Shown here piece by piece: positions 1-64,000 of a stretch of DNA of 64,000 nucleotides. The position numbers were made by a program, and so were the translations under genes. Position 1 is the stretch's first letter, and every line of letters starts with the position of its first letter. This stretch comes from an uncultured Gammaproteobacteria bacterium. GTDB taxonomy: Bacteria > Pseudomonadota > Gammaproteobacteria > Xanthomonadales > Rhodanobacteraceae. The DNA is taken from contig CAVYXI010000018.1 in NCBI GenBank assembly GCA_963772435.1, forward strand, positions 607,793 through 671,792. Reading direction: 5' to 3'. Under the pieces are notes generated by a model. That model did not search any database. It saw only the letters and a program-made list of their open reading frames with translations, and had not been told where the DNA came from.

Positions 1-560
1 ATTCGGCGGACGCCGCTTTCGCGCAGACGATGGCCGACCTGCTGCATAGCCCACGTTTTCGCGCCTACACGGGCAACGACATGATCGGCGCCGAACTCGG
101 CGGCGCGATGAAGAACGTGCTCGCGGTCGCCACCGGCGTCGCCGACGGCATGCACCTCGGACTCAACGCGCGCGCCGGCATGATCACGCGCGGCCTCAAC
201 GAGATGCTGCGGCTCGGCGCGGCGATCGGCGCGCGGCCGGAGACCCTGATGGGCCTCGCCGGACTCGGCGACCTCGTGCTGACCTGCACGGGCGATCTCT
301 CGCGCAACCGCCGCCTCGGCCTCGCGCTCGGTCGCGGCGTCGGCCTGCGGCAGGCCGTCGCCGAGATCGGCCAGGTCGTCGAGAGCATCGAGACCGTCGA
401 CACGGTGATGCGTCTCGCCGCCCGCCACGGCATCGAACTGCCGATCTCGCAGGGCGTGCAACGCGTGTTGCACGAGGAAATCACGCCGAAGGAAGGTCTG
501 CGGCAGTTGCTCGCGCGCGAGCAGAAGGCCGAATACCCGACGGGGATGTTCAAGCAATAG
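1..560 (+). CDS. gpsA: NAD(P)H-dependent glycerol-3-phosphate dehydrogenase, C-terminal part (5' end lies outside the window)
   Basis: The in-frame translation from base 1 (…[35 protein letters not shown]…[23 protein letters not shown]…) is a typical GpsA C-terminus. The stop is at 558-560. Confidence 0.9.
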
Positions 561-673
561 AACGCCCACGGGGTGCGACGCGCAGGGCGCCACCCTCGCG
601 CTGCGACGTATCGTTACTTGCAGGCCGCGCCGCGTTCGATCAGCAACGTGCGCGCGCATCCGCGCGGCCTGCG

Positions 674-1139
674 TTACGCGCCGCCGGCAAAACCCTGCTG
701 CCGCCACGCCTCGTAAACCACGACCGCGACCGCATTCGAGAGATTCAGGCTGCGATTGTCCGGGCGCATCGGCAAGCGCAGGCGCTGTGCCTCGGGCAAC
801 GCGTCGAGCAGCGTGCTGCGGCAAACCGCGCGTCTCCGGACCGAACACGACCGCGTCGCCGTCGGCATAGCGGACGTCGCTGTACCGAGTCCGTCCGCGC
901 GTCGACAGCGCGAATGTGCGCGAAGGTCCGACCGCGGCGGTGAACGCGTCGAGGTCGTCGTGGACATCGACCTCCGCAAACTCGTGGTAGTCGAGCCCGG
1001 CACGACGCAGCTTGGCATGGTCGAGATCGAAACCGAGCGGCCGGATCAGGTGCAGGCGTGCGCCGCTGTTCGCGCAGAGGCGAATCACGTTGCCGGTGTT
1101 CGGCGGAATCTCGGGCTGATAGAGGACGACGTGCAGCAT
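674..1139 (-). CDS. trmL: tRNA (cytidine/uridine-2'-O)-methyltransferase TrmL (SpoU family); frameshifted in this sequence
   Basis: From the ATG at 1139 the N-terminus reads MLHVVLYQPEIPPNTGNVIRLCANSGARLHLI…FGPETRGLPQ. The other frame gives the C-terminus …LLDALPEAQRLRLPMRPDNRSLNLSNAVAVVVYEAWRQQGFAGGA. The two frames are joined by an apparent 2-bp deletion near 805-812. Confidence 0.75.
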
Positions 1140-1314
1140 GCGGCGATTATCAACCCGCCACCCGTGCATCCGGAAGCTGCGCGGCGCGCAGGCGAGCGCC
1201 TGCGTCGCGTCACGCGGCGGGCTATGCCGCTTCCGCGGTGATGGCGAGTCAGTACGCGTGCCGGACTCGATCCACAAACGATCGAATCACTCGGCTCGCG
1301 CGTCCGCAGGGCGC

Positions 1315-1578
1315 TCAACGCGTGCCAGAGGTTTCGTCGATCTGCGTCGGCTCGCCGACGAAAACGTTCGCCTGATAGCAGATTCTGCGCGCTTTCGAAT
1401 GCGCATCCGCCACGCACGTGGGCGACACGCTGACCGCCGATATCGTCGGCAGCGATGACGCATAGGTATCGTCGGCGGTGCTGATCTGCGCCATCGCCTG
1501 CGCACCTGCCACGATGGCGAGCGTTACGCCGATTGCGACGAGGCTGCGACGCAGCGGTTGATAGACGTTCATGACCAT
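1315..1578 (-). CDS. small secreted hypothetical protein (signal peptide)
   Basis: An RBS aaggaga precedes the ATG (MVMNVYQPLRRSLVAIGVTLAIVAGAQAMAQ…). The product is about 88 aa with an N-terminal signal peptide. No family was recognised. Confidence 0.45.
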   Translation of the reverse strand: MVMNVYQPLRRSLVAIGVTLAIVAGAQAMAQISTADDTYASSLPTISAVSVSPTCVADAHSKARRICYQANVFVGEPTQIDETSGTR

Positions 1579-1851
1579 TCTCCTTTCGTATACTTTGCGA
1601 CTTTTCAACTTTGCAACTTTGTGATCTGTGAAGAGCAAGGGCTGTGCCAGCGGTCGGCGACGACGGTTCCTGCTGTTCAATTCGATGCACGATCAAGCGA
1701 TTAAGTTGCAGCGCCGACGAAAGTCATGACTTCCGGCATACGTTCATCGAGTGTCCGCGGACAGTGAGGTGTCCGCGATGATCGCGGCGCGAACACGCGT
1801 GGACAGCAAATTGTGAAACGTCGCTGCGACCGGCGCGTGGCGACGGCGCGA

Positions 1852-2577
1852 CTACCAGGCCATCGTCTCGCCACGGTGGTCGAGGAAGCGGCCGCTGTGC
1901 GCCGTCGTCAATGCATCGACGACGCGCAGGACGCCAGCGATCGATTCGGCTGCGCCGAGCGGTGCGTTCGCGCCGCCCATGTCGGTACGCACCCAGCCCG
2001 GATGCACACTCACCACGACAATATCGTCGGACTTGAGCTGTGCTGCGAGAAGCCGCGTCACCATGTTGAGCGCGGCTTTGCTGATCGCGTAGCTCGGCGT
2101 AGCGAAGTGCGTCGTGTCGGAGAGCGAACCGAGTTCCGACGAAATATTGACGATCCGCGCCTGCGTGCCGCGCGCGAGCTGCGGGGCGAGCGCCTGGCTC
2201 AGCAGCAGCGGACCGATGACGTTCGAGCGCAGGCTCTCTTCGAACGTCTTCGCGCTCAACTCGCCGAAACGCTCGCCGGAGACGAGCACGCCCGCGCAAT
2301 TGATCAGCACGTCGACCGCGTCGCGGATCATGCCGGCTTCGCGCGCGAACCCGTCGATCGACCGCTCCTTGTCGAGATCGAGCGGCAGTATGTGCAGATG
2401 ACCTGGGTGCGCTGCAGCAAACTCGGTGAGCTTGAGCGCGCGCCCGGGATTGCGGCAGCCCGCGATCACGCGATCGCCGCGCGCGAGCAGCTGGCGCGTG
2501 AGCTCGAAGCCGAGGCCGCGATTGGCTCCGGTGACGACGAACCGCTTCGGCGACCTCGGCTGTGCAGCACTTTCCAT
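1852..2577 (-). CDS. short-chain dehydrogenase/reductase (SDR) family oxidoreductase
   Basis: It carries the TGANRGLG Rossmann motif and the YAISKAAL catalytic YxxxK motif. The ORF is intact. Confidence 0.85.
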   Translation of the reverse strand: MESAAQPRSPKRFVVTGANRGLGFELTRQLLARGDRVIAGCRNPGRALKLTEFAAAHPGHLHILPLDLDKERSIDGFAREAGMIRDAVDVLINCAGVLVSGERFGELSAKTFEESLRSNVIGPLLLSQALAPQLARGTQARIVNISSELGSLSDTTHFATPSYAISKAALNMVTRLLAAQLKSDDIVVVSVHPGWVRTDMGGANAPLGAAESIAGVLRVVDALTTAHSGRFLDHRGETMAW

Positions 2578-2707
2578 CGCATGCGCTCCGGCAACAATGG
2601 CGATACACACAAGTCTACGTCCGACTTTCGGCCATTGCGCGCTCTTTTGCGCTCGGCTAGGCTCGATTCCTTTTCTGTCACTCGCTCACTCGCCCAGGAG
2701 TTCGTCG

Positions 2708-5618
2708 ATGTCCATCGCCGCCGCCCGACCTTCCGACCGCATGCGCAAGGCACTATTCGGCTCGGTCGCCTTCGCGATCGCGCTTGCCGCGTCCGGTTGC
2801 GCGACCACGCCTTCCTCCTCCGCCCCGGCCCATCCGCCGGCGAAGGAAAGTGCCGCCGCGATCGACATCCCGTTCACGAAATTCCAGCTCGACAACGGCC
2901 TCACGGTCGTCGTGCACGAGGATCACAAGGCGCCGGTCGTCGCGGTCTCGATCTGGTACCACGTCGGCTCCGCCGACGAGCCCGCCGGCAAGACCGGCTT
3001 TGCGCACCTGTTCGAGCACCTCATGTTCTCGGGTTCCGAGAACCACAAAGGCACGTATTTCTCGCCGTTCGAGGTGGCCGGCGCGACCGACATGAACGGC
3101 ACGACCTGGTTCGATCGCACGAACTACTTCGAAACCGTGCCGACGACCGCGCTCGACATGGCGTTGTGGATGGAATCGGACCGCATGGGCCACCTGCTCA
3201 GCGCGATCGGCAAGACCGAGCTCGACACGCAGCGCGGCGTCGTGCAGAACGAGAAGCGGCAGGGCGAGAACCGCCCGTACGGCCGCACCGACGAAAACAT
3301 CCTGCTCAATGCGTTTCCGGCCAATCATCCGTATCAGCACGACACGATCGGTTCGATGGCCGATCTCGACGCGGCCTCTCTCGATGACGTGAAGCAATGG
3401 TTCCGCGACTACTACGGCGCGGCCAACACGACCGTCGTTCTCGCGGGCGACATCACGGCCGCGGTGGCGAAGGAGAAGATGCAGAAGTTCTTCGGCGACA
3501 TTCCGGCCGGTGCGCCGGTGCCGCGCCAGCAGCCGTGGGTCGCACCGCGCAGCACGTCGACGCGCGGCACGCAGCAGGACCACGTCGCGCAGGTACGCAT
3601 CTATCGCGAATGGAACGCGCCGCAACTCGGCGACGCCGAGAATCCGCTGCTCGATCTGGCCGCGACCGTGCTCGGTGGCGGCAAGACATCGCGTCTCTAT
3701 CAGCGCCTCGTCTACCAGGACAAGCTCGTCGACAACGTCTCGGTGCATCTGCAGACGTTCGCGCTCGCGAGCCAGTTCGAACTGCGCGCCGACGTGAAGA
3801 ACGGCGTCGACCCCGCGCAGGTCGAGGCGGCGGTCGCCGACGAGTGGGCGAAATTCCTCAAGGACGGCCCGACCGAGGATGAACTCGCTCGCGCGAAGAC
3901 ATCGGAGCGCGCGGGCTTCATCCGCGGCCTCGAACGCGTCGGCGGATTCGGCGGCAAGGCCGTCATCCTCGCGCAGAGCCAGGTCTATCTCGGCAATCCG
4001 GCCGCCTACAAGCTCGACCTCGAACGCACGGCCGCCGCGACGCCCGCGAGCGTGCTCGCCACGGCGCGCAAATGGGTCGCGCAGGGCGACTACACGCTGA
4101 CCGTCGTGCCCGCGAAGAAGGGTGCCGACCTCGCCGCCGAGGACAAGGCCGTCAAGGGCCTGCCCGAAGTTGCGGGCAAGCCGAAGCCCGTGCTGCCGGC
4201 CGAGAAAAAGTATACGACGGCGAAGAACGACGTCGATCGCAGCACGCGGCGTGCCCGCCGTCACGACGTTCCCCGACCTGACCTTCCCGGCGGTGCAGCG
4301 CGGCAAGCTCAAGAACGGCATCGAGGTGATCCTCGCCGAACGCCACGCGATTCCGGTGACGCACGTGCAGTTGCAGTTCGATGCGGGTTACGCCGGCGAC
4401 CAGGGCCGCAAGCTCGGCACGGCCAGTTTCACGGCGAGCATGCTCGACGAGGGCACGAAGACGCTCGATTCGATCGAGATCGCGAAGCGCGGCGAGCATC
4501 TCGGCGCGCTGATTCGCAACAGCGCCGGCCTCGACAGCTCGAGTTCTTCGCTCAACGCGCTCAATTCGGACCTGCCGGCCTCGCTCGAATTGTTCGCCGA
4601 CGTCGTGCGCAACCCCGCGTTCCGCGACGCCGACATCGAACGCATCCGCGCGCAGTGGCTCGCCGAGATCGGCCAGGAGAAGACGCAGCCGGGCGGCATG
4701 GCGCTGCGCACGTTGCCGCCGCTGCTGTACGGCAAGGATCACGCGTACGGCATTCCGTTCACGGGCACCGGCACCGAGGCCGCGATCAAGTCGCTCACCG
4801 CAGCGGACCTCGTCGCGTTCCAGAACGACTACCTGCGCTCCGACAACGTGAAGATTTTCGTCGCCGGCGACACGACGCTTGCGACGATCCTGCCGCTGCT
4901 CGACAAGGCGTTCGGCGACTGGGCCGCGCCGTCGTCCGCCGTGCCGAAGAAGAATCTGGCCCATGTCGACGCGCAGAAGAAGCCGCGCGTATTCCTGATC
5001 AACCGCGCCGATTCGCCGCAGTCGCTGATCCTCGCAGGCTCACTCGCGCCATCGACGACCGCACCGGACTATCTGCCCGTGCAGACCGCGAACGCCGTGT
5101 TCGGCGGCACGTTCACGTCGCGCCTCAACATGAACCTGCGCGAGAACAAGCGCTGGTCGTACGGCGCACGCTCGTCGGTGCAGGACGCGCTCGGCCAGCG
5201 TCCGCTGCTGCTGCAGGCGCCCGTGCAGACCGACAAGACCGCGGAGTCGGTCAGCGAGGCGCTCAAGGAAGTGCGCGCAGTCGCCTCGGACAACCCGCCG
5301 ACAACCGCCGAGATCGACAAGATCAAGGCGCAGCGCGTGCGCGCGCTGCCGGGCAGCTACGAGACGAGCGCAGCGGTGCTCGGCGCGCTCGCGACGAACC
5401 AGCTGTATGGCCGTCCCGACAACTACGTGCCGACGCTCAAGCAGAACATCGAAGCGCAGACGCAGGCGCAGGTCGACGCAGCGGCGAAGGAGATTTTCGT
5501 CCCCAACTCGCTGACCTGGGTCGTCGTCGGCGACTTGTCGAAGATAGAGAAGCCCGTGCGCGCACTCGGCATCGGCGAGGTCAAGGTGATCGACGCCGAC
5601 GGCAAGGTGGTTCGCTGA
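2708..5618 (+). CDS. M16 family zinc peptidase, two-domain PqqL-like, lipoprotein signal (LAASGC); frameshifted near 4243
   Basis: The HxxEH inverted zinc motif (HLFEHLMFSGS) is present. The protein aligns along its whole length with the downstream paralog at 6000-8843. There is a +1 indel after …KKYTTAKNDVDRS, and the second half continues in ORF 4122-5618. A cagg RBS precedes the ATG at 2708. Confidence 0.8.
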
Positions 5619-5773
5619 GCGGTTACGGCCGGGTTATACGCAAAATGACGCGGTACTCCGTCCGTCGCGCTACTTTCCCTTCTCCGGCTGGCGGGAGACA
5701 AAACGGCAAGGATTGCCGTTTTGCACGGCGGAGTCGCAGAAGGGGTGAATGTACGTGGCGCGCAGCGCCGGAT

Positions 5774-5856
5774 GAGGGTGGCACGGCCGAAATTGTCGGC
5801 GCAGGCGCCACCCTCACCCGCGCCTGCGGCGCGACCTCTCCCGCCAGCGGGAGAGG
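5774..5856. repeat. cluster of inverted repeats in the 380-bp spacer between the M16 paralogs (GAGGGTGGC-N24-GCCACCCTC; CCTCTCCCGC-cag-CGGGAGAGG)
   Basis: These are read directly in the sequence. The second is a 9-bp stem with a 3-4-nt loop. Their role is unknown; they may be a terminator or attenuator for the upstream paralog or a REP-like element. Confidence 0.4.
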
Positions 5857-5999
5857 TAAATGGTGCGGCCACGATTTGCCAACACGCAACCCGACAATGC
5901 GGTAGAGAACTCGATGGGCCAGAGCTCTCCGCAGAGTCGCCCGAGGCCCGCTGGTCGCTTTCGGCAGCGTGCGCTTGTCAGATGATAAGGAGAACGTCG

Positions 6000-8843
6000 A
6001 TGCATCGGCAGCAGTCCCTACTAAGGTCCATCGCGCTCGCGTGCGCGCTCGTCGCTCCTCCCGTGCTTGCCGATACGCCCGCGCCCGCGAAGATCGACAC
6101 GGTCGACCTGAAGTACGAGAAGCTCGAACTGCCGAACGGCCTCACTGTCATCGTCCACGAGGACCACAAGGCGCCGGTCGTCAACGTCGCGGTCTGGTAT
6201 CACATCGGTTCGGCCGACGAGCCGGCGGGAAAGACCGGTTTCGCCCACCTGTTCGAGCACCTGATGTTTTCCGGTTCGGAGAATCACCCGGACGGTTTCT
6301 TCAAGCCGTTCGAACTCATCGGCGCGACCGACCAGAACGGCTCGACCTGGAACGACCGCACCAACTACTACGAGACGGTACCGACGACAGCGCTCGATCT
6401 CGCGCTGTGGATGGAATCCGACCGCATGGGCCACCTGCTCGGCTTCATCGGCCAGAAGGAACTCGACACGCAACGCGGCGTCGTGCAGAACGAGAAGCGG
6501 CAGGGCGAGAACCAGCCGTACGGCCGCGTTGACGAGAACATTCAGGCGAACGCGTTTCCCGCGAATCATCCCTACCACCACGACACGATCGGCTCGATGA
6601 AGGACTTGAACGCGGCCTCGCTCGCCGACGTCAAGCAGTGGTTCCACGATCACTACGGCGCCGCGAATACGACCCTCGTGCTCGCCGGCGACATCACGCC
6701 CGCCGTCGCGCGCGAGAAGGCGCTGGCCTATTTCGGCGACATTCCTGCCGGGCCTCCCGTTGCCCGCCAGCAGCCATGGGTCTACGCACGCGACAAATCG
6801 ACGCGCGGCGAGATGGTCGATCAGGTCGCGCAGGTGCGCGTGTACCGCGAATGGAACGTGCCGCAGCTCGGCGATGCCGATGTGCCGCTGCTCGATCTCG
6901 CCTCCACGGTCCTCGGCGGCGGCAGGACGTCACGCCTGTACGAGCGCCTGGTGTACAAGGACAAGATCGCGGACGACGTCAGCGTTTCGATCTCGACGTT
7001 CGCGCTCGCAAGCCTGTTCGAGCTGCAGGTCGACGTGAAGAAGGGCGTCAATCCGGCGAAGGTCGAGGCGGCGATCGCGGATGAGTGGGCGAAGTTGCTT
7101 CGGGACGGCCCGAGCGAGGACGAACTCGACCGCGCCCGCGTACGCGCGCGCGCGCAAATGGTCCGCAACGTCGAGAAGGTGCTCTACCAGGGTTGGTTCC
7201 TCGCAGAAGGTCAGGTCTACCAGAACGATCCGAACGCCTACAAGATCGACTTCGCGCGCATGGATGCGGCGACGCCCGCGGCCGTGGCCGCGGCGGCGAG
7301 GAAGTGGATCGACAAGGGCGACTACACGCTGACGGTCAGGCCAGGCACGCCCGATCCTTCGAAGGACGAAGCCGAATCGGGCGGCCTCACCGCAGCCGAC
7401 GGCGCACCGAAGGCGGTGCTGCCGGCCGCGCACGAGTATACAACGGTAAAAAGCAGCATCGACCGCAGCAAGGGAGTGCCCACGGTCTCGACCTTCCCCG
7501 ACCTCAGCTTCCCGCGCCTGCAGCGCGGCAAGCTCAGGAACGGCATCGAGGTCGTTCTCGCTGAACGGCACGAGGTGCCGCTTGTGCAGCTCAATATCCT
7601 GTTCGATTCCGGCTACGCGGCCGACCAGGGTCGCAAGCTCGGCACGGCGACGTTCACTGCCGGCATGCTCGACGAGGGCACGAAGACGCTCGACTCGCTC
7701 GCCATCGCGCGCAGGCGCGAGCAGCTCGGCGCGAATCTCGGCGCCGGCTGCGACCTCGACACATGCCAGGTCGGCCTCAACAGCCTGAAGTCGCAGCTCG
7801 ATCCGTCGCTCGCGCTGTGGACGGACGTGCTGCGCAATCCCGCATTCCGCAAAGGCGACATCGAACGCGTGCGCGGCTTGCGCGTGGCGACCATCGCGCA
7901 GGAGAAGACCGATCCGGTCAGCCTCGCGCTGCGCACGTTGCCGCCACTGCTGTACGGCAAGGGCCATGCCTACGGCGTGCCGTTCACGGGCAGTGGCACC
8001 GTGGCGTCGGTGAAGTCCCTGAGCGACAAGGACATGCGGGCGTTCGTCGCCGACTGGTTCCGCCCCGACAATGCACGAATCATCATTGTCGGCGACACGA
8101 CGCTCGCCGAAATCACCGACAAGCTCAACGCGGTGATCGGCGACTGGTCTTCGCCGAACAAGCCATTGCCGAAGAAGAGTCTGCCAATCGCGCTCGCGCC
8201 GTCGAAGCCGCGCGTCTACCTGCTCGACCGGCCCGGTTCGCAGCAGTCGATGATCATCGCGGGCATCGTCGCACCGTCGACGCTGGCGCCGAACAACCTC
8301 GAGATCCGCACGATGAACAGCGCGTTCGGCGGCCTGTTCACGTCGCGCCTCAACATGAATCTGCGCGAGGACAAGCATTGGGCCTACGGCGCCGGCGCGT
8401 TCCTGCCGAACGCGCTCGGCCAGCGGCCCTATCTGATCTATGCGCCCGTGCAGACCGACAAGACGGCCGACTCGATGAAGGAAATGCTCAGCGAATCGCA
8501 GGCACTCGTGGGCGACAAGCCGCTCAGCGCAGCGGAGATCGCGAAGGTCAAGACGAGCGACGTGCGCGCGCTGCCCGGCGAGTTCGAGAGCGGCCAGGCG
8601 ATCGCGGGTTCCGTGCAGGGCATCGTCGTCTATCACCGGCCCGATGATTACGTGCAGACGCTGAAGGCACGCACCGAGGCGCAGAAGGACGGCGACGTCG
8701 AGGCGGCCGCGAAGGAAGTCGTCAAACCGAACGGCCTCACCTGGGTCGTCGTCGGTGATCGCAAGCAGATCGAGAAATCCGTACGCGAGCTGAAGATCGG
8801 TGACATCGAAGTGCTCGATGCCGACGGCAACGTTGTAAAGTGA
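6000..8843 (+). CDS. M16 family zinc peptidase, two-domain PqqL-like, secreted; intact paralog
   Basis: The product is 947 aa. An RBS aaggag lies 8 bp upstream of the ATG at 6000. The signal peptide is MHRQQSLLRSIALACALVAPPVLADTPAP. The HLFEHLMFSGS motif is present. Confidence 0.9.
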   Translation: MHRQQSLLRSIALACALVAPPVLADTPAPAKIDTVDLKYEKLELPNGLTVIVHEDHKAPVVNVAVWYHIGSADEPAGKTGFAHLFEHLMFSGSENHPDGFFKPFELIGATDQNGSTWNDRTNYYETVPTTALDLALWMESDRMGHLLGFIGQKELDTQRGVVQNEKRQGENQPYGRVDENIQANAFPANHPYHHDTIGSMKDLNAASLADVKQWFHDHYGAANTTLVLAGDITPAVAREKALAYFGDIPAGPPVARQQPWVYARDKSTRGEMVDQVAQVRVYREWNVPQLGDADVPLLDLASTVLGGGRTSRLYERLVYKDKIADDVSVSISTFALASLFELQVDVKKGVNPAKVEAAIADEWAKLLRDGPSEDELDRARVRARAQMVRNVEKVLYQGWFLAEGQVYQNDPNAYKIDFARMDAATPAAVAAAARKWIDKGDYTLTVRPGTPDPSKDEAESGGLTAADGAPKAVLPAAHEYTTVKSSIDRSKGVPTVSTFPDLSFPRLQRGKLRNGIEVVLAERHEVPLVQLNILFDSGYAADQGRKLGTATFTAGMLDEGTKTLDSLAIARRREQLGANLGAGCDLDTCQVGLNSLKSQLDPSLALWTDVLRNPAFRKGDIERVRGLRVATIAQEKTDPVSLALRTLPPLLYGKGHAYGVPFTGSGTVASVKSLSDKDMRAFVADWFRPDNARIIIVGDTTLAEITDKLNAVIGDWSSPNKPLPKKSLPIALAPSKPRVYLLDRPGSQQSMIIAGIVAPSTLAPNNLEIRTMNSAFGGLFTSRLNMNLREDKHWAYGAGAFLPNALGQRPYLIYAPVQTDKTADSMKEMLSESQALVGDKPLSAAEIAKVKTSDVRALPGEFESGQAIAGSVQGIVVYHRPDDYVQTLKARTEAQKDGDVEAAAKEVVKPNGLTWVVVGDRKQIEKSVRELKIGDIEVLDADGNVVK

Positions 8844-8976
8844 CAGGCACCTTTACAAGCGGCGCCACCAAAGGCGGCCCGCGACAATCGGTACCGTCGC
8901 GCGCGCAAGGATGACGCAGGCGGCATGACCGCCTGCATCCCCCGTGCCTTCGAGCATGTCCTCGAGCGATTGCGCC

Positions 8977-9384
8977 ATGAAGAAATGTTTTCTTGCCCTG
9001 CTCTGCCTCGCCATCGCGCCGACGGCCTGCACCTGGGTCGATCCGAGCGCGGGCGGCACCGACGTGCGCGTGGTCTATGACGGCAGCGTCAGCGGCTGCC
9101 GCGACGCGGGCCAGGTCGGCGTCTCCGTGGCCGACAAGGTCGCGTTCTATCATCGCAGCGACCTCAAGGTGCGCGACGAACTCGAGACGCTGGCGCGCAA
9201 CGAAGCCGCGACCCTGCCCGCCGATACGATCAAACCGCTCGACGAGCCGCACGACGGTGCGCAGCATTTCCAGGCCTATGTCTGCGGACGTACGCTCGCG
9301 AAAAAGCGCGACGTCGCAGGAGACACGCTGCCCTCGGCGACGAGCGGCGAGACGCAGACGTTTCCGGTCAAGGAACACCGCTAG
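8977..9384 (+). CDS. small lipoprotein of unknown function
   Basis: MKKCFLALLCLAIAPTAC is a lipobox signal. The product is about 135 aa. Confidence 0.6.
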   Translation: MKKCFLALLCLAIAPTACTWVDPSAGGTDVRVVYDGSVSGCRDAGQVGVSVADKVAFYHRSDLKVRDELETLARNEAATLPADTIKPLDEPHDGAQHFQAYVCGRTLAKKRDVAGDTLPSATSGETQTFPVKEHR

Positions 9385-9667
9385 GGTCCACTCGATCCCG
9401 CAAAAATCCGCTCTGTTCCGAAGCCACGCCAATTTCCTTGCCACTCGCTCCGCTCGCAAGGCTGCGCCGCGCCCAAAGCGGCGCTCGACGGTCAGCGTTC
9501 CTGACTACACCGACACCCGCGCACGAGAACCGACGCGAGACACCACTGCCTTGCCTCCATGCTGGGCATCTCAGCGGCATGTTCGGAGCGTTGACGCCGA
9601 CGCGTGATCTTACGATGATGCAGTGCAGCGAACCCGTCGGGATCGCTCGAAAAGGATGCCGCGCTGC

Positions 9668-10534
9668 ATGTCGCTCGCCGAGCCTGCACTGCAAGCCCCC
9701 GCCTTCACGCATCAGCGCGTGGACGGCGCAGCGCGGATCGCGTTCGCCTGCGGCCCCGACGGCACCCGGCTCGCAGATCTCTACCAGCGCGCACCGTGCC
9801 GGCTGCTGTTTCCAAACGTCGCGCCCGGCGAACCGCCGCAAGCCGTTCTGCTGACGACGAGCGGTGGACTGACCGGTGGTGATCGCCTGCGAATCGAGTT
9901 TCGCGTTGGCGCCGGCGCACGCGCGACGCTGACGACGCAGGCCGCCGAGAAGATCTATCGCGCGCTGCCCCTTGCCGGGGACGTCGACATCTCGGTACGC
10001 GCCGAAGTCGCCACAGGCGCTTACGCAGAATGGCTCGCGCAGGAAACCATCGTCTTCGACGGCGGGCGCCTGCGCCGCGAATTCGTCGCCGATCTCGCTG
10101 CCAATGCCGCACTGCTGGCGACCGAGAGCCTCGTCCTCGGCCGCAGCGCGATGAATGAGACGCTGCGCACGGGTTTCGTCCACGACCGCTGGTGCATCCG
10201 ACGCGATGGCAGGCTCGTGTTCGCCGACGCGCTGCATCTCGACGGCGATATCGAGCGCCTGCGCGCAGCGGCGTTCGGCTTCGGCGACGCGGTCGCGTGT
10301 GGCACGCTGATCTACGCCGCGGCCGACGCGCTCACCCGGCTCGAGGATGTTCGCGCCTGGGCGCGCGCGCACGCGCCCGTCGCGCACGCGACGACGCGCG
10401 ACGGCTTGTTGATCGTGCGCTTCATCTCGGCGCACGCGATCGACGTGCGCAACGCGATCATTTCCATCGCCGGCTGGATTCGCCATGTGGCGTCCGGTCA
10501 TGCGCAACGACTTCCGCAAGTCTGGTACTGCTAG
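9668..10534 (+). CDS. ureD: urease accessory protein UreD (UreH)
   Basis: The sequence has the UreD family pattern (…LLTTSGGLTGGDRLRIEF…). It lies at the head of the urease operon. The start is uncertain (MSLAEP chosen). Confidence 0.8.
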   Translation: MSLAEPALQAPAFTHQRVDGAARIAFACGPDGTRLADLYQRAPCRLLFPNVAPGEPPQAVLLTTSGGLTGGDRLRIEFRVGAGARATLTTQAAEKIYRALPLAGDVDISVRAEVATGAYAEWLAQETIVFDGGRLRREFVADLAANAALLATESLVLGRSAMNETLRTGFVHDRWCIRRDGRLVFADALHLDGDIERLRAAAFGFGDAVACGTLIYAAADALTRLEDVRAWARAHAPVAHATTRDGLLIVRFISAHAIDVRNAIISIAGWIRHVASGHAQRLPQVWYC

Positions 10535-10726
10535 TTTTTCCACTTGCGTGCCGGATGTGCGCTCCCGTCATGCTCGGCAAGGATGCCTGCAACGCGATTG
10601 TTCATCATCGCTTGCGAATTTGTGGAACGTGGATGCCGACTCGCGGTCCTGCCCTGCGATGATTGTCGGAGCGAACGCAAGCAACAGAGCATCTGTCGTG
10701 AATGGAAACGGATCAGAGAATCTGAA

Positions 10727-11047
10727 ATGAACCTCACCCCGCGCGAAAAGGACAAACTGCTCGTCGCGATGGCGGCGCTCGTTGCGCGGCGGCGCCTCGA
10801 GCGCGGCGTCAGGCTCAATCATCCCGAAGCGGTCGCGCTGATCACCGATGCCGTCGTCGAAGGCGCGCGCGACGGACGCAGCGTCGCCGATCTCATGCAG
10901 GCGGGCGCGAAGGTCGTCACCCGTTCGCAGGTCATGGAAGGCGTCGCCGAGATGATCCACGAGATCCAGGTCGAGGCGACGTTCCCGGACGGCACGAAAC
11001 TCGTGACCGTGCATCAGCCGATCAGGCATAACGGAGACGAGGGATGA
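10727..11047 (+). CDS. ureA: urease subunit gamma
   Basis: [39 protein letters not shown]… is the canonical UreA sequence. Confidence 0.95.
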
Positions 11048-11364
11048 CGCCGGGCGAAATCCTCACTGCCGAAGGCGATATTCGCCTCAACGCCGGACGC
11101 GAAGCGGTCACGCTCGCAGTCGCGAACGGCGGCGACCGGCCGATCCAGGTCGGCAGCCACTACCATTTCTTCGAGACCAACCCCGCGCTGCAATTCGATC
11201 GGGCCCGTGCGCGCGGCATGCGCCTCGACATTCCCGCCGGCACCGCGATGCGTTTCGAGCCGGGGCAGACGCGCGAGGCGCGCCTCATCCCTTACGCGGG
11301 CTCGCGTGTCGTCTTCGGCTTCCGCGGCGAAGTGATGGGTGCGCTCGACGCGGAGGCGAAATAG
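11044..11364 (+). CDS. ureB: urease subunit beta
   Basis: [44 protein letters not shown]… is the canonical UreB sequence. The start overlaps the ureA stop by 4 bp. Confidence 0.95.
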
Positions 11365-11366
11365 CG

Positions 11367-13079
11367 ATGTCGATCACCCTGAGCCGCCGCGCCTATGCAG
11401 ACATGTACGGCCCGACCGTCGGCGACCGCATACGCCTTGCCGACAGCGAGTTGTTGATCGAGGTCGAGAAGGACTTCACGGTCTACGGCGAGGAAGTGAA
11501 ATTCGGCGGCGGCAAGGTCATCCGCGACGGCATGGGCCAGTCGCAGGTCAGCCGTGCGGAAGGCGCGATGGACACCGTGATCACGAATGCGGTGATTCTC
11601 GATTACACGGGCATCGTCAAAGCCGACATCGGCCTGCGCGACGGACGCATCGCGAAGATCGGCAAGGCCGGCAATCCCGACGTGCAACCGGGCGTCGACA
11701 TCGTGATTGGCCCGGGCACCGAAATCATCGCGGGCGAAGGCAAGATCGTCACCGCGGGCGGCATCGACGCGCACATCCACTTCATCTGTCCGCAGCAGAT
11801 CGAGGAAGCGCTGTATTCGGGCATCACGACGATGCTCGGCGGCGGTACCGGCCCTGCGCACGGCACGCTCGCGACGACGTGCACGCCCGGCGCGTGGCAT
11901 CTCGCGCGCATGCTGCAGGCGGCCGAAGCGTTTCCGATGAACCTCGGCTTCTTCGGCAAGGGCAACGCGAGCAAGCCGGAGGCGCTCGAGGAGATGGTGC
12001 TGGCAGGCGCATGCGGCCTCAAGCTGCACGAGGACTGGGGCACGACTCCAGCCGCAATCGACTGCTGCCTGTCCGTGTGCGACGCGCTCGACGTGCAGGC
12101 GACGCTGCATACGGACACGCTCAACGAATCGGGTTTCGTCGAATCGACGATCGCCGCGTTCAAGGGCCGCACGATCCATGCCTTCCACACCGAAGGCGCG
12201 GGCGGCGGCCATGCGCCCGACATCATCAAGGTCGCCGGCCTGCCGAACGTGCTGCCGTCGAGCACGAATCCGACCCGGCCGTACACGGTCAACACGCTCG
12301 ACGAGCATCTCGACATGCTCATGGTCTGCCATCACCTCGATCCGCGCATCGCCGAGGACGTCGCGTTCGCCGAGAGCCGCATCCGCAAGGAGACGATCGC
12401 CGCCGAGGACATCCTGCACGACCTCGGCGCGTTCTCGATGATGAGTTCGGATTCGCAGGCGATGGGCCGCGTCGGCGAAACGATCATCCGCTGCTGGCAG
12501 ACGGCCGACAAGATGAAGCGTCAGCGCGGTGCGCTGTCGCCGGACAGCGCGAAGAGCGACAACTTTCGCGCGCGTCGCTACATCGCCAAGTACACGATCA
12601 ATCCCGCGATCGCGCACGGCATCGCCGAGCACGTCGGCTCGATCGAACCCGGCAAGCTCGCCGACCTCGTGCTCTGGTCGCCCGCGTTCTTCGCGGTCAA
12701 GCCCGATCTCGTGCTGAAGGCCGGCTCGATCGCGGCGGCGCCGATGGGCGATCCGAACGCGAGCATCCCGACGCCGCAACCGGTGCACTACCGGCCGATG
12801 TTCGGCGCGTTCGGTCGCGCCGGCATCGAATCGTCGCTGCTGTTCGTGAGCGGCGCGTTCGCCGCGAGTGGCCAGGCGCAGAAGCTCGGCCTCACGCGTC
12901 CGCTCGCCGCAGTGAAGAACACGCGCGACGGCATCGGCAAGCGCAGCATGCGGCTCAACGACGCGACGCCGCAGATCGATGTCGATCCGGAAACCTACGA
13001 GGTGCGTGCGGACGGCGAATTGCTCACCTGCGAGCCCGCGACCGTCCTGCCGATGGCGCAGCGCTATTTCCTTTTCTGA
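11367..13079 (+). CDS. ureC: urease subunit alpha
   Basis: The product is 570 aa, intact, with the conserved UreC active-site regions (…[22 protein letters not shown]…). Confidence 0.97.
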
Positions 13080-13087
13080 TCACCATC

Positions 13088-13741
13088 ATGACCAACGATT
13101 TCCCGAGGTCGTCTTCGCCTTCCGCGCCGGAGGGGATCGCTGTTCGCAACGCACCGGCCGCGAGCATGCAGAATTCATCGGATCGCGCCGACGCCGGGCC
13201 AGAGTCGGCCGCATCGGCGACATTTCTCCCGGCGATCGAAGGAACGGAGACGGTACGCGCGCGCGCCGTTCTCGCGGCGGGCACATGGCCTGTCGAGGCG
13301 GCGTGCGATCGCATCACGCTCGACTACGAAGGCCGCCATCGCCGGCGCTTTCGCTATGTCGCGGACGGCGGCATCGATTTCGTGCTCGATCTTGCGCAAA
13401 CGGCACTGCTGCATGACGGCGATGGCTTGAAGCTGGACGATGGTCGCCTCATCGCAGTGCGGGCTGCCCCCGAATCGCTGGTCGCTGTGACTGCAGCGGA
13501 TGCTGATGCGCTGCTGCGTCTCGCCTGGCATATCGGCAATCGCCACCTGCCCGCGCAGTTGTCGGCGACACGGATCCTCATCCGCAACGACGCGGTCATC
13601 GTCTCGATGCTGCGCGGACTCGGCGCGACGGTCGAGGAAATCACGGCGCCATTCACGCCCGAGCGTGGCGCCTACGCGCATGCGCACGAGACGCATGCCC
13701 ATCCGTTCGTATTCACATCGGGCCATGGAAATGGGCTCTGA
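13088..13741 (+). CDS. ureE: urease accessory protein UreE (possible N-terminal extension)
   Basis: It has a UreE-like core (…LRLAWHIGNRHLPAQL…) and a His-rich tail (HAHETHAHPF). The start could instead lie downstream, for example at MQNSS. Confidence 0.75.
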   Translation: MTNDFPRSSSPSAPEGIAVRNAPAASMQNSSDRADAGPESAASATFLPAIEGTETVRARAVLAAGTWPVEAACDRITLDYEGRHRRRFRYVADGGIDFVLDLAQTALLHDGDGLKLDDGRLIAVRAAPESLVAVTAADADALLRLAWHIGNRHLPAQLSATRILIRNDAVIVSMLRGLGATVEEITAPFTPERGAYAHAHETHAHPFVFTSGHGNGL

Positions 13742-13850
13742 CGCCCCTGTCATGCCACTGCCTTCGCACCCGGACAAAGGCTGCGAGGGGAACGTGAGTC
13801 CTCGTGATGGCACAGACGCCGGCCCAGGATCGCCTTCGTTCGCGCGCACG

Positions 13851-13918
13851 CGGAAATCCCATGCCATCGTCTCGCAGGAGAAACAGCCACTGGATTCCCA
13901 CGTGCGCGGGAATGACGG
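13851..13918. repeat. imperfect palindromic element (CGCGCACGCGGAAATCCC … GGATTCCCACGTGCGCG) in the unusually long (~220 bp) ureE–ureF spacer
   Basis: The inverted repeat arms are about 17 bp long with 2 mismatches and a 32-nt spacer. This resembles the short REP-like palindromes common in Burkholderia intergenic regions. Confidence 0.4.
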
Positions 13919-13958
13919 ACGGGAGCGGGGCGTGGCCGCCGAAGCACCCGCTGCTTCC

Positions 13959-14657
13959 ATGCAAGCGCAAGAAACAGCACAGATGCCCGACGGCTTTTCC
14001 CGGCTGCTCGCATGGACGTCCCCGTCGTATCCGACCGGCGCGTTCAGCTACAGCCACGGCCTCGAGTGGGCGGTCGAGGAAGGCGGCGTCCGGGACTGCG
14101 CGACGCTCGTTGCCTACATCGAGGCGGTGCTCGCGCGCGGCGGCGGCTGGATCGATGCGGTGCTGTTCGCGCACGCACATGGGTGCGCGCGCGACCCCGC
14201 CGCGTTCGACGAGATCGCCGAACTCGCCGCGGCGTTTCGCGGCAGCGCCGAAACCGCCCTCGAAAGCCAGCAGCAAGGCATGGCATTTCTCACTGTCACG
14301 CGCCGAGCGTGGCCGCACCCCGCACTCGACGCCTTCGCGACGCGCGACGAAACCTTGCCCATCGCGCACAGCATCGCCATGGCGTTGGCCTGCGCCGTGC
14401 ACGGCATCGCGTGCAGGCCCGCGCTCACTGCCTGGCTGCACGGCACTGCCGCCAATCTCGTCTCGGCCGGCGTGCGCCTGATCCCGCTCGGCCAGACGGA
14501 CGGACAGATCGCGATCGCCCGGCTCGCGCCGCGCATCGAAGAACTCGCGGCACTTGCGATGCAAACCTCGCTCGACGATCTCGGCACGGCGGCGCCGCTG
14601 CTCGAGCTCTGTTCGATTCGCCACGAAACCCAATACACGAGGCTGTTTCGCTCATGA
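13959..14657 (+). CDS. ureF: urease accessory protein UreF
   Basis: The UreF pattern is present ([28 protein letters not shown]…). The alternative start MPDGF is 24 bp downstream. Confidence 0.85.
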
Positions 14658-15094
14658 AGATCCTCGCCGCCGTTGTTTTCGTCCTGCTCTCGGCGATCGC
14701 CGCGCTGCATGTCGCGTGGGGATTCGGCCTGCGCTGGCCCGCGCGCAACGAGCGCGAACTTGTCGCGACCGTGATCGGCGCGAAACGACGCGAGCACCTG
14801 CCGAGCCTTGCGCAGTGTTTCGCCGCCGCGGCGGCGATCTTCGGCGCAGGTTGCGTCGCGCTGCTGATGAGCGGCCTCGTCGACTCTTTGCTGCCGCGTC
14901 ACATGCTCACAATCGCCGGTATCGTGCTGCTCGGCGTGTTCGCGTTGCGCGGCATCGCGGCCTACCTGCCCGCCTGGCGGAACGTGTTTTCGCAGGAACC
15001 TTTCGCACGCTACGACCAGATCTACTACGCGCCGTTGTGCCTGTTCGTGGCACTCGTATTCGCCCTGCTCCTGATCGAGCGCCTCAAGAGTTGA
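14654..15094 (+). CDS. DUF3995-like small membrane protein embedded in the urease operon
   Basis: The product is 146 aa and contains 4 predicted TM helices. The ATG overlaps the ureF stop (tcATGa). Confidence 0.65.
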
Positions 15095-15099
15095 TATCG

Positions 15100-15756
15100 A
15101 TGAATGTTGAACAAGGAAACACGGGACCCTTGCGCGTCGGCATCGGCGGACCCGTCGGCTCAGGCAAGACCGCGTTGACCGAGCGGCTGTGCAAGCTGCT
15201 GCGCGACAGCTACGACGTCGCCGCTGTGACCAACGACATCTACACGCGCGAGGATGCCGAGTTCCTCACGCGCGCGGGCGCGCTCGCGCCCGAACGCATC
15301 GTCGGCGTCGAGACGGGCGGCTGTCCGCATACGGCGATCCGCGAGGACGCGAGCATCAACCTCGCGGCGGTCGCGGACATGCACCGGCGTTTTCCGGGAC
15401 TCGAACTGATCTTCATCGAGTCGGGCGGCGACAACCTCGCGGCGACATTCAGCCCCGAACTCGCCGACCTGACGATCTACGTGATCGACGTTTCCGCGGG
15501 CGACAAGATCCCGCGCAAGGGTGGCCCCGGCATCACGCGGTCCGACCTGCTCGTGATCAACAAGATCGATCTCGCGCCGCTCGTCGGCGCCTCGCTCGAG
15601 GTCATGGATCGCGACGCGAGGAAGATGCGCGGCGCGCGACCCTTCGTATTCAGCAATCTCAAGATCAATCGCGGCCTTGCCGAGATCGCGCAGTTCATCG
15701 TCGACAGCGGCGGCCTGCCTCGACGTCCACTCAAGGAGATTCCGAACCATGCATAA
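15100..15756 (+). CDS. ureG: urease accessory GTPase UreG
   Basis: The P-loop GGPVGSGKT is present, together with the rest of the canonical UreG sequence. Confidence 0.95.
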
Positions 15757-16340
15757 GAAAATCGGTCCCTGTCTTGCGCTGGCGGCGCTGCTCGTGGCCG
15801 GCAATGCGGCGGCGCACCCCGGGCACGGCGGCGTCGACGGATGGGCTGCGGGCTTCGTAGCACCCGCTCTCGGGCGCGGATCATCTGATCGCGATGGTCG
15901 TCATCGGCATCTGGGCAGCGCAACTCGGCGGGCGGGCGCTATGGGCGCTGCCATTGTCGTTTCTTTCGATGATGACGCTCGGCGCCGCGCTCGCGATCGC
16001 CTGCGGCGCGAACCTGTTCGCCGCTTCGGCAATCGAATCGGCCATCGCCGCTTCGCTGCTCGTCCTCGGCCTCGCCGTCGCGCGTGCGGCGCAGAATGCC
16101 GGTCGCGACCGCGATGGCGCTGACCGCGTCGTTCGCCCTGTTCCATGGCATCGCGCACGGCGTCGAGTTGCCGACGCTGGCCGACCCGTTCCGCTACGGG
16201 CTCGGCTTCGTCGCCGCGACGGCGATGCTGCACGCCGGCGGCGTCGCGATCGGCCTCGTCATGCAGCGCAACGCGCCGGTGCTCGCGCGCGTGTCAGGGG
16301 CGGCGACGGCCGCGGCGGGCGTCGCGCTCCTTCTCGGTTG
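15749..16340 (+). CDS. ureJ: HupE/UreJ family Ni transporter; two frameshifts in this sequence
   Basis: The N-terminus is [28 protein letters not shown]. The middle part [35 protein letters not shown] and the C-terminal part …[13 protein letters not shown]…[10 protein letters not shown] lie in two other frames. Confidence 0.7.
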
Positions 16341-16408
16341 AGCGGCCCGGCGAGCGTCTCGCAGCATCGCGGCCTGCGGCCGGGGGAACGGTTTTGCGCC
16401 AGGCGCAA

Positions 16409-18499
16409 TCATGGAGAACACGCGGCGATGCCGAGCGGCGTCGTCAGGCGCTGCAGCGCAAACGTGCCGAGCGGCCCGAAGCCCGCCTGGCCGTTGTTGA
16501 TGAAGGGCCCCGTCACGGCGGAGCCGGTCGAACAGGACAGCTGGACGCTCGATCCGATGCCGCTCGACTTGTCTATCTGTGCCGGGTTGAACGCGGCGCC
16601 GAAATGCGTGCCGTGCGGCTGGACAAGTTCGCCGCTGTAGGCACTCGAAGTGAGCGCGTCCAGACCCTGGAACCAGCTTTGCGTCCCGTCTTCGGAGAGG
16701 ACGAAATAGAGCACCGAAAGCGTGCTGGCATCGAGCTGGTCGATCAGGAATCCGTCGCCGCTCACGGTCGGGTCGTACCAGCCGCCGCTCGGTTGCGCGG
16801 CAGTCGTCGTGCCTGACGCGCAATTCAGTCCGGCGAGTGACGTCAGCCGCTTGATCGGCACTTCCATCGAGCCCCAGCCCGCCGGGCCATCCCAGCGCAT
16901 GCCGCCGCTGCCGCAGTCGTCGAAAGTGAGCGCGATGCGGCCCCACGGCGTCTGCGTGACCTTGCCGGTCGCGTCGCGCAACGGCCGCAACACGTTCGCG
17001 AATTCGATGCCGTTGCCGACGATGTCGCCGATCGCATAGACCCACGCCTGCGTGCCGGCGACGCTTGCGGGCGGATAAGTGAAGAAGTATACGGCGGCCT
17101 TGTTGTTCGGCAGGATCTCGAGTTCGATGCCTTCGCCGCTGCGCGCAGGGTCGTACCAGGTACCGCTGTAGCGCGCGTCGACCGGCGGCGCAGTGCTCGC
17201 GGGACGTGGCGTGACCTGACTGTCGAAGCTCGGCGGCGTGATCGTCGCGTCGAAACGGCACGGCCCAGCAGCGCCCGCGCCCATGGCGGTCTGGCAGCTC
17301 GACTGCAGCGTCGCGACGGTCGGTTGTGCCGAGCCGGCGATCCAGGCACGCAGCGCTTCCCAGCCGCCGACGCCCTCGGCGAGATTGAAGCCGCAATGCG
17401 ACGGCGAGTCCTCGTTGACGAACGCGCTCGTCAATTGCGTCGCCGGCACGGTCTGGCGCAGCGTCGACTGGTTGGCCGGGATCACGAGCTCGTCCCTGCT
17501 CGTGTGCACCGAGACGATCTTCGTGCTCGCGGGGATGCGGCCGCGAAAATCCGACGCCCAGCGAAAATAGAGCTGTGCGAACGGGTTGGCATCGATGCGC
17601 GCGATGCCCGCGTCGATCGCGCTGTCGCCGTAGACGACGCCGGTCGTCGTGAACGGGTTGAGGCCGTTCAACTTGTCCGGCGCCCGCACGAGGTCGGACA
17701 GGCCGTAGGTCGAGTAGCCCATATCGACGAGGAAGAAGTGATCAGTCGTGACGTGGCTGAAATTCTTCAGCTGCGCGAGGCGCCGCTGCATGCCGCCGTT
17801 CTGCAGCGAGGTCGGCAGGCTGACGCCGGTGCAGGCGTTGACGGGAAGCAGCGTCTCTATCAGCAGCGCCTCGTTCTCGAGGTCGGAGAGATTGTCGGGA
17901 ACGTCTGCGAGGTCGTACGCCCAGGTGAGCGGCGGCTTGCCGGTCGGCAGCGCGGCATCGCTGACACCCTTGCAGACGACGTCATAGCCCAGACGGGCGT
18001 CGATGCCGGAATCCCATACGCGAGAACCCGCCGCAGGTGGACAGGCCGAGTAGACGCCCGCGACGGGTGCAAACCGGGGATCTTCGGCGAGCTTGAGCGC
18101 GACGAGGCCGCCGAGCGAGCCACCGTAAGGGATGATCGAACCTGGCGTGCCCACGCGCTGCCTGAACGCGTCGAGCAGCTGTGCATTGTCGTCCGCCGCG
18201 TTGAACAACGCCCAGGCGCGCTGGCTGAAGCTCGACGCGGCGACGGCGTAGCCTTCGCTCAGTTGCAAATCGGCGATCGGCCCGAGATCAGGATTTGGCT
18301 TGGGCGGATCGAACGACAGCCCGTGCTGGTAGAGGACGACTGCGCCGCCCGGCTGCCAGCCGTCCGGCACCTTGATCTGGTAATAGGCGCCCGAAGCGGT
18401 CTGGCCGGTGAGCGTCTGGGTCGCCCCGGCATCAGCGGCCAACAGCAGACTGGCGCATGCGAACGCGACGCATAGCGCTGCGAGGAGGCGTGTTTCCAT
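16409..18499 (-). CDS. secreted alpha/beta-hydrolase-like protein (GxSxG) with two C-terminal 'WYDP-SGEG' repeat domains
   Basis: The product is 696 aa and intact, with a signal peptide. YGGSLGG matches the GxSxG nucleophile motif. The C-terminal half contains two tandem ~130-aa modules that begin SGTWYDPARSGEGIELEILP and SGGWYDPTVSGDGFLIDQLD. Confidence 0.7.
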   Translation of the reverse strand: METRLLAALCVAFACASLLLAADAGATQTLTGQTASGAYYQIKVPDGWQPGGAVVLYQHGLSFDPPKPNPDLGPIADLQLSEGYAVAASSFSQRAWALFNAADDNAQLLDAFRQRVGTPGSIIPYGGSLGGLVALKLAEDPRFAPVAGVYSACPPAAGSRVWDSGIDARLGYDVVCKGVSDAALPTGKPPLTWAYDLADVPDNLSDLENEALLIETLLPVNACTGVSLPTSLQNGGMQRRLAQLKNFSHVTTDHFFLVDMGYSTYGLSDLVRAPDKLNGLNPFTTTGVVYGDSAIDAGIARIDANPFAQLYFRWASDFRGRIPASTKIVSVHTSRDELVIPANQSTLRQTVPATQLTSAFVNEDSPSHCGFNLAEGVGGWEALRAWIAGSAQPTVATLQSSCQTAMGAGAAGPCRFDATITPPSFDSQVTPRPASTAPPVDARYSGTWYDPARSGEGIELEILPNNKAAVYFFTYPPASVAGTQAWVYAIGDIVGNGIEFANVLRPLRDATGKVTQTPWGRIALTFDDCGSGGMRWDGPAGWGSMEVPIKRLTSLAGLNCASGTTTAAQPSGGWYDPTVSGDGFLIDQLDASTLSVLYFVLSEDGTQSWFQGLDALTSSAYSGELVQPHGTHFGAAFNPAQIDKSSGIGSSVQLSCSTGSAVTGPFINNGQAGFGPLGTFALQRLTTPLGIAACSP

Positions 18500-18677
18500 G
18501 CGATATCTGCTCCGTTAGCCGATCTTCCATTGCGCGATCTTCAGGTCGATGCCCCAGTTCGCGGACTCCATGTCTCGAATTGGGGACTCGCAACAAAAAT
18601 AGGCCTTTGCGCCTTAAGAGGGGCTAAATGTTCAACGCTCCCCTGTTCAGCGAGCGAACTGTCGATAGAATGGACGC

Positions 18678-19688
18678 ATGAGGGTACTGGTTACGGGGGC
18701 GAGCGGTTTCCTGGGTCAGGCGATCTGCACGCAGCTGATCGCCGAGGGTCACACCGTTCGCGCGTTTCAGCGCAACGAGCACGCGCACCTCGCGCAGCTC
18801 GGCGTCGACCAGCGCCTCGGCAACCTCGGCGACCTCGATGCCGTGATGGCGGCGAGCGAAGACGTCGACGCGATCATCCACAGCGCCGCGCTGGTCGGCG
18901 GCTGGGGCTCGGTCGAGGCGTTCTACGACACGAACGTGTGCGGCACCGATCACGTGCTCGCGGCCTGCGAACTGAATGGCGTGCGCAAGCTCGTGTACAC
19001 GTCGAGCGCGAGCGTCGTGTTCGGCGGCAGCGACCTCGACGGCGTCGACGAATCGGCACCGTACGCGAAGAAGTTCAGCTCGCCCTATGGCCACACCAAG
19101 GCCCTGGCCGAGCAACGCGTGCTGGACGCGAACGGCAGCGAGCTCGCCACCGTCGCGGTGCGGCCGCATTTCATGTGGGGTCCTGGCGACGCGAACCTGT
19201 TGCCGCGCGTGATCGCGCGCGCGCGCGCCGGCCACCTGCGCCTCATCGGCGACGGCAGCAAGCGCGTCGATACGGTTTTCGTCGACAACGCGGCCAGCGC
19301 CCACCTGCTCGCGCTGCGCGGCCTGCGTGTCGGTTCGCCGCTTGCGGGCAAGGCCTATTTCGTCAGCCAGGGCGAGCCCGTCACCCACGAACATCTGATC
19401 AACGCCTGGCTGCTCGCCGCTGGGTTGCCGCCGGAAACTCGGCATATCTCGCCGCGCCTCGCACGCGTGCTGGGCTCGATCCTCGAGGGTCTCTATCGGA
19501 CGATCGGCAGCAGAAGCCCGCCACCGCTCACCCGCCTCCTCGTCGAACAGATGTCGACGTCGCACTGGTTCAACATCGACGCCGCCCGGCGCGATCTGGG
19601 CTACGTGCCGCTGGTGAGCATCACCGAAGGATTGCATCGACTCAGCATGCACCTGCGTGCCGAGCGTGAGCTGCCCGCAGGCGGCTGA
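18678..19688 (+). CDS. NAD-dependent epimerase/dehydratase family protein (3-beta-HSD-like)
   Basis: It carries VLVTGASGFLG and the YxxxK motif (YGHTKALAE). The ORF is intact and encodes 336 aa. Confidence 0.85.
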   Translation: MRVLVTGASGFLGQAICTQLIAEGHTVRAFQRNEHAHLAQLGVDQRLGNLGDLDAVMAASEDVDAIIHSAALVGGWGSVEAFYDTNVCGTDHVLAACELNGVRKLVYTSSASVVFGGSDLDGVDESAPYAKKFSSPYGHTKALAEQRVLDANGSELATVAVRPHFMWGPGDANLLPRVIARARAGHLRLIGDGSKRVDTVFVDNAASAHLLALRGLRVGSPLAGKAYFVSQGEPVTHEHLINAWLLAAGLPPETRHISPRLARVLGSILEGLYRTIGSRSPPPLTRLLVEQMSTSHWFNIDAARRDLGYVPLVSITEGLHRLSMHLRAERELPAGG

Positions 19689-19762
19689 ATTCGGCGCAAC
19701 CGCTGCGCGGTCGGCGCCGCTGTGCGGCTACAATGACGATCCGTTCGACATCATCGAGTTCG

Positions 19763-20424
19763 ATGCCCGCGCCGCGTACGCCCAATCGCGTCCCCAATCC
19801 CATCTTGGTACAGCTCGGCCGCGCACTCGAAATCGCGCTCGAATCGCGCGCTCGTGCTCGATCCGCAGATGCGCACGCAATTGACCGCGATCGAAGGCCG
19901 GCGCATCGGCATCGAATTGCGCGGAACCGGTCTGGCGCTCGCGATCGAGGCGCGCGACGGCCGTCTGCGCGTGGGCCCGCATTGGGCCGAGCCCGCCGGC
20001 CTCGATGTGCGCGCCGCGCCTGCGAGTCTGCTCGCGTTCGCGCTGCGCCGCGATGCCGACGCGCCGCTGCCGCCGGGCAAGGTCGAAATCTCCGGCGATG
20101 CCGACCTCGCGCGGCGGCTCGAAAAGCTGTTCCGCAGTTATCGCCCCGACATCGAAGAGGCGTTCGCGAAGACGTTCGGCGACGTGCTTGGCGTGCCGCT
20201 TGGCGCGCGCGTTCGCGGGCGCGTTTGCGTGGGGGCGCGAATCAGCGCAGGCGCTCGCGCTCGATGCCGCCGAATATCTGCGCGAAGAGAGCCGCGACCT
20301 CGTCGCCCCCGCAGAAATGGAACTGTTCCTCGATGACGTGGACACCCTGCGCGAGCGCGGCGATCGCCTGCAGGCGCGCATCGACGCCGTCGCGGCGCGG
20401 CAGGCATCGCGAGGCGGCGCATGA
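19763..20424 (+). CDS. ubiJ: ubiquinone biosynthesis accessory factor UbiJ (SCP2 domain); frameshifted
   Basis: The UbiJ-like C-terminus is …[41 protein letters not shown], and the central part is …[32 protein letters not shown]. These lie in different frames. The gene sits directly upstream of ubiB. The start is uncertain. Confidence 0.6.
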
Positions 20425-22093
20425 CGCCGCTGCGTCAGCTGCCGCGCCTCCTGCGCATCGCAGCCGTTCTCGTGCGCTACCGCCTCGACGATCTCGTCGA
20501 AGGCGCGCATCTGTTCCGCCCGCTGCTGATCCTGCGTCCGCTGCTGCCGCGTCCGCGCGCCGATGTCGCGGCGATGACGCGCGGCGCACGATTGCGCTGC
20601 GCACTGATCGAGCTCGGGCCCATCTTCGTGAAATCCGGCCAGATCCTCTCGACGCGGCGCGACCTGCTCCCCGCCGATATCGCCGACGAACTCGCCCAGC
20701 TGCAGGATAGCGTGCCGCCGTTCGCGGGCAGCGAAGCGCGCAGCGCGATCGAGTCCGCGCTCGGCGCGCCGATCGGGCAACTGTATGCGCGCTTCGATTC
20801 GATGCCACTCGCGTCCGCATCGATCGCGCAGGTGCATGCCGCGTCTCTGATCGACAAGGACGGCGAACACGACGTCGTCGTCAAGGTACTGCGCCCGGGC
20901 ATCCGTGCGCGCGTGCGCGCCGACATCGACCTGCTGCGCGCGCTCGCGCAACTCGCCCAGCGCTGGCATCCGGCCGCCGACAAGATCCGGCCGCACGACA
21001 TCGTCAGCGAGATCGAGACGACGCTCGAGAACGAACTCGACCTGCAACGCGAAGGTGCGAATGCGAGCCTGCTGCGGCGCAACTTCGTCGACGGCGGCGA
21101 TCTCTACGTTCCGCAGGTCTACTGGGACCGCACCCAGGAGACGGTGCTGACGCTCGAGCGCGTGCGCGGCATCGCGGTCGACGATCTCGCGGCGCTCGAC
21201 GCGGCCGGCATCGATCGCATCGCGCTCGCCGAGAAAGGCGTGCGCGTGTTCTACACGCAGGTGTTCCGCGACAATTTTTTCCACGCCGACGCGCACCCCG
21301 GCAACATCTGGGTCGATCCCGAGCACAAGACCGATCCGCGCTTCATCGCGCTCGATTTCGGCATCATCGGCTCGCTGGCCGAGCGCGACCAGTTCTGGCT
21401 CGCCGAGAATTTCATGGCGCTGTTCGATCGCGACTACCGGCGCATCGCCGAACTGCATATCGCGGCAGGCTGGATTCCGGCGACGACGCGAATCGACGAA
21501 CTCGAAGCCGCGGTGCGCACCGTGTGCGAACCCTACTTCACGCGACCGCTGTCGGAGATCTCGCTCGGCGCGATCACCGCGAAGCTGTTTTCGGTCGCGC
21601 GTCGTTACGAGCTGACGTTGCAGCCGCAGCTGATCCTCCTGCAGAAGACGCTGCTCAACATCGAAGGCGTCGGCCGGCTCCTGCATCCGCAGATCGACAT
21701 CTGGGCGGTCGCCCGGCCGGTGCTCGCCGAGATACTGCGCAAGCGCTACGGCCTGCGCAATGCGCTGAAACAGATACGCCGGCGCCTGCCCGAATGGACC
21801 GCGGCCGCGCCCGAACTGCCCGAACTCGTGCACGCGGCGCTCAAGAAGGCGGCCGCGGCGAGTTGCAGTCCGCGGCGCATGCGGCCGAAGTCGCGCAGCG
21901 TGAGCGTCTCGCGCGCGAGCAGCGGCGCCATCTCGTCGCCCTGGTGTTCGGCGCCACTGCGCTGCTGATCGCCGCGCTGCTCTATGTGTTCGACGTGCGC
22001 GGCCTGCACGTCGTGCACCAGTCTCTTGCGGCAATCGTGTCCGCGATTGCCGGCACCATCGCCTTCGTCGTCGCGTGGCGCCGAACGCGCTGA
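20421..22093 (+). CDS. ubiB: ubiquinone biosynthesis protein kinase-like UbiB; frameshift near 21855
   Basis: It has ABC1/UbiB kinase-like motifs (…[12 protein letters not shown]…LDFGIIGSL…). The C-terminal TM segment is in frame 21524-22093. Confidence 0.85.
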
Positions 22094-22096
22094 CCG

Positions 22097-22817
22097 CTGA
22101 CGGCGCTCGAGATCGTCCACGAGGACGCCGAGCTGCTGGCGGTCAACAAGCCGGCCGGCCTGCTCGTGCATCGCAGCAAGATCGCGATCGATGAAGACGA
22201 TTTCCTCCTGGACCGGGCCCAGAAACAGGCGGGCATGACGCTGTATCTCGCGCACCGTCTCGATCGCGCGACGTCCGGGGTGCTGCTGCTCGCGAAGTCG
22301 CGCGAGATTGCCGGCGAACTCGGCCGTGCGTTCATGGCGCGCGATGTCCACAAGCGCTATCTCGTCGTCGTCCGCGGCTGGCCGGCCGGCGAAGGCGTGA
22401 TCGACCATGCGCTGCCCGACGTGCGCGAGCGCGGGCCGCGCAAGCCGGCGGTCACGCGCTGGCGCACGCTTGCGACGCACGACCGTGCCGATCGAACTCG
22501 GCAGGTATCCGGAGCAGCGCTACGCGCTCGTCGAGGCGTCACCCGAAACCGGCCGCTATCGACAGATCCGCAAGCACTTCCACCACGCCTCGCATCACGT
22601 CATCGGCGACACGAGCCACGGCCGTGGCGATCACAACCGGCTCTGGCGCATCCACTTCGGCATGCACCGCATGCTGCTGCATGCGCGACAACTCGAGTTG
22701 CACCATCCCCTCACCGGTGCGCCGCTCGTGCTGACGGCTGCGCTCGACGCAACCTGGAATGCCGTGCTCGAGCGCTTCGGCTGGAAGCACGCAATCGTGG
22801 ACCAAGCCGCGCCGTAG
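22097..22817 (+). CDS. truC: tRNA pseudouridine(65) synthase TruC (RluA family); frameshift near 22490; start codon unclear
   Basis: …LEIVHEDAELLAVNKPAGLLVHRS…HRLDRATSGVLLLAK… is the RluA catalytic motif. The C-terminus …HFHHASHHVIGDTSHGRGDHNRL… is in a second frame. Only CTG is in frame at the N-terminus. Confidence 0.7.
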
Positions 22818-22965
22818 CGATGACGCCGGTCGCAACGACACGGAGCCCGGATGCGCGAAGCGCGCCCGCGAACTTCGGACGGCGGGTCGACCAGAGTGCG
22901 GCCCTTGGTATGCCCGGGCCATTGCTGCAGCCTGCTAGAATCTCCCGCAACTTCGGGGACCGCGT

Positions 22966-23459
22966 ATGCCATCGTTCGACATCGTTTCCAAAATCGACCT
23001 GCACGAGCTCACCAACGCCGTGGATCAGGCCAATCGCGAGCTCGGCAATCGCTTCGATTTCAAGGGCACCGACGCCGTGTACGAGCGCGAGGGCGAATCC
23101 GTGGTCGTGCTCAAGGCCCAGGCGGATTTCCAGTTGAAGCAGATGCTCGATATTCTCAAGCAGCGCCTTGCCGCGCGGCACATCGACATCGGTTGCGCCG
23201 AAATCGCCGATGCGGAAATCAATCTCGCCACTGCGAAGCAGAAGGTGACGCTCAAGCAAGGTATCGAGCAGCCGCTGGCCAAGGACATCATCAAGCGCAT
23301 CAAGGAATGCCAAGCTCAAGGTCGAGACGCAGATCCAGGGCGACAAGCTGCGCATAACCGGCAAGAAGCGCGACGACCTGCAGACCGCGATGGCGTTGCT
23401 GCGCGCGGCGGCGGCGGAGATCAAGATGCCGCTGCAATACGAAAACTTCCGCGATTGAA
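22966..23459 (+). CDS. yajQ: YajQ family cyclic-di-GMP-binding protein (UPF0234); frameshift near 23305
   Basis: [34 protein letters not shown]… is the canonical YajQ sequence. The C-terminus …[31 protein letters not shown]…YENFRD is in the +1 frame. Confidence 0.8.
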
Positions 23460-23577
23460 GAAAGGATTCGGGACGCGGACTCACGCAGACTAGCGCATCG
23501 ACGCAAGATTTCCGGCTTCTTATCCGCGTTCATCCGCGAAATCCGCGTCCGAATCTTCTTCCTGAACTCGCCACGAC

Positions 23578-24003
23578 ATGTTGCAAATCACTTCTACCCT
23601 GCAGATTCCGGACAACGAACTGACGGAGAGTTTCGTGCGCTCCTCGGGCCCGGGCGGTCAGAACGTCAACAAAGTCGCCTCGGCGGTGGAATTGCGCTTC
23701 GATGTGGCAAAGTCGCCGTCGCTTTCCGATGCCTTGCGCGCGCGCGTGCTCGCGCGCAGCGACCGGCGCCTGACCGCAGAGGGCGTGCTCGTGATCCAGG
23801 CGAACCGCTTTCGCGATCAGTCCAAGAACCGCGAAGATGCTCGCGATCGCCTCGCGGAAATTCTGCGTGCGGCGCTGCACGTGCCGAAGAAGAGAGTGAA
23901 GACCAAACCGACCCGCGCCTCGAAGGAACGCCGCCTCGATGCGAAGCGCGTGCGCGGAGGGCACAAGCAACGCCGTTCGCAGCGCGACTGGAGCGGCGAG
24001 TGA
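23578..24003 (+). CDS. arfB: alternative ribosome-rescue factor ArfB (peptidyl-tRNA hydrolase, YaeJ)
   Basis: The GGQ motif is present (SSGPGGQNVNKV), followed by a basic C-terminal tail. The product is 141 aa. Confidence 0.85.
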   Translation: MLQITSTLQIPDNELTESFVRSSGPGGQNVNKVASAVELRFDVAKSPSLSDALRARVLARSDRRLTAEGVLVIQANRFRDQSKNREDARDRLAEILRAALHVPKKRVKTKPTRASKERRLDAKRVRGGHKQRRSQRDWSGE

Positions 24004-24593
24004 GCGATCCGCACTTTCCGCGTCTGCCGCCGCAGACGCCGCAATTTCCGCCCTCGCTGGCAGGAACGTTGAGCCGCTCGCTGTTGCGTCTCGCTGGCTG
24101 GCGCGTCGCCGGCGAATTTCCCGATGTGCCGAAAGCCGTCGTGATCGCCGCACCGCATTCGTCGAACTGGGACGGCATCTGGGGCGTTCTCGTGAAGGTC
24201 GCGCTGCGCCTCGACATGCATTTCGTCGGCAAGCGCGAGGCGTTCTTCTGGCCGCTCGGCGTGATCCTGCGGCGCGCCGGCTGCATCCCGATCGATCGCC
24301 ACAGCAAGCACGATGTGGTCGGCATGATTGCGACGCAATTCGCGACGCACGATCGCTTCTGGTTCGGCCTCGCGCCCGAGGGCACGCGCAAGAAGGTCAC
24401 GAAGTGGAAAACTGGATTCTGGCACGTCGCCCGCGCGGCGAAGGTGCCGATTCTGCCGGCCTATTTCCACTATCCCGACAAGACGATCGGTGTGTTGCCG
24501 CTGTTCTGGCCCAGCGACGATGTCGATGCGGACATGGCGAAGCTGCGCGAAATATACGCGCCTTATCAGGGCAGGAATCGCGGCGCGGGCTGA
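24000..24593 (+). CDS. lysophospholipid acyltransferase family protein (1-acyl-sn-glycerol-3-phosphate acyltransferase-like)
   Basis: The PHSSNWD (HxxxxD) acyltransferase motif is present. The ORF is intact. Confidence 0.75.
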   Translation: MSDPHFPRLPPQTPQFPPSLAGTLSRSLLRLAGWRVAGEFPDVPKAVVIAAPHSSNWDGIWGVLVKVALRLDMHFVGKREAFFWPLGVILRRAGCIPIDRHSKHDVVGMIATQFATHDRFWFGLAPEGTRKKVTKWKTGFWHVARAAKVPILPAYFHYPDKTIGVLPLFWPSDDVDADMAKLREIYAPYQGRNRGAG

Positions 24594-24614
24594 GCCGGCC
24601 GCGATTCGCTGCGG

Positions 24615-27600
24615 CTACGCCGCGGCCTTCGCCGAAGCCGGATTGCGCCATGCGCCGAGCAACTTCTCGCGCAGCGCCGCGGCCTTCGCCATGTTCGCTT
24701 CCTTGATGTGGCCGTAGCCGCGGATCTGCTCGGGTATCGAGGCGATATCGACCGCGAGCGCGAGGTTGTCGCGCGACAGCTTCGCAAGAAGTTCATCGAC
24801 CTGCGCGAAGTAGTCGTCGATGAGCTGCGCGTTCCATCTTGCGTTCGTGCGTCTGCCGAACGATGTCGAACGCGCCGCCGCGCAGGCCCTTGAGCTTGGC
24901 GAGCAGCTTGAATGCGCGGAACATCCACGGACCGAATTCGCGCTTGACGCAGATGGCCTTCGGCGTCCTGCTCGCGAACATCGGCGGCGCAAGATGGAAA
25001 TGGATCTTGTAGTCGCCGTCGAACGTGTCGCGGATCTGCTTTTCGAAATCGCCGCTGGTGTACAGGCGCGCGACTTCGTACTCGTCCTTGTAGGCCATGA
25101 GCTTGAAGGCGTAGCGTGCGACCGCTTCGGTCAGCGCGGTCGAAGCCCGGCGAGTCTTCGCCTGTTCGGCAGCGCGTACCTTGTCGACGAGTGCTTTATA
25201 CTTCGCGGCGTAGGCGGCATTCTGGTAGTCGGTCAGGAACGCGACGCGACGCGCAATGCGCTCGTCGAGCGTCGTGCTGAGCTTCGCTGTCGTCCATCGG
25301 TCCTGCGCCCGTGCTGATCGGGATCGTCGCCCGTTGCGGCGACAGGAGCGGTGCCGCGCGCGGCTTCCTTCACCTTCGCGATATCGACTGCCGCGAGGCG
25401 GCCCCAGTTGAACGCGGTCTTGTTCATTTCGATCGCCGCGCCGTTGAGTTCGACCGCGCGCATCAGCGCGTCCAGCGACAGCGGCACCCAGCCCTTCTGC
25501 CAGGCGTAGCCGAGCATGAACAGGTTGCTCGCGATCGAATCGCCGAGCAGCGTCGTCGCCAGCGTCGGTCGCGTCGACGAGCTCGGGCGTGCCGCCGTCG
25601 AGCGCGGTCTTCACCGCCTCGACGATCTGCTGCGCCGGGAACTGCATGTCCGGCCGCGTCGTGAACGTGCCCGGCATCGCCTCGTACGTGTTCGAGCACG
25701 ACGCGCGAGCGGTCGGCGCGGATCTTCGACAGCGCCCAGTAGTCGTTGACGACGACCATGTCGCAACCGAGCACGAGGTCGGCCTCGCCGGCGGCGATGC
25801 GCACGGCGTGGATATCGGCCGGCGTCTTCGCGATGCGCAGATGGCAGGTCACGGCGCCGCCCTTCTGCGCCAGACCGGTCTGGTCGAGCACGGTCGCGCC
25901 CTTGCCTTCCAGATGCGCGGCCATGCCGATCAGCGCGCCGATCGTGACGACGCCGGTGCCGCCGATGCCGGTGACGAGGATGTTCCACGGTTGCGCGAGG
26001 TCGGTCGCGAACTGCGGCTGCGGCAGAGTGGAGAAATCCACTTTTCCAGTCCGGGCTTGCGCTTCTTCAGGCCGCCGCCCTTGATCGTGACGAAGCTCGG
26101 GCAGAAGCCCTTGACGCAGGAATAGTCCTTGTTGCAATTGCTCTGGTCGATCTCGCGCTTGCGCCCGAATTCGGTTTCCTTCGGCAGCACGGAGACGCAG
26201 AACGATTTCTCGCCGCAGTCGCCGCAGCCTTCGCAGACCAGCGAATTGATGAACACGCGCTTCTTCGGGTCTTCGAGCTTGCCGCGCTTGCGCCGGCGCC
26301 GCTTCTCGGTCGCGCAGGTCTGGTCGTAGATCATCACCTGACGCGCCTTCGACCTCGCGCAGGCGCTTCTGCACGGCGTCGAGCTCGTCGCGCGGAGGAA
26401 TTCGACGTCGTGCGGGAAGAGTTCGCGCTTCGACCACTTCTCGATGTCGTCGCACACGACGACGATCGTCTGCACGCCCTCGCTGCGCACCTGGTGGGCG
26501 ATGTCGGGCACGGTCAGCGTGCCGTCGACCGGCTGGCCGCCGGTCATCGCGACCGCGTCGTTGTAGAGGATCTTGTAGGTGATGTTGACCTTCGCCGCGA
26601 TCGCCTGGCGGATCGCCAGCGAGCCGGAATGGAAATACGTGCCGTCGCCGAGATTCTGGAACACGTGCTTGGTCTCGGTGAACGGCGCCTGGCCGCACCA
26701 GGTCGCGCCTTCGCCGCCCATCTGCGTGAACGTGTCGGTGCGGCGGTCCATCCACGTGACCATGTAGTGGCAGCCGATGCCGCCGAGCGCGCGCGAGCCT
26801 TCGGGCACCGCGGTCGACGTGTTGTGCGGGCAGCCGGAGCAGTAGTGCGCGGCACGCGGGAAGTTCGCGCGCGGCAGCGTGAGCTCCTTTTCCTTCGCCT
26901 CGATCCAGGCGACGCGCGACTTGATCGTGTCGCTGGTGAAGAAACGCGACAGCCGGCGCGCGATCACGAGCGCGATCATGGCCGGCGTCAGCTCGTTCGT
27001 CGACGGCAGGATCCAGTTGCCGCTTCGTCGTACTTGCCGATCACCGACGGGCGCGTGTGCCGCTTCCGTCCGACATCGGCCAGTTGTACATGTATTCCTT
27101 CATCTGCGATTCGATGAACGAGCGCTTCTCCTCGACGACGATGATGTCTTCGAGGCCGCGCGCGAATTCCGGATGCCGACCGGCTCGAGCGGCCAGGTCA
27201 TGCCGACCTTGTAGACGCGGATGCCGATGTCGGCGGCGGCCTTTTCGTCGATGCCCAGATATTCGAGCGCCTGCAGCACGTCGAGATAGCTCTTGCCGGT
27301 CGTGACGATGCCGAGACGCGCCTTGCGGCGAATCGATGACGACGCGGTCGATGCGGTTCGCGCGCGCGAACGCGCACGCGGCCTGCACCGCGTACTGGTG
27401 CAGGCGCATTTCCTGATCCAGCGGCGGATCGGGCCAGCGGATGTTGAGCCCGCCCGGCGGCAGCGACGAAATCTTCGGGCAGCACGATGTCGAGCTGATG
27501 CGGATTGACGTTGACGCGACGCGCAGGACTCCACGGTTTCGGCGATCGTCTTGAAGCCGACCCAGCGGCCGGTGAAGCGCGACATCGCCCAGCCGAGCAG

Positions 27601-28167
27601 GCCCATGTCGAGGATGTCCTGCACGCCGGCCGGATTGAGGATCGGCATCATCGCCGAGACGAATTCGAGTTCCGAGCCGTGCGGCAACGTCGACGAGCGA
27701 CAGGCGTGATCGTCAGCGGCGAGCGCGAGCACGCCGCCGTTCTTCGACGTGCCGGCCGCGTTGCCGTGCTTGAACACGTCGCCGCAACGATCGACGCCCG
27801 GACCCTTGCCGTACCACATCGAGAACACGCCGTCGTACTTGGCGCCCGGAAACAGGTTCGCCTGCTGCGTGCCCCAGACCATCGTCGCGCCGAGGTCCTC
27901 GTTCAGGCCCGGCTGGAATTCGATGTTCGACGCCTTGAGATGTTTCTTCGCCTTCCACAATTCGAGGTCGAAGCCGCCGAGCGGCGAGCCGCGGTAGCCG
28001 GAGATGAAACCTGCGGTGTTGAGCGCCGCCGCGCGATCGCGCATCTGCTGCATCAGCGGCAGCCGCACCAGCGCCTGCACGCCCGAAAGATAGATGCGGC
28101 CCTGCGCGCGCGTGTACTTGTGCTCGAGCGTGTAGTCGAGGTCGAGCTGGGTGGCCGGAACGGACAT
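24615..28167 (-). CDS. indolepyruvate ferredoxin oxidoreductase family protein (fused alpha/beta, ~1180 aa); at least 5 frameshifts
   Basis: The N-terminus is MSVPATQLDLDYTLEHKYTRAQGRIYLSGVQALVRLPLMQQ…. A ferredoxin Cys cluster (CEGCGDCGEKSFC) is present. The TPP-binding and C-terminal parts are spread over ORFs 27100-28263, 25930-26979, 25463-26755, 24793-25677 and 24615-24992. Confidence 0.8.
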
Positions 28168-28276
28168 GACGACTTCCTGCGCGCGATAGCGTGAGCTGCG
28201 CAGTTTACCATCCGCGGCATTTCGCCGCGGTTTCGCCGGCCGCCGCCGAGGGCGCGGCCGCAACGAATCGCGACGA

Positions 28277-29072
28277 CTACTTCGTCTGGGTCACGAGACC
28301 CGCGAGCGAATACGCGGCCTTGGGATTCGTCCCGGGCTGGTCCGGGTAGTCGTGCTCCCCGTCGAAGGTCAGCTTCTCGGTGAAGCCCTGCAACGTCGCG
28401 CCGCAGGTCTTGCTCACGGCTTCGCTGACGCCAATGATGCTGAACTCGAGGATGCCGCGGCGCGCGAGGCGCACGGCATGGCAATCGAACACGGGACCCT
28501 TGCCGACGGCCGGCGTGCGCTCCTCGACCCAGTCGACGACGTGGCCGACGAGTTCGGGTTCGTCGACGAAACGCTTGAACGTGCCGGCGCTGCTCGCCAG
28601 GCGCTTTTCGGCAGGTCGCGCCATCGCAGCCTCGAGCTGCTTGGTCTCGAGATCGGCCGGCGTCGCAGCGATCAAACCATCGCCGCGCCAGCGCACGCGC
28701 ACGACCCAGGTTTGCGGGTTCGTCACGGGCTGGTTCAGCGCGACGATCCATGCGACGACATCCGGATCGTCGGGATGCCCGGTCGCCATCTCGAGATTGC
28801 GCGCGTCGTTGTTCTCCGCGAGATGGAAGGTCGGTCGGCACCATGAACTGGAAACCGGTCGCTTCGCGCGAATACATGCCGCGATACCACTGCACGTGCG
28901 ATGCGACTTCGCGCAGGCTCGGCGGCTGATCGGCGGCCGGCGCCGCGGCCTCCGCGGGCGCGGCGGCGTCCTGCTTGGCGGCGCCTTTCGCCGGTGGCGG
29001 TGCCGCGACGGCGGCGGTCGTCAGGAGCGCCGATGCAAGGGCGGCGGCGATTGTCAGTCTGCGCATGGTCAT
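28277..29072 (-). CDS. DUF3108-like secreted protein; frameshift near 28810
   Basis: The signal peptide is MTMRRLTIAAALASALLTTAAVA, followed by an Ala/Pro-rich linker. The C-terminal part is in ORF 28277-28789. Confidence 0.5.
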
Positions 29073-29163
29073 TTTGGGTCCTCGCTGCGCCGGGGTCCGG
29101 CTCGTGATCGGGTTTTTGGGTTTTCTGTTTTTTGTTGTCGGGTTCGAGCTTTGATCCGGACGC

Positions 29164-30381
29164 TCAGACGCTGTCGCGGATTATCGCCTTGAACGGAAAC
29201 ACCTGCTGCCTGATGAATCCGTCAGGCATGTAGTCGCCGACGACACCGTAACGTTCGGGAAACTGCTTCTCGGACTTTACCGCAGTGCCGAAAAGATAGT
29301 CGAGGAACGCATAGTGCGCCGCGTAGTTGCGGTCGATCGCCTCGGTGTCCTGCGAGTGATGCCAGTGATGGAAGTCCGGCGTCACGATCAGATAGCGCAG
29401 CGGCCCCCAGGGCAGATGCACGTTCGCGTGATTGAACACCGCCTGGAAGCCGACGATGATGATGTAGGCGTTGATCACGCCCTCGCTGAAGCCGATCACG
29501 AACAGCGGCGCGAGCACGCAGACGCGCGTGAACACGATCTCGAGAATGTGCTGGCGCGAGCCGGCGAGCCAGTCCATCGTCTTCGCGCTGTGATGCACCG
29601 AATGGAATTTCCACAGCACCGGCACCTCGTGGTACGCGCGGTGCGTCCAGTACTGCGCGAAATCCGCGACGAGGATGCAAAGCAGAAGCTGCGGCACGAA
29701 CCAGATGCCCTGCACGGCCTGCTGGAAGGCGTGATCGACGAGCCCGCCGAACACGTGGTGGATCACGAAGTTCACGGTCAGCAGCATCAGGCCGACGAGG
29801 AAATGGTTGACCGCGAAATGCTTGAGGTCGGTCTGCCATTCCGGCCGGAATACAGACTGGCCCTTGTACAGCGGAAAGAGTTTCTCGATCACGACGAACA
29901 GGACGGTCGAACCGAGCAGGTCGAGGATGAACCAGTCGAGGCCGATGTACGGTGTGTGCTCCGGGAAGTCGCCGACCGGCACGCGCGAGCCGCCGAACAA
30001 CACCGCGGCCATCACGAACGCAAACGCGACGAGATTGGGATTGCGCCGACGTCCGAAGATGAGGTTGGTCAGCGACAGCCCGCCGGCGACGAGCAGTCCG
30101 ACGAGCAGCATCTGGCGCAATACGTCGACCGAATATTTGTGCCGCAGCTCGGGCGTCGTCAGGTATTCGGGAAAGTGAAACGCCAGTACCGCGAGCAGGC
30201 AGAGGATGCCGAGTACGAGTGCGATTACGGTCGTGATCAGCGAGCGGCCGCCTTCGCGCAGGTCGCCGCTGCGGTGTATCAGGCCGGAGGTGTCTTCAAC
30301 GACCGCACCCACGCGGCGTGCGGACGCCACGAACGGTGCAACGAGCACGCGACGAGACAAGCGCTGTTGCGTTTTCGACAT
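29164..30381 (-). CDS. sterol desaturase / fatty-acid hydroxylase superfamily membrane protein
   Basis: His boxes HRAYHEV, HSVHHS and HHWHH are present. The protein has multiple TM segments. The ORF is intact. Confidence 0.8.
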   Translation of the reverse strand: MSKTQQRLSRRVLVAPFVASARRVGAVVEDTSGLIHRSGDLREGGRSLITTVIALVLGILCLLAVLAFHFPEYLTTPELRHKYSVDVLRQMLLVGLLVAGGLSLTNLIFGRRRNPNLVAFAFVMAAVLFGGSRVPVGDFPEHTPYIGLDWFILDLLGSTVLFVVIEKLFPLYKGQSVFRPEWQTDLKHFAVNHFLVGLMLLTVNFVIHHVFGGLVDHAFQQAVQGIWFVPQLLLCILVADFAQYWTHRAYHEVPVLWKFHSVHHSAKTMDWLAGSRQHILEIVFTRVCVLAPLFVIGFSEGVINAYIIIVGFQAVFNHANVHLPWGPLRYLIVTPDFHHWHHSQDTEAIDRNYAAHYAFLDYLFGTAVKSEKQFPERYGVVGDYMPDGFIRQQVFPFKAIIRDSV

Positions 30382-30828
30382 CTTTAGCCCCCACCCGCCC
30401 AGTCGTCCAACTATACCGGCAGATTCAACGACATGCATGGTCGCTTGAAATCGGCCTTTTCGACCCCATCTCATCAGGCAGGAAAGCAGCCATGCTTACC
30501 TTTCTCTTCCAGGGGTTTGAACCCGCCGCAAAGGCCTCGCGCAACCCGCGACTTTCGTCAGCCTTTGCCCACCGCGGCCTCGCAAACCGACTTCCGACGC
30601 CTTCTTGTTCACTTCGTGCGCACGCCGCCGGCGTCGGCGCGTACGCCTTCGTGCATCGGAGCTACTTCCATGCCGCCCATGTGATGCGTCACCGCATCGG
30701 CCGGGTCGATCGATCCGGACCGAAATCGAAGCTGATTTTCGCGCCGATCCTGACGCTATAGCGCAAACACTCGGCAAATCCGGCGGCGCGAACCCGCACC
30801 ATCCAAAAATCCAGAAGGATACAAAGTC

Positions 30829-32800
30829 ATGTCGTGGCTTAATTTCGAATTGAGCTTTGGCACGTTGTCGATCTCGATCGGCGTTCTCGTCCTGCTCATG
30901 CTGCTCTATTCGAGCATCGTCTACGTGCCGAACAATCGTGTCGGCATTCTCGAGCGCCTGTGGGCCTCGAAAGGTTCCGTCACGCAAGGCATCATGGCGC
31001 TGCACGGCGAGGCCGGTTATGTGCCCGACCTCTTGCGCGGCGGCTTCCATCTGCTGTTCCCGTTCCAGTACCGCGTGCACAAGGCCGACCTCGTGACCGT
31101 GCCGCAAGGTGAAATCGGCTATCTCTTCGCGCGCGACGGCAAGCCGCTCGAACCGGGACAGTCGCTCGCGGGCAATTCGCAGGCGGATCGACTTCGAAAA
31201 CGTGCGCGACTTCCTCGCCGCGGGCGGCCAGAAAGGCCCCCAGCGCAAGTTGCTGCGCGAAGGCGTCTACGCAATCAACACGGCGCAATTCGTCGTGCTG
31301 ACGCGCGCGACGACCTACGCGCTCGAACTTGCCGTCGCCGACGGCAACACGATCGACGCGATGCGCTCGCAGATCCAGGCGCGCGACGGTTTCCACCCGA
31401 TCGTGATCAACGACGCGAAGGATTCGATCGCCATCGTCACGGTGCATGACGGCCCCGGCCTGCCGGCCGGCGAATTGATTGCGCCGGCCGTCGGCGCGGA
31501 CCGCCGCATCGTGGCGACGTACCACAACAGCTTCCAGGACGCCGATCGCTTTCTCGTTGCCGGCGGTTTCCGCGGGCGCCAGTACCAGGTGCTCGTCGAC
31601 GGCACCTATTACGTCAACCGCCTGTTTGCGAGCGTCGAGTTCGTCGAGAAGACGCTCGTGCCGATAGGCATGGTCGGCGTCGTCGTCTCGTTCACGGGCA
31701 ATCGCGGCGCAGACCGCTCGGGCGTCGAATACCAGCACGGCGAACTCGTCGGCGAAGGCGAGCGCGGCGTCTGGGAAGCGCCGCTGCTGCCCGGCAAATA
31801 TGCGTTCAACCGCTTCGCGGGATCGATCGTGAAAGTGCCGACGACGAACTTCATCCTCAAGTGGGAGTCGGGCCAGTCGGGCTCGGACTTCGACCGCAAT
31901 CTCAAGGAGATCTCGCTGATCACGAAGGACGCGTTCGAGCCGACGTTGCCGCTCTCGGTCGTCGTGCACATCGACTACAAGAAGGCCGCGATGGTCATCC
32001 AGCGCTTCGGCGACGTGCAGAAACTCGTCGAGCAGACGCTCGACCCGATGGTGTCCGCGTACTTCAAGAACATCGCGCAGACGAAGACGCTGATCGAGCT
32101 GCTGCAACAGCGCGCCGACATCCAGAGCCTGGCGCTCGCCGACATGAAGGACAAGTTCGCCGCGTACAACCTCGAGCTGCAGGAAGTGCTGATCGGCACG
32201 CCGAAATCGCCGGTGGGCAACGGCCAGATCGAGCAGATCCTCGCGCAGCTGCGCGATCGCCAGGTCGCGCGGGAGCAGATCGAGACGTACGAGCGGCAGG
32301 AAGCCGCCGCGGTCAAGGAACGCACGCTGCGCGAAGCGGCGGCGGTCGCCGCGCAGCAGAAGGGCCTGACCGAGTCGCGCATCGCGATCGAGATCGCCGA
32401 AAACAAGGGTCTTGCGGAAGTGAAGACGCAGACGCGCCAGGGCGAGGCCGACGCGGCGAGAATTCGCAACGTCGCGCTGGCCGACGCCGAGCGCATCCGC
32501 GCGATCGGTGCGGCGAACGCCAATCGCATCGAGCTCGAAGGCACGGCAACGGCGCTGGCGGCGCAGAAGCAGGTCGAAGCCTATGGCGGCCCGGAGATCC
32601 GTCTCGCCCAGGAGATTTCCGCGCAGATCACGCACGCGATCGCCGAGGGCAAGCTGCCCGTGGTGCCGCAGGTCGTCGTCGGCGGCGATGGCCGCAACAC
32701 GAACGCGATCGACGCGATCACGGGCATGATTCTCGCGGCCGGCGAGCAGTTCCGCCAGAGCCAGTCGAAGCGTGCCGCAGCGACGAATGGCGCAGGCTGA
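30829..32800 (+). CDS. flotillin/SPFH-domain (YqiK-like) membrane protein; frameshift near 31190
   Basis: The N-terminal TM segment is followed by an SPFH domain and a long coiled-coil/flotillin C-terminus (…EAAAVKERTLREAAAVAAQQKGL…). Confidence 0.8.
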
Positions 32801-32889
32801 ATGACCCGCGAACGCGGTTTGTTTGACCCAGCGAAGAGTCCCGCGGATTTCCGCGGGCTCTTTCTTCATTCACATGCGCCAGGCGCCAT

Positions 32890-33969
32890 CTATCGCGACC
32901 GGGTGTATACGTCGGTCCAGTTCATCTCCCAGGTCTTGCCGCCATCAAGCGAAAATGCCTGTTCTGATTGCGCGGTGTCGGCTGTTGTACCCCAGATCGA
33001 AAAGCGTACCAGCGTGGCCTTGCCGTTGATCGGCTCCTGATCGTAGAACGTGAGGCGGCCGTCCCGGACCTCGCCAACGCCGGGTGTGTCGCCGAGCGTG
33101 CCGCTGTCCGGTTGAGCGAAATTGATGCTCCACTGTTTCGTCGTCGGGTTGTACACGCGCAGGGCCAGGCGCTCCATCGCGACGGAGGAACCGTTTGCCT
33201 TGAACTCGGCGAGGTTCGCCTTGCCACCCCAGACCGGCGTGACGTTCGTGATCCCATCCATCTCGACCCAGTCGTTCGCGCCGGAGAGCGGATGCATCAG
33301 CCGTTTCGAGTGGGTTTTCCACTCGCCGAGTCGAAATCGAATTCATGACTGCCTTCGTGGTCGGGCCTGAGCACGAGCGCGACGCCGGCACTGCGTCGGC
33401 CAACTTGGTCTTGTTCGCGGTGAGCTGGACTTCCCAGGTCTTGCCGCCATCGGTCGAATAGGACTCTTCGTAGCGGTGCGTGGTCGACGTGATCTCCGAC
33501 CAGCGGCCGCGAACCAGAATCGCGCGGCCCTCGAATGTGTCCGATGCGTACAGTTCGCCATGTCCTTCCTTGAAACCGCCGATCAGTCCACCGGCGAACG
33601 CACCGCACTTGCTGCCGATGAATGTCTGGCTCCACTGGTGCGCGCGCGGGTTGTAGAGGAACATCGACATGCCCTCCCAGTGGCCGTTTGGACCGTCTGC
33701 GTCGATTTCCTCGAGTGTGCGCGGCCGTTCCAGACCTTGCGCACCTTGACCGTGCCGTTCAATTCGATCGTTTCGTCCGAGCCGGACAGCGCATGCACGC
33801 GGCGCTTGAGCTGCGTCTTCCACAGGCCGAAATTGAAATCGAAGTCATGGCTGCCATCGCGCTCGGCCAGCGCTGCTGCGGGTGCGGACGGAGTATCGGA
33901 GTGAGCCGGCCATGCGCAGCAAGCGCAGCAGCCGGCAACGATCAGGGTAAGCAGGGGTTTGGTGAATTT
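32890..33969 (-). CDS. secreted protein with two tandem ~140-aa paralogous domains, each ending in an Asp-box (SxDGGKTW); frameshifted
   Basis: A GTG start is followed by the signal peptide KFTKPLLTLIVAGCCAC. Domain 1 is …MFLYNPRAHQWSQTF…SYSTDGGKTWEV. Domain 2 is …LRVYNPTTKQWSINF…FSLDGGKTWEM. Confidence 0.5.
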
Positions 33970-33991
33970 CACATGTAGTCTCCCATCGCCC

Positions 33992-34780
33992 TCAGGGCCG
34001 TCTGAATTTGTAGATGAATTGATCGGTGTGTCCGACGACAGACGGGTCGAATACACCCGCAGTGTGCGGATCGGAGGGATTGGCGAGAACGCGACTTTCG
34101 CCTTCGAAGCTGAATCCCGCGGCTTCGACTTCACGCCGCACGACCGCAGGCTCGATGCGATGCAAGGTCTCGGTAACATCGGCCGCGGCACCTCGAGCCG
34201 CTACGTGATCAATAACGATATAGACACCGCCGGGCTTAAGCGCCGCGAACACCGCCCGATTGAACGCCGCTGTGTCGACCGGGCCCATGAATTTGTCTTT
34301 GAGGTCGTGATAGTTCTGCGAAATCCAGAACACGTCGAGCTTTTCCGGATACCGCGCCACCTCGAGCGCGGCGCCGAAATTCAAAGCCGCGTTCGGGTGC
34401 GCGAAGAGGTAGCTCTCGACCTCGGCGGTGCCCTTGACGATGTTCGGGTACTTGTACAGCGTGTTCGGCACGCTCCCGTAGACATGGCCCTGCGCGCCGA
34501 CGATCATCGAAAAGAGGCGCGTGAAATAACCCTGGCCCACCGCGTAATCGGCGATTTTGTCGCCCGGCTTGACGCCGGCGAAGGCGAGCACCTCGGCGGG
34601 TCTGCGGCTCGCGTCGCGCGCGGTGTCGGTTGCAGGCCGCGCCGGATCAGCGATCGCCGCCGCAATCGCCGTATTCGCCGGCGCATCGCCGGTGTCGCGC
34701 GCGCACGCAATACCGCCGGGCACGCACGTGAGTGCACAAACGAGCACTCCGCAAGACAAGTTGAAGGATCTAGGCGCCAT
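33992..34780 (-). CDS. secreted class I SAM-dependent methyltransferase
   Basis: The signal peptide is MAPRSFNLSCGVLVCALTCVPGGIACA. The SAM-binding motif VADYAVGQGYFT is present. Confidence 0.75.
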   Translation of the reverse strand: MAPRSFNLSCGVLVCALTCVPGGIACARDTGDAPANTAIAAAIADPARPATDTARDASRRPAEVLAFAGVKPGDKIADYAVGQGYFTRLFSMIVGAQGHVYGSVPNTLYKYPNIVKGTAEVESYLFAHPNAALNFGAALEVARYPEKLDVFWISQNYHDLKDKFMGPVDTAAFNRAVFAALKPGGVYIVIDHVAARGAAADVTETLHRIEPAVVRREVEAAGFSFEGESRVLANPSDPHTAGVFDPSVVGHTDQFIYKFRRP

Positions 34781-34934
34781 GGTGCTTTTCCTTGTTGAGA
34801 TGATGCTCGGTCGCCACCGCGACCAGCCTGCGTGTCCGGCGAAATGGTCGCCTGCGCAGGGCAGACTCAACAGGCCCACATCGCGAAAATTTATCTGGGC
34901 CACATGCGCGCCGTTCACTATCATTCATCGAAGG

Positions 34935-36431
34935 ATGGACCCCCTATTCGAAATCGGACTCGAACTGCCCGCGAAGGGTTCGCGAAACGCGGCGCGTTCG
35001 TTGTTTGAGCAGCTCAAGTCCGCGATTGTCGACGGGCGACTCGTCGCGGATGCAAAGCTGCCGCCGACGCGCAAGTCCGCTGAATTTCTTGGCGTATCAC
35101 GCAACACCGCGAGCGAGATTTACGATCGCCTGCTGCACGATGGCTACGTCGTCACACGCCATGGTGCAGGCACCTATGTCGCGTCGACGTTGCCGACGCA
35201 GACGTCAATGCTTGAGCGGGCGCGTGATGCAGGGCCGCCCGACACCCGCCTCAATCCGTTCTGGTTGCGCGACGATGTCACGCAGGCAATGGGCTTCTGG
35301 CGCGATCGCGCCGTGTTGGAGCCCACGCGCACAAGGGGCAGCGCAATCGACTTTCGCCCCGCGCTGGTCGACTCGCGCCTGTTTCCGTTCGACGTGTTCC
35401 GCCGTGTCAGCGCGAAGCAGTTGCGTGGGCTGGAACGCAAGCCGGCGCGCTTCAAGAGTCCGCAGGGCAATCAGGGCAACTTCCATCTTCGCGAAGCGAT
35501 CAGCCGCCATATCGCCTTGACGCGGGCCGTCGTCAGTCAGCCGGACGACGTCGTTGTCACCGCCGGCGCGCAGCAGGCGTTCGACCTGCTCGCTCGAATT
35601 CTCGTCAAGCCGAATGAAACTGTCGTTGCTGTCGAGGATCCAGGCTACCCGCCGATGCGCGTACCGTTCGCTGCGGCTGGCGCCAGGATCGTGCCGGTCG
35701 GCGTCGACGACGAAGGGCTGATCGTCGACCAGCTTCCAGCCGATGTTGGCGTGATCTGCGTCTGCCCTTCGCATCAGTTTCCGCTCGGTGTGACGATGTC
35801 GGCACGGCGGCGCAAAACGCTGCTTGCGTTCGCGCACGAACGCGGCGCAGTCGTCGTCGAGGACGACTACGACGGCGAATTCCGCTACGGCGCGACTTCG
35901 CTGGACGCGCTGCGAACGTCTGCCGCAGTCGATGTCGTCTTCTACGTTGGCACCTTTTCGAAGTGCATGCTGCCAGCCTTGCGGCTCGGCTTCATCGTTG
36001 CGCCGCAATGGGCGATGCGCACGCTGGTCGCCGCGAAGAACGGCCTCGACTGGCACTGCCCGGTACCTGTGCAACTCGGCGTTGCGGCCTTTGTGGCGGA
36101 AGGACATCTCGCGCACCATGTTCGCTCGATGCGTTCGATCTACCAGCGCCGACGGCAGTTGCTGCTGAACTTGTTGCGCGAGGAATTCGCGGACTCACTA
36201 GCCCCGATCGACTCGTTCTACGGCATGCATTTGTCCGCGTTCGCGAGAACCCGGACTGATCTCGAATCGTTGGCAGAGGCATTGCTGGAGCAGGGCGTGA
36301 AGGTTCACACGCTCGATCGGTACTACGTCGGCACACAGCGCCGAAGCGGCCTCATTTTCGGCTACGGCGCCGTCGATCTGACGGAGATCAGACGCGGGAT
36401 GAACTCGCTTTTTCGCATCCTGACCTCATGA
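34935..36431 (+). CDS. MocR-like (GntR HTH + PLP aminotransferase-fold) transcriptional regulator
   Basis: An N-terminal GntR-type HTH (LPPTRKSAEFLGVSRNTASEIYDRL) is fused to a class-I aminotransferase-like domain with a Lys in the SKCMLP context. The product is 498 aa and intact. Confidence 0.85.
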   Translation: MDPLFEIGLELPAKGSRNAARSLFEQLKSAIVDGRLVADAKLPPTRKSAEFLGVSRNTASEIYDRLLHDGYVVTRHGAGTYVASTLPTQTSMLERARDAGPPDTRLNPFWLRDDVTQAMGFWRDRAVLEPTRTRGSAIDFRPALVDSRLFPFDVFRRVSAKQLRGLERKPARFKSPQGNQGNFHLREAISRHIALTRAVVSQPDDVVVTAGAQQAFDLLARILVKPNETVVAVEDPGYPPMRVPFAAAGARIVPVGVDDEGLIVDQLPADVGVICVCPSHQFPLGVTMSARRRKTLLAFAHERGAVVVEDDYDGEFRYGATSLDALRTSAAVDVVFYVGTFSKCMLPALRLGFIVAPQWAMRTLVAAKNGLDWHCPVPVQLGVAAFVAEGHLAHHVRSMRSIYQRRRQLLLNLLREEFADSLAPIDSFYGMHLSAFARTRTDLESLAEALLEQGVKVHTLDRYYVGTQRRSGLIFGYGAVDLTEIRRGMNSLFRILTS

Positions 36432-36489
36432 ATGCGGCACCGCCGGCCTGCGCTTGCTAGACTTCGGCCAGTTCCTACTGGAATGCTCG

Positions 36490-38142
36490 ATGAGCATGCA
36501 ACACAGCGACGTCTTGATCATGGGTGGCGGCCTCGCGGGCCTCACGCTGGCGATCCAGCTGCGTCGGGAGCTGCCGGCGTTGTCGGTGCGCATCCTCGAA
36601 CGCAATCGCCATCCCGTTCCCGAAGCTGCGTTCAAGGTCGGCGAGTCGAGCGTGGAGATCGGCGCCCACTACTTCGAAACCGTCCTCGGCCTCCGCGCGC
36701 ATCTCGAGGCTGACCAGTTGCGCAAGTTCGGTTTCCGCTTCTTCTTCAACGAAGGCCTCGACGCTCTCGACCAATGCGTCGAACTCGGCACCAGCGAAGT
36801 GTTTCCGACGCCGAGCTACCAGCTCGATCGCGGCATCTTCGAGAACTTCCTCGCCGCGCACGCGGCCGCGCTTGGCGCCGAGTTCGTCGACGGCGCCGTC
36901 GTTCGCCGCATCGATCTCGCTGATGCCGATCAACAGCGGACCGATCAACCGCGAGCCGATCAACAACTGGCCGGTCAGCAACCGAGCGTTCGCGACCACG
37001 TCGTCCACTACGAACACGCCGGCGCCGCGCACACCGCCACCGCGCGCTGGCTGATCGACGCGAGCGGTGGCGCGGGCCTGCTCAAGCGCAAGCTCGGCCT
37101 CGAGGAAAGCAACGGCCACGACGCCAACTCGATCTGGTTCCGCATCGCCGACCGCGTCGCGATCGACGACTGGCACGGCGGCGAATGGGCGCAGCGCTGC
37201 CGACCGCCCGAGCGCTGGCGTTCGACGAATCACCTGTGCGGTCCCGGCTACTGGGCGTGGCTGATTCCGCTGTCGTCGGGCTCGCATTCGGTCGGCATCG
37301 TTGCGGACGCGCAGATGCACCCGCTCGCCACGATCAACACCTTCGACAAGGCGATGGCCTGGTTCGCCGAGCACCAGCCGCAGCTGCATCGCGAGCTCGA
37401 GCCGCGCCGTCATCTGCTGCAGGACTTCGCGTACCAGCGTCACTTCTCGCACGGCTGCAAGCAGGTGTTCTCGGCCCAGCGCTGGGCGATCACCGGCATC
37501 GCGGGCGTGTTCCTCGATCCGTTCTACTCGCCGGGCAGCGACTACATCGCGATCGCCAACACCTACATCGTCGACCTGATCGGCCGCGACGCACGCGGCG
37601 AGCCCTTCGCGCGTCAGGCGCGCGCGTACGAGCGACTCTACTTTTCGTTCTATCAGAACACGCTGCCGCTGTACGAAGGCCAGTACCCGATGTTCGGCCA
37701 CGCCCAGTGGATGCCGATCAAGGTCGTCTGGGACTACGCGTACTACTGGGGCGTGCTCTGCCAGTTCTTCTTCCAGAAGCGGTTGACCGACGTCGCGCTG
37801 TTCGGCAGGCTCGCCGAGCCGCTCGCAGCGTGTGCCGCGCTGAACCGCGACGTGCAGCTGCTGTTGCGCCGGGCCGCCGGCACCGGCGTCGGCGCGGCAT
37901 CGACGGAATTCGTCGATCAGTGCGCGCTGCCGTGGTTCGCCGAGATGAATCGAGGGCTGCGCGACGTCCTCGACGATGCGGCGTTGCAGCGGCGCATCGA
38001 GGACAACGCCGCGATGCTGCACGAACTCGCCGCGCAGATCGGCCAGCGCGTCCGCGCCGAACATCCCGCGGCGCTGCACGGGCTGACTTCGCTCGTCGGT
38101 CTCGAAGCGACGCTCACGCCCGACCTGCTGCACGCGGCTTAG
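36490..38142 (+). CDS. flavin-dependent halogenase family protein (tryptophan-halogenase-like)
   Basis: The FAD motif GGGLAGL is present. Both halogenase signature motifs are present: WxWxIP (GYWAWLIPL) and FxxPxxSxG (FLDPFYSPG). The ORF is intact and encodes about 550 aa. Confidence 0.75.
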   Translation: MSMQHSDVLIMGGGLAGLTLAIQLRRELPALSVRILERNRHPVPEAAFKVGESSVEIGAHYFETVLGLRAHLEADQLRKFGFRFFFNEGLDALDQCVELGTSEVFPTPSYQLDRGIFENFLAAHAAALGAEFVDGAVVRRIDLADADQQRTDQPRADQQLAGQQPSVRDHVVHYEHAGAAHTATARWLIDASGGAGLLKRKLGLEESNGHDANSIWFRIADRVAIDDWHGGEWAQRCRPPERWRSTNHLCGPGYWAWLIPLSSGSHSVGIVADAQMHPLATINTFDKAMAWFAEHQPQLHRELEPRRHLLQDFAYQRHFSHGCKQVFSAQRWAITGIAGVFLDPFYSPGSDYIAIANTYIVDLIGRDARGEPFARQARAYERLYFSFYQNTLPLYEGQYPMFGHAQWMPIKVVWDYAYYWGVLCQFFFQKRLTDVALFGRLAEPLAACAALNRDVQLLLRRAAGTGVGAASTEFVDQCALPWFAEMNRGLRDVLDDAALQRRIEDNAAMLHELAAQIGQRVRAEHPAALHGLTSLVGLEATLTPDLLHAA

Positions 38143-38248
38143 CGCGCGCAGGCGGGGCCGCTCTGTACTTTGGTCGCGTATTGCGCCGCGACCGGATTCG
38201 CTACGCTTCCGCTGCAACAGCCGAGCGCCGAACACCGCGGAGACCACT

Positions 38249-39440
38249 ATGGCAACGCCCATCACGACAATCATGGACCTGCGCGAAATCGCGCGGCGCC
38301 GCGTCCCGCGCGCGTTCTTCGAGTACGCCGACCGCGGCTCGTACGAGGAAGTGACGCTGCGCGACAACCGCGCCGCGTTCGACGACATCCGCCTGCGCCA
38401 GCGCGTGATGATCGACGTCGACAAGCGTTCGCTCGCGACGACCGTCGTCGGCCAGCCGCTGTCGATGCCGCTCGCGATCGCGCCTACCGGTCTCACGGGC
38501 CTGCAGCACGGCAGCGGCGAGATCCTCGCTGCGCGCGCCGCAGCGGCAGCGGGAATTCCGTTTTGCCTCAGCACGATGTCGATCTGTTCGATCGAGCAGG
38601 TGCGCGCGGCGTCGCCGACGCCGTTCTGGTTCCAGGTATACGTCATGCGCGATCGCGGCTTCGTGCGCGAGCTCATCCAGCGCGCGGCGGCCGCGCAGTG
38701 TTCCGCATTGATGCTGACCGCCGACCTCACGGTGCAGGGCCAGCGCCATCGCGAGATCAAGAACGGCCTGTCGGTGCCGCCGAAGATCACGCTGCGCAAT
38801 GTCCTCGACATCGCGACCAAGCCGCGCTGGGCATGGGGCGTGTTGCGCGCGCCGAGTCGCTCGTTCGGCAATCTTGCGGGACGCATCGACAACGCCGACA
38901 CGCTGACGACGCTCGCGCAGTGGATCGCGAAACAGTTCGATCCGACGCTGACCTGGCGCGATCTCGACGTGGATTCGCGAGCTCTGGCCCGGCAAGCTCA
39001 TCGTCAAGGGCATCCTCGACGCGGAAGACGCGCGCATCGCCGCGAATGAAGGGGTCGACGCGATCGTCGTCTCCAATCACGGCGGACGCCAGCTCGACGG
39101 CGCACCCGCAGCGATTCACGCGCTGCCGTACGTCGTCGATGCGGTCGCGGGCAAGACCGAAGTGCTGTTCGACAGCGGCATCACGACCGGGCAGAGTCTG
39201 CTCAAGGCGCTCGCGCTGGGCGCGCGCGCGGGCCTGATCGGCAAGGCGTTCCTCTACGGCCTCGGCGCACTCGGCGAAGCCGGCGTCACCAAGGCGATCG
39301 AGATCATCCGCAAGGAACTCGATGTCAGCATGGCGCTGACCGCGCAATGCGACGCGCGTTCGATTTCGCGCGACATCCTGCTCGAGCGCGACGGCAGCCC
39401 CTATCGGCGAGCGCGGCGCCCGCCCGGCGATTCGACGCCG
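38249..39440 (+). CDS. FMN-dependent alpha-hydroxy acid dehydrogenase (LldD / glycolate-oxidase family); frameshift near 38985
   Basis: The FMN-dependent dehydrogenase family pattern is present (…[25 protein letters not shown]…VVSNHGGRQLDGAPA…). Confidence 0.8.
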
Positions 39441-39462
39441 GCCTGAGCCGACAGCCGTCCTC

Positions 39463-40435
39463 TCAACCCGCGGCTGTCTGCGCCGTGCAGTTCGCGTATT
39501 CGACCGAGGTCAACCGCGACCATTGCAGCGTAGTGGAGCGCTTCGGCAGCGTCGGATCGGTGTTCGTCGCGGTCAGCACCATCGACACCGAACTGCAGGA
39601 CGGCCAGCTGAACTGGATCGTGCCCCAGACGGTCTTGACCACCTTGCTCGAATCGGTCGTGCCACCGAAACCGCCGCCTTTCGTCGCATACATCGTGACC
39701 GTCGACGAGTAAGTCTGGTGTGTGAAACAGGCCTGGCACAGCGCGGCAGCGCCCGTGAGCCACAGTGGATTGCCGCTGTCGTCGAACGTGTACATCGTCA
39801 CCGTCAGCAATTGGCCTGGTATGACCTCTATCTGCACGCCCTCGCCGGAATGCGCGGGATCGTAGTACAGACCGGCGACATAGCCCGCAAGCGGCACGCC
39901 CTTCAAAAGGTTCTGGATACAGGGCGGGATCGAAGTCCGGCAGGTTGACGATCTGCCGGGTACCGCCGGCAATCGGCGACGTGCCGGTCATCTGCACGGT
40001 CAACGCCTTCGTGTAGTCGATGCCGTACGCGTCGAGAACGACGATGGCGCCCGCACCGACATCGCTGGTAACCGTGTCGATCGCTGATAGATTCGTGTAC
40101 GGCTCGGCGTTGAAGACGGCATTGATCACCGTCGTGCCCTGCACGATCCTGATCGGCGGAAACAGGCCGCTCGTCCCTCCGGAGAAACCTATCAGCACTG
40201 CAGCGCCGCCACCAGGGCATGCCTGCCGATAGACGGCGTAGGTGTAGGTGCTCGTGTTGCCGCTCTTGTCGAGACTCAGCAGATCGATGGAACCCGAAAA
40301 CAGGACGGGCTCGTTCGCGGCGGGCGGAGGCATCGGCTGCGCGCGATCGGGGAAGCAGGTGCCCGGATACGGTGCTGCCCAGGCCAGCGTCGACGACAGA
40401 AGCCAGACTGTCAGCATTGCAGCGAGAAATCTCAT
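39463..40435 (-). CDS. secreted protein with C-terminal 'YDP-SGEG' domain (paralogous to the 16409-18499 repeats); frameshift near 39900
   Basis: The signal peptide is MRFLAAMLTVWLLSSTLAWA. The C-terminus reads GLYYDPAHSGEGVQIEVIPGQLLTVTMYTFDDSGNPLWL…. Confidence 0.55.
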
Positions 40436-40517
40436 CGGTCTCACGCTCCCGTAATGCGGCACAGACCGGAGCCTAACCGAGGAACTCCCGCACTGACAAT
40501 GCCGCGTCGCCTTCGAT

Positions 40518-42073
<1,556 letters not shown>

Positions 42074-42112
42074 TCATTTGCGTGATCCGCGTCCAGCTCT
42101 TGATCTCAATGC

Positions 42113-45100
42113 TCACGCAGCACGACGCAGCTCCTCGGTCAGCGCGTCGAGGCTCGCGGCCTTCGGCTTGACCAGCCAGAACTTGTGCACGAGGTCGCGG
42201 AAATCATCGAGCAGACGCTTGCCCCAGCGCTGCCGGTCGCGCGCTGGTGCGCGATCAGCAGGTCGCGCAGGTGCTGCCAGTAGTTCTCCATGCCTTCGTG
42301 CGAGATGCGCGTGGATGTCGACGAGTTCGTGGTTGTAGCGGTCGACGAAATCGCGCTCCTCGTCGAGCACGTAGGCGAAGCCGCCGGTCATGCCGGCGCC
42401 GAAATTGACGCCGCTGCGGCCGAGCACGACGACGCATGCCGCCGGTCATGTATTCGCAGCAGTGATCGCCGACGCCTTCGACGACGGCGAGCGCGCCGGA
42501 GTTGCGCACGCCGAAGCGTTCGCCGGCGCGACCCGCCGCGTACAATTCGCCGCCGGTCGCGCCGTACAGGCAGGTGTTGCCGACGATCGACCGCTTCGTG
42601 TCGCGGCGCACGCCGCACCCTGCGGCGGACGCACGACGATGCGTCCGCCCGCCATGCCCTTGCCGACGCCGTCGTTCGCTTCGCCGTCGAGCACGATGTG
42701 CACGCCGCCGGCATTCCACGCGCCGAGACTCTGCCCCGCCGCGCCGTGACAGCTTGCAGCGTGATCGGCTTCGCCGCCATGCCCTGGTCGCCGTGGCGGC
42801 GCGCGACGTCGCCCGAGAGGCGCGCGCCGATCGCGCGGTCGGTGTTCCTGATCGCGTAGTGGAATTCTCCGCCGCTGCCGCTCTCGACCGCCGCCTTCGT
42901 GTCGTCCGCGATGCGCAGCGCGAGCTCGCTGCCGGGAATCGGCGCGCGCGGCACGCACGCGGGCGCCGGCGTCGCTGGACAGCCCGCGTGCCGAGCAGCG
43001 GCGCGAGATCGAGCTTGCCGCTGCTTCACCGTCACGCCGTCGCGACTGCCGCAGCCAGTCGGTGCGGCCGACGATTTCCTCGAGACGACGCACGCCGAGC
43101 TGCGCGAGCAACGCACGCACGTCTTCAGCGACGAAGCGGAAGAAATTCTCGACCTTCTCGGGCGGGCCGACGAAATGCTTGCTTGCGCAGCATCGTCGTT
43201 CTGCGTCGCGACACCGGTCGCGCACGAATTCAGGTGGCAGATGCGCAGATACTTGCAGCCGAGCGCGACCATCGGCGCCGTGCCGAAGCCGAACGATTCG
43301 GCGCCGAGCATCGCCGCCTTGATCACGTCGAGTCCGGTCTTCAGGCCGCCGTCGGTCTGCACGATCACGCGTTCGCGCAGGCCGTTGCGCGCGAGCGTCT
43401 GCTGCGTTTCGGCGAGGCCGAGTTCCCACGGCACGCCGGCGTAGCGGATCGACGTGATCGGGCTCGCGCCGGTGCCGCCGTCGTGGCCGGAGATCGTGAT
43501 GAGGTCTGCATTGGCCTTCGCCACGCCCGCCGCGATCGTGCCGACGCCGGCATGCGCGACGAGCTTGACCGAGACGAGCGCCTGCGGATTGACCTCCTTC
43601 AGGTCGTAGATCAGCTGCGCGAGATCTTCGATCGAATAGATGTCGTGATGCGGCGGCGGCGAAATCAGACCGATACCCGGGCGCGCATAGCGCAGGCGTG
43701 CGATCAGCGCGTTGACCTTGTGCCCGGGCAACTGGCCGCCCTCGCCGGGCTTCGCGCCCTGCGCGATCTTGATCTGCAGCACCTCGGCGTTGACGAGATA
43801 TTCGGGCGTGACGCCGAAACGGCCCGACGCGACCTGCTTGATCTTCGACATCTTCTCGGTGCCGTAGCGCGCCGGGTCTTCGCCGCCCTCGCCGGAGTTG
43901 CTGCGCGCGCCGAGCCGGTTCATCGCCGTCGCCAGCGCTTCGTGCGCTTCGGGCGACAGCGCACCGAGCGACATGCCGGCCGAATCGAAGCGCTTGAGGA
44001 TCGCTTCAGCGGGTTCGACCTCGTCGATCGGGATCGGTGCATGCGGACTCTGCACGTCGAGCAGATCGCGCAGTGCCGCCGGCGCGCGGCCGTTCACCGC
44101 GTCTGCGTAGCTTTCGGTACAATTTCGCACGTCGCGCGTACGTACCGCCATCTGCAGCGAGCCGACGACGGCGGGGTTGTACATGTGGTACTCGCCCTCG
44201 GGCAACGCGCGCAGCAGCCCGCCCGGCGGCAGCGCGTAGTTCGGATCGCGCGCGGCGACGAGACTGCGCGCTTGTACTCGGCCTGGATGTCGGCGAAGCC
44301 GGCGCCGCCGATGCGCGACGGCGTGCCCGGGAAAGCAGAGATCGACCACTTCGCGGTCGAGACCGACGATCTCGAACAGCTGCGCGCCGCGATAGCCGGC
44401 GATCGTCGAGATGCCCATCTTCGAGATGATCTTGAGCAGACCCTTGCTGGATGCCGCGACGGTAGCTGCGGCCGATCTCGCTCGGCGGCTCGCCCTGGCG
44501 ACCCTTGAGCTCGCCGCGGCGGTTCATGTCGAACAGCGTCTGGTACGACAGATACGGATAGACCGCCGTCGCGCCGAAACCGATCAGGCAGGCGAAATGG
44601 TGCGCGTCGCGTGCGTTGCCGGTTTCGACGAGCAGGTTGCAGTCGCAGCGCAGCTGCTTCTGCGTGAGGCGCGCGTGCACGGCGCCGGTCGCGAGCAGCG
44701 CATGGATCGGCAACAGGCCGGGAACCGGGTAGCGGTCGGACAACAGGATGAGCATCGCGCCGCCGCGAACGGCTTCCTCTGCGGCGTCGCAGAGCCGCTC
44801 GATGCGCAGCCTTGAGCCCGACCTTTTCGTCGTAGTAGAGATCGAGCTTGATGTTCGCGTTCGTGATGTTCGGCAGCGCGAGGATCTGGCGCAGCTTGCG
44901 CTGCGACAGAATCGGCGAGTTGAGGAGCACCTGGCTCGCGTTCTCCGGCCACGAGCTCGAACACGTTGCGCTCGAGGCCGATCTGCGTCGACAGCGACAT
45001 CACGAGACGCTCGCGCAGCGGGTCGATCGGCGGATTCGTGACCTGCGCGAACGCCTGGCGGAAGTATTCGTAGAGCGGCCGGGACTGCCGGCGTCATCAC

Positions 45101-46619
45101 CGCGATCGGCGTGTCGTCGCCCATCGAACCGGTCGCCTCGGCCTCGTCCTCGGCGAGCGTCTTCAGCACGACGTCGCGCTCCTCGCGCGTGAGCGCGAAC
45201 TGCTTCTGGTAGCGCGCGAGCGTTTCGGGACTGAACGGCTCGGCCGCGAGTGCCGGGATCGATCAGGTGCGACTCGAGATACGTGAGCTTCTCGCGCAGC
45301 CAGCGCTTGAACGGCGCGCGTGAGCGGTTGATCGCGTCGATCGCGGCCGTGTCGAGCAGCTCGTGTTCGACCAGATCGACCGCGATCATCTCGCCGGGCC
45401 CGAGGCGGCCCTTGGCGACGATGCGCTCGGGCGGCATGTCCCACAATCCGGCTTCCGACGCGACGATGAGTGGTTGTCGTCCGACCGCGCCCAGCGCGCC
45501 GGGCGCAGGCCGTTGCGGTCGAGCGTGCACGCCGCGTGGCGGCGCATCGCAAAGGACGATGCCGGCCGGGCCATCCCACGGCTCGCTGTGCAGCGCGTAG
45601 TATTCGTAGAACGCTTCGAGATCCTCGTCGAGATCCTCGCGCGACGCCCACGCGGGTGGCATGAGGACGCGCATCGCGAGCAGCACGTCGAGACCGCCCG
45701 CAACGAGCACTTCGAGCATGTTGTCGAGGCTCTGCGAATCGGAGCCGGTCAGGCTGACGAGCGAGCCGAGGTCGGACAGTTCCACGAGCGGCGACTTGTA
45801 CTTGCCCGCGCGCGCGGTCGCCCAGTTGCGGTTGGCCTTGATCGTGTTGATCTCGCCGTTGTGCGCGAGCAGGCGAAACGGCTGCGCCAGACGCCAGTGC
45901 GGCATCGTGTTCGTCGAGAAGCGCTGGTGGAATACCGCCGCGCTGACGGCGAGCTCCGCATGGGCCAGATCGGGAAACGCCTCGCGCAGGCGTCCCGGCG
46001 CGACCATCGCCTTCGCAGCGAACGTGCTCGCCGACAGCGTGACGACGTAGAAATGCGCATCGTCGGCCAGCGCCTTCTCGGCGAGGCGGCGCGCGCGGAA
46101 CAGGATGCGATCGAAGCGGGCTTCATCAAAGCGGCTTCATCAGCGCCAGCATCGCCGGCAGGCGCGTTGACGAAGATCTGGGCGATGCGCGGCTGATGGG
46201 CGGCGCCGATCGGCCCGCAGGCGGTCGCGTCGACCGGCACGTCGCGCCAGCCGGCGACCGTGCAGCCGGCGTTCGACGAGTTCGCGCTCGAGCGCGGCCT
46301 GCTGCGCCTTCGCGCGCGCCGCGTCCTTCGGATCGAGAAAGACATGACCCGAGGCGAAATGTGCGCCGACGTCGATGCCGGCCTCGCGCGCGAGCGCGCG
46401 CAGCCAGCCGGTCGGCCGATAGAGCAGGATGCCGCAGCCGTCGCCGGTGATGCCGTCGGCGCCGATGCCGCCGCGATGCGACATCTTGGCGAGCGTCGAG
46501 AACGCCTGGTCGACGACCCAGGCACTGGCCTTGCCATCGATGTTGGCGATGAGACCAAAGCCGCAGCTGTCGTGTTCGAACGACGGATCGTAGAGGCTGT
46601 TCAGACTGCCTTGCGGCAT
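42113..46619 (-). CDS. gltB: glutamate synthase large subunit; many frameshifts
   Basis: The N-terminus is [30 protein letters not shown] (amidotransferase Cys1). FMN/TIM-barrel segments lie in ORFs 45000-46007, 44006-45169 and 42388-44418. The C-terminus …[23 protein letters not shown]… lies at 42113-42427. Confidence 0.85.
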
Positions 46620-46828
46620 GGCAACTCCGGATTATCCGTCGCTGCCCGCGTCCCCTGCGGAGCGAAAATCGGCGACGACCAAGGACGGCGCTGGATCCTC
46701 GCGCCGTCGTGTTTATACGCGTACTTCCTGCCGACTACAGCACAATTGCTGCGTCGCGTCAAAGGGTCGATAGTAAAATTCTTTCGGCAGTATAGACGTC
46801 CAGTCGGCGCGGCGGTTGCGGACGCCGC

Positions 46829-47167
46829 CTAGAGGGCGTCGGCGCCGGTTTCCCCGGTGCGGATGCGCACGACCTGGTCGAGGTCGTAGACGAAGATCTT
46901 GCCGTCGCCGATCTTGCCGCTGTTGGCCGCGCGCATGACCGCATCCACGACTCGCTCGAGGACGTCCTCGGACACCGCGATCTCGATCTTGATCTTCGGC
47001 AGGAAATCAACGACGTACTCGGCACCGCGATAGAGCTCGGTGTGGCCTTTCTGCCGCCCGAACCCTTTCACTTCGGTCACGGTGATGCCCTGCACGCCGA
47101 CCTCGGCCAGCGCTTCGCGTACATCGTCGAGCTTGAAAGGCTTGATGATCGCCATCACAAGTTTCAT
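46829..47167 (-). CDS. glnB: nitrogen regulatory protein P-II
   Basis: [20 protein letters not shown]…[15 protein letters not shown]… is the canonical P-II sequence, 112 aa. Confidence 0.95.
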
Positions 47168-47369
47168 CGCGCACCTCACGAAGATTTCGACGATGACTAT
47201 ACCGAAACCGCAGGTCGTTGGAGGCCTTCATGTAGGAAATTTCCTACGCCGCAATGGGACTTTTGACTGACTGCACCGCCACAACCTGCGCGTTACACTG
47301 CGCGCCGTCTGTTGCAGATCCAATACATCCCGTTTCTTTTTGTCAACGTTGTAGCTTCGAGGTATCGCC

Positions 47370-47669
47370 GTGATTACCGCTTCCGCTATCGACGATCTGG
47401 CTCGCCGTTTGCTCGAGCTGATCCCCCAGAACGGTCTCCAGAACGGCTACGACACGCTGGCCGACGCGTCGCGCGAGGCGCGCGACGACCTGTCCGCGAA
47501 TTTCAGGGACGCCTTGCGCAGCGGCCTTCGCGCCCTGGATCTCGTGACCCGCGACGAATTCGACGTGCAGCGCTGCGTGCTTTTGCGCACGCGCGAAATG
47601 GTCGAGTCGCTCGAGCACCGCGTGACCGAACTCGAAGCGATGCTCGGAAATCGCCCCGCATCCCACTGA
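47370..47669 (+). CDS. ubiK: ubiquinone biosynthesis accessory factor UbiK (YqiC/BMFP family)
   Basis: The product is a 99-aa coiled-coil protein with the family motif …LVTRDEFDVQ…. Confidence 0.7.
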   Translation: MITASAIDDLARRLLELIPQNGLQNGYDTLADASREARDDLSANFRDALRSGLRALDLVTRDEFDVQRCVLLRTREMVESLEHRVTELEAMLGNRPASH

Positions 47670-47979
47670 TGACCCCATCGCCGGCAAGGACGCTGGCGGT
47701 AACCCGTTTTCCGCAGGCGGTCGTGAACGAGATCGGTACCGCAGGGTACCGTGTTACGGCGATCACGGCTCGCTGTCCGGCACATTGCCTCCCTAGGGCA
47801 GCACGGACTTTGCACGGACTGCAAATCAGGCTGGCACGACCGCCTGCGGAATCTTCCCCGGAGACATCGCGGCCACCGTCACAACGATGGCGGCCACAGG
47901 GCTCAGGCGCCCCGCCGCAAGGCGGGCGTCGCGCCCTTCCCTCAGCGACGGCGCCCGCCACGGCCCGTCTCGCCGCAGA

Positions 47980-49500
47980 ATGAGCCTCGCGATCGTCCAC
48001 AGCCGCGCCCAGGATGGCGTTTCGGCGCCGGCCGTGACGGTCGAGGTGCACCTTTCTGGCGGATTGCCGGGCACATCGATCGTCGGACTGCCCGAAACGG
48101 CGGTGAAGGAAGCCCGCGATCGCGTGCGCGTGGCGATCCAGAATGCACAGATCGACTACCCGGCGCGGCGCGTCACCGTGAGCCTCGCGCCGGCCGATCT
48201 GCCGAAGGACGGCGGCCGTTTCGACCTGCCGATCGCGCTCGGCATTCTCGCCGCAGCGGGCCATCTGCCGAAGGAAAGCCTCGTCCATCACGAGTTTCTT
48301 GGCGAACTCGCGCTGTCGGGCGAGCTGCGCGCGGTCAGCGGCGTGCTGCCGGCGGCGATCAAGGCGGCGCGCGCGGGGCGCGCGCTGATCGTGCCGAAGG
48401 CGAACGGCGCCGAGGCCGCACTCGTTTCGGCGGCGGACGTGCGTGCCGCCGATTCACTGCTCGACGTGCTCGCCTTCCTGCGCGGCGCGGGCAGCCTGCC
48501 CGAGGCGCGTGCAGACCAAGCCGTCGACGAGCACCCCTCGGACGCATCGGCCGGCTATCCCGATCTTGCCGACGTGCGCGGGCAGCCGCACGCACGGCGC
48601 GCGCTCGAGATCGCCGCGGCCGGCGGGCATCACCTGCTTTTCGTCGGCCCGCCCGGCACCGGCAAGACGATGCTCGCGAGCCGCTTGCCCGGCATCCTTC
48701 CGGAACTGAGCGAGGAAGAGGCGCTCGAGGCCGCCGCGATACGCTCGGTCGCGGGACAGGGGATCGACTTTCGCTCGTGGCGGCAACGCCCGTTCCGCGC
48801 ACCGCACCACACGGCCTCGGCCGTCGCGCTCGTCGGCGGCGGCTCGGTGCCGCGGCCCGGCGAGATCTCGCTCGCGCACCGCGGCGTGCTGTTTCTCGAC
48901 GAGCTGCCCGAATTCGATCGGCACGTGCTCGACGTGTTGCGGCAGCCGCTCGAATCGGGACAGATTGCGATTTCCCGCGCCGCGCGCCAGGCCGAATTTC
49001 CCGCGGCGTTCCAGCTCGTGGCGGCGATGAACCCCTGTCCGTGCGGGTATGCAGGCGACACGTCGGGGCGCTGCGCGTGCTCGCCCGATGCGATCCGCCG
49101 ATATCGTGCGCGCGTGTCCGGGCCATTGCTCGACCGCATCGACATGCAGGTCGAAGTACCGCGTATCGCCCTCGCCGAACTCGGCAACGAAGGCGGCGGC
49201 GGCGAATCGAGTTCGACGGTGCGTGAACGCGTCGCCGCCGCGCGTAACGTGCAGATGCGGCGCGCCGACAAACCCAACGCGGCCTTGCGCCACCGCGAAG
49301 TGCAGCGCGACTGCGCAATCCAACCGCAAGACCGCGCGCTGCTCGAGCGCGCGCTCGACAAGCTCGGCCTTTCCGCGCGCGCCTACCAGCGCATCGTTCG
49401 CGTCGCGCGCACGATCGCCGACCTCGCGGGCACCGAGGCGATCGGCACGATGCATCTGACCGAAGCGATTCAGTACCGGCGGCTCGGGGCGCAACGCTGA
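47980..49500 (+). CDS. comM: YifB/ComM family Mg-chelatase-like AAA+ ATPase
   Basis: Walker A GPPGTGKT is present. An N-terminal Lon-like domain and a C-terminal ChlI-like domain are present. The ORF is intact. Confidence 0.9.
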   Translation: MSLAIVHSRAQDGVSAPAVTVEVHLSGGLPGTSIVGLPETAVKEARDRVRVAIQNAQIDYPARRVTVSLAPADLPKDGGRFDLPIALGILAAAGHLPKESLVHHEFLGELALSGELRAVSGVLPAAIKAARAGRALIVPKANGAEAALVSAADVRAADSLLDVLAFLRGAGSLPEARADQAVDEHPSDASAGYPDLADVRGQPHARRALEIAAAGGHHLLFVGPPGTGKTMLASRLPGILPELSEEEALEAAAIRSVAGQGIDFRSWRQRPFRAPHHTASAVALVGGGSVPRPGEISLAHRGVLFLDELPEFDRHVLDVLRQPLESGQIAISRAARQAEFPAAFQLVAAMNPCPCGYAGDTSGRCACSPDAIRRYRARVSGPLLDRIDMQVEVPRIALAELGNEGGGGESSSTVRERVAAARNVQMRRADKPNAALRHREVQRDCAIQPQDRALLERALDKLGLSARAYQRIVRVARTIADLAGTEAIGTMHLTEAIQYRRLGAQR

Positions 49501-49511
49501 GAGAGATTTTG

Positions 49512-49676
49512 GACGCGGATTGCGATTGACGCGGATACAACGCGATTCGAGAAATATCCATGGGTGTCGGCCTGAGCGCGCGCGGTCTCGCTTCAGACGC
49601 ACCCTTTCCAGTTCTTGTTTCTTCGGTTTTGTTGTTGCAATTTCTCAATCCGCGTTTATCCGCGTTAATCCGCGTC
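49512..49676. promoter_or_regulatory. array of short direct repeats in the comM–xdhC intergenic region: 2× GACGCGGAT (49512-49536) and 3× ATCCGCGT at exact 10-bp spacing (49648-49676), in inverted orientation
   Basis: This is read directly in the sequence. It lies 40-200 bp upstream of the xdhC ATG. The imperfect palindrome GCGCAAAGCGCTTGCGC abuts the start. Confidence 0.5.
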
Positions 49677-49723
49677 AACGCTTTTCCGATCGCCGCGCAA
49701 AGCGCTTGCGCTAACATGGCGAG

Positions 49724-50802
49724 ATGTCCGCAACCCACTCGAATTCCCAAAATGGCGGCCTGCGCGGTCTGCTCGATACGTTGTGGCGCATCCACACGCA
49801 CGAGCAGAGTGCGGTGCTCGGCGTCGTGATCGCCACGGAGGGATCGACGTATCGCAAGCCGGGTGCGCTCGTGCTGCTCGATCAGACGGGGCTGCGTCAC
49901 GGCGTGATCAGCGGCGGCTGTCTCGAGCCTGCGCTCGAGGACGCGGCGCGCGCCGTGCACGCCAGCGGCAAGGCGAGCAGCGTCGAATTCGATACGCGCA
50001 GCGACGAAGACCTGCTGTTCGGCAGCGGCACGGGCTGCCGCGGCCGCGTGCGCCTGCTGCTGCTGCCATTGCCGCCGCGCGGCGCGCTGACGCGCGCGCT
50101 GTTCGCCGTACTCGAGAAAAGCGTCGCGCTCGAACTGTCGCTCGTCGCCGAAGGCGCCGGGGGCGCCGATGCCGATATTGGCGCCGGCACGGCGGCATTC
50201 GCCGGAGACGGCGCGCCGCAAGCGCACTACGCCTGGGACGCGATGGGCCACGCCGCCAGCACTGTCGCCGCCGCGACGCTGCGCGTGCGCATCGCGCCAC
50301 CGCCGCAATTGTTGCTGCTCGGCGCCGGCCCCGAGACGGGACCGCTCGCCGAGTTCGCGCGCCGGCTCGGCTGGTTCGTCAGCGTCGTCGAGCATCGCGG
50401 ACGCTGGGCCGATTTTGCGCGAGCCGCGCAGGTCGATCGCCTCATCGAGCTCGCTCCCGACGCCGCCGCCACGGAACTCGCGAATGAACGACCCGATGTC
50501 GCGATCGTCATGAGCCACAACTACGCGACTCGACCTCGCCTGGCTGCGGCATTGCGCCGACAGCGACGTGGGCTACATCGGGCTCCTCGGTCCCGCTGCG
50601 CGTCGCGACGCGTTGCTTGCCGAACTCGATGCGCCTCGCCGGCGAGCGCCTGCGCAGCCGCCTGCACGCACCGGTCGGCCTCGATCTCGGCGGCCACGGC
50701 GGCGAAGTCGTGGCCCTGGCCATCGCCGCGGAGCTGCAGCAGCATTTTGCGCGCGCGGGCGCCGCGACGGCCGTCGTCATCGCGTTCGCCGAACATGCCT
50801 GA
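49724..50802 (+). CDS. xdhC: XdhC/CoxI family molybdoenzyme maturation factor; frameshift near 50520
   Basis: The XdhC_CoxI N-terminal domain is …VLGVVIATEGSTYRKPGA…. A Rossmann XdhC_C domain (LLLLGAGPE…) is present. The C-terminal 60 aa are in ORF 50617-50802. Confidence 0.75.
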
Positions 50803-51401
50803 AAAGATCGTGTCCGGGGTCGGCGCGCCGGCGCACGGCGTGGTCGTGCTCGCCGCGGGCGCTTCGTCGCGGCTCGGGCGCAACAAGCTGCTTGCTGCGA
50901 CACGACGGCGAGGCGCTCGTTCGCCGCGCTGCACGGCTCGCGCTCGTTACGGGACCGCGCGACGCGGTGATCGTGCTCGGCGACGAAGGCGATACGGTAT
51001 TCGCAGAACTTCGCGGCCTTCTGATCCGCCGCGTCGACTGCGCTAACTGGCGCGAGGGCATGAGCGCCTCGCTGCATGCGGGACTCGCCGCACTCACGGA
51101 CGAATGCGCCGGCGCGCTCGTCGTCGTTTGCGACCAGCCCGCGCTCGAGGCTTCGCATCTCCTGGCGCTGTGCGCCGCCTGGCGGGCCGCGCCCCAAGGT
51201 GCGGCGGCGTCGCAGTATGCGGGCAGGCTCGGCGTGCCCGCGCTGCTGCCGCGCGCCTGGTTCTCCGCACTGGCCGCCAGCGGCGACCGCGGTGCGCGCG
51301 AACTCCTCGCCGAGCGACACGCACGAATTTCGTCGATCACGAACGAAGCGCTCGCGATCGACGTCGATCGCATCGAGGATCTCGCCGCGCTGCGCGATTG
51401 A
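50795..51401 (+). CDS. mocA: molybdenum cofactor cytidylyltransferase MocA-like nucleotidyltransferase; frameshift near 50890
   Basis: …[17 protein letters not shown] is the MobA/MocA-type NTP-transferase motif. The ATG overlaps the xdhC stop. The remainder is in frame 50568-51401. Confidence 0.7.
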
Positions 51402-51705
51402 TCAGCGGCACGTGCGCACGACGATCGGTCGCCGAGGGCGCGGCGCAACGCTATGCGAATGCGGCGACGTTAAGAAGATTTCATGTCCGCCCGCTGGATT
51501 CGCCTGCCCGCGAGGAGTACGCTCGAATGCCTCCGGTGCCTGTACCGATTCCGTTCCGATGACGACCGTCTGCGACATTGCAGCGACGCGTCGAATCGCA
51601 GGCACCACGCCGCCACCGGCGCGCAGACTTTCCAGCCCGAATGTGCTCAACCCGACGGGCGCACACATTCAGAATTCCAGAACGGATCCCCAAACGAGGT
51701 GCTGC

Positions 51706-52194
51706 ATGAAGCTTTCCGTCAACGGACAAGAACACGATGTGGATGTGACTCCCGACATGCCGCTGCTGTGGGTGCTGCGCGACGTGATCGGACTCACCGG
51801 CACGAAATTCGGCTGCGGCATGGCGCAGTGCGGCGCCTGCACGGTGCATGTCGACGGCGCGGCGATACGTTCGTGCGTGACGCCGGCGGTCGCACTCGCG
51901 GGCAAGCAGATCACGACGATCGAGGGCCTCTCGAAGGACGGCGAGCACCCGGTGCAGCGCGCCTGGATCGAGGCCGATGTCGTGCAATGCGGCTACTGCC
52001 AGTCCGGTCAGGTCATGGCCGCCGCGGCACTGCTCAAGCAGAAACCGGCGCCGACCGACGCCGACATCGACTCCGCGATGAGCGGCAATATCTGCCGCTG
52101 CGGCACCTACCAGCGCATTCGCGCGGGCGTGCACCGCGCGGCCGAATTGATGAAGCAGGCAAGCCTGACCGAGGAGGCGAGCCATGTGGCCTAA
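51706..52194 (+). CDS. (2Fe-2S)-binding small subunit of an aldehyde oxidoreductase / isoquinoline 1-oxidoreductase-type molybdoenzyme
   Basis: Two 2Fe-2S Cys clusters are present ([11 protein letters not shown] and CGYCQSG…CRCGTY). A gagg RBS precedes the start. The ORF is intact. Confidence 0.9.
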
Positions 52195-54449
52195 TCTGAT
52201 CAATCAGGGCAATGTCGACCTCGCCGAAGTGGTCGAGGAACTCGGCAAGACGGTGTCGCTCGATCGCGGATCGGCGCAAGCCGCACCGAACGCCGCGGCG
52301 AATCCACGCCGCGATTTTCTCAAGTCGACCGCGACGATTTCCGCCGGCCTCGTGATCGCCTGCTTCGTGCCGCTCGGCGCGCGCCGCGCGTTCGCCGAAG
52401 CGAAGGGGTCCGACGCGCTGCCGCTGTCGTACCACCGAACGCCTTCGTACGCATCGCGCCCGACAACAGCGTGACCGTGCTGCTCAAGCACTCGGAGATG
52501 GGCCAGGGCGTGTGGACGTCGATTCCGATGGTCGTCGCCGAGGAACTCGACTGCGACTGGTCGAAGGTACAGGTCGAGCACGCACCGGCCGCGCCCGAAT
52601 ACGCGCACACCGCGTTCGGCATCCAGATGACTGGCGGCTCGACGAGCACGTGGGAGTCGTTCGACCAGCTGCGTCAGGCCGGCGCGATGGCGCGCGCGCT
52701 GCTGATCGGGCGGCGGCGCAGAAGTGGAACTGACAAGCCGCCGACTGCCGCACCGAGAATGGTTTCGTCGTCTGCGGCGACGCACCAGGCGAGCTATGGC
52801 GAACTCGCCGAGGCGGCGGCGAAGCTGCCGCTGCCCGGCGATCGTCACGCTCAAGGATCGCGAAGGATTTCCGCGTCATCGGCAAGCCGACGAAGCGGCT
52901 CGACAGCAAGGCCAAGGTCACCGGCAAGGCCGAGTTCGGCATCGACGTGAAGCGGCCGAACATGGTCGTCGCGGTCGTCGCGCGCGCGCCCGTGTTCGGC
53001 GCGAAGGTGAAATCGTTCGACGCGAGCAAGGCCAAGGCCGTCGCGGGCGTCGTCGACGTCGTGCAGGTGCCGACCGGCGTCGCAGTGCTCGGCAAGCACT
53101 TCTGGGCGGCCAAGCAGGGTCGCGATGCGCTCGTGATCGACTGGGACCTCGGCCCCGGCGCCGCGATCTCGACGGCCGCGCTGCGCGATGACTACCGCAA
53201 GCAGGCACAGACGGTCGGCGCGGTCGCGAAGACGGCCGGCGATGTCGACGCGGCGTTCAAAGGGACGGCCAAGGTCATCGAAGCCGAATACGAAGTGCCA
53301 TTCCTCGCGCACGCGCCGATGGAGCCCGAGAACTGCACCGTCGAGATCGGCAAGGACGGCGCGGACATCTACACCGGCACGCAGTTCCAGACCTTCGACC
53401 AGATGCTGTCGGCGAAGATTCTCGGCCTCAAGCCCGAACAGGTGCGCATCCACACGACGTTCCTCGGCGGCGGCTTCGGCCGGCGCGCGAATCCGACCTG
53501 CGACTACGTGACCGAAGCGGTCGAGGTCGCGAAGGCGTCGGGCAAGACCGTGAAGGTGGTCTGGACGCGCGAGGACGACATCCACGGCGGCTACTACCGC
53601 CCGATGTGGCTCTCGCGCGTGCGCGCGACCCTGGGCAAGGACGGCAAGCCCGCGGCGTGGGCGCACTCGATCGTCGGCCAGTCGATCATCGCCGGCACGC
53701 CGTTCGCGCCGATGATGATCAAGGACGGCGTCGACACGACGAGCGTCGAGGGCGCCGCCGACTCGCCGTATCTCGAAAGCGTGCCGGTGCATCGCGTCGA
53801 CCTGCATTCGCCGACGAGTCCGATCTCCGTGCTGTGGTGGCGCTCGGTCGGCCACTCGCATACGGGCTTCGTCGTCGAGAGCTTCGTCGACGAGCTCGCG
53901 CACGCGGCCAGGCAGGATCCGCTCAAGTACCGGCGCGCGCTGCTGCCCGAGAAGTCGCGCGAACGCCTCGCGCTCGACCTCGCCGCCGAGAAGTTCGGCT
54001 GGGGCAAGCCGCTGCCGAAAGGTCACGCGGCCGGCATCGCCGTGCACCAGTCGTTCGGCAGCTATGTCGCGCAGATCGCGGAAGTGTCGGTCGACGACAA
54101 GAAGCAGATCCGCGTGCATCGCGTCGTCTGCGCGATCGACTGCGGCCCGGTCGTCAATCCGCTCACGGTCGAGGCGCAGATGCAGTCAGGCATCGACTTC
54201 GGCCTGTCCGCCGCGCTGCATTCCGAACTGACGTTCAAGGACGGCAAGCCCGAGCAAAGCAATTTCCACAACTACACCGTGCTGCGCCTCAACGAGGCGC
54301 CGCACATCGAGGTGCACATCGTGCCGAGCACCGACAAGATGGGCGGCTGCGGCGAACCCGGCACGCCGCCGATCGCGCCGGCCGTGGCGAATGCGGTGTT
54401 TGCGGCGACGGGGCAGCGGTTGCGGAAGCTGCCTTTGCGGATCGCGTAA
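52184..54449 (+). CDS. molybdopterin-binding large subunit of the same oxidoreductase (IorB-like), Tat signal; about 3 frameshifts
   Basis: The Tat motif is [18 protein letters not shown]. The Mo-pterin dehydrogenase body is in ORFs 52471-52950 and 52947-54449 (…FLGGGFGRR…). Confidence 0.8.
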
Positions 54450-54469
54450 TCGCGAGGAGTCGAACCGTA

Positions 54470-54499
54470 GGTTGGGGTGGGCAAGCGCGAACCCCAACC
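54470..54499. terminator. 9-bp-stem hairpin GGTTGGGGT-N12-ACCCCAACC between the convergent iorB-like and SagB-type dehydrogenase genes
   Basis: This is a perfect inverted repeat read in the sequence, and it separates two convergent genes. There is no T-tract, so it may be a bidirectional or Rho-assisted terminator. Confidence 0.4.
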
Positions 54500-54551
54500 C
54501 TTCGGAACAGCATCGTCCGAGCGGAGCTAGCACGCTCGACTCAACCGGCGA

Positions 54552-55817
54552 TTACTCCGGCTGCGCGACACCGTCAGGCCACACTTTTCGATTCGGATCG
54601 AACTCGAACGTTTCGCACTCGGGTCCGCGGTGACCGAAGCCGACAACGGCAAGCGGACTTTCAACGAGCGGGTCGAGGCCGAAAGCCTGCTCGACGTCGA
54701 TCTCGTTCATCGCTGCCGTGATAAATGCACCCAGACCAAACTCGGTCGCCGAGATGTAGAGCGTTTGCGAGAGGTGTCCCACGTCCAGAATTGCAACGCG
54801 ATAGGCCTTGTTGTGGTTGCGGTATTTCCAGAACGTGCGCGGAAAGCGCGATGCGAGAACGATCATCACCGGCGCGTTCATGTAGTAATGCTGCGCTGCG
54901 ACCATGAGCCGCGCGAGCACTGTTAAGTCGCCATCCTGCGGCGGCGACAGAGGCTCCAGCGCGTGATCGATCGTGTGGTAGTGATATAGCCCCGGCGCGA
55001 TGCCATCGACGCGCTGCACGAGGAGATATGCCTCTGTCGGATGCAGACCGCCGCCGGACGGACTCGTGCGCTTGATGACAACGTTGTCCGCGTGAATTTC
55101 GTATGCCGCCTGCGCGCCGAATACGCGGCGCATGATATGCGAAAAAGTTGCGCTGTCGAGACTCTTCGACGAATCGAAATTGCGGCAGGTCGCACGACGC
55201 GCAAGCAGGTCGTCGATCGCCGTAGGTTCCGTCTGCGGAAGGGCAATGCGCGCCGCAGGCGGCCCGCAATCGAGCACGTGCGATGGCGGCTGACCAAGAC
55301 GCTCGAACAGCTCCGTCATCGAACAAAGGCTTGCATTGATAGTATCTTCGCCGGAAAGAACACCGCGCCAGCGACCGAAGTAATGCGATACCGCAGAGTG
55401 CGCCTGCCAGTTGCCGTCTCGCAATAGGTCATCGCGCGCACGCATATCGGACGATGCTTCGTCGTCGCCTATCAGCAGCCCTTTGGCCAACAAATCACGA
55501 ATCAGTTCCTCGCCGAAGCGCGTTGCGAGGCCATCGAATTCCGTCCAGTGCGCCGCAACCAGATTGCGGAGTAGATTTGCTTCGGCGTCCGTCACACCGA
55601 CTTCCTTGCCCAGATGCGGCGCCAGAGCTAGAAGCTCGATACGCGCATCTAGTCCATCGCCACCATGGGCGAGCGACTCCAAACTGAATTCGAGTTTCTC
55701 GCGAGGCTCGAGAAGCAAGATGGCACAACGTTTTATTCGCACGGGCAGACATTCCGATGACTCGGCGCGCAAGTTTCGCACGATACTGCCCACTGACAGC
55801 TGACTTCGCTTTGGCAT
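54552..55817 (-). CDS. SagB/ThcOx-type FMN dehydrogenase ('putative peptide maturation dehydrogenase')
   Basis: It has the nitroreductase-fold SagB signature [16 protein letters not shown]. The ORF is intact and encodes 421 aa (start MPKRSQLS; MRLSLRAR 42 bp upstream is an alternative). It is divergent from the small precursor-like gene. Confidence 0.8.
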
Positions 55818-56094
55818 TGCGATCTGTCGGCGCACCCGAGCCCGAAGCGACAGCCGCATGCCTTGCTGTGTCCAGGTTGTCGGACAAAGCAATCATCAAG
55901 CAAGTGCACAGGTGCTGACCGATATGCTGCTGGCGACCATGGGCTACCAACCCCACAAACCTCAGGCCAATTAGCAGCGGCTCCGACTCGCCTTGCGGTG
56001 CAAAGTCGATCGGCCATTCCCAAGCAAGTTGTTGCGCGAATCGGCGCTAGGTACACTGCTGGCGCACGCATCGTGCGGCCTCTTTGGGGGATTT

Positions 56095-56361
56095 ATGGCA
56101 GGGACAAAACTGACACCGGATCTGGTCGACAAGCTGCTGGACAAACTCGCGACCGACGATTCGTTTCGCGAAGCGTTCGACAAAGATCCGACTTCTGCGA
56201 TGCATCAAATCGGCGCGCCGAAGGATTTTGATTGCGGGATCTGCACACGACCCGAGCCGATGGCTTCGAAGGAGCAGTTCAGACGTAGCCGCGACGCGTT
56301 CCGTCAAACATTGCTCGGCCAAACCGCACTCAGCGTCTTCACGCTGAAAACGCCGCGATAG
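56095..56361 (+). CDS. 88-aa putative modified-peptide precursor (Nif11/NHLP-like leader)
   Basis: A strong RBS tgggggat precedes the ATG. The leader MAGTKLTPDLVDKLLDKLATDDSFREAFDKDPTSAMHQIGA resembles Nif11/NHLP leaders. The core begins PKDFDCGICTRPEPM…. The gene is flanked by the SagB-type dehydrogenase and the cyclase-TPR gene. Confidence 0.7.
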   Translation: MAGTKLTPDLVDKLLDKLATDDSFREAFDKDPTSAMHQIGAPKDFDCGICTRPEPMASKEQFRRSRDAFRQTLLGQTALSVFTLKTPR

Positions 56362-56371
56362 GCATTGACGA

Positions 56372-59026
56372 TCAAGCTCGGCTCAAAAGGCTTTTGAGCC
56401 GAGCGCCGATGCTGGCGGGCAGCTTTTCCTGTGGCCATGCCGCTTTGAATTGATCGAGTGCTTTGTGCGATTCCTCATCTCGTCCGAGCTTGCGGCTGAT
56501 TTCAGCTGTACGCAGCAACGCGAGATTGGATTCGATTACGTTGCGCGCCTGCAAAAGCTGGGAACTATTCCATTCCAGATATGCGCGCCCGCGGTTCTTG
56601 ACCAGCCAGTTTGCTGACTTCGCCGCGTCTTCGTACCGTCCCGCTGCAGTGTAGGCGTCCGCGAGTGCGACGTGGGTCAGGTACAGTTCGGTGCCATCAA
56701 CTGTCGGCAGGAGCCGTGCAATTGCATCCTGTGGCCTGCCCTCGCGCGAGAATAGCTCGGCTTCGACGATCGCCAGCAGATGCTCCAAGTTCGGAAATCC
56801 GCTTGCGCGGGCCTGCGGTGTCGCGGCCGTCAATGCAGCTTGCGCCGCCGTGTAGTCTTCTGCCCGCGCAAGAAGGTAAGCCCCGTACAACACGGCGAAC
56901 ACGTCGTCGTCATGATTTGTGGCGACTGACTGATCCATCGCTTTGCGCGCATCCGCAGTGAATTCCCGCGCCGCCGCCGCCTGGCGTGAAATCGGTGCGA
57001 AGTAGTCATCGATGCTCAGTTCAATGCCACGTCCAACTAGCGCATATCTGCCCCCGACGCTGACGGCAGCTTTTGCGTAGTCGGCTGCCTTGAGGCGCGC
57101 CACGTCCCAACTGCCTTCGTCGAGGTGCAACGTAACGATCGCTTGCGGCGCCGCCAGATCTGCGGCCGGTATGCCGGAGGCTTTCACTTTTTCGAGCAAC
57201 TGCGCTGCTTCCGCAAATCGGCGCTCGGCAGCAAATGAGTTCGCATGAAAAATTCCCTGTGCAGTATGTCCGAGCGATTCGGCTCTGCGAAAATTCTGCT
57301 GCGCTTCGCCGTATTGACCCATCGCCGCCTGCAATGAAGCGAGCGTATAAAACGCGGAGCCGCGGAAAGGATCGTGTTCGGAAAGTGCAGGACTGATGGC
57401 CTTCGCTGCCTCCTCATACCGGTTCTCGTATTGCCACGAGAAGTTAGCGACGTTGTTTGCCGCCGCGTAGTAGTCGGGATAGAGCTTACCAAGCAGTTGC
57501 CACTTGTCGATCATCGGACCCGGTGGCCCGAAGTTGCTGAGCCAAGCATCGACATAAAGCTGGTCGCGAGGCGAAAGGCGATCCTTGAGGGCCCCCGCCT
57601 TGTGTGCGTACTCGTAGGCAGACGCATCCGCATTGTTGTTTACGTAGACGCGCGCCATGCCCATGTATGCGAGTGCGAAGTTTTCGTCGAGTTCGATCGC
57701 ATGGCGAAAAAGACCGAGCGCATCCGCACTTCTTCCGCCAGCCAGGGCCTGCAGACCCAACGAGTAACTGCGCAACGCATCGAGGTTGGAAGTCGTCACT
57801 TTCGGCAACGGCGCATTGTTCGCCTCAATCGACGCCACCGCTTCGCCAAGCCGGCCACGCAGTTCGCCCGAGACCTTGCCGACCGAAGGAAGAATCGAAT
57901 CGAGTCCGATGCCGTCTGCGGTCCCGGCGTACACGGTTGCCTGCGTATGCGGATCGACCACTTCGGCGGTCACGCGCACGCGACCACCGATTTCGGCCAC
58001 GCTCGGCAGGATGAGTGCGCGCGCGCCTTCGCGTAGCGCGATTTCGTAGCCGATCTCGCGATCGATCTTCGTGCCACCGGGTTTCTGCATGCGCTTGAGC
58101 GCGTCGCTTACCTGCAGGCTCGAAACGAGATTGACGATAGCGCGACTGCTCGAGGCTCGACGCGAAACGCGGTATCCAGCGAGTCGTCGAGCACGCCCTG
58201 GCCGGTCTGGTTTCGCAGGTCGCCGACGACGACCCAGTCGCGTTCGGCAAATGCGATCGCAGGCGGACTGCGCAGCGAGAAATAGGCGGGGACCGCGATC
58301 GCGGTGATCACGACCGCCGCTTCGACGAACAGCATGCCCGGGCGGCGCCACCACGGAATCTCACGGTGAGCCTTGCCGGTCCACGCGGGCGCACGGAACG
58401 GCGCGACGCCTTCCTCGCCGACTTCATGCACCTGCACGGGCTCGGGCACACCCTTGAACCGATAGTTGCCGTGCGCCTGCCAGCGCACGCGCGAATCCAT
58501 TTCGCCCAATTCGGAGCGCGCGCGCTGCGCGAGCGTGCTTGCCATGCCCGAGAGCAGGATCTGGCCGGGCCGCGCGATGCTCATGATGCGCGCGGCCGTC
58601 GGCTTGACGAGGCCTTCGACTTCGACGGGCTTGGCGCCGCGCGCGACGTCGTGCGCGTTGTTGTCCCAGATGACGACGTCGCCGACGTGGATGCCGATGC
58701 GTGCCGCAAGCGGCAGCGATTCGGTTTTGCTCAGCGCACGCAGTTCAGCGCTGGTAGTCGAGCGCGAACGCGACCGCGTGGACCGGTCGCTCGAACAGGA
58801 TCAGGAAGCCATCGGTCTTGTCGATCTCGCGGCCGTGGTGGCGTTCGACGAGGTCGCGGGCGAGACGGTCGTGCTGGCGCATGACTTCGGCACCGCGCTG
58901 GTCGCCGAGCTTCTCGACGAGGGCGGTGCTGTCGGCGAGATCGCAGATCACGAGCGTGCGCAACACGGGCGCAGGCATGGCCCGATCCGGCAGTCCGACT
59001 GGCAGCTCGTTCGCTATCGCGTTCAT
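56372..59026 (-). CDS. class III adenylate/guanylate cyclase domain – TM – TPR fusion protein ('putative peptide modification system cyclase'); 2 frameshifts
   Basis: The N-terminal cyclase domain is VLRTLVICDLADSTALVEKLGDQRGAEVMRQHDRLARDL…GIHVGDVV. A TM segment (MLFVEAAVVITAIAVPAYF) follows. A ~650-aa TPR-rich C-terminus follows that. The protein is split over ORFs 58745-59158, 58108-58584 and 56372-58354. Confidence 0.8.
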
Positions 59027-59284
59027 ACGTTCGCCGTATAACGCAGGGCCGGCCCTGGACTTCAGGGACGAGACAAACGACATTCCCCCGCTGGACTGAG
59101 GATTTTGCGCGAAATCAATGCGGTTGGCCAGCGGATGTTGCGACGCAACGAACCGCAATATTCGCCATCCCCGGACCGGCCGCCAACCCTGGATGCCGGC
59201 CTTCCGACCTCGCGGCGCGCTTCGATACGCGGCGCGGAGCCAGCACCCCGAAGTTGCGGCTGCGTCGGCCGCCGCGATTTGCCG

Positions 59285-60312
59285 TCAGGCTCGTCCTTCT
59301 AGGAAGCGACGCCACCCGTGCGCCAGGCGTCCCCACCCTCGCCCTTGGCGGCATAGAGTGCGCGGTCGGCCTCGCTGTACCAGGTCGACCAATCGGCACG
59401 TTCGTCGCACAGGTTGGCACCGACGCTGACGGTGAGCGACACCATGTCGTGTGGCGGCGTCAGCTGCAGCGAACGCACTGTGGCCACGATGTTGCGCGGC
59501 GCGTTTGGCGAGTTCGGCGATGTCGTCGAGCTGGACGAGCATCGCGAACTCGTCGCCGCCGAGACGGCAGCAGAGTTCGCAAGTAGCCGACACTGCGGCA
59601 GAGTTCGTCGGCGACCGGCAGAGCGAACGATCGCCGACGAGATGGCCGAACTGGTCGTTGATCGTCTTGAAACGGTCGAGGTCGACGAGGAAGCAGCGCC
59701 AGCCGCGTGCCCGGCCATGCGCTGGTCGGCGAGGTCTTCGAGGAACTGATAGAGGCCGCGACGGTTGGTCAGGCCGGTCAGTTCGTCGGTGCGCACGAGG
59801 TTGTTCGCGTTCGTCAGCATCGTCTGCGTCTGCCGCAGCGAGTGCAGCGTCGAGATGCAGATCTTCGTTGCGACGCTTCAGATTGGCGATCAGCTGTTGC
59901 TCGCTTGCGACGAGGTAGGTGAACGAGCGACGCATGAATTTCGCGAGCAGCAGCGGTTCGCTCGCCAGCAGGTTCTCGAAGCCGGCCTGGTCGATCACGC
60001 GCAGCTGGCTCGTCCGTCGTCGCGATCGCGCTGGCGACGCGCTCGTGGTCGCCGATGAACAGGGCCAGTTCGCCGAGGAATTCGCGTTCGCCGATCAGCT
60101 TCGTGCGAGGCCGTCGCCGAATTCGAGATGGATTTCTGCCGCTCTCGATGACGAACATGCTGCGGCCGAGTTCACCCTTGCGGAAGATGGCTTCACCCGG
60201 CGCGAACGCTGCGCGCCTGTCCGGCGGCGCGGAACAGGTTGAACTCCGCTTCGGAAAGTTGGCGCGGCAGTGTCGTAGCTGCGGCCTTTTCGTCGGGCGT
60301 GTTCGGACGCAT
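59285..60312 (-). CDS. cyclic-nucleotide-binding domain + GGDEF diguanylate cyclase; several frameshifts
   Basis: The cNMP-binding part is …FVIESG…LIGEREFLGELALFIGDHERVASAIATTD. The GGDEF part is …RTDELTGLTNRRGL…CRLGGDEFAMLV…RALYAAKGEGGD. Confidence 0.65.
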
Positions 60313-60594
60313 CCGCTGCGTCCGGTGATATGGGCAAGGCGACGGCACTCTTCCCCTGTAGCGACACGCGCATCCTTCGCGAATCATCTTATGCGAATCG
60401 CTGCCGCTGTCCCATCGGCCAGACGCGATTGGCCGGGTGAAAACGTTTTCACCGGCCAATTTCCGACAGACGGCGCGAATTGGCGGTTACTCGGGATATC
60501 GGTATCGGGCTTATCTCGACCCGATACCACGGGTGGCGAGAAATCGCGCTCCGCCGTCCTCTGACGGCCTATCCGAGCGAGGTCGCCTGGTCTC

Positions 60595-61898
<1,304 letters not shown>

Positions 61899-61976
61899 GC
61901 GGTTCCTTGGACGACGATCGGGGTGAGGGTATGCGCCGCGATACAGCCGCGGCTTTTGGTGCAGGGGAAACGGGTT

Positions 61977-62336
61977 TCAGGTTTCGACGACGGCGCGCGT
62001 CGAGGCAACGTCGGTATAGACCGTTTCAGCGAGCTGGCGAGCCGCCCCGAGCAGGCGCGTGCGCGCGTCGATGCCGGCGGCGGGCAGACGTTCTTCGACG
62101 CTGAGGATCGTCGAATCGAACAGCGCGAAATCGATCGGCCGGCCGTCATCGAGCGCATGACGGTCGTCGGTGAGCCAGGCACGAAGCTGCGCTTGCGCGG
62201 GTTCACTGGTCGCCGCGACCGACCTCGCGAGCAGCGACGCCACGCAGCGATCGACGCAGTCGGTGAATTCGCTGTGCGTGACCGCCGGTGATGGCATCTG
62301 CGCGATGGCCTGCTCGTGGTTCGTTGCCGTGTCCAT
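61977..62336 (-). CDS. hypothetical protein (119 aa) upstream of aceA
   Basis: Its GC3-rich codon usage is consistent with a real gene. No family was recognised. Confidence 0.35.
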   Translation of the reverse strand: MDTATNHEQAIAQMPSPAVTHSEFTDCVDRCVASLLARSVAATSEPAQAQLRAWLTDDRHALDDGRPIDFALFDSTILSVEERLPAAGIDARTRLLGAARQLAETVYTDVASTRAVVET

Positions 62337-62380
62337 ACTCGTATGTATGCTCGGATGCTGCAGAGCAACACTAGGCTCTT

Positions 62381-62490
62381 CAAAGATGTATTTGACAAAC
62401 TGAATGTTTCAATCTAATTATTTGACAATGTCAAATCGTAGTTCAAATTCATTGAATTCAAAACCAATGTCAACGACCACTTGAAAAGAT
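62381..62490. promoter_or_regulatory. AT-rich divergent promoter/operator region between the 61977-62336 gene and the LysR gene, with palindromes TTTGACAaTGTCAAA (62421-62435) and TTGAATTCAA (62452-62461)
   Basis: This is a sharp local GC drop in a ~67% GC background. It contains repeated TTGACA motifs and two palindromes. Confidence 0.5.
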
Positions 62491-63517
62491 CCAAAGTCGG
62501 AACGCGCGAACGAAAGCGCTGCATGCCAAGCGTACGGCGGAAAGGGCGCACGCGGCGCGGCGCCTGCGCGGTTCTACTACAAGGGGAATCGGCTCAAGCA
62601 GCTGCGTGCGTTCTGCTACGCGTCAAATTCGGCAGCGATCGCGCGCGCGGCGGAATCGCTGTTCCTGTCGGCGTCGTCGGTGAGCCTGCAGTTGTCGGCG
62701 CTCGAAATCGAACTCGAGGACGCGCCTGCTCGAACGCACGCGTCCGCGCCTGACGCTGACCCACGAAGGACAGCTGCTCTACGACCTCGCACGCCCGCTC
62801 GTCGAAGGCATGGAGAATCTCGATCAGCAGTTTCGCCAGCAGCGCGGCGGCGTCCAGGGCCGTCGAGGTGCATATCGCCGCGGGTGCATCGACGATCCAG
62901 TACCTGCTGCCGCCGCTGGTGCGCGACTATCGCGAGCGTCATCCCGACGTGCGCCTGCAGCTCGCCAATGTCACCGGCAAGGACGGCCTGGCCTTGCTGC
63001 GGTCGGACGAGGTCGACTTCGCGGTGGGCTCGATGCTCGACGTACCCCACGATCTCGTCTACGAACCGGTGCAATGGTTCGACCCGATGCTGATCCTGCC
63101 GCCCGGACCACGCGCTCGCCGCCAAGACCGAACTATCATCTCGCGGATCTGTCGCCTTACGGACTGATCCTGCCGCCGCAGCGGCTGACGACGTATCGCA
63201 TGATCGATCTCGTCTTCCAGCAGGCGCAAGGTGCCGTATCACGTCGCGATCGAAGTCGGCGGCTGGGAAGTGATCAAGCAGTACGTCGCGATGGGTCTCG
63301 GCATTTCGATCGTCACCGGCATCTGCATCGGCGATCAGCGATTCCGAGCGCCTCGTCGTGCGCAACATGCGCCGCTATTTTCCGCAGCGCAGCTATGGCG
63401 TCGTGATGCGCAAGGGAAAGTACCTGAGTGCGCAGGCGCGCGCATTCATCGATCTCGTCAAGCCGGGGCTGTTCGCGCGCCGCGACTACTACGAGGCGGG
63501 ACATTCGGATCGCTGAA
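62481..63517 (+). CDS. LysR family transcriptional regulator divergent from aceA; multiple frameshifts, start uncertain
   Basis: The HTH is …YKGNRLKQLRAFCYASNSAAIARAAESLFLS…. The substrate-binding domain is …LLPPLVRDYRERHPDVRLQLANVTGKDGLALLRSDEVDFAVG…. These are spread over three frames. Confidence 0.65.
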
Positions 63518-63764
63518 GGCAGCGGCGACGCGGGCGTCCGCGCGTCGACAGAACCCGGAGCCGCTGCAGATGTGCCGTATGCAGCGGCTCCGGGCGGGGC
63601 CGCGCCGAAGCGCGGACCACCAACCAAATCCGATGACGCCGGCACGCGCCCCGGATGAAGCCTAACCGAGTCGAACAACGCAGTGGTTAAGGTTTTGTAG
63701 TCGATCGCAGATGTATCATTGTATACAATGCGGCATTTACGAATGATTCATGCAAGTGAACGAG

Positions 63765-64000
63765 TCACTCGGCGTCGTTGCCCGTCATTGGTACGCCACC
63801 ATTCGGCGGCGGTGGTGCGCCGCGCATACCCGGGCGCGGGCCGCCTCGCGCATGCGGTCCGCCTGGGCCCATGTGCATCGCGTTGCGCGAGGTGCCATTC
63901 GGCGAATTTGCGATAACCCTCATCGCCGAGCAGCTTGCGCAAGCTCGCATCGGTCGCATCGTCAGCGCGTTCGCGCTCTGCGCGCGACCTCTGCTGCAAT
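63765..64000 (-). CDS. C-terminal part of a Gly/Pro-rich periplasmic protein (possibly Spy/CpxP-like); the 5' end lies outside the window
   Basis: …LRKLLGDEGYRKFAEWHLAQRD… is followed by …MGPGGPHARGGPRPGMRGAPPPPNGGVPMTGNDAE*. There is a frame change within this piece. Confidence 0.3.
   Translation of the reverse strand, partial: CSRGRAQSANALTMRPMRACASCSAMRVIANSPNGTSRNAMHMGPGGPHARGGPRPGMRGAPPPPNGGVPMTGNDAE

Follow-up and report, generated by a model that had tools for sequence, protein, structure and literature searches.

The window analysed here, a 64,000-nucleotide stretch of a 1.3-Mb bacterial contig, contains about 100 sites at which a gene changes reading frame, and these frameshifts are very probably errors of the deposited consensus rather than mutations in the organism. 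An indel-rich assembly had been the preferred explanation in the initial annotation, and it is supported by the lesion spectrum, selection on the affected genes, their stop codons, the intact syntenic orthologues and the positional density of the lesions.

Frame changes in the window

Tracking of codon usage in all six frames with a Viterbi procedure revealed that the coding frame changes dozens of times on the same strand, one frame following the other without intervening non-coding sequence. Lesions were counted by frameshift-aware protein-to-DNA alignment to intact orthologues, and extra sites came from alignment to the closest relative, which is about 96% identical: 15858 and 16092 in hupE, 19844 and 20198 in ubiJ, 23308 in yajQ, 39911 in the YDP protein and three further sites in iorB, for which the protein-to-DNA alignment gave two lesions in the N-terminal part. 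The two switches in hupE and the two in ubiJ were also seen by eye. The total comprises 97 lesions in the main catalogue and 5 later additions (Table 1). Gene order is conserved for most of the window across three related contigs taken together, namely L081 (JGI metagenome, 92% identical to the window), L084 (ENA contig_109808, ~87% nucleotide identity) and L089/L090 (both ENA contig_109809, ~96-98% identical in most bins); these references are metagenome assemblies too and are not error-free.

Each of the 22 genes listed earlier as changing frame does so, including the worked examples of trmL (near 812) and M16 copy 1 (near 4244), and the genes called intact (ureC, M16 copy 2, the 696-aa hydrolase, MocR, the halogenase and comM) are intact ORFs. 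The switches counted per gene were real, but several of the numbers were too low (IOR, ~13 against at least 5; gltD, 8 against ~6), and aceA and cNMP-GGDEF likewise hold 10-11 lesions apiece. The stitched conceptual TrmL, UbiB, TruC, YajQ and IOR proteins match curated NCBIfam models in one stretch across the junctions. Residues 1-151 of TrmL correspond to profile positions 2-152, UbiB scores 703 bits against a cut-off of 667 bits, and residues 10-1168 of IOR align to profile positions 8-1173 with 1614 bits, spanning 11 junctions.

Table 1. Dense blocks, lesion-free tracts and affected genes of the window. For the three genes marked "frame tracking only", the evidence is weaker, as it comes from the codon-usage frame tracker by itself.
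Feature	Position	Strand	Lesions or content
Dense block 1	24827-27516		~13 frameshifting indels, ~0.5% per base; inside IOR
Dense block 2	40649-46274		~36-40 frameshifting indels, ~0.7% per base; gltD and gltB
Dense block 3	58136-63336		~30 indels; 5' part of cyclase-TPR, cNMP-GGDEF, aceA, LysR
Longest lesion-free tract	4245-15857		11.6 kb; M16 copy 2 and ureDABCEFG, all intact
Lesion-free coding tract	46275-50527		4.25 kb; P-II, BMFP, comM, most of xdhC
trmL	675-1137	-	one +1 near 812 (frame tracking and NCBIfam)
M16 peptidase copy 1	2633-5615	+	one +1 at 4244; junction aligns seamlessly to paralogue copy 2
hupE/ureJ	15749-16345	+	two +1: 15858, 16092
ubiJ	19733-20423	+	two +1: 19844, 20198
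ubiB	20421-22090	+	one -1 at ~21855
truC	22097-22800	+	one +1 at 22477
yajQ	22960-23447	+	one +1 at 23308
IOR (fused indolepyruvate:ferredoxin oxidoreductase family gene)	24652-28186	-	~13: ~7 +1, ~4 -1, 1-2 +2
DUF3108-like gene (name from initial annotation; no NCBIfam match)	28278-29072	-	one switch near 28829 (frame tracking only)
SPFH/flotillin-like gene	30818-32797	+	one switch near 31184 (frame tracking only); Band_7 domain in downstream ORF
Tandem-repeat "Asp-box" protein	33008-33871	-	three switches near 33328, 33387, 33713 (frame tracking only)
lldD-like FMN dehydrogenase	38249-39445	+	one +1 at 38967
"YDP" secreted protein	39627-40370	-	one +1 at 39911; L089 orthologue intact, 323 aa
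gltD	40536-41957	-	eight +1: 40650, 40704, 40839, 41026, 41259, 41530, 41757, ~41954 (7-8 in protein-to-DNA alignment)
gltB	42116-46619	-	~27-30; none in 43193-44109
xdhC	49724-50799	+	two +1: 50528, 50643
mocA	50795-51398	+	one +1 at 50892
iorB (molybdopterin subunit)	52184-54449	+	52430 (-4), 52710 (-1), 52782, 52839, 52858 (+1 each); other 1.55 kb clean
Cyclase-TPR gene	56372-58978	-	three +1: 58136, 58158, 58747, all within 5' 850 nt; 3' 1.76 kb an intact ORF
cNMP-binding GGDEF gene	59314-60297	-	10: 8 +1, 2 -1
aceA (isocitrate lyase, ICL)	60598-61897	-	11: 9 +1, 2 -1
LysR regulator	62548-63513	+	six +1

Lesion density along the window

The lesions are strongly clustered. Lesion-free tracts of up to 11.9, 5.4, 5.3 and 4.3 kb lie beside blocks in which a lesion occurs every 140-200 nt, and at least three block edges fall within genes (cyclase-TPR, iorB and IOR). 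Dense block 3 begins inside the cyclase-TPR gene, and the first 670 nt of IOR (27517-28186) are clean and lie outside dense block 1. Lesion density tracks position rather than gene identity. The longest lesion-free tract provides the internal control, representing the low-error state of the sequence.

If the whole contig were unpolished, raw long-read noise would strike at one random rate, and the many genes affected across the entire 64 kb and the isolated single lesions in clean regions (trmL, M16 copy 1, ubiB, yajQ) would fit such uniform noise. A Poisson distribution is rejected, however, by a variance/mean ratio of 6.0 in 2-kb bins (p = 4e-24), and if lesions were as frequent as in block 2, with one every 140 nt, the 4.25-kb clean tract that directly adjoins this block would have a probability of about e^-30. 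Moreover, comparison with the closest relative showed no excess of mismatches alongside the indels. Uniform noise can thus be given hardly any credence. Consensus errors in two quality states, as proposed here, suit the distribution better: most of the sequence is accurate, with ~0.03% frameshifting lesions per base, and three blocks of ~3-6 kb together with a few small clusters carry ~0.5-0.7% spurious bases.

Lesion type and sequence context

The 97 catalogued lesions consist of 76 +1, 4 +2 and 12 -1 events and 5 ambiguous ones. Insertions thus make up 80 of the 92 typed lesions (~87%), nearly all of one base; the insertion:deletion ratio is ~6.7:1, and events of 1 nt account for 91%. All lesions of dense block 2 are +1 except two -1 (42227 and 45470) and one +2 (44130), and comparison of gltD and gltB with the 96%-identical relative gave 33 +1, 2 -1 and 1 +2 in addition to ordinary in-frame 3n indels.

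As claimed initially, the lesions are not confined to homopolymers: within 6 nt of the lesions, maximal run lengths equal the background (p = 0.54). The inserted base stood beside an identical base in 13 of 52 cases, compared with 54% expected (p = 4e-5), and in 5 of 32 cases with a closer reference. Among 27 unambiguous insertions, 19 were complementary (Watson-Crick) to the base on their 5' side, compared with 11.5 expected (p = 6e-4). A borderline excess of insertions at codon boundaries was also found (14/27, p = 0.06; 11/18, p = 0.02). This non-random context, complement and codon boundary alike, is a point against consensus errors. No shared slippery or stimulatory motif was seen at the lesion sites.

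The spectrum bears on whether the frameshifts are real, inactivating mutations of a genome undergoing reductive decay, be it host-restricted or otherwise under relaxed selection. Such recent pseudogenisation would account for the over-dispersion of lesions among genes, since dead genes gather more of them, for the 10-30 lesions in some genes, and for several long stretches without clear coding signal. In the pseudogenes of Burkholderia symbionts, 300 insertions and 396 deletions were counted (0.76:1), with a mean deletion of ~19 nt (PMC6054270), and the insertion share of the window departs from that spectrum with a binomial p = 4e-18. The window resembles the leaf-nodule Candidatus Burkholderia in having many frameshifted genes, several of them multiply, with intact neighbours; it differs in a large excess of insertions over deletions, nearly all of 1 nt, in dN/dS that is not raised, in at most two nonsense codons, both doubtful, and in the positional pattern of lesions (PMC6054270). 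Together with the evidence below, this makes pseudogenisation very unlikely.

Selection and stop codons in the frame-corrected genes

The broken genes, once frame-corrected, evolve as the intact ones do. Against L089/L090, dN/dS was 0.082 for gltB, 0.077 for gltD, 0.099 for ubiB and 0.034 for yajQ (pooled broken genes, 0.122), compared with 0.076 for comM and 0.054 for ureC (pooled intact genes, 0.101). Against L084 the values were 0.077 (gltB) and 0.055 (ICL) for broken genes and 0.083 for comM, and against L081 they were 0.080 for the N-terminal part of gltB and 0.082 for comM. Despite ~27-30 lesions, gltB shares 97% of its amino acids with the closest relative, and so does frame-corrected aceA with L084. 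Purifying selection on the broken genes is therefore retained, not relaxed.

No in-frame stop was found in gltB (1,485 codons), ICL, GGDEF or lldD; in gltD and in iorB there is a single doubtful stop, so that at most two were seen. Substitutions usually outnumber indels by roughly 7-10:1. With this ratio, 27 neutral indels in gltB should be accompanied by ~200 substitutions, an extra dN of ~0.045 and several stops, whereas the total dN of gltB is 0.014 with zero stops. These missing substitutions, and block edges that cut through cyclase-TPR, iorB and IOR, argue against pseudogenisation.

Purifying selection on the corrected sequence, as if the products were still made, and the non-random insertion context would also suit extra bases that are real in genes kept functional by programmed ribosomal frameshifting, transcriptional slippage or single-nucleotide RNA editing. 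Against such correction stand the lack of a shared motif, the density of up to ~30 sites per gene, with some spacings of just 9-18 nt, the absence of the sites from relatives at 92-96% identity and the block-wise distribution that cuts through genes. We know of no bacterial mechanism by which single nucleotides outside homopolymers are removed from mRNA. This alternative has scarcely any probability at all.

Possible origin of the proposed consensus errors

Artificial frameshifts and pseudogenes arise in long-read assemblies (PMC12007338, PMC9262707), and raw PacBio reads carry ~8% insertions, 3% deletions and 1-1.7% substitutions, uniformly spread (PMC7671305). As in such assemblies, single-base indels break conserved genes of the window into successive ORFs that lie in different frames, the indel density is uneven along the contig, the orthologues in relatives are intact, and full-length proteins are recovered when a reference is used for comparison. 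In consensus errors of the kind proposed, the spurious base would almost always be one extra base between non-identical neighbours. An extra base shifts the frame, and therefore conserved genes read as chains of short ORFs with the protein continuing in another frame. The extra bases probably stem from a long-read error or a consensus process, in either case one prone to insertions.

The insertion-dominated, substitution-poor and roughly context-free, homopolymer-independent spectrum resembles that of PacBio continuous long reads, a likeness of sequence that cannot name the platform. It appears to fit Nanopore errors less well, as the best-documented of these are errors of homopolymer length and mostly deletions, whereas the lesions of the window avoid homopolymers and are ~87% insertions. 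That the spectrum is unlike the best-known long-read artefact, homopolymer deletion, speaks against consensus errors. An inserted base complementary to its neighbour was not found described in the long-read error literature examined.

The blocks may reflect consensus calling or polishing on too few reads, or mixed reads of co-occurring relatives. Indel errors arise when close variants are collapsed (PMC8445201), and the block-wise frameshifts resemble such allele or strain collapse. A single metagenome assembly, ENA ERZ26871208, contains two contigs ~96% and ~87% identical to the window, and therefore close lineages of the clade co-occur in one sample; collapse may have affected the window likewise. 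Retention of both alleles of a SNP was considered and rejected: about 5 of the 11 insertions at codon boundaries would require alleles that encode different amino acids (such as AAG/AAC and CAG/CAC), in a gene whose dN/dS is 0.08.

Relatives, taxonomy and the IOR locus

Orthologues of the broken genes, where covered by the relatives, are all intact ORFs except IOR (L090) and possibly truC. That relatives at 92-96% identity are intact counts against pseudogenisation. In another related contig, L083, frameshifts occur at other positions and also affect comM, and gltB and IOR are similarly fragmented in public long contigs from other taxa; both observations favour consensus errors.

The genome is not that of a Burkholderia, the group to which the initial annotation likened a possible decay: the nearest named proteins belong to Rudaea, Arenimonas, Lysobacter and Xanthomonadaceae, by which the organism is a Rudaea-like member of the Xanthomonadales. 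The fallback of a host-restricted, Burkholderia-type decay is accordingly unsupported, with the wrong taxon and a misfitting mutational signature. Pseudogenisation would moreover have struck gltBD, ubiB, ubiJ and aceA in a lineage of free-living soil type, and no transposase was found among the ORFs and conceptual proteins examined in the window, a further difference from Candidatus Burkholderia.

In true pseudogenes, deletions would exceed insertions, indels would be larger and many substitutions and stops would accompany them, and the IOR locus of the closest relative appears to fit this description. There, mismatches amount to 12-28%, together with 88 indels 1-8 nt in length, whereas the flanks differ by 1-5%. 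IOR, which holds one of the dense blocks, is thus degraded in the closest relative too, a point for pseudogenisation and against consensus errors. Since that locus looks truly decayed, gene loss occurs in the clade, and there may be some real biological instability at the IOR locus.

Frame switches lie within continuous genes

The G+C content of the window is 66%, and noise in a simple GC3 frame plot prevented strand calling. Since long spurious ORFs are found everywhere at this composition, the frame was followed with a seven-state Viterbi tracker (six frames plus non-coding), whose codon-usage model had ten long open frames as its training set. Over the whole window, the frame changed dozens of times on the same strand without a non-coding stretch in between. 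All 22 genes named as frame-switching in the initial annotation were confirmed, and the switches it placed near 808 in trmL and near 4243 in M16 copy 1 were directly visible at about 812 and about 4244. At the M16 junction, 'DVDRS' runs on as 'GVPAVTTFPDL', and the intact paralogue has the matching 'SIDRSKGVPTVSTFPDL'. The two genes are tandem PqqL-like M16 peptidase paralogues with ~61% amino acid identity, and the lesion is in the first only.

When the translated segments were joined at the Viterbi junctions, the resulting conceptual proteins, including the fused indolepyruvate:ferredoxin oxidoreductase (IOR), matched curated NCBIfam models in one stretch across the junctions, as listed in the table. 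In tblastn searches with intact GltB and GltD from other gammaproteobacteria, the matching segments hopped between frames. A purpose-written frameshift-aware protein-to-DNA aligner was then used with intact orthologues as references. Changes of 1-2 bases, added or removed, gave full-length proteins collinear with the family, with alignments spanning residues 1-1488 of GltB and 1-431 of isocitrate lyase (ICL, the aceA product). The same alignments upheld the frame switches and showed several of the per-gene counts in the initial annotation to be too low. The aligner found zero lesions (frame-breaking small indels; +1, one extra base; -1, one missing) in P-II, BMFP, comM, iorA, nitroreductase, arfB and acyltransferase. 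The frame switches are true gene continuations.

Where lesions lie in close groups (-1/+1, +2/+1 or three +1), the original frame returns 20-75 nt further on. The ORF around such a group is otherwise open and has only a short stretch out of frame, and screens based on ORFs overlook these stretches.

Reference loci, broken genes and other features, in window coordinates
Feature	Position	Lesions	Spectrum, match or identity	Source or basis
L081 (related locus)	45552-52791		92.4% identity	JGI metagenome, 7.2-kb contig
L084 (related locus)	37.3-63 kb		about 80-88% identity	ENA ERZ26871208 contig_109808, 112 kb
L089 (related locus)	37900-54449		95-99% identity in most 500-nt bins	ENA ERZ26871208 contig_109809, 130 kb
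L090 (related locus)	6480-28492		95-99% identity in most 500-nt bins	contig_109809, as L089
gltB		27	23 +1, 2 +2, 2 -1	protein-to-DNA alignment
gltD		7-8	all +1	protein-to-DNA alignment
IOR		about 13	about 7 +1, 4 -1, 1-2 +2; stitched residues 10-1168 on profile 8-1173, 1614 bits, 11 junctions crossed	NCBIfam (profile match)
aceA (ICL)		11	9 +1, 2 -1	
cNMP-GGDEF		10	8 +1, 2 -1	
LysR		6	all +1	
cyclase-TPR		3	all +1	
xdhC		2	both +1	
iorB, N-terminal part		2	+2, -1	protein-to-DNA alignment
hupE		2		
ubiJ		2		
mocA		1	+1	
lldD-like		1	+1	
ubiB		1	-1; stitched protein 703 bits, cut-off 667 bits	NCBIfam (profile match)
truC		1	+1; stitched protein matched in one stretch	NCBIfam (profile match)
yajQ			stitched protein matched in one stretch	NCBIfam (profile match)
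trmL			stitched residues 1-151 on profile 2-152	NCBIfam (profile match)
DUF3108-like, flotillin, Asp-box				frame tracker only
M16 copy 1	2633-5615	1	+1	
M16 copy 2	5721-8843			
DUF3995	14649-15086			
696-aa hydrolase	16412-18499			
'YDP' secreted protein	39627-40370			
Nitroreductase-like	54552-55892			
P0241 (349-aa IOR fragment)	25930-26979			
Frame-regaining groups	26338-26395; 42986-43043; 44110-44130; 52782-52858			
Dense block 1 (IOR)	24.8-27.5 kb	one per 140-200 nt		
Dense block 2 (gltD, gltB)	40.6-46.3 kb	one per 140-200 nt		
Dense block 3 (5' part of cyclase-TPR to LysR)	58.1-63.3 kb	one per 140-200 nt		
Lesion-free tract	4244-16095	0 in 97-lesion list	slightly shortened by later hupE site, 15858	
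Lesion-free tract	33713-38969	0 in 97-lesion list		
Lesion-free tract	46271-50528	0 in 97-lesion list		
Lesion-free tract	52712-58136	0 in 97-lesion list	slightly shortened by three later iorB sites, 52782-52858	

Close relatives carry intact orthologues

The initial annotation had drawn a parallel with Burkholderia, and this did not hold, as all named best matches were Xanthomonadales. The best named matches of comM were Rudaea MAG proteins (about 80-82%), those of gltB were Xanthomonadaceae and Rhodanobacter, and those of IOR were Arenimonas, Lysobacter and Rudaea. The relatives originate from environmental metagenomes, and two contigs of ERZ26871208 show that related lineages of the clade co-occur in one sample. 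On the relatives' contigs the gene order is kept, and the covered orthologues of the broken genes are intact ORFs, IOR in L090 excepted. The intact orthologues are 1487-1488 aa for GltB, 474-476 aa for GltD, 755 aa for IorB, 557 aa for UbiB and 323 aa for the YDP protein; UbiJ, YajQ, HupE, XdhC, MocA, LldD, ICL and GGDEF are also intact. None of the +1 sites was shared with the relatives, which makes the indels private to this assembly, a check that the initial annotation had proposed. Programmed frameshifting or recoding found no support, as the contexts are heterogeneous with no conserved slippery or stimulatory motif and none of the relatives has the sites.

Frameshifts were also seen in L083, another related contig (JGI 3300044699, 115 kb) on which gltB, gltD and comM are all fragmented. 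These are of mixed sign, and their positions differ from those in the window except for sites in ambiguous variable stretches. When the genome collection was scanned with a gltB segment, all the relatives found were distant (<=82%) and had no synteny past gltBD, and the best match in a metagenome scan with a clean cyclase-TPR segment was only 73%.

At the IOR locus of L090 (L090:300-3900, about window 25000-28500) the mismatch rate was 12-28%, and there were 88 indel events, of both signs and 1-8 nt long, which gives roughly eight substitutions per indel. Its flanks differed by only 1-5%, and gene calls within it were short fragments only. Judged by its sequence, this locus resembles a genuine pseudogene of some age or an allele acquired by exchange. 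It shows what a truly decayed or exchanged pattern is in this clade and, in contrast, the lesions of the window are nothing like it. IOR is also among the three lesion-dense blocks of the window. In the C-terminal region of truC (22600-22730), several -4, -3 and -1 gaps were found against L090, with a dN/dS of 0.54 and a truC call of 198 aa in L090; these may be errors or real changes in the relative itself.

Frame-corrected genes are conserved as functional genes

Against L089/L090, frame-corrected gltB had 97.1% amino acid identity, a dN/dS of 0.082 and no in-frame stops in 1485 codons, and frame-corrected gltD had a dN/dS of 0.077. Pooled, the broken genes had a dN/dS of 0.122 and the intact genes one of 0.101. 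Against L084 the values were 0.077 for gltB, 0.055 for ICL and 0.083 for comM, and against L081 they were 0.080 for the N-terminal part of gltB and 0.082 for comM. In neutrally evolving bacterial DNA, each indel is accompanied by roughly 7-10 substitutions. At this ratio the 27 gltB lesions would be expected to bring ~200 extra substitutions, an extra dN of ~0.045 and several nonsense codons; the dN observed in gltB was 0.014 in total. In dN/dS and stop codons the broken genes resemble functional genes, without an evolutionary trace of function loss.

Most lesions are single-base insertions in an unusual context

The 97 catalogued lesions comprised 76 +1, 4 +2 and 12 -1 events and five ambiguous ones, and five more were added later. 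Insertions outnumbered deletions 80:12, and 91% of the events were 1 nt. In gltD and gltB together, comparison with the closest relative gave 33 +1, two -1 and one +2, with ordinary in-frame 3n indels in the same alignment. Genuine pseudogenes of reductively evolving Burkholderia symbionts contain 300 insertions and 396 deletions, the latter averaging ~19 nt (PMC6054270). Their deletional bias and longer deletions differ from the insertion-dominated single-base spectrum of the window (80:12 versus 300:396, p = 4e-18).

The statement in the initial annotation that the lesions also lie outside homopolymers was borne out, since the longest run within 6 nt was the same as background (p = 0.54). 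An inserted base stood beside an identical base in 13 of 52 cases (25%, versus 54% expected, p = 4e-5), which is rarer than chance, and the closer reference gave 5 of 32. Homopolymer slippage of the Nanopore R9, 454 or Ion Torrent type was rejected on these background-level runs and under-represented identical neighbours. In gene orientation, the inserted base was the Watson-Crick complement of its 5' neighbour at 19 of 27 unambiguous sites (11.5 expected, p = 6e-4). Such insertions create GC, CG or AT dinucleotides (+1 sites in 38967-52858 and 15858-23308). None of the known error models was matched to this context pattern.

Insertions at codon boundaries were in borderline excess (reference L084, p = 0.02; reference L089/L090, p = 0.06). 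This codon-phase preference may derive from a G/C context preference at wobble positions. INDEL errors can also come from collapsing nearby allelic variants (PMC8445201). Retention of both alleles of strain SNPs in the consensus was rejected, as many codon-boundary insertions would imply non-synonymous alleles.

The extra bases could also be truly in the DNA of working genes, with isolated nucleotides skipped or removed in transcription or translation by a new mechanism. This would explain purifying selection in genes with up to ~30 insertions as well as the non-random insertion context, and we consider it highly improbable.

Lesion density follows contig position

The lesions were strongly clustered, with a variance/mean ratio of 6.0 in 2-kb bins (p = 4e-24), and a single uniform error rate was rejected. 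Within cyclase-TPR, three lesions fell in the first 850 nt and none in the other 1.76 kb; iorB had five in the first 700 nt and none in the other 1.55 kb, and the first 670 nt of IOR was lesion-free. These within-gene edge contrasts were picked after the data were seen and are consistent across the three genes. Lesion density tracks contig position, not gene identity. Possible recruitment of reads from related populations by highly conserved genes fits the dense blocks at gltBD, aceA and IOR, and does not fit cNMP-GGDEF and LysR.

Local gene content

From 54450 to 57400 the G+C content is lower (0.59-0.61) and the codon usage atypical, and the frame tracker called this region mostly non-coding, with the nitroreductase-like ORF and the 3' part of cyclase-TPR intact within it. 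L089 does not align to the region and iorAB is missing from L084, and therefore local gene content varies among close relatives. The urease cluster has the order ureDABC-EF-x-G-hupE, with the same arrangement in L090; a 146-aa membrane protein, named DUF3995 in a relative, lies between ureF and ureG. A repeated (W/Y)YDPxxSGEG motif is common to the 'YDP' secreted protein and the C-terminal part of the 696-aa hydrolase; the hydrolase had no family match in Pfam or NCBIfam. No tRNA genes were found in the 64-kb window.

On L082, a 303-kb ENA scaffold, the genes for aceA, malate synthase and LysR come immediately after comM, and ubiB, ubiJ and truC lie within a few kb beyond them, which brings together genes that are far apart in the window. 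Its 716-aa ComM/YifB homologue (L082:10001-12151) has the Mg_chelatase/AAA domains listed twice, which points to duplication within the gene or to an error of assembly.

Origin and consequences of the frameshifts

Intact relatives, private lesions, preserved selection and position-bound density supported the indel-rich assembly favoured in the initial annotation, and from the sequence comparisons the frameshifts are very probably an assembly or consensus indel artefact. Its fallback, reductive decay, was rejected, since spectrum, selection, distribution and taxonomy all spoke against it. In the 64 kb, no transposase came up on general inspection of ORFs and conceptual proteins.

Artificial frameshifts and pseudogenes are a known product of long-read assembly (PMC12007338, PMC9262707). 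The errors described for Nanopore consensus sequences are mainly homopolymer indels (PMC9262707), whereas PacBio continuous long reads carry ~8% insertions, 3% deletions and 1-1.7% substitutions in a uniform spread (PMC7671305), and the spectrum of the window is nearer to the latter. Nanopore-only soil MAG pipelines combine low-coverage assembly with a single polishing round (PMC12313526); the window was not traced to such a project.

Many GltB and IOR matches in the public collection were 300-600-aa fragments on contigs of 0.1-3 Mb, which suggests that long-contig assemblies commonly contribute frameshift fragments to public protein sets. P0241, which is publicly indexed and includes one short out-of-frame stretch, is already a cluster representative in a protein collection. 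On annotation of this contig, about 22 genes would wrongly be called pseudogenes, and spurious short proteins would be listed by the dozen. The distinctive signature (+1, outside homopolymers, in blocks, complement of the neighbour) could help to diagnose a failed polishing or consensus step, and the value of the finding lies in this fingerprint of consensus error and in the warning for annotation.

As biology, the frameshifts are not a real feature. They give no sign that the genome is decaying, that the bacterium is restricted to a host or that it has lost glutamate synthase, ubiquinone synthesis or the glyoxylate shunt, and metabolic reconstructions of this genome should rest on the frame-corrected genes.

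Follow-up and report, generated by a model that had tools for sequence, protein, structure and literature searches.

The window, i.e. the analysed stretch of 64,000 nucleotides, contains an intact gene for a flavin-dependent halogenase homologue, which is located between a MocR-type regulator gene and an interrupted dehydrogenase gene on the same strand. The following genes and motifs were assigned; labels of the type L001 denote loci among the 95 related ones whose genomic context was compared:

32899-33972, minus strand: BNR/DUF1579-like gene with three frameshifts (tblastn; Pfam on the L001 orthologue)
33992-34783, minus strand: methyltransferase-like gene, divergent from the MocR gene, of sub-threshold similarity
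34935-36431, plus strand: MocR-type regulator with a GntR wHTH domain and a type-I aminotransferase fold (Pfam GntR 44.5 bits, Aminotran_1_2 81.4 bits)
36490-38142, plus strand: flavin-dependent halogenase homologue, 550 aa, intact (ORF and translation)
36523-36540, plus strand: GxGxxG FAD-binding motif GGGLAG, residues 12-17
36724-36726, plus strand: codon of Lys79 within LRKFGFRFFF, the putative counterpart of the catalytic lysine in flavin-dependent halogenases
37252-37269, plus strand: WxWxIP motif WAWLIP, residues 255-260
37510-37536, plus strand: FxxPxxSxG motif FLDPFYSPG, residues 341-349, with Tyr346 at the position of the tryptophan halogenase glutamate
38249-39446, plus strand: interrupted gene of an FMN-dependent 2-hydroxyacid (LldD-like) dehydrogenase (Pfam FMN_dh matches in each half)
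39466-40435, minus strand: gene of a conserved hypothetical protein, termed a secreted protein in the initial annotation, frameshifted near 39900, no Pfam match
40526-41954, minus strand: gltD, small subunit of glutamate synthase, with several frameshifts; syntenic anchor of the halogenase clade
42388 to at least 46558, minus strand: gltB region, large subunit of glutamate synthase, split over several frames (overlapping ORF pieces, synteny with L001 and L003)

The GC content of the region (0.63-0.67) does not distinguish it from the window, for which it is about 0.66.

The initial annotation had recognised GxGxxG and the halogenase signature motifs in the product of 36490-38142, and all of them are indeed found there. 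The Pfam profile Trp_halogenase matches this product with 39.7 bits (cutoff 21; E = 3.7e-10), which indicates homology and excludes a chance match of the motifs. In an alignment of 74 homologues, GGGLAG is invariant, as are W255, W257, I259, and P260 of the WxWxIP motif, which is generally held to keep the substrate off the flavin. Within FLDPFYSPG only Leu342 varies, and at least 90% of the sequences retain it. Concerning the catalytic pair Lys79/Glu346, which had been singled out for checking, the result is divided: the putative equivalent of Lys79 is invariant in all 74 homologues, whereas the place of Glu346 is taken by a tyrosine (Tyr346), directly before the serine of FxxPxxSxG. HMMER aligns Lys79 to KFG in PltA and to KPS in CmlS, the segments that carry the catalytic lysines of these two enzymes. 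At the position of Tyr346, a phenylalanine is found in PltA (FVDPIFSSG), Bmp2 (FLDPIFSYG), and CmlS (FTDPLFSQG). As these three enzymes possess no Glu346 either, Tyr346 excludes the identity as a tryptophan halogenase only. The gene has a dN/dS value of 0.14-0.17 and is under purifying selection. Conservation of the motifs and the lysine is, in itself, no guarantee of halogenating activity.

A search of the PDB with the family profile identified PltA (1.4e-21) and also CmlS, Bmp2, FasV, ChlB4, CndH, Mpy16, RadH, and CtcP; the lone tryptophan halogenase entry was found with E = 5.6e-4 across 70 residues. The AF2 model of the protein has a pLDDT of 90.9 and a pTM of 0.92. Its top 45 Foldseek matches in the PDB (E = 1e-17 to 1e-21) were halogenases, namely CtcP, FasV, PltM, PltA, RadH, CmlS, Mpy16, ChlB4, Bmp2, CndH, and MalA, and the uncharacterised flavoprotein 3nix. 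PrnA and RebH were not among the significant matches of either search. The window protein truly belongs to the flavin-dependent halogenase superfamily, and its structural class is the non-tryptophan, PltA/CmlS/Bmp2-like one. With PltA, Bmp2, Mpy16, CndH, and CmlS it shares the fold, the motifs GxGxxG, WxWxIP, and FxxPxxSxG, the aromatic residue before the serine of the latter, and the K-x-G context of the lysine, although the identity is only about 20%. It differs from this group by a C-terminal region of roughly 170 residues, which is predicted to be all-helical in the AF2 model. Moreover, PltA, Bmp2, Mpy16, and CndH are carrier-protein-dependent pyrrole/phenol halogenases, and no carrier-protein gene is located nearby in the window. 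PrnA and RebH have the superfamily and the overall chemistry in common with the window protein. However, their glutamate is replaced by tyrosine, their tryptophan-binding module has no detectable similarity in the window protein, and the identical number of Lys79 is a coincidence.

The comparison of genomic contexts revealed where relatives of this gene are usually encountered. Outside the gltBD clade described below, the homologue is collinear with and directly follows KS-CLF or KS-CLF-GT2 genes in 61 of the 72 loci, and genes for XanB2, ACP, MMPL, LolA, ApeI, and ApeP are often nearby. Such relatives occur in Variovorax, Steroidobacter, Lysobacterales, and Xanthomonas. The protein P0327 of X. 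translucens pv. poae, which is annotated as 'halogenase', shares 56% identity with the window protein over 542 residues; its gene is part of a complete xanthomonadin cluster of Xanthomonas translucens, in the order KS-CLF-GT2-halogenase. This halogenase of the xanthomonadin (pig) cluster has a similar length, the same motifs, and the same lysine as the window protein. Xanthomonadins, which are yellow aryl-polyene pigments, carry zero to two bromine atoms; the clusters of Xanthomonas and Variovorax have halogenase genes on the flanks of the KS/CLF pair, and in Lysobacter enzymogenes these genes are absent and the pigment is free of bromine (PMC3691225). Published cluster maps list 'H = halogenase' and XanB1 (PMC3838355); the 'H' in the map of X. 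axonopodis pv. manihotis corresponds to the gene after KS-CLF-GT2, and this Xanthomonas gene, like that of P0327, is the closest known system. The family has its conserved partners, KS-CLF(-GT2), in xanthomonadin-type aryl-polyene clusters and not in the MocR block, and the window gene is an additional member of a family already known from pigment clusters.

In contrast to its counterpart in the Xanthomonas pig cluster, the window gene adjoins no aryl-polyene gene, and no homologues of KS, CLF, ACP, XanB2, MMPL, LolA, ApeI, or ApeP were found in the whole 64-kb window. It lies beside gltBD, and its product falls into a separate, Rudaea-like clade. In a neighbour-joining tree, which was rooted with a distant paralogue and carries no support values, the gltBD-adjacent proteins form one clade, the sister of the KS-CLF-linked clade. 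The position next to gltBD is stable across Rudaea, Pseudolysobacter, and related MAGs. On contig_36937 of a Rudaea MAG, a gltBD-adjacent halogenase gene is found at about 284 kb and a KS-CLF-GT2 group without halogenase at about 514 kb, i.e. the two are about 229 kb apart on one contig; a second Rudaea contig also contains KS-CLF-GT2 without halogenase. Isolated copies exist within the cluster-linked clade as well (L023, L041, L053, L070). Most likely, the window thus contains the halogenase gene of xanthomonadin-type clusters in a relocated copy. Since the gltBD-adjacent group is distinct and only 52-63% identical to the cluster-linked members, the enzyme could have acquired another substrate after its gene was relocated.

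The initial annotation had interpreted the immediate neighbourhood differently, namely as a functional block in which the MocR regulator controls a halogenase, an oxidase, and a methyltransferase. If these genes constituted one regulated unit, it might halogenate, oxidise, and methylate a small aromatic or amino-acid-derived metabolite. The regulator is located, as described, directly upstream and in the same direction; only 58 nt separate it from the halogenase gene, no convincing terminator was seen between them, and the order MocR-halogenase-FMN dehydrogenase recurs in the nearest relatives (L001/L002, L094). This arrangement is, however, confined to relatives of at least 81% identity; besides the window, only L001/L002, L009, and L094 contain MocR. 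The FMN dehydrogenase gene, which occurs in L001-L003 and L094, varies independently of MocR: L003 (80% identical) has retained the halogenase and the dehydrogenase and lost MocR, the methyltransferase-like gene, and BNR, whereas L009 has kept the latter three and lacks the dehydrogenase. In L004, L008, and L010 the neighbours are quite different, and distant members of the gltBD clade possess POR, transglutaminase, or esterase genes instead. MocR, which contains the PLP lysine motif GTFSK (Lys343), exceeds the cutoff of the NCBIfam PdxR model (371.5 bits, cutoff 320), co-varies with the methyltransferase-like gene and BNR, which are transcribed divergently from it, and faces this gene pair across an intergenic region whose direct repeats are the only repeat elements found; it probably belongs with these genes rather than with the halogenase. 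The dehydrogenase frame is broken by a 1-nt insertion (an extra G) near 38966 in the DNA alignment with the 94-95% identical L001 relative, with a dN/dS value of 0.074 on either side of the break. The product of the methyltransferase-like gene is 80% identical to that of a 261-aa L001 gene, and none of the matches that suggest a SAM methyltransferase reaches its threshold (Methyltransf_31, E = 0.032; UbiE motif-I region, E = 5.5e-4; SAM methyltransferases of the PDB, E = 0.0016). For BNR, tblastn with the intact L001 gene gave four pieces in three frames. Altogether, the neighbours are variable, functionally unrelated genes that do not signal a new pathway, and a common unit is very improbable. 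A lack of conserved neighbours, which the initial annotation had named as a refuting observation, holds true for this block; what stands of the initial reading is the superfamily membership and not the functional block.

Three further interpretations concern the halogenase itself. Several database records name homologues tryptophan 7-halogenase, in line with the Pfam Trp_halogenase match; we rejected this identity since Tyr346 replaces Glu346. The best sequence and structure matches (PltA, CmlS, Bmp2, CndH, RadH) and the linkage to type II PKS genes rather than to tryptophan-derived pathways leave it practically no probability. The protein might also be a hydroxylase or another oxidoreductase which has kept fold and motifs of the halogenases. 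With the NCBIfam CmlS model it scores 52 and falls far short of the cutoff of 900, public annotations of the family are mixed ('flavin-dependent dehydrogenase', 'NAD(P)/FAD-dependent oxidoreductase', 'tryptophan 7-halogenase', 'halogenase'), and the halogenated aryl polyenes found in the literature come from Xanthomonas only. Yet WxWxIP, FxxPxxSxG, and Lys79 are invariant across the family, every close structural neighbour of known function is a halogenase, and, in Xanthomonas and L. enzymogenes, the gene occurs where the pigment is brominated and is missing where it is not (PMC3691225), so that a non-halogenating enzyme appears quite unlikely. Somewhat less unlikely is a stand-alone halogenase which has switched to another phenolic or pyrrolic compound, either free or attached to a carrier, outside the pigment pathway. 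This would agree with the clade's own, stable position at gltBD, with the isolated copies among the cluster-linked members, and with a divergence exceeding that of the flanking genes (80-83% versus 94-95% amino-acid identity to L001). On the other hand, 52-63% identity is about what separates the cluster-linked members of one order from those of another, and a comparison of the related loci gave no alternative conserved partner gene for the gltBD-adjacent halogenase. Furthermore, in the examined Rudaea genomes KS-CLF-GT2 is followed by an empty slot, as expected if the gltBD-adjacent enzyme still serves the aryl-polyene pathway.

The explanation which we prefer, at roughly even probability, is therefore a two-component halogenase of the xanthomonadin family, which is separated from KS-CLF-GT2 and would act in trans on a hydroxyphenyl-polyene intermediate. 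Pfam detected only the FAD-binding and Trp_halogenase domains in the protein and no NAD(P)H-binding or reductase domain. FADH2 would come from a flavin reductase encoded by another gene and would react with O2 to the flavin C4a-hydroperoxide; attack of bromide or chloride would then yield hypohalous acid, which would be guided to Lys79. An electron-rich carbon of the hydroxyphenyl(-polyene) intermediate, probably bound to ACP, could thus be halogenated. Halogenating activity, halide preference, substrate, and action in trans are all inferred, and a biochemical characterisation of any family member, including the Xanthomonas enzyme, was not found in the literature.

More tentatively, and with less than even probability, the family could be the long-sought brominase of xanthomonadin-type aryl-polyene pigments, the window gene being a trans-encoded member. 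It might introduce the unusual bromine at the ring-adjacent carbon of the polyene, or brominate the ring of an ACP-bound intermediate. The chemistry of this bromination has been assumed since the 1970s; a demonstration was not found in the literature. If the brominase assignment were true, the Rudaea-type clade would show the enzyme working uncoupled from the PKS genes, and the chemistry of pigment bromination would become accessible to characterisation through a soluble stand-alone member.

The Xanthomonas cluster contains two halogenase-like genes, one of the window-gene type and XanB1. The XanB1-type protein (about 455-462 aa, encoded beside XanB2) is likewise a Trp_halogenase-family flavoprotein of xanthomonadin clusters; being only 25-28% identical to the window protein, it represents a separate paralogous family.

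On all sequence and fold criteria that were tested, the product of ORF 36490-38142 is a member of the flavin-dependent halogenase superfamily. The reading frame is uninterrupted, and its surroundings are as follows.

Halogenase gene and its neighbours in the window
32899-33972 (-), BNR-like gene
33992-34783 (-), methyltransferase-like gene
34935-36431 (+), gene of a MocR-type regulator
36490-38142 (+), halogenase gene, product of 550 aa
38249-39446 (+), LldD-like FMN_dh gene, downstream of the halogenase gene
further downstream (-), gltD and gltB

The FAD motif and the two halogenase signature motifs claimed in the initial annotation were all found in this ORF.

Sequence motifs of the halogenase
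aa 12-17, GGGLAG
aa 50-53, VGES
LRKFGFRFFF, segment holding Lys79
aa 255-260, WAWLIP
aa 341-349, FLDPFYSPG

The Pfam Trp_halogenase model was matched with 39.7 bits (cutoff 21); the nearest NCBIfam model, that of the CmlS halogenase, gave 52 bits, which is far below its equivalog cutoff of 900. A family profile built from 17 members and searched against solved structures matched the flavin-dependent halogenases PltA (1.4e-21), CmlS, Bmp2, FasV, ChlB4, CndH, Mpy16, RadH, CtcP, MalA, and PltM, besides the uncharacterised flavoprotein 3nix and, weakly (E above 1e-4), GrhO5 monooxygenases and one putative tryptophan halogenase. HMMER aligned Lys79 with the lysine of the segments 'KKFGAAW' in PltA and 'KKPSATF' in CmlS, the catalytic-lysine segments of these enzymes. 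Neither Lys79 nor any of the three motifs varies among 74 aligned sequences (56-97% identity). The AlphaFold2 model built on this alignment reached a pLDDT of 90.9 and a pTM of 0.92, and its best 45 Foldseek PDB matches are halogenases and 3nix.

With respect to the catalytic residues named in the initial annotation, the equivalent of Lys79 is present, whereas that of Glu346 is absent: the motif serine is preceded by Tyr346, at the position where PrnA-type tryptophan halogenases have Glu346. As PltA, Bmp2, and CmlS also lack this glutamate and have a phenylalanine instead, its absence excludes a tryptophan halogenase and still allows a halogenase; the near-absence of tryptophan halogenases among the matches rules out the former as well. 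A single-component halogenase was likewise rejected, because the protein has no reductase domain; therefore, a separate flavin reductase would be needed.

Two further properties of the protein were observed. A Gln/Asp-rich low-complexity loop (36931-37005, aa ~148-172) exceeds that of most relatives by about 10-26 residues and was modelled at low confidence (pLDDT 55-73); 10 of its residues are missing in the 97% identical homologue P0001, and it is longer still in homologue P0109. Moreover, 3nix, which stems from Cytophaga hutchinsonii, is among the best neighbours in both structure and sequence. Cytophaga makes flexirubin-type aryl-polyene pigments, which can be chlorinated; on this basis, 3nix may be a related halogenase of pigment synthesis.

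Homologues of the halogenase number in the thousands. Our set of 95 loci comprises 80 found by scanning species-representative genomes and 15 retrieved by looking up contigs. Relatives of 52-63% identity occur in Variovorax, Methylibium, Polaromonas, Steroidobacter, Lysobacterales, Tahibacter, and Ahniellaceae, and in 61 of the 72 loci of this group the homologue lies collinear and directly 3' of a pair of ketosynthase (KS) and chain-length factor (CLF) genes, sometimes with a family-2 glycosyltransferase gene (GT2) in between. Many of these loci also have genes for XanB2 (an FkbO/Hyg5-like chorismatase), an ACP, an AMP-ligase, MMPL, LolA-like, ApeI-like, and ApeP-like proteins, as well as a second, distant halogenase-like gene of the XanB1 type. 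Together, these genes make up the xanthomonadin-type aryl-polyene cluster, which belongs to a widespread pigment system. The link was confirmed directly in Xanthomonas translucens pv. poae: the family member P0327, annotated as 'halogenase', lies inside the cluster, whose order is KS, CLF, GT2, halogenase, KR, ApeP, MMPL, LolA, acyltransferases, ApeI, ACP, XanB1, XanB2; P0327 and the window protein are 56% identical over 542 aa. The KS/CLF pair (ORF16-17) is flanked by halogenase genes in the Xanthomonas and Variovorax clusters, whereas the Lysobacter enzymogenes cluster, whose pigment is non-brominated, is without them (PMC3691225). Published Xanthomonas maps name 'H = halogenase' plus XanB1, a 'putative reductase/halogenase' (PMC3838355). 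Our literature search found such gene-map annotations only and no characterised xanthomonadin halogenase. For the isolated Rhizobacter/Burkholderiales copies (L023, L041, L053), inspection of the ORFs gave no shared informative neighbour.

An 818-aa homologue, P0252, joins a Glycos_transf_2 and a halogenase domain. In Xanthomonas (L095), the GT2 and halogenase genes, 9183-10004 and 10001-11626, overlap by 4 nt; P0252 is either a natural fusion or a gene-calling artefact of this overlap.

By its sequence, the window protein belongs to this xanthomonadin-cluster halogenase family, in a position other than the family's usual one. Proteins of 62-97% identity, from Rudaea, Pseudolysobacter, and further Gammaproteobacteria MAGs, form with it one clade, which is sister to the KS-CLF-linked clade in a neighbour-joining tree; none of its members is adjacent to KS-CLF. 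The recurring neighbour is instead gltD/gltB, found in 12 of 16 related loci, the other four being shorter contigs or having no gltD match in the flank. Gene content between halogenase and gltD varies.

Gene content around the halogenase gene (Hal) in the window's clade
Window, L001, and L002: MocR, Hal, FMN_dh, hypothetical protein
L094 (4.3-kb contig): MocR, Hal, FMN_dh, contig end
L003: Band_7, Hal, FMN_dh
L009: MocR, Hal, gltD directly after
L004 and L005: POR, Hal, transglutaminase
L008: POR, Hal, esterase

The initial annotation had correctly placed a MocR gene upstream and an FMN_dh gene downstream of the halogenase gene; the regulator gene is co-directional and ends 58 nt before it. 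Its product has a GntR wHTH joined to an aminotransferase fold with the lysine motif GTFSK, and scores above the NCBIfam PdxR cutoff (371.5 vs 320 bits). The further proposal that MocR, halogenase, oxidase, and methyltransferase make up one block was not borne out. No locus has MocR without the divergent methyltransferase-like and BNR genes, and all three are missing together in L003. As MocR is tied to these genes and the neighbours of the halogenase vary, the proposed unit is not conserved as a functional block. Scans for promoters and terminators across 33800-40600 stayed at background level and yielded no convincing terminator between MocR and halogenase, and a repeat search found no repeats in that gap. 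The sole repeat elements found lie in the divergent methyltransferase-like/MocR intergenic region (34809-34905), not upstream of the halogenase:

direct repeat GGTCGCCACCGC/GGTCGCCTGCGC, 37 nt apart
direct repeat GGCCCACAT/GGGCCACAT, 24 nt apart

These could be a candidate MocR operator or due to chance; their placement would speak weakly against a link between MocR and halogenase. The attractive reading of a new MocR-controlled halogenation pathway at this locus is thus corrected.

When 16 proteins encoded in the L006 cluster were used as tblastn queries, the 64-kb window yielded no aryl-polyene gene except the halogenase gene itself. Using a Tahibacter CLF as query, CLFs labelled Rudaea sp. 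were recovered. One of these, P0229, shares a 594,533-bp contig with the gltBD-adjacent halogenase P0092; the halogenase gene is located at ~284 kb and KS-CLF-GT2 at ~514 kb, where GT2 is not followed by a halogenase gene and no other aryl-polyene genes occur within 10 kb. A second Rudaea contig has KS-CLF-GT2, again without halogenase. The pigment pathway appears to be scattered in the Rudaea lineage; for this reason, software that looks for gene clusters would overlook the halogenase of Rudaea-like genomes. Since the order KS-CLF-GT2-Hal is found in Xanthomonas and in eight Lysobacterales-like loci, the Rudaea state looks as if the halogenase gene had moved out. The Rudaea layout, the ordinary divergence between the gltBD-adjacent and the KS-CLF-linked clades, a halogenase dN/dS of 0.14-0.17, and the invariant catalytic residues lead us to favour a relocated halogenase that would still serve the pigment pathway in trans.

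In the Rudaea MAG loci L089 (8898-11552) and L092 (8799-11553), KS-CLF-GT2 is a tiny island amid the housekeeping genes for coproporphyrinogen oxidase, SecB, and GPDH; genes for ACP, XanB2, and the exporter are absent within 10 kb.

In flavin-dependent halogenases, reduced flavin and O2 give a hydroperoxide, from which a hypohalous acid arises that is guided by a lysine. Applying this general knowledge to the window protein, FADH2 supplied by a separate reductase would react with O2 to a flavin hydroperoxide, whose attack by halide would give HOBr or HOCl. Directed by Lys79, this species would reach an electron-rich carbon in an intermediate of the hydroxyphenyl or hydroxyphenyl-polyene type, which is probably ACP-bound, by analogy with the closest structural relatives PltA, Bmp2, Mpy16, and CndH. 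Xanthomonadin I carries two bromines, and two halogenase-like proteins are encoded in Xanthomonas clusters; in the literature, we found no assignment of these proteins to bromination positions.

The window gene therefore joins a known, widespread family, which is biochemically uncharacterised as far as our literature search shows; the relocated subclade of Rudaea type is a small variation on this theme. The main interest lies in the family as a putative aryl-polyene pigment brominase rather than in this locus: for a family of this size, we found no published tests of halide preference, aryl versus vinyl halogenation, or carrier-protein dependence, and database names such as 'tryptophan 7-halogenase' mislead.

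The window has ~66% G+C throughout, the flagged region being compositionally ordinary; a horizontally acquired island is ruled out by this normal composition and the syntenic position. We judged sequence integrity by comparison with L001, a syntenic metagenome contig encoding proteins of 78-95% identity. Relative to L001, single-base frameshifts are unusually dense in 30829-46558 and unevenly distributed.

Frameshifts relative to L001
Band_7: one
BNR-like gene: three
FMN_dh: one (extra G near 38966)
gene of the 323-aa hypothetical ('secreted') protein: one
gltD: several

Furthermore, gltB is spread over several frames, and the halogenase, MocR, methyltransferase-like, and fatty-acid hydroxylase genes are intact. 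The frameshifts may reflect either error-prone assembly or real pseudogenisation. For FMN_dh, a dN/dS of 0.074 on either side of the break indicates an assembly error or a very recent event; the closest relative, L094, stops short of this site.

Compared with L001, the methyltransferase-like, MocR, and halogenase genes (33992-38142) show 78-83% identity and dS values of 0.68-1.12, the flanking fatty-acid hydroxylase (29164-30381) and FMN_dh (38249-39446) genes 94-95% and 0.40-0.44. On these values, the segment either evolves faster than its flanks or has another history. In a 702-aa ORF (16409-18514, -), two stretches resemble the C-terminal half of the 323-aa protein at 24-29% identity, which suggests a repeated domain family in this genome. 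Finally, the Rfam model 5_ureB_sRNA is matched over its full length at 11519-11808 (-) with 140.5 bits, antisense to the large plus-strand ORF 11007-13079; if this ORF encodes a urease subunit, the match is probably conserved coding sequence and not an sRNA.

Follow-up and report, generated by a model that had tools for sequence, protein, structure and literature searches.

A Nif11-like peptide and a SagB-related flavoenzyme beside an XC_0250-type guanylate cyclase: a tentative four-gene signalling module in a Rhodanobacteraceae-like gammaproteobacterium

Organization of the locus

A small gene for a leader-type peptide, flanked by a SagB-related dehydrogenase and a cyclase carrying a TPR array, raises the question of whether such a locus serves to tailor a peptide or to transmit a signal. 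The window studied here, meaning the whole stretch of 64,000 nucleotides analysed, has a Rhodanobacteraceae-like genomic context (a Rudaea/Pseudolysobacter-like gammaproteobacterium) instead of the Burkholderia setting first supposed. The original prediction treated the three genes as the whole cassette and overlooked a fourth conserved gene, encoding a cNMP-binding and GGDEF protein. Considering all four, the locus is tentatively read here as a signalling module with the peptide as ligand, and not as a stand-alone peptide-tailoring cassette. Its features are the following:

54552-55742, minus strand: SagB-related FMN dehydrogenase (TIGR04511), 396 aa from a GTG start
55743-56094: spacer separating the divergent dehydrogenase and peptide genes
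56095-56361, plus strand: Nif11/NHLP-related precursor peptide (TIGR04509, NCBIfam match), 88 aa
56376-56404: perfect palindrome with 14-nt arms and a 1-nt centre, at the convergent peptide/cyclase junction
56372-59026, minus strand: XC_0250-type receptor guanylate cyclase (TIGR04510), frame broken three times in the record
58747, minus strand: cyclase frameshift 1, an extra T between the Arg93 and Glu94 codons
58137-58158, minus strand: second and third cyclase frameshifts, from one surplus G (58158) and one surplus base somewhere in 58137-58139
59299-60312, minus strand: XC_0249-type gene for a cNMP-binding/GGDEF diguanylate cyclase, next gene upstream of the cyclase

The accessions TIGR04509, TIGR04510 and TIGR04511, given for the trio in the original prediction, were exactly right, all three HMM cut-offs being passed. 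As can be read directly in the sequence, the peptide and cyclase stop codons are indeed 10 bp apart. The palindrome at this junction, unique in the window, lies 15 nt past the peptide stop codon and within the last 11 cyclase codons, forming a 13-bp stem in the predicted fold; a U-tract was looked for there and none was found. Meanwhile, the divergent region, formerly put at ~280 bp, measures ~352 bp because the dehydrogenase start moved to the GTG at 55742, and it contains no sigma-70 consensus match and no Rfam match.

The cyclase and its cNMP-binding/GGDEF neighbour

The frame-corrected cyclase scores 926 bits against TIGR04510 (cut-off 400, NCBIfam), and the same model, over its positions 1-194, gives 396 bits with the cyclase-domain sequence published for XC_0250. 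Judged by sequence, the window protein is a relative of the XC_0250 guanylate cyclase, with which it has in common the family, a length of about 885 aa and the class III cyclase plus TPR architecture, although the two cyclase domains are only 53% identical. XC_0250 of Xanthomonas campestris 8004 has 886 aa, with a cyclase domain and TPRs, and the product of XC_0250(1-220) is cGMP, not cAMP (PMC3770947), so that, contrary to what had been believed, the system is not wholly uncharacterised experimentally. The XC_0250 activity residues align to D42, D72, F74/L75, A151, L158 and A162 of the window protein, most of them conserved; Phe occupies the position corresponding to XC_0250 residue 73, in the window as in 94 of 96 family members.

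In the architecture predicted for the ~883-aa protein, the class III cyclase domain lies in the cytoplasm and is followed by one TM helix (~58273-58338); an alpha/beta domain, placed in the periplasm, and a TPR solenoid (~56375-57784) complete it. The TPR domain is predicted to lie outside the cytoplasm, in the periplasm, because there is a single TM helix with positive charges N-terminal of it. The structure of this cyclase type, seen in the AF2 model of an orthologue 74% identical to the window protein (P0001), gives Foldseek TM-scores of 0.85-0.89 to Rv1900c and Ma1120.

The gene directly upstream keeps its motifs despite frame breaks (FLGELALFIGDHERVA, YLVASEQQLI and CRLGGDEF), and the best PDB match of its product is the cNMP domain 5H5O, with 98 bits. 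In this family the phosphate-binding cassette keeps its Glu and Arg, and the GGDEF motif is conserved too. Of the 55 loci with enough sequence, 46 have a full-length orthologue immediately upstream of the cyclase gene (intact in loci L005-L008), and the adjacency holds over at least 8 upstream and at least 10 downstream gene contexts; the remaining ~9 loci lack an upstream GGDEF gene, and no alternative cNMP effector was seen in them. In Xanthomonas, too, the two genes are neighbours, and XC_0249, next to XC_0250, responds to cGMP binding with increased c-di-GMP synthesis (An et al. 2013, EMBO J 32:2430; PMC3770947), a biochemistry that rests on this one paper, no independent replication having been found. 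In the window protein the GGDEF motif and the cyclic-nucleotide pocket are intact, but Ser-Glu takes the place of the Asn-Glu pair that contacts guanine in XC_0249, and both window counterparts, unlike the Xanthomonas genes, are frame-broken in the record. Since TIGR04510 contains the guanylate cyclase XC_0250, and XC_0249 is a cGMP-activated diguanylate cyclase, the role of the cyclase is most likely signalling rather than chemistry on the peptide.

The precursor peptide and the SagB-related dehydrogenase

The 88-aa ORF was correctly described as having a strong RBS, GGGGGA lying just 5' of its ATG. It scores 65 bits against TIGR04509 (cut-off 34, NCBIfam), matches model NF038399 below the cut-off only, and is identical to a public protein call (P0121). 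Compared with its orthologue in locus L006, the gene differs at 12, 4 and 39 sites by codon position, and, as far as sequence can tell, it is under purifying selection. In the peptide a leader of ~42 aa is conserved and the C-terminal half (~45 aa) is variable, paralogues having 29-89% identity in the former and 7-58% in the latter, while the whole length of 82-120 aa is conserved across 422 clusters. The long core is helical in character and not Cys/Ser/Thr-rich, and the Cys of its C-L-x-P motif is near-conserved, not invariant. Neither a signal sequence nor an in-register double-glycine site was found in the family alignment of 91 sequences. A helical Nif11-type leader, more conserved than the C-terminal part, is also a feature of the NHLP/Nif11-leader precursors (proteusins, prochlorosins); the window peptide differs from these by its long core with a moderately conserved pattern, and by having no in-register double-glycine site and no linked peptidase-domain ABC exporter.

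The dehydrogenase had been placed at 54552-55817 on the minus strand; its end at 54552 and its PSGGGLHP motif stand, but its start is most likely 55742, the GTG used by the public gene call and all orthologues (394-396 aa). The protein scores 484 bits against TIGR04511 (cut-off 240) and retains the Lys-Tyr motif along with the residues of the FMN site. Its catalytic domain has a nitroreductase fold, preceded by a predicted N-terminal domain of strands and then three helices (pLDDT ~90), which in the model may be RRE-like. The closest structural matches are azoline oxidases: fold, FMN-site residues and Lys-Tyr are common to ThcOx/CyaGox (5LQ4), McbC (6GOS), BmdC (7LY4) and the SagB family TIGR03605, and ThcOx also possesses an N-terminal extension. 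However, the window enzyme belongs to its own HMM family, and, in contrast to the RiPP and NRPS azoline oxidases, its locus has neither a partner cyclodehydratase nor a Cys/Ser/Thr-rich core, for which reason its substrate cannot be an in-cis azoline.

Conservation and co-duplication of the genes

The three-gene neighbourhood is conserved, as predicted: 64 of 65 loci carry the peptide downstream of the cyclase, and 49 of 52 carry the SagB-like gene there; the related loci fetched include none from Xanthomonas proper. The predicted lack of YcaO, radical-SAM enzyme, lanthipeptide synthetase and ABC exporter holds for the cassette neighbours and the 20 largest other window ORFs. Among 81 non-redundant loci there is likewise no YcaO or other conserved partner gene and no conserved exporter or leader peptidase, in agreement with the view that classical azole formation is unlikely.

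Two or more cyclase copies occur in 17 loci, mostly as tandem [cyclase-peptide-SagB] triads with one GGDEF gene only. Within a locus, the cyclase domains of paralogues are 64-90% identical, compared to only 22-40% for the TPR domains; in L057, one SagB gene is common to two cyclase-peptide pairs whose cyclase domains are 90% and TPR domains 30% identical. Over 59 triads, with pairs that are non-independent, identity in the TPR domain is correlated with that of peptide and SagB (Spearman 0.54-0.66), whereas identity in the cyclase domain is not (-0.03 to 0.20). Joint duplication and divergence is seen for the peptide, the SagB-like enzyme and the TPR domain but not for the catalytic domain, a correlation that could reflect old duplication with later gene conversion of the cyclase domain.

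Proposed signalling route

As shown for the homologues, the cytoplasmic class III domain of this XC_0250-family receptor would make cGMP, and the upstream cNMP-binding/GGDEF protein would bind it and raise c-di-GMP output; by analogy, these two steps are very likely. It is on balance probable that the SagB-related enzyme dehydrogenates the Nif11-like peptide. Its RRE-like N-terminal domain would grip the conserved leader, and an FMN-dependent reaction (~-2 Da) would take place in the variable C-terminal half, yielding no azole because a cyclodehydratase is absent. The weakest step, possible though doubtful, is the last one, in which the processed peptide would be exported to the periplasm through an exporter encoded elsewhere and act as the cognate ligand of the highly variable TPR domain, so that peptide would lead to cGMP and then c-di-GMP in autocrine or cell-cell signalling. 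Against this step speak the lack of a conserved exporter or leader peptidase in the module and a peptide that has neither a signal sequence nor an in-register double-glycine site.

A TPR solenoid serving as specificity receptor of a small linked peptide, with receptor-peptide pairs duplicating and diverging jointly, is known from the RRNPP proteins (Rap, NprR, PlcR, PrgX), which are an analogy only, no homology being claimed: those receptors are cytoplasmic, bind short unmodified re-imported peptides and act on transcription or phosphatase activity, whereas the output here is a nucleotide cyclase. Cyclase-TPR proteins beside a SagB-type enzyme are also seen in the TIGR03903 TOMM kinase/cyclase fusion and the STAND-type cyclase-ATPase-TPR proteins. 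However, these are soluble with an AAA/STAND ATPase, while the window cyclase has one TM helix, a periplasmic TPR and no ATPase.

Alternative explanations

A conventional RiPP cluster is an unlikely but serious alternative, in which SagB and peptide would produce an antimicrobial or some other bioactive compound for secretion, while the cyclase and GGDEF protein regulate its production or answer an unrelated periplasmic cue, the peptide not being a TPR ligand. A conserved leader with a variable core is the classic pattern, the enzyme comes closest to the azoline oxidases of RiPP and NRPS pathways, the NCBIfam names of the components are those of RiPP parts, and regulators are frequent in RiPP clusters. 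However, this fails to explain why every peptide copy comes with its own cyclase copy but all of them share one GGDEF gene, and why the TPR part alone diverges between paralogues; the lack of a conserved exporter, immunity gene or protease, as well as the character of the core, also speak against it.

It is rather improbable that the peptide is a small regulatory protein, never exported or cleaved, which with the flavoenzyme (e.g., as a redox/flavin-linked sensor pair) regulates cyclase activity from inside the cell. The absence of signal peptide, cleavage motif and transporter and the conserved whole length would suit such a role. In addition, in a Gaiellaceae locus (L004, an actinobacterial variant) the cyclase-AAA-TPR protein that accompanies a Nif11-like ORF and a TIGR04511 enzyme is soluble and has no TM helix, and any sensing there must be cytoplasmic. 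In the proteobacterial family, however, it is the predicted periplasmic TPR that co-varies with the peptide, not the cytoplasmic cyclase domain, and the charge distribution around the helix puts the TPR outside.

There is also a slim chance that the cluster is a decaying, non-functional pseudogene system. Of the ~880-aa cyclase/TM/TPR gene predicted at 56372-59026, the span and family stand but the intact frame does not: straight translation stops after codon 93, and the ORF listing shows only a 660-aa ORF (56372-58354). Comparison with intact orthologues reveals three 1-nt insertions, the second and third bracketing six codons (SLEQSR) read in a third frame. None lies within a homopolymer, the GGDEF gene has at least seven frame changes, and the defect is present in the public record (a 572-aa C-terminal fragment, 100% identical), all of which would agree with real decay. 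Yet at least 18 frame changes spread over ~14 kb of neighbouring genes, housekeeping ones included (glutamate synthase, isocitrate lyase, FMN dehydrogenase, a Mo-hydroxylase subunit, a LysR regulator). Moreover, the cyclase retains 128 of 130 family-conserved residues, intact relatives losing a mean of 1.4, its out-of-frame pieces contain no in-frame stops and still match the closest orthologue at 71-78% identity, and every related locus examined has an intact orthologue. Because the neighbours are broken too and the conserved residues are retained, the three frameshifts are most likely sequencing or assembly errors of an indel-rich assembly.

A cryptic TOMM, whose YcaO encoded elsewhere would make azolines for the SagB-like enzyme to oxidise to azoles, is very improbable despite the conserved azoline-oxidase Lys-Tyr motif and FMN site, the top structural matches and the common core Cys, as YcaO is absent from the scanned window regions and, as a conserved neighbour, from the 81 loci, the Cys is not invariant in a core poor in Cys, Ser and Thr, and the TIGR04511 family is separate from TIGR03605-only SagB proteins.

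Returning to the four-gene signalling module, the paper on XC_0250 mentions no peptide or SagB-like gene and describes its TPR domain as "of uncharacterised function", while the c-di-GMP from the XC_0249 pathway controls biofilm formation and virulence in Xanthomonas (PMC3770947). Since the window cyclase is an XC_0250 relative beside a gene linking cGMP to c-di-GMP, it is probable that the small peptide and the flavoenzyme feed into this known signalling pathway as an input not recognised before.

Gene Families and Boundaries of the Cassette

The genes considered are the following:

54552–55742, minus strand: SagB-type dehydrogenase with the PSGGGLHP motif (TIGR04511)
56095–56361, plus strand: 88-aa peptide (TIGR04509)
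56372–59026, minus strand: cyclase (TIGR04510; 926 bits, cut-off 400, for the frame-corrected protein only)
59299–60312, same strand as the cyclase: gene for a cNMP-binding and GGDEF protein, motifs intact, frame broken

The earlier description of the cassette was largely right, including the three accessions given, as the cut-offs of TIGR04509, TIGR04510 and TIGR04511 were all passed (the cyclase after frame correction), and the gap of 10 bp between the convergent stop codons; however, the broken frame and the fourth gene had been missed. The dehydrogenase scored 484 bits against TIGR04511 (cut-off 240) over the full profile (1–380), 121 bits against TIGR03605, the SagB-type domain, and 81 bits against Pfam Nitroreductase. 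Its start had been placed at the ATG at 55817, but an exact 396-aa copy in the public protein collection indicates the GTG at 55742 instead. ThcOx/CyaGox came first among solved structures in the sequence comparison, where the arginines of the FMN site and the PSGG motif align, so the enzyme, described beforehand as an FMN dehydrogenase, keeps its FMN-binding residues. The Lys-Tyr motif is also present, the FWKY of the dehydrogenase aligning to that of ThcOx. The N-terminal domain is modelled as strands followed by three helices (pLDDT about 90) and may be a PqqD-like recognition element (RRE), which has three strands plus three helices and would bind the leader; in six SagB-like proteins, the first 110 residues had no Pfam match.

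Regarding the peptide, it scored 65 bits against TIGR04509 (cut-off 34) and 29.8 bits against NF038399, below the cut-off of 40, with no Pfam match, and an exact copy of its 88 residues exists in the public protein collection. Differences between its gene and the orthologue of a related metagenome contig (L006) are distributed 12/4/39 by codon position, indicating that this small ORF is translated, as had been supposed, and under selection.

The cassette has a lower G+C content (59–61%) than the window (66%), and the stretch 54000–58000, with the SagB gene, the peptide and the TPR part, combines low G+C with a poor score on the window's own codon-usage model; this composition could reflect a horizontal origin or be specific to the family. 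Scans of the cassette for promoter consensus sequences and Rfam families gave nothing. A perfect palindrome with 14-nt arms, unique in the window, lies at 56376–56404, 15 nt after the peptide stop and within the last 11 cyclase codons. It has no U-tract and was not called a terminator; it may mark the end of a transcript or affect stability. In close relatives, the peptide and cyclase genes overlap by 4 nt instead.

The Broken Frame of the Cyclase Gene

The region 56372–59026 had been read as one open frame, which it is not, since straight translation stops after codon 93. Compared to the intact Rudaea orthologue, the frame runs -1, -2, (-3), -1, and three insertions of one base each were located by DNA alignment, one at 58747, one at 58158 and one within 58137–58139, none of them in a homopolymer. 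A 572-aa C-terminal cyclase fragment in the public protein collection is 100% identical to the window, thus the defect sits in the deposited record. The neighbouring genes are affected as well, as seen by comparing the window with orthologous proteins of intact related loci: besides the cNMP-GGDEF gene, with at least seven frame changes, the following genes are split when compared with intact orthologues or Pfam profiles:

38087–39446: FMN-dependent dehydrogenase
42388–46136: glutamate synthase large subunit
49724–50751: XdhC, two frame changes
52184–54449: Mo-hydroxylase large subunit, two frame changes
60595–62398: isocitrate lyase, at least one frame change
62542–63510: LysR regulator, at least three frame changes

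The first two lie farther off. In total, a stretch of about 14 kb has at least 18 frame changes, with housekeeping genes among those broken. The record looks indel-rich throughout, and ORF-based readings of the window need frame-aware checks.

An indel-rich assembly is much more likely to account for the cyclase frameshifts than gene decay. Of 130 positions with at least 95% conservation across 95 relatives, the repaired cyclase retains 128, both changes being conservative, and intact relatives themselves lose 1.4 of these positions on average; the out-of-frame segments have no internal stops and are 71–78% identical to the closest orthologue. Programmed frameshifting was rejected, because all three shifts go in the same direction, with a spacing of just about 20 nt between two of them, and neighbouring genes are also broken. 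Elsewhere in the window, the urease genes (UreD and alpha subunit, 9608–13079) include an alpha ORF extended at its N-terminus by more than 120 codons, which is probably a frame artefact fusing the alpha subunit to an upstream subunit gene.

Relation to a Characterized Guanylate Cyclase Pathway

As described by An et al. (2013, PMC3770947), XC_0250 from Xanthomonas campestris 8004 is a protein of 886 aa, having a cyclase domain at residues 32–191 followed by TPRs, and is needed for cGMP; its residues 1–220 convert GTP to cGMP and not ATP to cAMP. The adjacent gene product XC_0249, with cNMP-binding and GGDEF domains, has a more than 60-fold preference for binding cGMP over cAMP, its c-di-GMP synthesis is stimulated by cGMP, and both genes affect biofilm formation and virulence (PMC3770947). 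In that study, the TPR domain of XC_0250 is termed "of uncharacterised function", and neighbouring peptide or SagB genes are not mentioned (PMC3770947).

The window cyclase resembles XC_0250 in length (about 886 aa), N-terminal class III cyclase domain and C-terminal TPRs. The cyclase-domain sequence of XC_0250, as printed in the supplement of the 2013 paper, reaches 396 bits on TIGR04510 positions 1–194, above the 306 bits of the window's own N-terminus, and is 53% identical to the window protein. Considering the substitutions that abolish XC_0250 activity (D41, D71, L73, A150, L157 and A161; PMC3770947), the equivalent window residues are D42, D72, F74/L75, A151, L158 and A162, of which five match. 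The position aligned to residue 73 is Phe in the window and in 94 of 96 family members, followed by a conserved Leu. D42, D72, L75 and A151 are nearly invariant in the 96 sequences, with L158 in 66 and A162 in 88. The original prediction had taken the system to be experimentally uncharacterised; TIGR04510, however, includes XC_0250, a characterized guanylate cyclase (PMC3770947), and the role of the cyclase was probably misread.

The fourth gene corresponds to XC_0249, being adjacent and encoding an intact GGDEF motif and a cyclic-nucleotide pocket. However, XC_0249 carries a cGMP-specific Asn-Glu pair, of which the window clade keeps Glu and has Ser for Asn (YLVASEQQLI against VVNNEQLLI). The best solved match of this protein is 5H5O, a 129-aa cNMP domain of a "diguanylate cyclase" (98 bits), suspected to be the XC_0249 domain. 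The structure code given for that domain in the paper is 4KG1 (PMC3770947), which was not among the structure matches. cGMP synthesis and cGMP-stimulated c-di-GMP synthesis, known only for the Xanthomonas proteins, are predicted for those of the window.

Literature searches on the TIGR accessions, the NCBIfam names and SagB, NHLP, adenylate cyclase and TPR terms gave nothing relevant; in the library searched, no paper was found joining the TIGR04509/04510/04511 trio to the XC_0250/XC_0249 pathway, and no later literature on the XC_0250 TPR domain was found, nor any relevant correction or retraction notice on the 2013 paper.

Conservation of the Module

A scan of the genome collection with the dehydrogenase gave matches in Rudaea and Pseudolysobacter MAGs. 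Look-ups of cyclase homologues led to four loci: L005 in Pseudolysobacter antarcticus (complete genome), L006 on a metagenome contig, L007 as the duplicate of L006, and L008 in a nanopore MAG. These are syntenic with the window over a long range, L008 more partially, with the common order ComM, XdhC, MobA-like, 2Fe-2S subunit, Mo-subunit, [SagB, peptide, cyclase], cNMP-GGDEF, isocitrate lyase and LysR; between L006 and the window, the cyclases are 74% and the peptides 84% identical. The host is accordingly a Rhodanobacteraceae-like gammaproteobacterium and not Burkholderia. In all four loci, the cNMP-GGDEF gene (about 344 aa) is the next gene on the upstream side of the cyclase, in the same orientation. 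A short ORF or fragment resembling the GGDEF C-terminus lies between the two genes in L005 (9587–9817) and the window (about 59323–59469), and may be a duplication remnant.

A metagenome scan seeded with the cyclase alignment added 79 loci, annotated with HMMs from the intact loci, giving 87 in all and 81 non-redundant. None comes from Xanthomonas, because the back-translated patterns of the scan do not match the XC_0250 sequence. The three-gene arrangement proved conserved, as proposed: across the non-redundant loci, the cyclase is followed by the peptide on the opposite strand in 64 of 65 cases and then by the SagB-like gene in 49 of 52. Among the 55 loci with enough upstream sequence, 46 have a full-length cNMP-GGDEF orthologue ahead of the first cyclase, and some of the exceptions are contigs beginning inside a second triad. 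Loci without the upstream GGDEF gene offered as alternative cNMP effectors only unrelated or Pfam-less genes. Three of them (L047, 5393–6172; L057, 2771–3550; L064, 3024–4034) have, before the first cyclase, a gene belonging to one conserved cluster (about 260–330 aa, without Pfam match). The flanks of the module vary (at least eight upstream and ten downstream gene clusters), and no other conserved gene, transporter, protease and YcaO included, accompanies it in the 81 loci. The only PADLOC match on the cassette was a weak similarity of the cNMP domain to Pycsar models, which does not indicate a known defence system.

Two adjacent genes for M16 (insulinase/PqqL-like) peptidases of 505 and 1064 aa lie at 4101–8843 of the window. 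They are separated from the cassette by about 48 kb, and related loci do not show them linked to it. Some RiPP leaders are processed by M16 proteases.

The Precursor Peptide and Its Putative Modification

The peptide family comprises 422 clusters at 50% identity, all of about 82–120 aa, as obtained by an exhaustive profile search, which was needed for the family size, since a word-indexed database search gave seven relatives only. Its members have three regions: a conserved Nif11-like N-terminal part of about 42 residues, a mostly conserved C-L-x-P-x-x-L-A-x-K motif whose Cys is not invariant, and a variable amphipathic tail. The core contains one or two Cys, likewise not invariant, and is otherwise charged and helical. 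Among paralogues within one locus, leaders are 29–89% identical and C-terminal halves 7–58%; a conserved leader with a variable C-terminal half is the usual pattern of RiPP precursors. Two peptide genes stand beside one cyclase in L006 (13134–13442), L003 (6147–6506), L040, L053, L068 and L072, resembling multi-precursor RiPP clusters. In L040 and L053 the leaders are 84–89% and the C-terminal halves 38–50% identical, the gap being smaller in the other four.

Besides these similarities, there are differences from known systems. NHLP/Nif11-leader precursors handled by peptidase-domain ABC transporters have a double-glycine motif and a linked exporter, whereas the window family has neither: an in-register double-glycine site is absent from the peptides, their conserved G-(V/A/I)-P being out of register with GG. 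TOMM systems share the SagB-type FMN dehydrogenase with a Lys-Tyr motif; however, they encode a YcaO together with the dehydrogenase and have a core rich in Cys, Ser and Thr. Neither the surroundings of the cassette nor the large ORFs of the window yielded a YcaO cyclodehydratase, and the peptide core has no such richness, bearing out the earlier expectation of a chemistry other than azole formation. The module points to non-azole chemistry by a SagB-type enzyme.

Co-Variation of the TPR Domain with Peptide and Enzyme

The AF2 model of a cyclase orthologue with 74% identity (P0001) has a pLDDT of 85 and four parts:

Residues 21–203: cyclase domain
Residues 228–250: one long TM helix, preceded by a Lys/Arg-rich sequence
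Residues 262–396: alpha/beta domain
Residues 413–879: TPR solenoid

In Foldseek, the cyclase domain of the model matched Rv1900c and Ma1120 with TM-scores of 0.85–0.89.

Two or more cyclase copies occur in 17 loci, mostly as tandem [cyclase-peptide-SagB] triads behind one GGDEF gene, and the paralogues within them have diverged unequally.

Identity between paralogues in loci with two triads
Cyclase domain: 64–90%
Juxtamembrane part: 50–96%
TPR domain: 22–40%
SagB N-terminal domain: 31–45%
SagB catalytic domain: 51–63%

Likewise, in L057, where one SagB gene serves two cyclase-peptide pairs, the cyclase domains are 90% and the TPR domains 30% identical. Across 59 triads, whose pairs are non-independent, TPR identity correlates with peptide and SagB identity (Spearman 0.54–0.66), compared to -0.03 to 0.20 for cyclase-domain identity. 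The simplest reading would be that the TPR domain, peptide and enzyme form the specificity unit, with the cyclase domain as a common output to one cGMP receptor. The main weakness of coupling peptide to TPR domain in this manner is that no exporter is conserved.

Second triads without a second GGDEF gene were observed in L020 (6941–15736), L021, L026, L029, L033, L058, L074, L076, L079, L084 and L087, and the second-copy peptides are of a distinct type without Cys (V-P-A-V-R-S-L-P-S).

A related set lies in a Gaiellaceae MAG (L004, 126–5229), with a TIGR04511 enzyme and a soluble 1207-aa cyclase-AAA-TPR protein that lacks a TM helix and has canonical adenylate-cyclase residues; between the two genes, on the same strand, lies a Nif11-like ORF. 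Thus, the combination of a cyclase-TPR sensor with a neighbouring SagB-like enzyme is seen again, in another topology.

Possible Implications for Bacterial cGMP Signalling

The TIGR04509/04510/04511 trio and the XC_0250/XC_0249-type pair turn out, as far as gene order and homology can tell, to be parts of one module, in which the peptide, the tailoring enzyme and the receptor TPR domain appear to evolve as a unit. To our knowledge, there are very few worked examples of bacterial cGMP signalling, and we know of no identified signal sensed by the TPR domain of XC_0250 in the XC_0250/XC_0249 pathway. We tentatively propose, at less than even odds, that receptor guanylate cyclases of the XC_0250 type have as their missing input signal a ribosomal peptide, which a stand-alone SagB-type flavoenzyme would dehydrogenate. 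The result would be a Gram-negative route from peptide to cGMP to c-di-GMP, where joint diversification of peptides, tailoring enzymes and the TPR domains of the receptors would create private channels onto one cGMP-activated diguanylate cyclase.

The window locus itself adds one member to a family already catalogued, and its record comes from an indel-rich assembly. The three TIGR families are listed under the label "putative peptide modification system", and their listing proposes no function. The interest lies at the family level, where a RiPP-like pair would be joined, in a testable manner, to a published cGMP-to-c-di-GMP pathway.

Follow-up and report, generated by a model that had tools for sequence, protein, structure and literature searches.

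A probable Rhodanobacteraceae-type version of the Xanthomonas cGMP to c-di-GMP relay, linked to a peptide gene as candidate input

The window — the whole 64,000-nt stretch of DNA analysed here — has relatives that point to Rhodanobacteraceae. On its minus strand lie a cyclase gene (56372..59026) and, upstream of it, a cNMP-binding GGDEF diguanylate cyclase gene (59299..60312), both located where the first-pass annotation had placed them. The cyclase gene starts with an ATG at 59026 and stops with a TGA at 56372-56374 (confirmed by translation), encoding a protein of ~884 aa. Three of its fragments matched the NCBIfam model TIGR04510, 'putative peptide modification system cyclase': the largest alone scored 458.5 bits against a curated cut-off of 400 bits, and the two upstream fragments corresponded to model positions 2-76 and 131-271. 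Frameshift-aware alignment to protein P0001 of the related locus L001 gave 651 identical residues out of 879, with three frameshifts of +1 nt each near 58744, 58155 and 58133. The GGDEF gene runs from an ATG at 60312 to a TAG at 59299-59301; its earlier assignment as a cNMP-GGDEF gene stands, and its earlier end at 59285 belongs to an out-of-frame ORF. At least eight single-base frameshifts interrupt it (60201, 60134, 60105, 60014, 59854, 59712, 59687 and 59491), and frameshift-aware alignment to the intact L001 homologue showed 206 of 316 residues to be identical, with no in-frame stop. Once frame-corrected, the protein matched cNMP_binding (PF00027, residues 34-117; 60.4 bits) and GGDEF (PF00990, residues 174-324; 105.6 bits), both above the Pfam gathering scores, placing the two domains on the minus strand at approximately 59955..60213 and 59334..59790, respectively, the positions being blurred by the frameshifts.

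Two further genes complete the locus. An NHLP-related peptide of 88 aa is encoded on the plus strand at 56095..56361 (TIGR04509, 63.6 bits; cut-off 34 bits), convergent with the cyclase gene, the two stops lying 10 nt apart; its start and stop were checked by translation, it is 84% identical to the L001 peptide, and it has no signal sequence. Beyond it, at 54552..55742 on the minus strand, is an intact gene for a SagB-related FMN dehydrogenase, the 'putative peptide maturation dehydrogenase' of TIGR04511 (483.7 bits; cut-off 240 bits), which also matches Pfam Nitroreductase and aligns in a single frame with the L001 protein (64% identity over 396 residues). A promoter and terminator scan of 54400-60700 was uninformative, yielding one weak terminator-like site (56431-56443) inside the cyclase 3′ end.

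We examined the cyclase protein domain by domain. A cytoplasmic class III cyclase homology domain occupies its N terminus (58411..58969, minus strand), as delimited by profile alignment to Ma1120 and Rv1900c, AlphaFold and Foldseek. The AlphaFold model of the N-terminal 223 residues reached a pLDDT of 88.6, and its top Foldseek matches were the Rv1900c and Ma1120 cyclase domains (E ~1e-14, TM 0.87-0.89); as modelled, the fold is that of a class III cyclase. Translation-checked landmarks on the minus strand position the metal Asp D29 (CDLADS) within 58928-58945, the metal Asp D72 within EIDKTDGF at 58805-58828, residues E135, P142 and R146 within VEVEGLVKPTAAR at 58588-58626, and the RFKGV motif at 58447-58461. 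The metal Asp residues of Ma1120 and Rv1900c fall at the positions of D29 and D72, and family alignments showed D29, D72 (KTDGF) and the catalytic Arg R146 (AAR) to be invariant across both subfamilies of the cyclase. At the position of the transition-state Asn stands Pro142, a Pro that is nearly invariant across the family, and the substrate-specifying positions hold D69 and E135, an acidic pair common to both subfamilies. In its second half, the domain carries a family-specific insert of ~10 residues (WxNxxxDxxxGAKPxExEG), and Pfam PF00211 scored 17.5 bits, under its 21.9-bit threshold. Because of the Asn-to-Pro substitution and this sub-threshold score, cyclase activity cannot be assumed from sequence alone; the domain of Xanthomonas XC_0250, which we place in this family below, is all the same reported to be active. 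Rv1900c and Ma1120, the closest solved structures, have the fold, the metal Asp pair and the catalytic Arg in common with the window protein, and Rv1900c likewise departs from the canonical Asn, with a His at the aligned position (VAVHIGAR; profile alignment). These are, however, mycobacterial adenylate cyclases that are soluble or differently fused, whereas the window family adds the insert, the acidic substrate pair, a membrane anchor and a sensor region.

The membrane anchor is a single predicted TM helix, GMLFVEAAVVITAIAVPAYFSL (58273..58338, minus strand), read from the sequence as a hydrophobic segment of 22 residues (230-251) and preceded by the basic stretch KAHREIPWWRRP; WWRRP and the hydrophobic segment are kept across the family alignments. 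Under the positive-inside rule, the predicted topology is N-in, C-out. The remaining ~630 residues (56375..58272, minus strand) would form an extracytoplasmic sensor region in which a conserved juxtamembrane module is followed by a TPR-containing array, with weak Pfam matches to TPR_12/TPR_19 and to an LpoB-like domain. This region evolves fastest, with a mean pairwise identity of 0.43-0.45 versus 0.63-0.71 for the cyclase domain. The domain order proposed in the first-pass annotation, a class III cyclase domain N-terminal to a TM helix and TPR region, is borne out by TIGR04510, by AlphaFold and Foldseek, and by the weak TPR matches.

The two proteins resemble a pair characterized in Xanthomonas campestris pv. 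campestris 8004, in which XC_0250 is a guanylate cyclase and XC_0249 a cGMP-activated diguanylate cyclase (An et al. 2013, EMBO J 32:2430; PMC3770947). The XC_0250 cyclase domain converts GTP to cGMP in vitro, does not use ATP and has no adenylate cyclase activity; XC_0250 mutants lose cellular cGMP; XC_0249 binds cGMP with >60-fold higher affinity than cAMP and shows enhanced diguanylate cyclase activity in its presence; and mutants of the two genes have common phenotypes (PMC3770947). In the literature that we searched, no independent replication of this single-study biochemistry was found.

XC_0250 can be placed in the TIGR04510 family indirectly, through its residue numbers, length, architecture, neighbourhood and a Xanthomonas homologue. 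The published residues D41, D71, L73, A150, L157 and A161 fit the second cyclase subfamily exactly: for D41, D71 and L73 this was established by direct counting along P0181, whose numbering is identical, and P0326, where it is shifted by 7, and all six match alignment A3 on P0215 numbering with an offset of 6. A protein search with the subfamily-2 member P0181 as query reached Xanthomonas, whose family member P0326 is collinear with the window cyclase over 868 residues at 43% identity. Like the window protein, XC_0250 has an N-terminal class III cyclase domain and a TPR-containing remainder (886 aa published versus ~884 aa in the window), with a cNMP-GGDEF gene directly upstream, and in both subfamilies the two substrate-specifying residues are acidic (I-D, E-V-E-G). 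The differences are those of subfamily (CDLADS/EIDKTDGF in the window versus TDLCDS/LIDRSDGL), together with a highly divergent extracytoplasmic region and an overall identity of ~43% to the Xanthomonas protein. XC_0250 is, moreover, biochemically characterized, whereas guanylate cyclase function in subfamily 1 is putative. Placement of the catalytic residues also differs: the paper puts L157 and A161 at the Asn and Arg positions, whereas in our profile alignment the Arg is R146 and is retained, leaving the Asn alone substituted. We designate the window gene as a putative receptor-type guanylate cyclase and counterpart of XC_0250.

The GGDEF gene is the counterpart of XC_0249, as judged from Pfam and from alignment to the L001 homologue. 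Both proteins combine cNMP_binding and GGDEF domains in ~340 aa, with an intact GGDEF motif, and a motif survey found this motif intact in 69 of 69 homologues and no RxxD inhibitory site in the GGDEF domain of the window. Equivalents of the XC_0249 residues F73, E90, H98 and E146 are likewise conserved in 69/69, whereas at the N145 equivalent a Ser stands in the window protein as well as in 67/68 locus homologues, leaving four of the five published cGMP contacts invariant. The L001 GGDEF homologue had PDB 5h5o as its best solved-structure match (E 3e-27; cNMP domain ~50% identical), an entry whose residue numbering reproduces the published cGMP-contact residues and identifies it as the XC_0249 cNMP domain. 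The cNMP domain of the GGDEF neighbour of P0326 is 65% identical to 5h5o. A protein search with the 5h5o sequence itself returned eight short fragments only, without a Xanthomonas entry.

Of 72 genome loci that could be evaluated, 66 have the cNMP-GGDEF gene immediately upstream of the cyclase gene on the same strand, the gap between the two having a median of 226 nt. The same order recurred in the Xanthomonas genome locus L162 and, for the second, ~40%-identical subfamily, in nearly every one of 79 metagenome loci. These loci define a conserved four-part unit of GGDEF gene, cyclase gene, at least one convergent NHLP-like peptide gene and SagB-like dehydrogenase gene. Six of the 72 genome loci had a cyclase without a GGDEF neighbour; we considered and rejected these as a refutation of the link, as they represent a second genomic site with tandem cyclase-peptide pairs.

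Collectively, these results lead us to read the window pair as a Rhodanobacteraceae-type version of the X. campestris cGMP to c-di-GMP relay, with a probability of roughly 0.8. The relay that the first-pass annotation had proposed from gene adjacency is thereby supported on three counts: the published XC_0250/XC_0249 pathway, the conserved adjacency elsewhere, and the catalytic residues, with both metal Asp residues and the Arg present and invariant and only the Asn replaced. It had named the messenger as cAMP or cGMP; given the match to the Xanthomonas pathway the nucleotide is most likely cGMP rather than cAMP. In the proposed mechanism, a receptor-type cyclase, its catalytic domain in the cytoplasm and joined through a single membrane helix to a large sensor region outside it, would, on some input, convert GTP to cGMP, as reported for XC_0250. 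cGMP would then bind the cNMP domain of the neighbouring protein and raise its diguanylate cyclase activity, giving c-di-GMP as output, as suggested by XC_0249 and by the conserved contact residues.

Three other explanations have to be weighed against this relay. Both genes could be genuine pseudogenes and the relay dead in this organism, a reading encouraged by at least eight frameshifts within the ~1 kb GGDEF gene and three in the cyclase gene, and by a deposited annotation that calls only a 572-aa cyclase fragment (P0005). The frameshifts are real in this sequence, as had been noted, but the doubt about function drawn from them does not hold up well: once the frames are corrected, both genes read through without an in-frame stop and keep every functional motif, and the flanking isocitrate lyase gene, with 11 frameshifts, still encodes a protein identical to that of L001 at 400 of 426 residues (94%). 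A gene for a MoCo-binding oxidase subunit carries six more, +1 insertions make up 24 of the 28 mapped frameshifts, and a GC3-phase scan showed frame breaks in patches over the whole 64 kb, the mark of indel-rich sequence rather than gene decay. The frameshifts are thus very probably sequencing or assembly errors, which means that the organism probably carries the cyclase-GGDEF system intact, and gene loss is very unlikely. Alternatively, the adjacency of the two genes might be inherited synteny within one bacterial order, without functional meaning. All sampled carriers with a named organism are Lysobacterales (Xanthomonadales), so vertical inheritance contributes to the conserved gene order, and 43 of the 66 GGDEF-carrying loci, like Xanthomonas, have an adjacent isocitrate lyase gene as well. 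The cyclase-GGDEF adjacency nevertheless persists with differing outer flanks, with 19 GGDEF-carrying loci lacking isocitrate lyase within 4 kb although upstream sequence was available for 3.5 kb or more, and it spans both distantly related subfamilies. Divergence of the GGDEF protein is, in addition, coupled to that of the cyclase domain in locus set 1 (rho 0.69; partial 0.67 given the sensor region), and for the Xanthomonas pair the functional link has been published (PMC3770947), making mere synteny extremely improbable.

The third explanation is that the protein is a pseudo-cyclase, or a nucleotidyl-transferring or peptide-modifying RiPP enzyme, beside which the GGDEF gene is incidental. 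This would match the database name 'peptide modification system cyclase', the locking of the cyclase gene to NHLP-like peptide and SagB-like dehydrogenase genes, and the departures from a canonical cyclase described above, namely the Asn-to-Pro replacement, the family-specific insert and the sub-threshold PF00211 score; the metal Asp residues are, furthermore, missing from three family members (P0140, P0253 and P0264). It is hard to reconcile with the report that XC_0250 acts as a guanylate cyclase in vitro and that its mutants lose cellular cGMP (PMC3770947), with the invariance of both metal Asp residues and the Arg in the two subfamilies, and with the retention of cGMP-contact residues by the neighbouring protein in 69/69 homologues. 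The remainder of the protein is also predicted to be extracytoplasmic, away from a cytoplasmic peptide substrate. We regard a non-signalling role as quite improbable, and retain the cGMP to c-di-GMP relay as the preferred reading.

We then considered the peptide gene. Thiazole/oxazole-type RiPP clusters combine an NHLP-leader precursor, a YcaO cyclodehydratase and a SagB dehydrogenase. The window cassette resembles them in its NHLP-like, precursor-type peptide, whose N-terminal region is conserved while its C-terminal part varies and contains Cys, and in its SagB-family FMN dehydrogenase; it differs in that the invariant partner of the family is a signalling cyclase. In the two annotated loci, L001 and L162, the genes called within 8-10 kb include no YcaO; no exporter was seen there, and no peptidase-transporter or other tailoring enzyme was called. 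Using an HMM built from regular-expression matches, we detected an own convergent NHLP-like peptide gene for 158 of 161 cyclase genes, and where cyclases are duplicated each nearly always keeps one peptide; a Dokdonella locus such as L077 has tandem copies of this kind. Across 51 peptides the N-terminal half was conserved and the C-terminal half variable; the peptides also have a conserved G-A/G-V site. Peptide divergence tracked the sensor region rather than the cyclase domain in two independent locus sets (partial Mantel rho 0.40-0.65; rank correlation on 54 and 31 loci; p = 0.001, the floor of 1000 permutations). This pairing, its retention in duplicates and the sensor-tracking divergence make the peptide a candidate input for bacterial cGMP signalling. 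We tentatively suggest that the NHLP-like peptide, perhaps after oxidation by the SagB-like enzyme, may be the cognate ligand or regulator of the sensor of its own cyclase, in a cascade from self-produced peptide to cGMP to c-di-GMP, although physical linkage alone could produce the same pattern of pairing and covariation. The earlier suggestion that the cassette serves regulation or peptide sensing, and is not a classical RiPP cluster, accordingly has genomic support, short of proof.

To our knowledge, XC_0250 is the only characterized gammaproteobacterial guanylate cyclase. The relay from XC_0250 to XC_0249 is already published and is not new, so a Rhodanobacteraceae-type member added to that pathway changes little. 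More useful is a connection between two sets of annotation that none of the literature we searched had linked: proteins named 'peptide modification system cyclase' in databases share a family with the characterized guanylate cyclase XC_0250, and we argue that the database name is misleading. Our searches found no literature on TIGR04509, TIGR04510, TIGR04511 or the 'peptide modification system cyclase', and nothing relevant that ties NHLP, SagB and a cyclase to Xanthomonas; the pairing of a guanylate cyclase with its own small peptide gene looks unreported. An et al. 2013 left open what turns on XC_0250-type cGMP signalling (PMC3770947). The one-to-one peptide gene, together with the SagB-like dehydrogenase, offers a testable candidate for the switch of bacterial cGMP signalling and, if the idea of a peptide input is true, would identify the input of the XC_0250-type pathway.

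In transcription order on the minus strand of the window, an isocitrate lyase gene (~60601-61885) is followed by a cNMP-binding GGDEF gene (59299-60312), a large cyclase/TM/TPR gene (56372-59026; NCBIfam TIGR04510, 458.5 bits for the largest fragment, cut-off 400) and a SagB-related dehydrogenase gene (54552-55742; TIGR04511, 483.7 bits, cut-off 240). Between the latter two, on the plus strand, lies the gene for an 88-aa NHLP-related peptide (56095-56361; TIGR04509, 63.6 bits, cut-off 34); this gene and the cyclase gene converge, and because the two stop codons are just 10 nt apart, the transcripts probably overlap. A weak terminator-like hairpin (56431-56443, plus strand) lies ~70 nt 3′ of the peptide gene, within the 3′ end of the cyclase coding sequence. 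The gene map and NCBIfam matches bear out the coordinates and domain calls of a first-pass annotation for the cyclase and cNMP-GGDEF genes, which it had proposed to form a relay from a cyclic nucleotide to c-di-GMP.

The N-terminal domain of the cyclase protein matched two class III cyclases of solved structure, Ma1120 and Rv1900c (E 1e-15 to 1e-20), whose cyclase domains were also the closest structures (TM 0.87-0.89) to an AlphaFold model built from 14 family sequences (pLDDT 88.6). The generic Pfam cyclase model fell under its threshold (17.5 vs 21.9 bits), indicating a strongly divergent family. The annotation had made the relay conditional on catalytic residues: in profile alignments the metal-binding Asp pair (D29 in CDLADS, D72 in KTDGF) and the catalytic Arg (R146 in AAR) are retained, and invariant in sets of 23 and 14 family members, but the Asn position is Pro142, which aligns with a His in Rv1900c. 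Class III adenylate cyclases carry Lys/Asp at the substrate-specifying positions; there, by our reading of the alignment, the family has an acidic pair, D69 and E135. Because a basic stretch KAHREIPWWRRP and then a 22-residue hydrophobic helix come after the cyclase domain, the last ~630 residues are predicted to be extracytoplasmic. Three full-length family members (P0140, P0253 and P0264) lack one or both metal-binding Asp motifs and could be pseudo-cyclase forms of the receptor.

A relay of this kind is known from Xanthomonas campestris. XC_0250 (886 aa, a cyclase domain then TPRs) is required for cellular cGMP, and its isolated cyclase domain converts GTP to cGMP but has no activity as an adenylate cyclase; the linked cNMP-GGDEF protein XC_0249 binds cGMP >60-fold better than cAMP, and its diguanylate cyclase activity is enhanced by cGMP (An et al. 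2013, PMC3770947). Reviews of cyclic-di-GMP and of Xanthomonas cover this cGMP to c-di-GMP relay. The window cyclase belongs to one of two subfamilies, CDLADS...EIDKTDGF (subfamily 1; window, Rhodanobacteraceae) versus TDLCDS...LIDRSDGL (subfamily 2), the second of which includes Xanthomonas, Pseudoxanthomonas, Lysobacter and Thermomonas proteins to which NCBI gives the name 'putative peptide modification system cyclase'. The six residues published for XC_0250 (D41, D71, L73, A150, L157, A161) fit subfamily 2: D41, D71 and L73 were counted at identical numbering in the member P0181 and at offset 7 in the Xanthomonas protein P0326, and all six agree with the A3 alignment at offset 6 in P0215 numbering. 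Five of the six fit subfamily-1 members too. The P0326 locus has the same arrangement as the window (LysR, malate synthase, isocitrate lyase, cNMP-GGDEF, cyclase, a small opposite-strand peptide and a nitroreductase-family gene), and an alignment of P0326 to the frame-corrected window cyclase runs from end to end (43% identity over 868 residues).

For the GGDEF neighbor, with the protein of the syntenic genome locus L001 as query, the best solved-structure match of the cNMP domain was PDB 5h5o (E 3e-27), a 129-residue 'diguanylate cyclase' chain. Its residue numbering reproduces the published XC_0249 contacts F73, E90, H98, N145 and E146, and on that agreement it appears to be the XC_0249 cNMP domain, to which the Xanthomonas GGDEF neighbor is 65% identical. 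The structure of that domain is cited as 4KG1 (PMC3770947), an entry absent from the matches of the L001 GGDEF protein among solved structures. Residue numbers, taxa, locus, collinearity and the XC_0249 structure thus point indirectly to XC_0250 as a member of the window cyclase's family. Across the window protein and 68 homologues, the GGDEF motif and the equivalents of F73, E90, H98 and E146 are invariant, and at the N145 position all but one have Ser. Given these contact residues and the published XC_0249 relay, the messenger is most likely cGMP, and we assign a probability of about 0.8 to the window pair acting as a cGMP to c-di-GMP relay. The main idea of the first-pass annotation is therefore correct, but already published.

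The adjacency is conserved, as that idea demands. A scan of one genome per species yielded 455 relatives, from which we kept the best 80 loci; their named carriers are all Lysobacterales. A cNMP-GGDEF gene lies directly upstream of the cyclase on the same strand in 66 of the 72 loci with enough upstream sequence (median gap 226 nt), and a SagB-like gene ≤2 kb downstream in 57/58. The six exceptions bear tandem cyclase-peptide pairs and share a neighborhood of Kef-type antiporter, FAD oxidase, short-chain dehydrogenase and pirin genes. In a metagenome scan seeded with subfamily 2 (79 loci), the four-part order (GGDEF, cyclase, peptide, SagB-like gene) was the same in almost all loci whose flanks were long enough. 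Of the 66 GGDEF-bearing loci, 43 have an adjacent isocitrate lyase gene; 19 have no such gene within 4 kb, with ≥3.5 kb of upstream sequence present. From Rhodanobacteraceae to Xanthomonas, a LysR regulator gene and glyoxylate-shunt genes (isocitrate lyase; in Xanthomonas also malate synthase) adjoin the GGDEF gene (window 60601-63600; L001 5903-8750; the Xanthomonas locus L162 2483-6624).

Frameshifts in both genes had been taken to make their function uncertain. By frameshift-aware dynamic programming of intact L001 homologues against the window DNA, we mapped 3 frameshifts in the cyclase gene (651/879 residues identical to L001 once frame-corrected), at least 8 in the GGDEF gene (206/316), 11 in the isocitrate lyase gene (400/426, 94%) and 6 in a MoCo-binding oxidase subunit gene (646/757); single-base insertions made up 24/28 of those mapped in these four genes. 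The GGDEF and isocitrate lyase translations inspected contain no in-frame stops once corrected. A GC3-phase scan divided the 64 kb into 91 blocks, many just 150-400 nt, with the short ones in patches at 22-28, 41-46 and 59-63 kb and long clean stretches elsewhere; patchy single-base indels, mostly insertions, run through the whole window (1-64000). Since a housekeeping isocitrate lyase keeps 94% protein identity despite 11 frameshifts, gene decay is not the explanation; the cyclase and GGDEF frameshifts are almost certainly assembly errors and, in sequence so rich in indels, no ground for doubting functionality. Fragmented gene calls are to be expected throughout this assembly.

By an HMM built from the peptides, 158/161 cyclase 3′ ends have a convergent NHLP-like ORF no more than 400 nt away, with a median stop-to-stop distance of 8 nt in subfamily 2; where the cyclase is present in two or three copies (16 loci), almost all copies are matched by a peptide of their own. 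Tandem duplications of cyclase and convergent peptide, usually with one SagB-like gene in common, occur at L018 (three copies) and at L023, L027, L034, L048, L053, L055, L057, L060, L066, L069, L077 and L079 (two each); at L077 the second cyclase (13131-15806) comes directly after the first peptide. At the metagenome locus L100 (4825-10213), a single cyclase gene is followed by seven consecutive NHLP-like peptide ORFs and two SagB-like genes. In the peptides the N-terminal half is conserved, whereas the C-terminal half varies and usually contains Cys; no signal peptide was seen, and no exporter or protease was visible in the annotated loci L001 and L162. The Xanthomonas peptide (L162 10559-10888, minus strand) matches Pfam PF14407 (Frankia_peptide, a ribosomal-peptide family) below threshold (31.7 bits, cut-off 48); the window peptide has no Pfam match.

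Mean pairwise identity was 0.63-0.71 for the cyclase domain, 0.62-0.64 for the GGDEF protein, 0.52-0.53 for the dehydrogenase, 0.43-0.45 for the extracytoplasmic sensor region and 0.38-0.42 for the peptide. By rank correlation of pairwise distances and partial Mantel tests in two independent locus sets (n = 54, 31), peptide and sensor-region divergence correlated when controlling for cyclase domain, GGDEF protein or dehydrogenase (rho 0.40-0.65; each partial Mantel at the p = 0.001 floor of 1000 permutations), and the correlation of peptide with cyclase domain, given the sensor region, was ~0. This co-variation is consistent with a cognate relationship between peptide and sensor, with two caveats. 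The order is GGDEF, cyclase domain, sensor region, peptide and dehydrogenase, and recombination that broke within the cyclase gene would leave much the same signal; and the annotated loci show no exporter or protease. That the peptide serves as input to the cyclase sensor is a tentative proposal, with the odds against it.

Our literature searches found no paper naming the TIGR04509-04511 cassette or tying it to XC_0250. The window adds a further member to the relay, from a sister family, and the remaining interest lies in recognizing the databases' 'peptide modification system cyclase' as part of the XC_0250 guanylate cyclase family, and in the one-to-one match of cyclase and peptide genes, which offers a testable candidate input signal for the cyclase.
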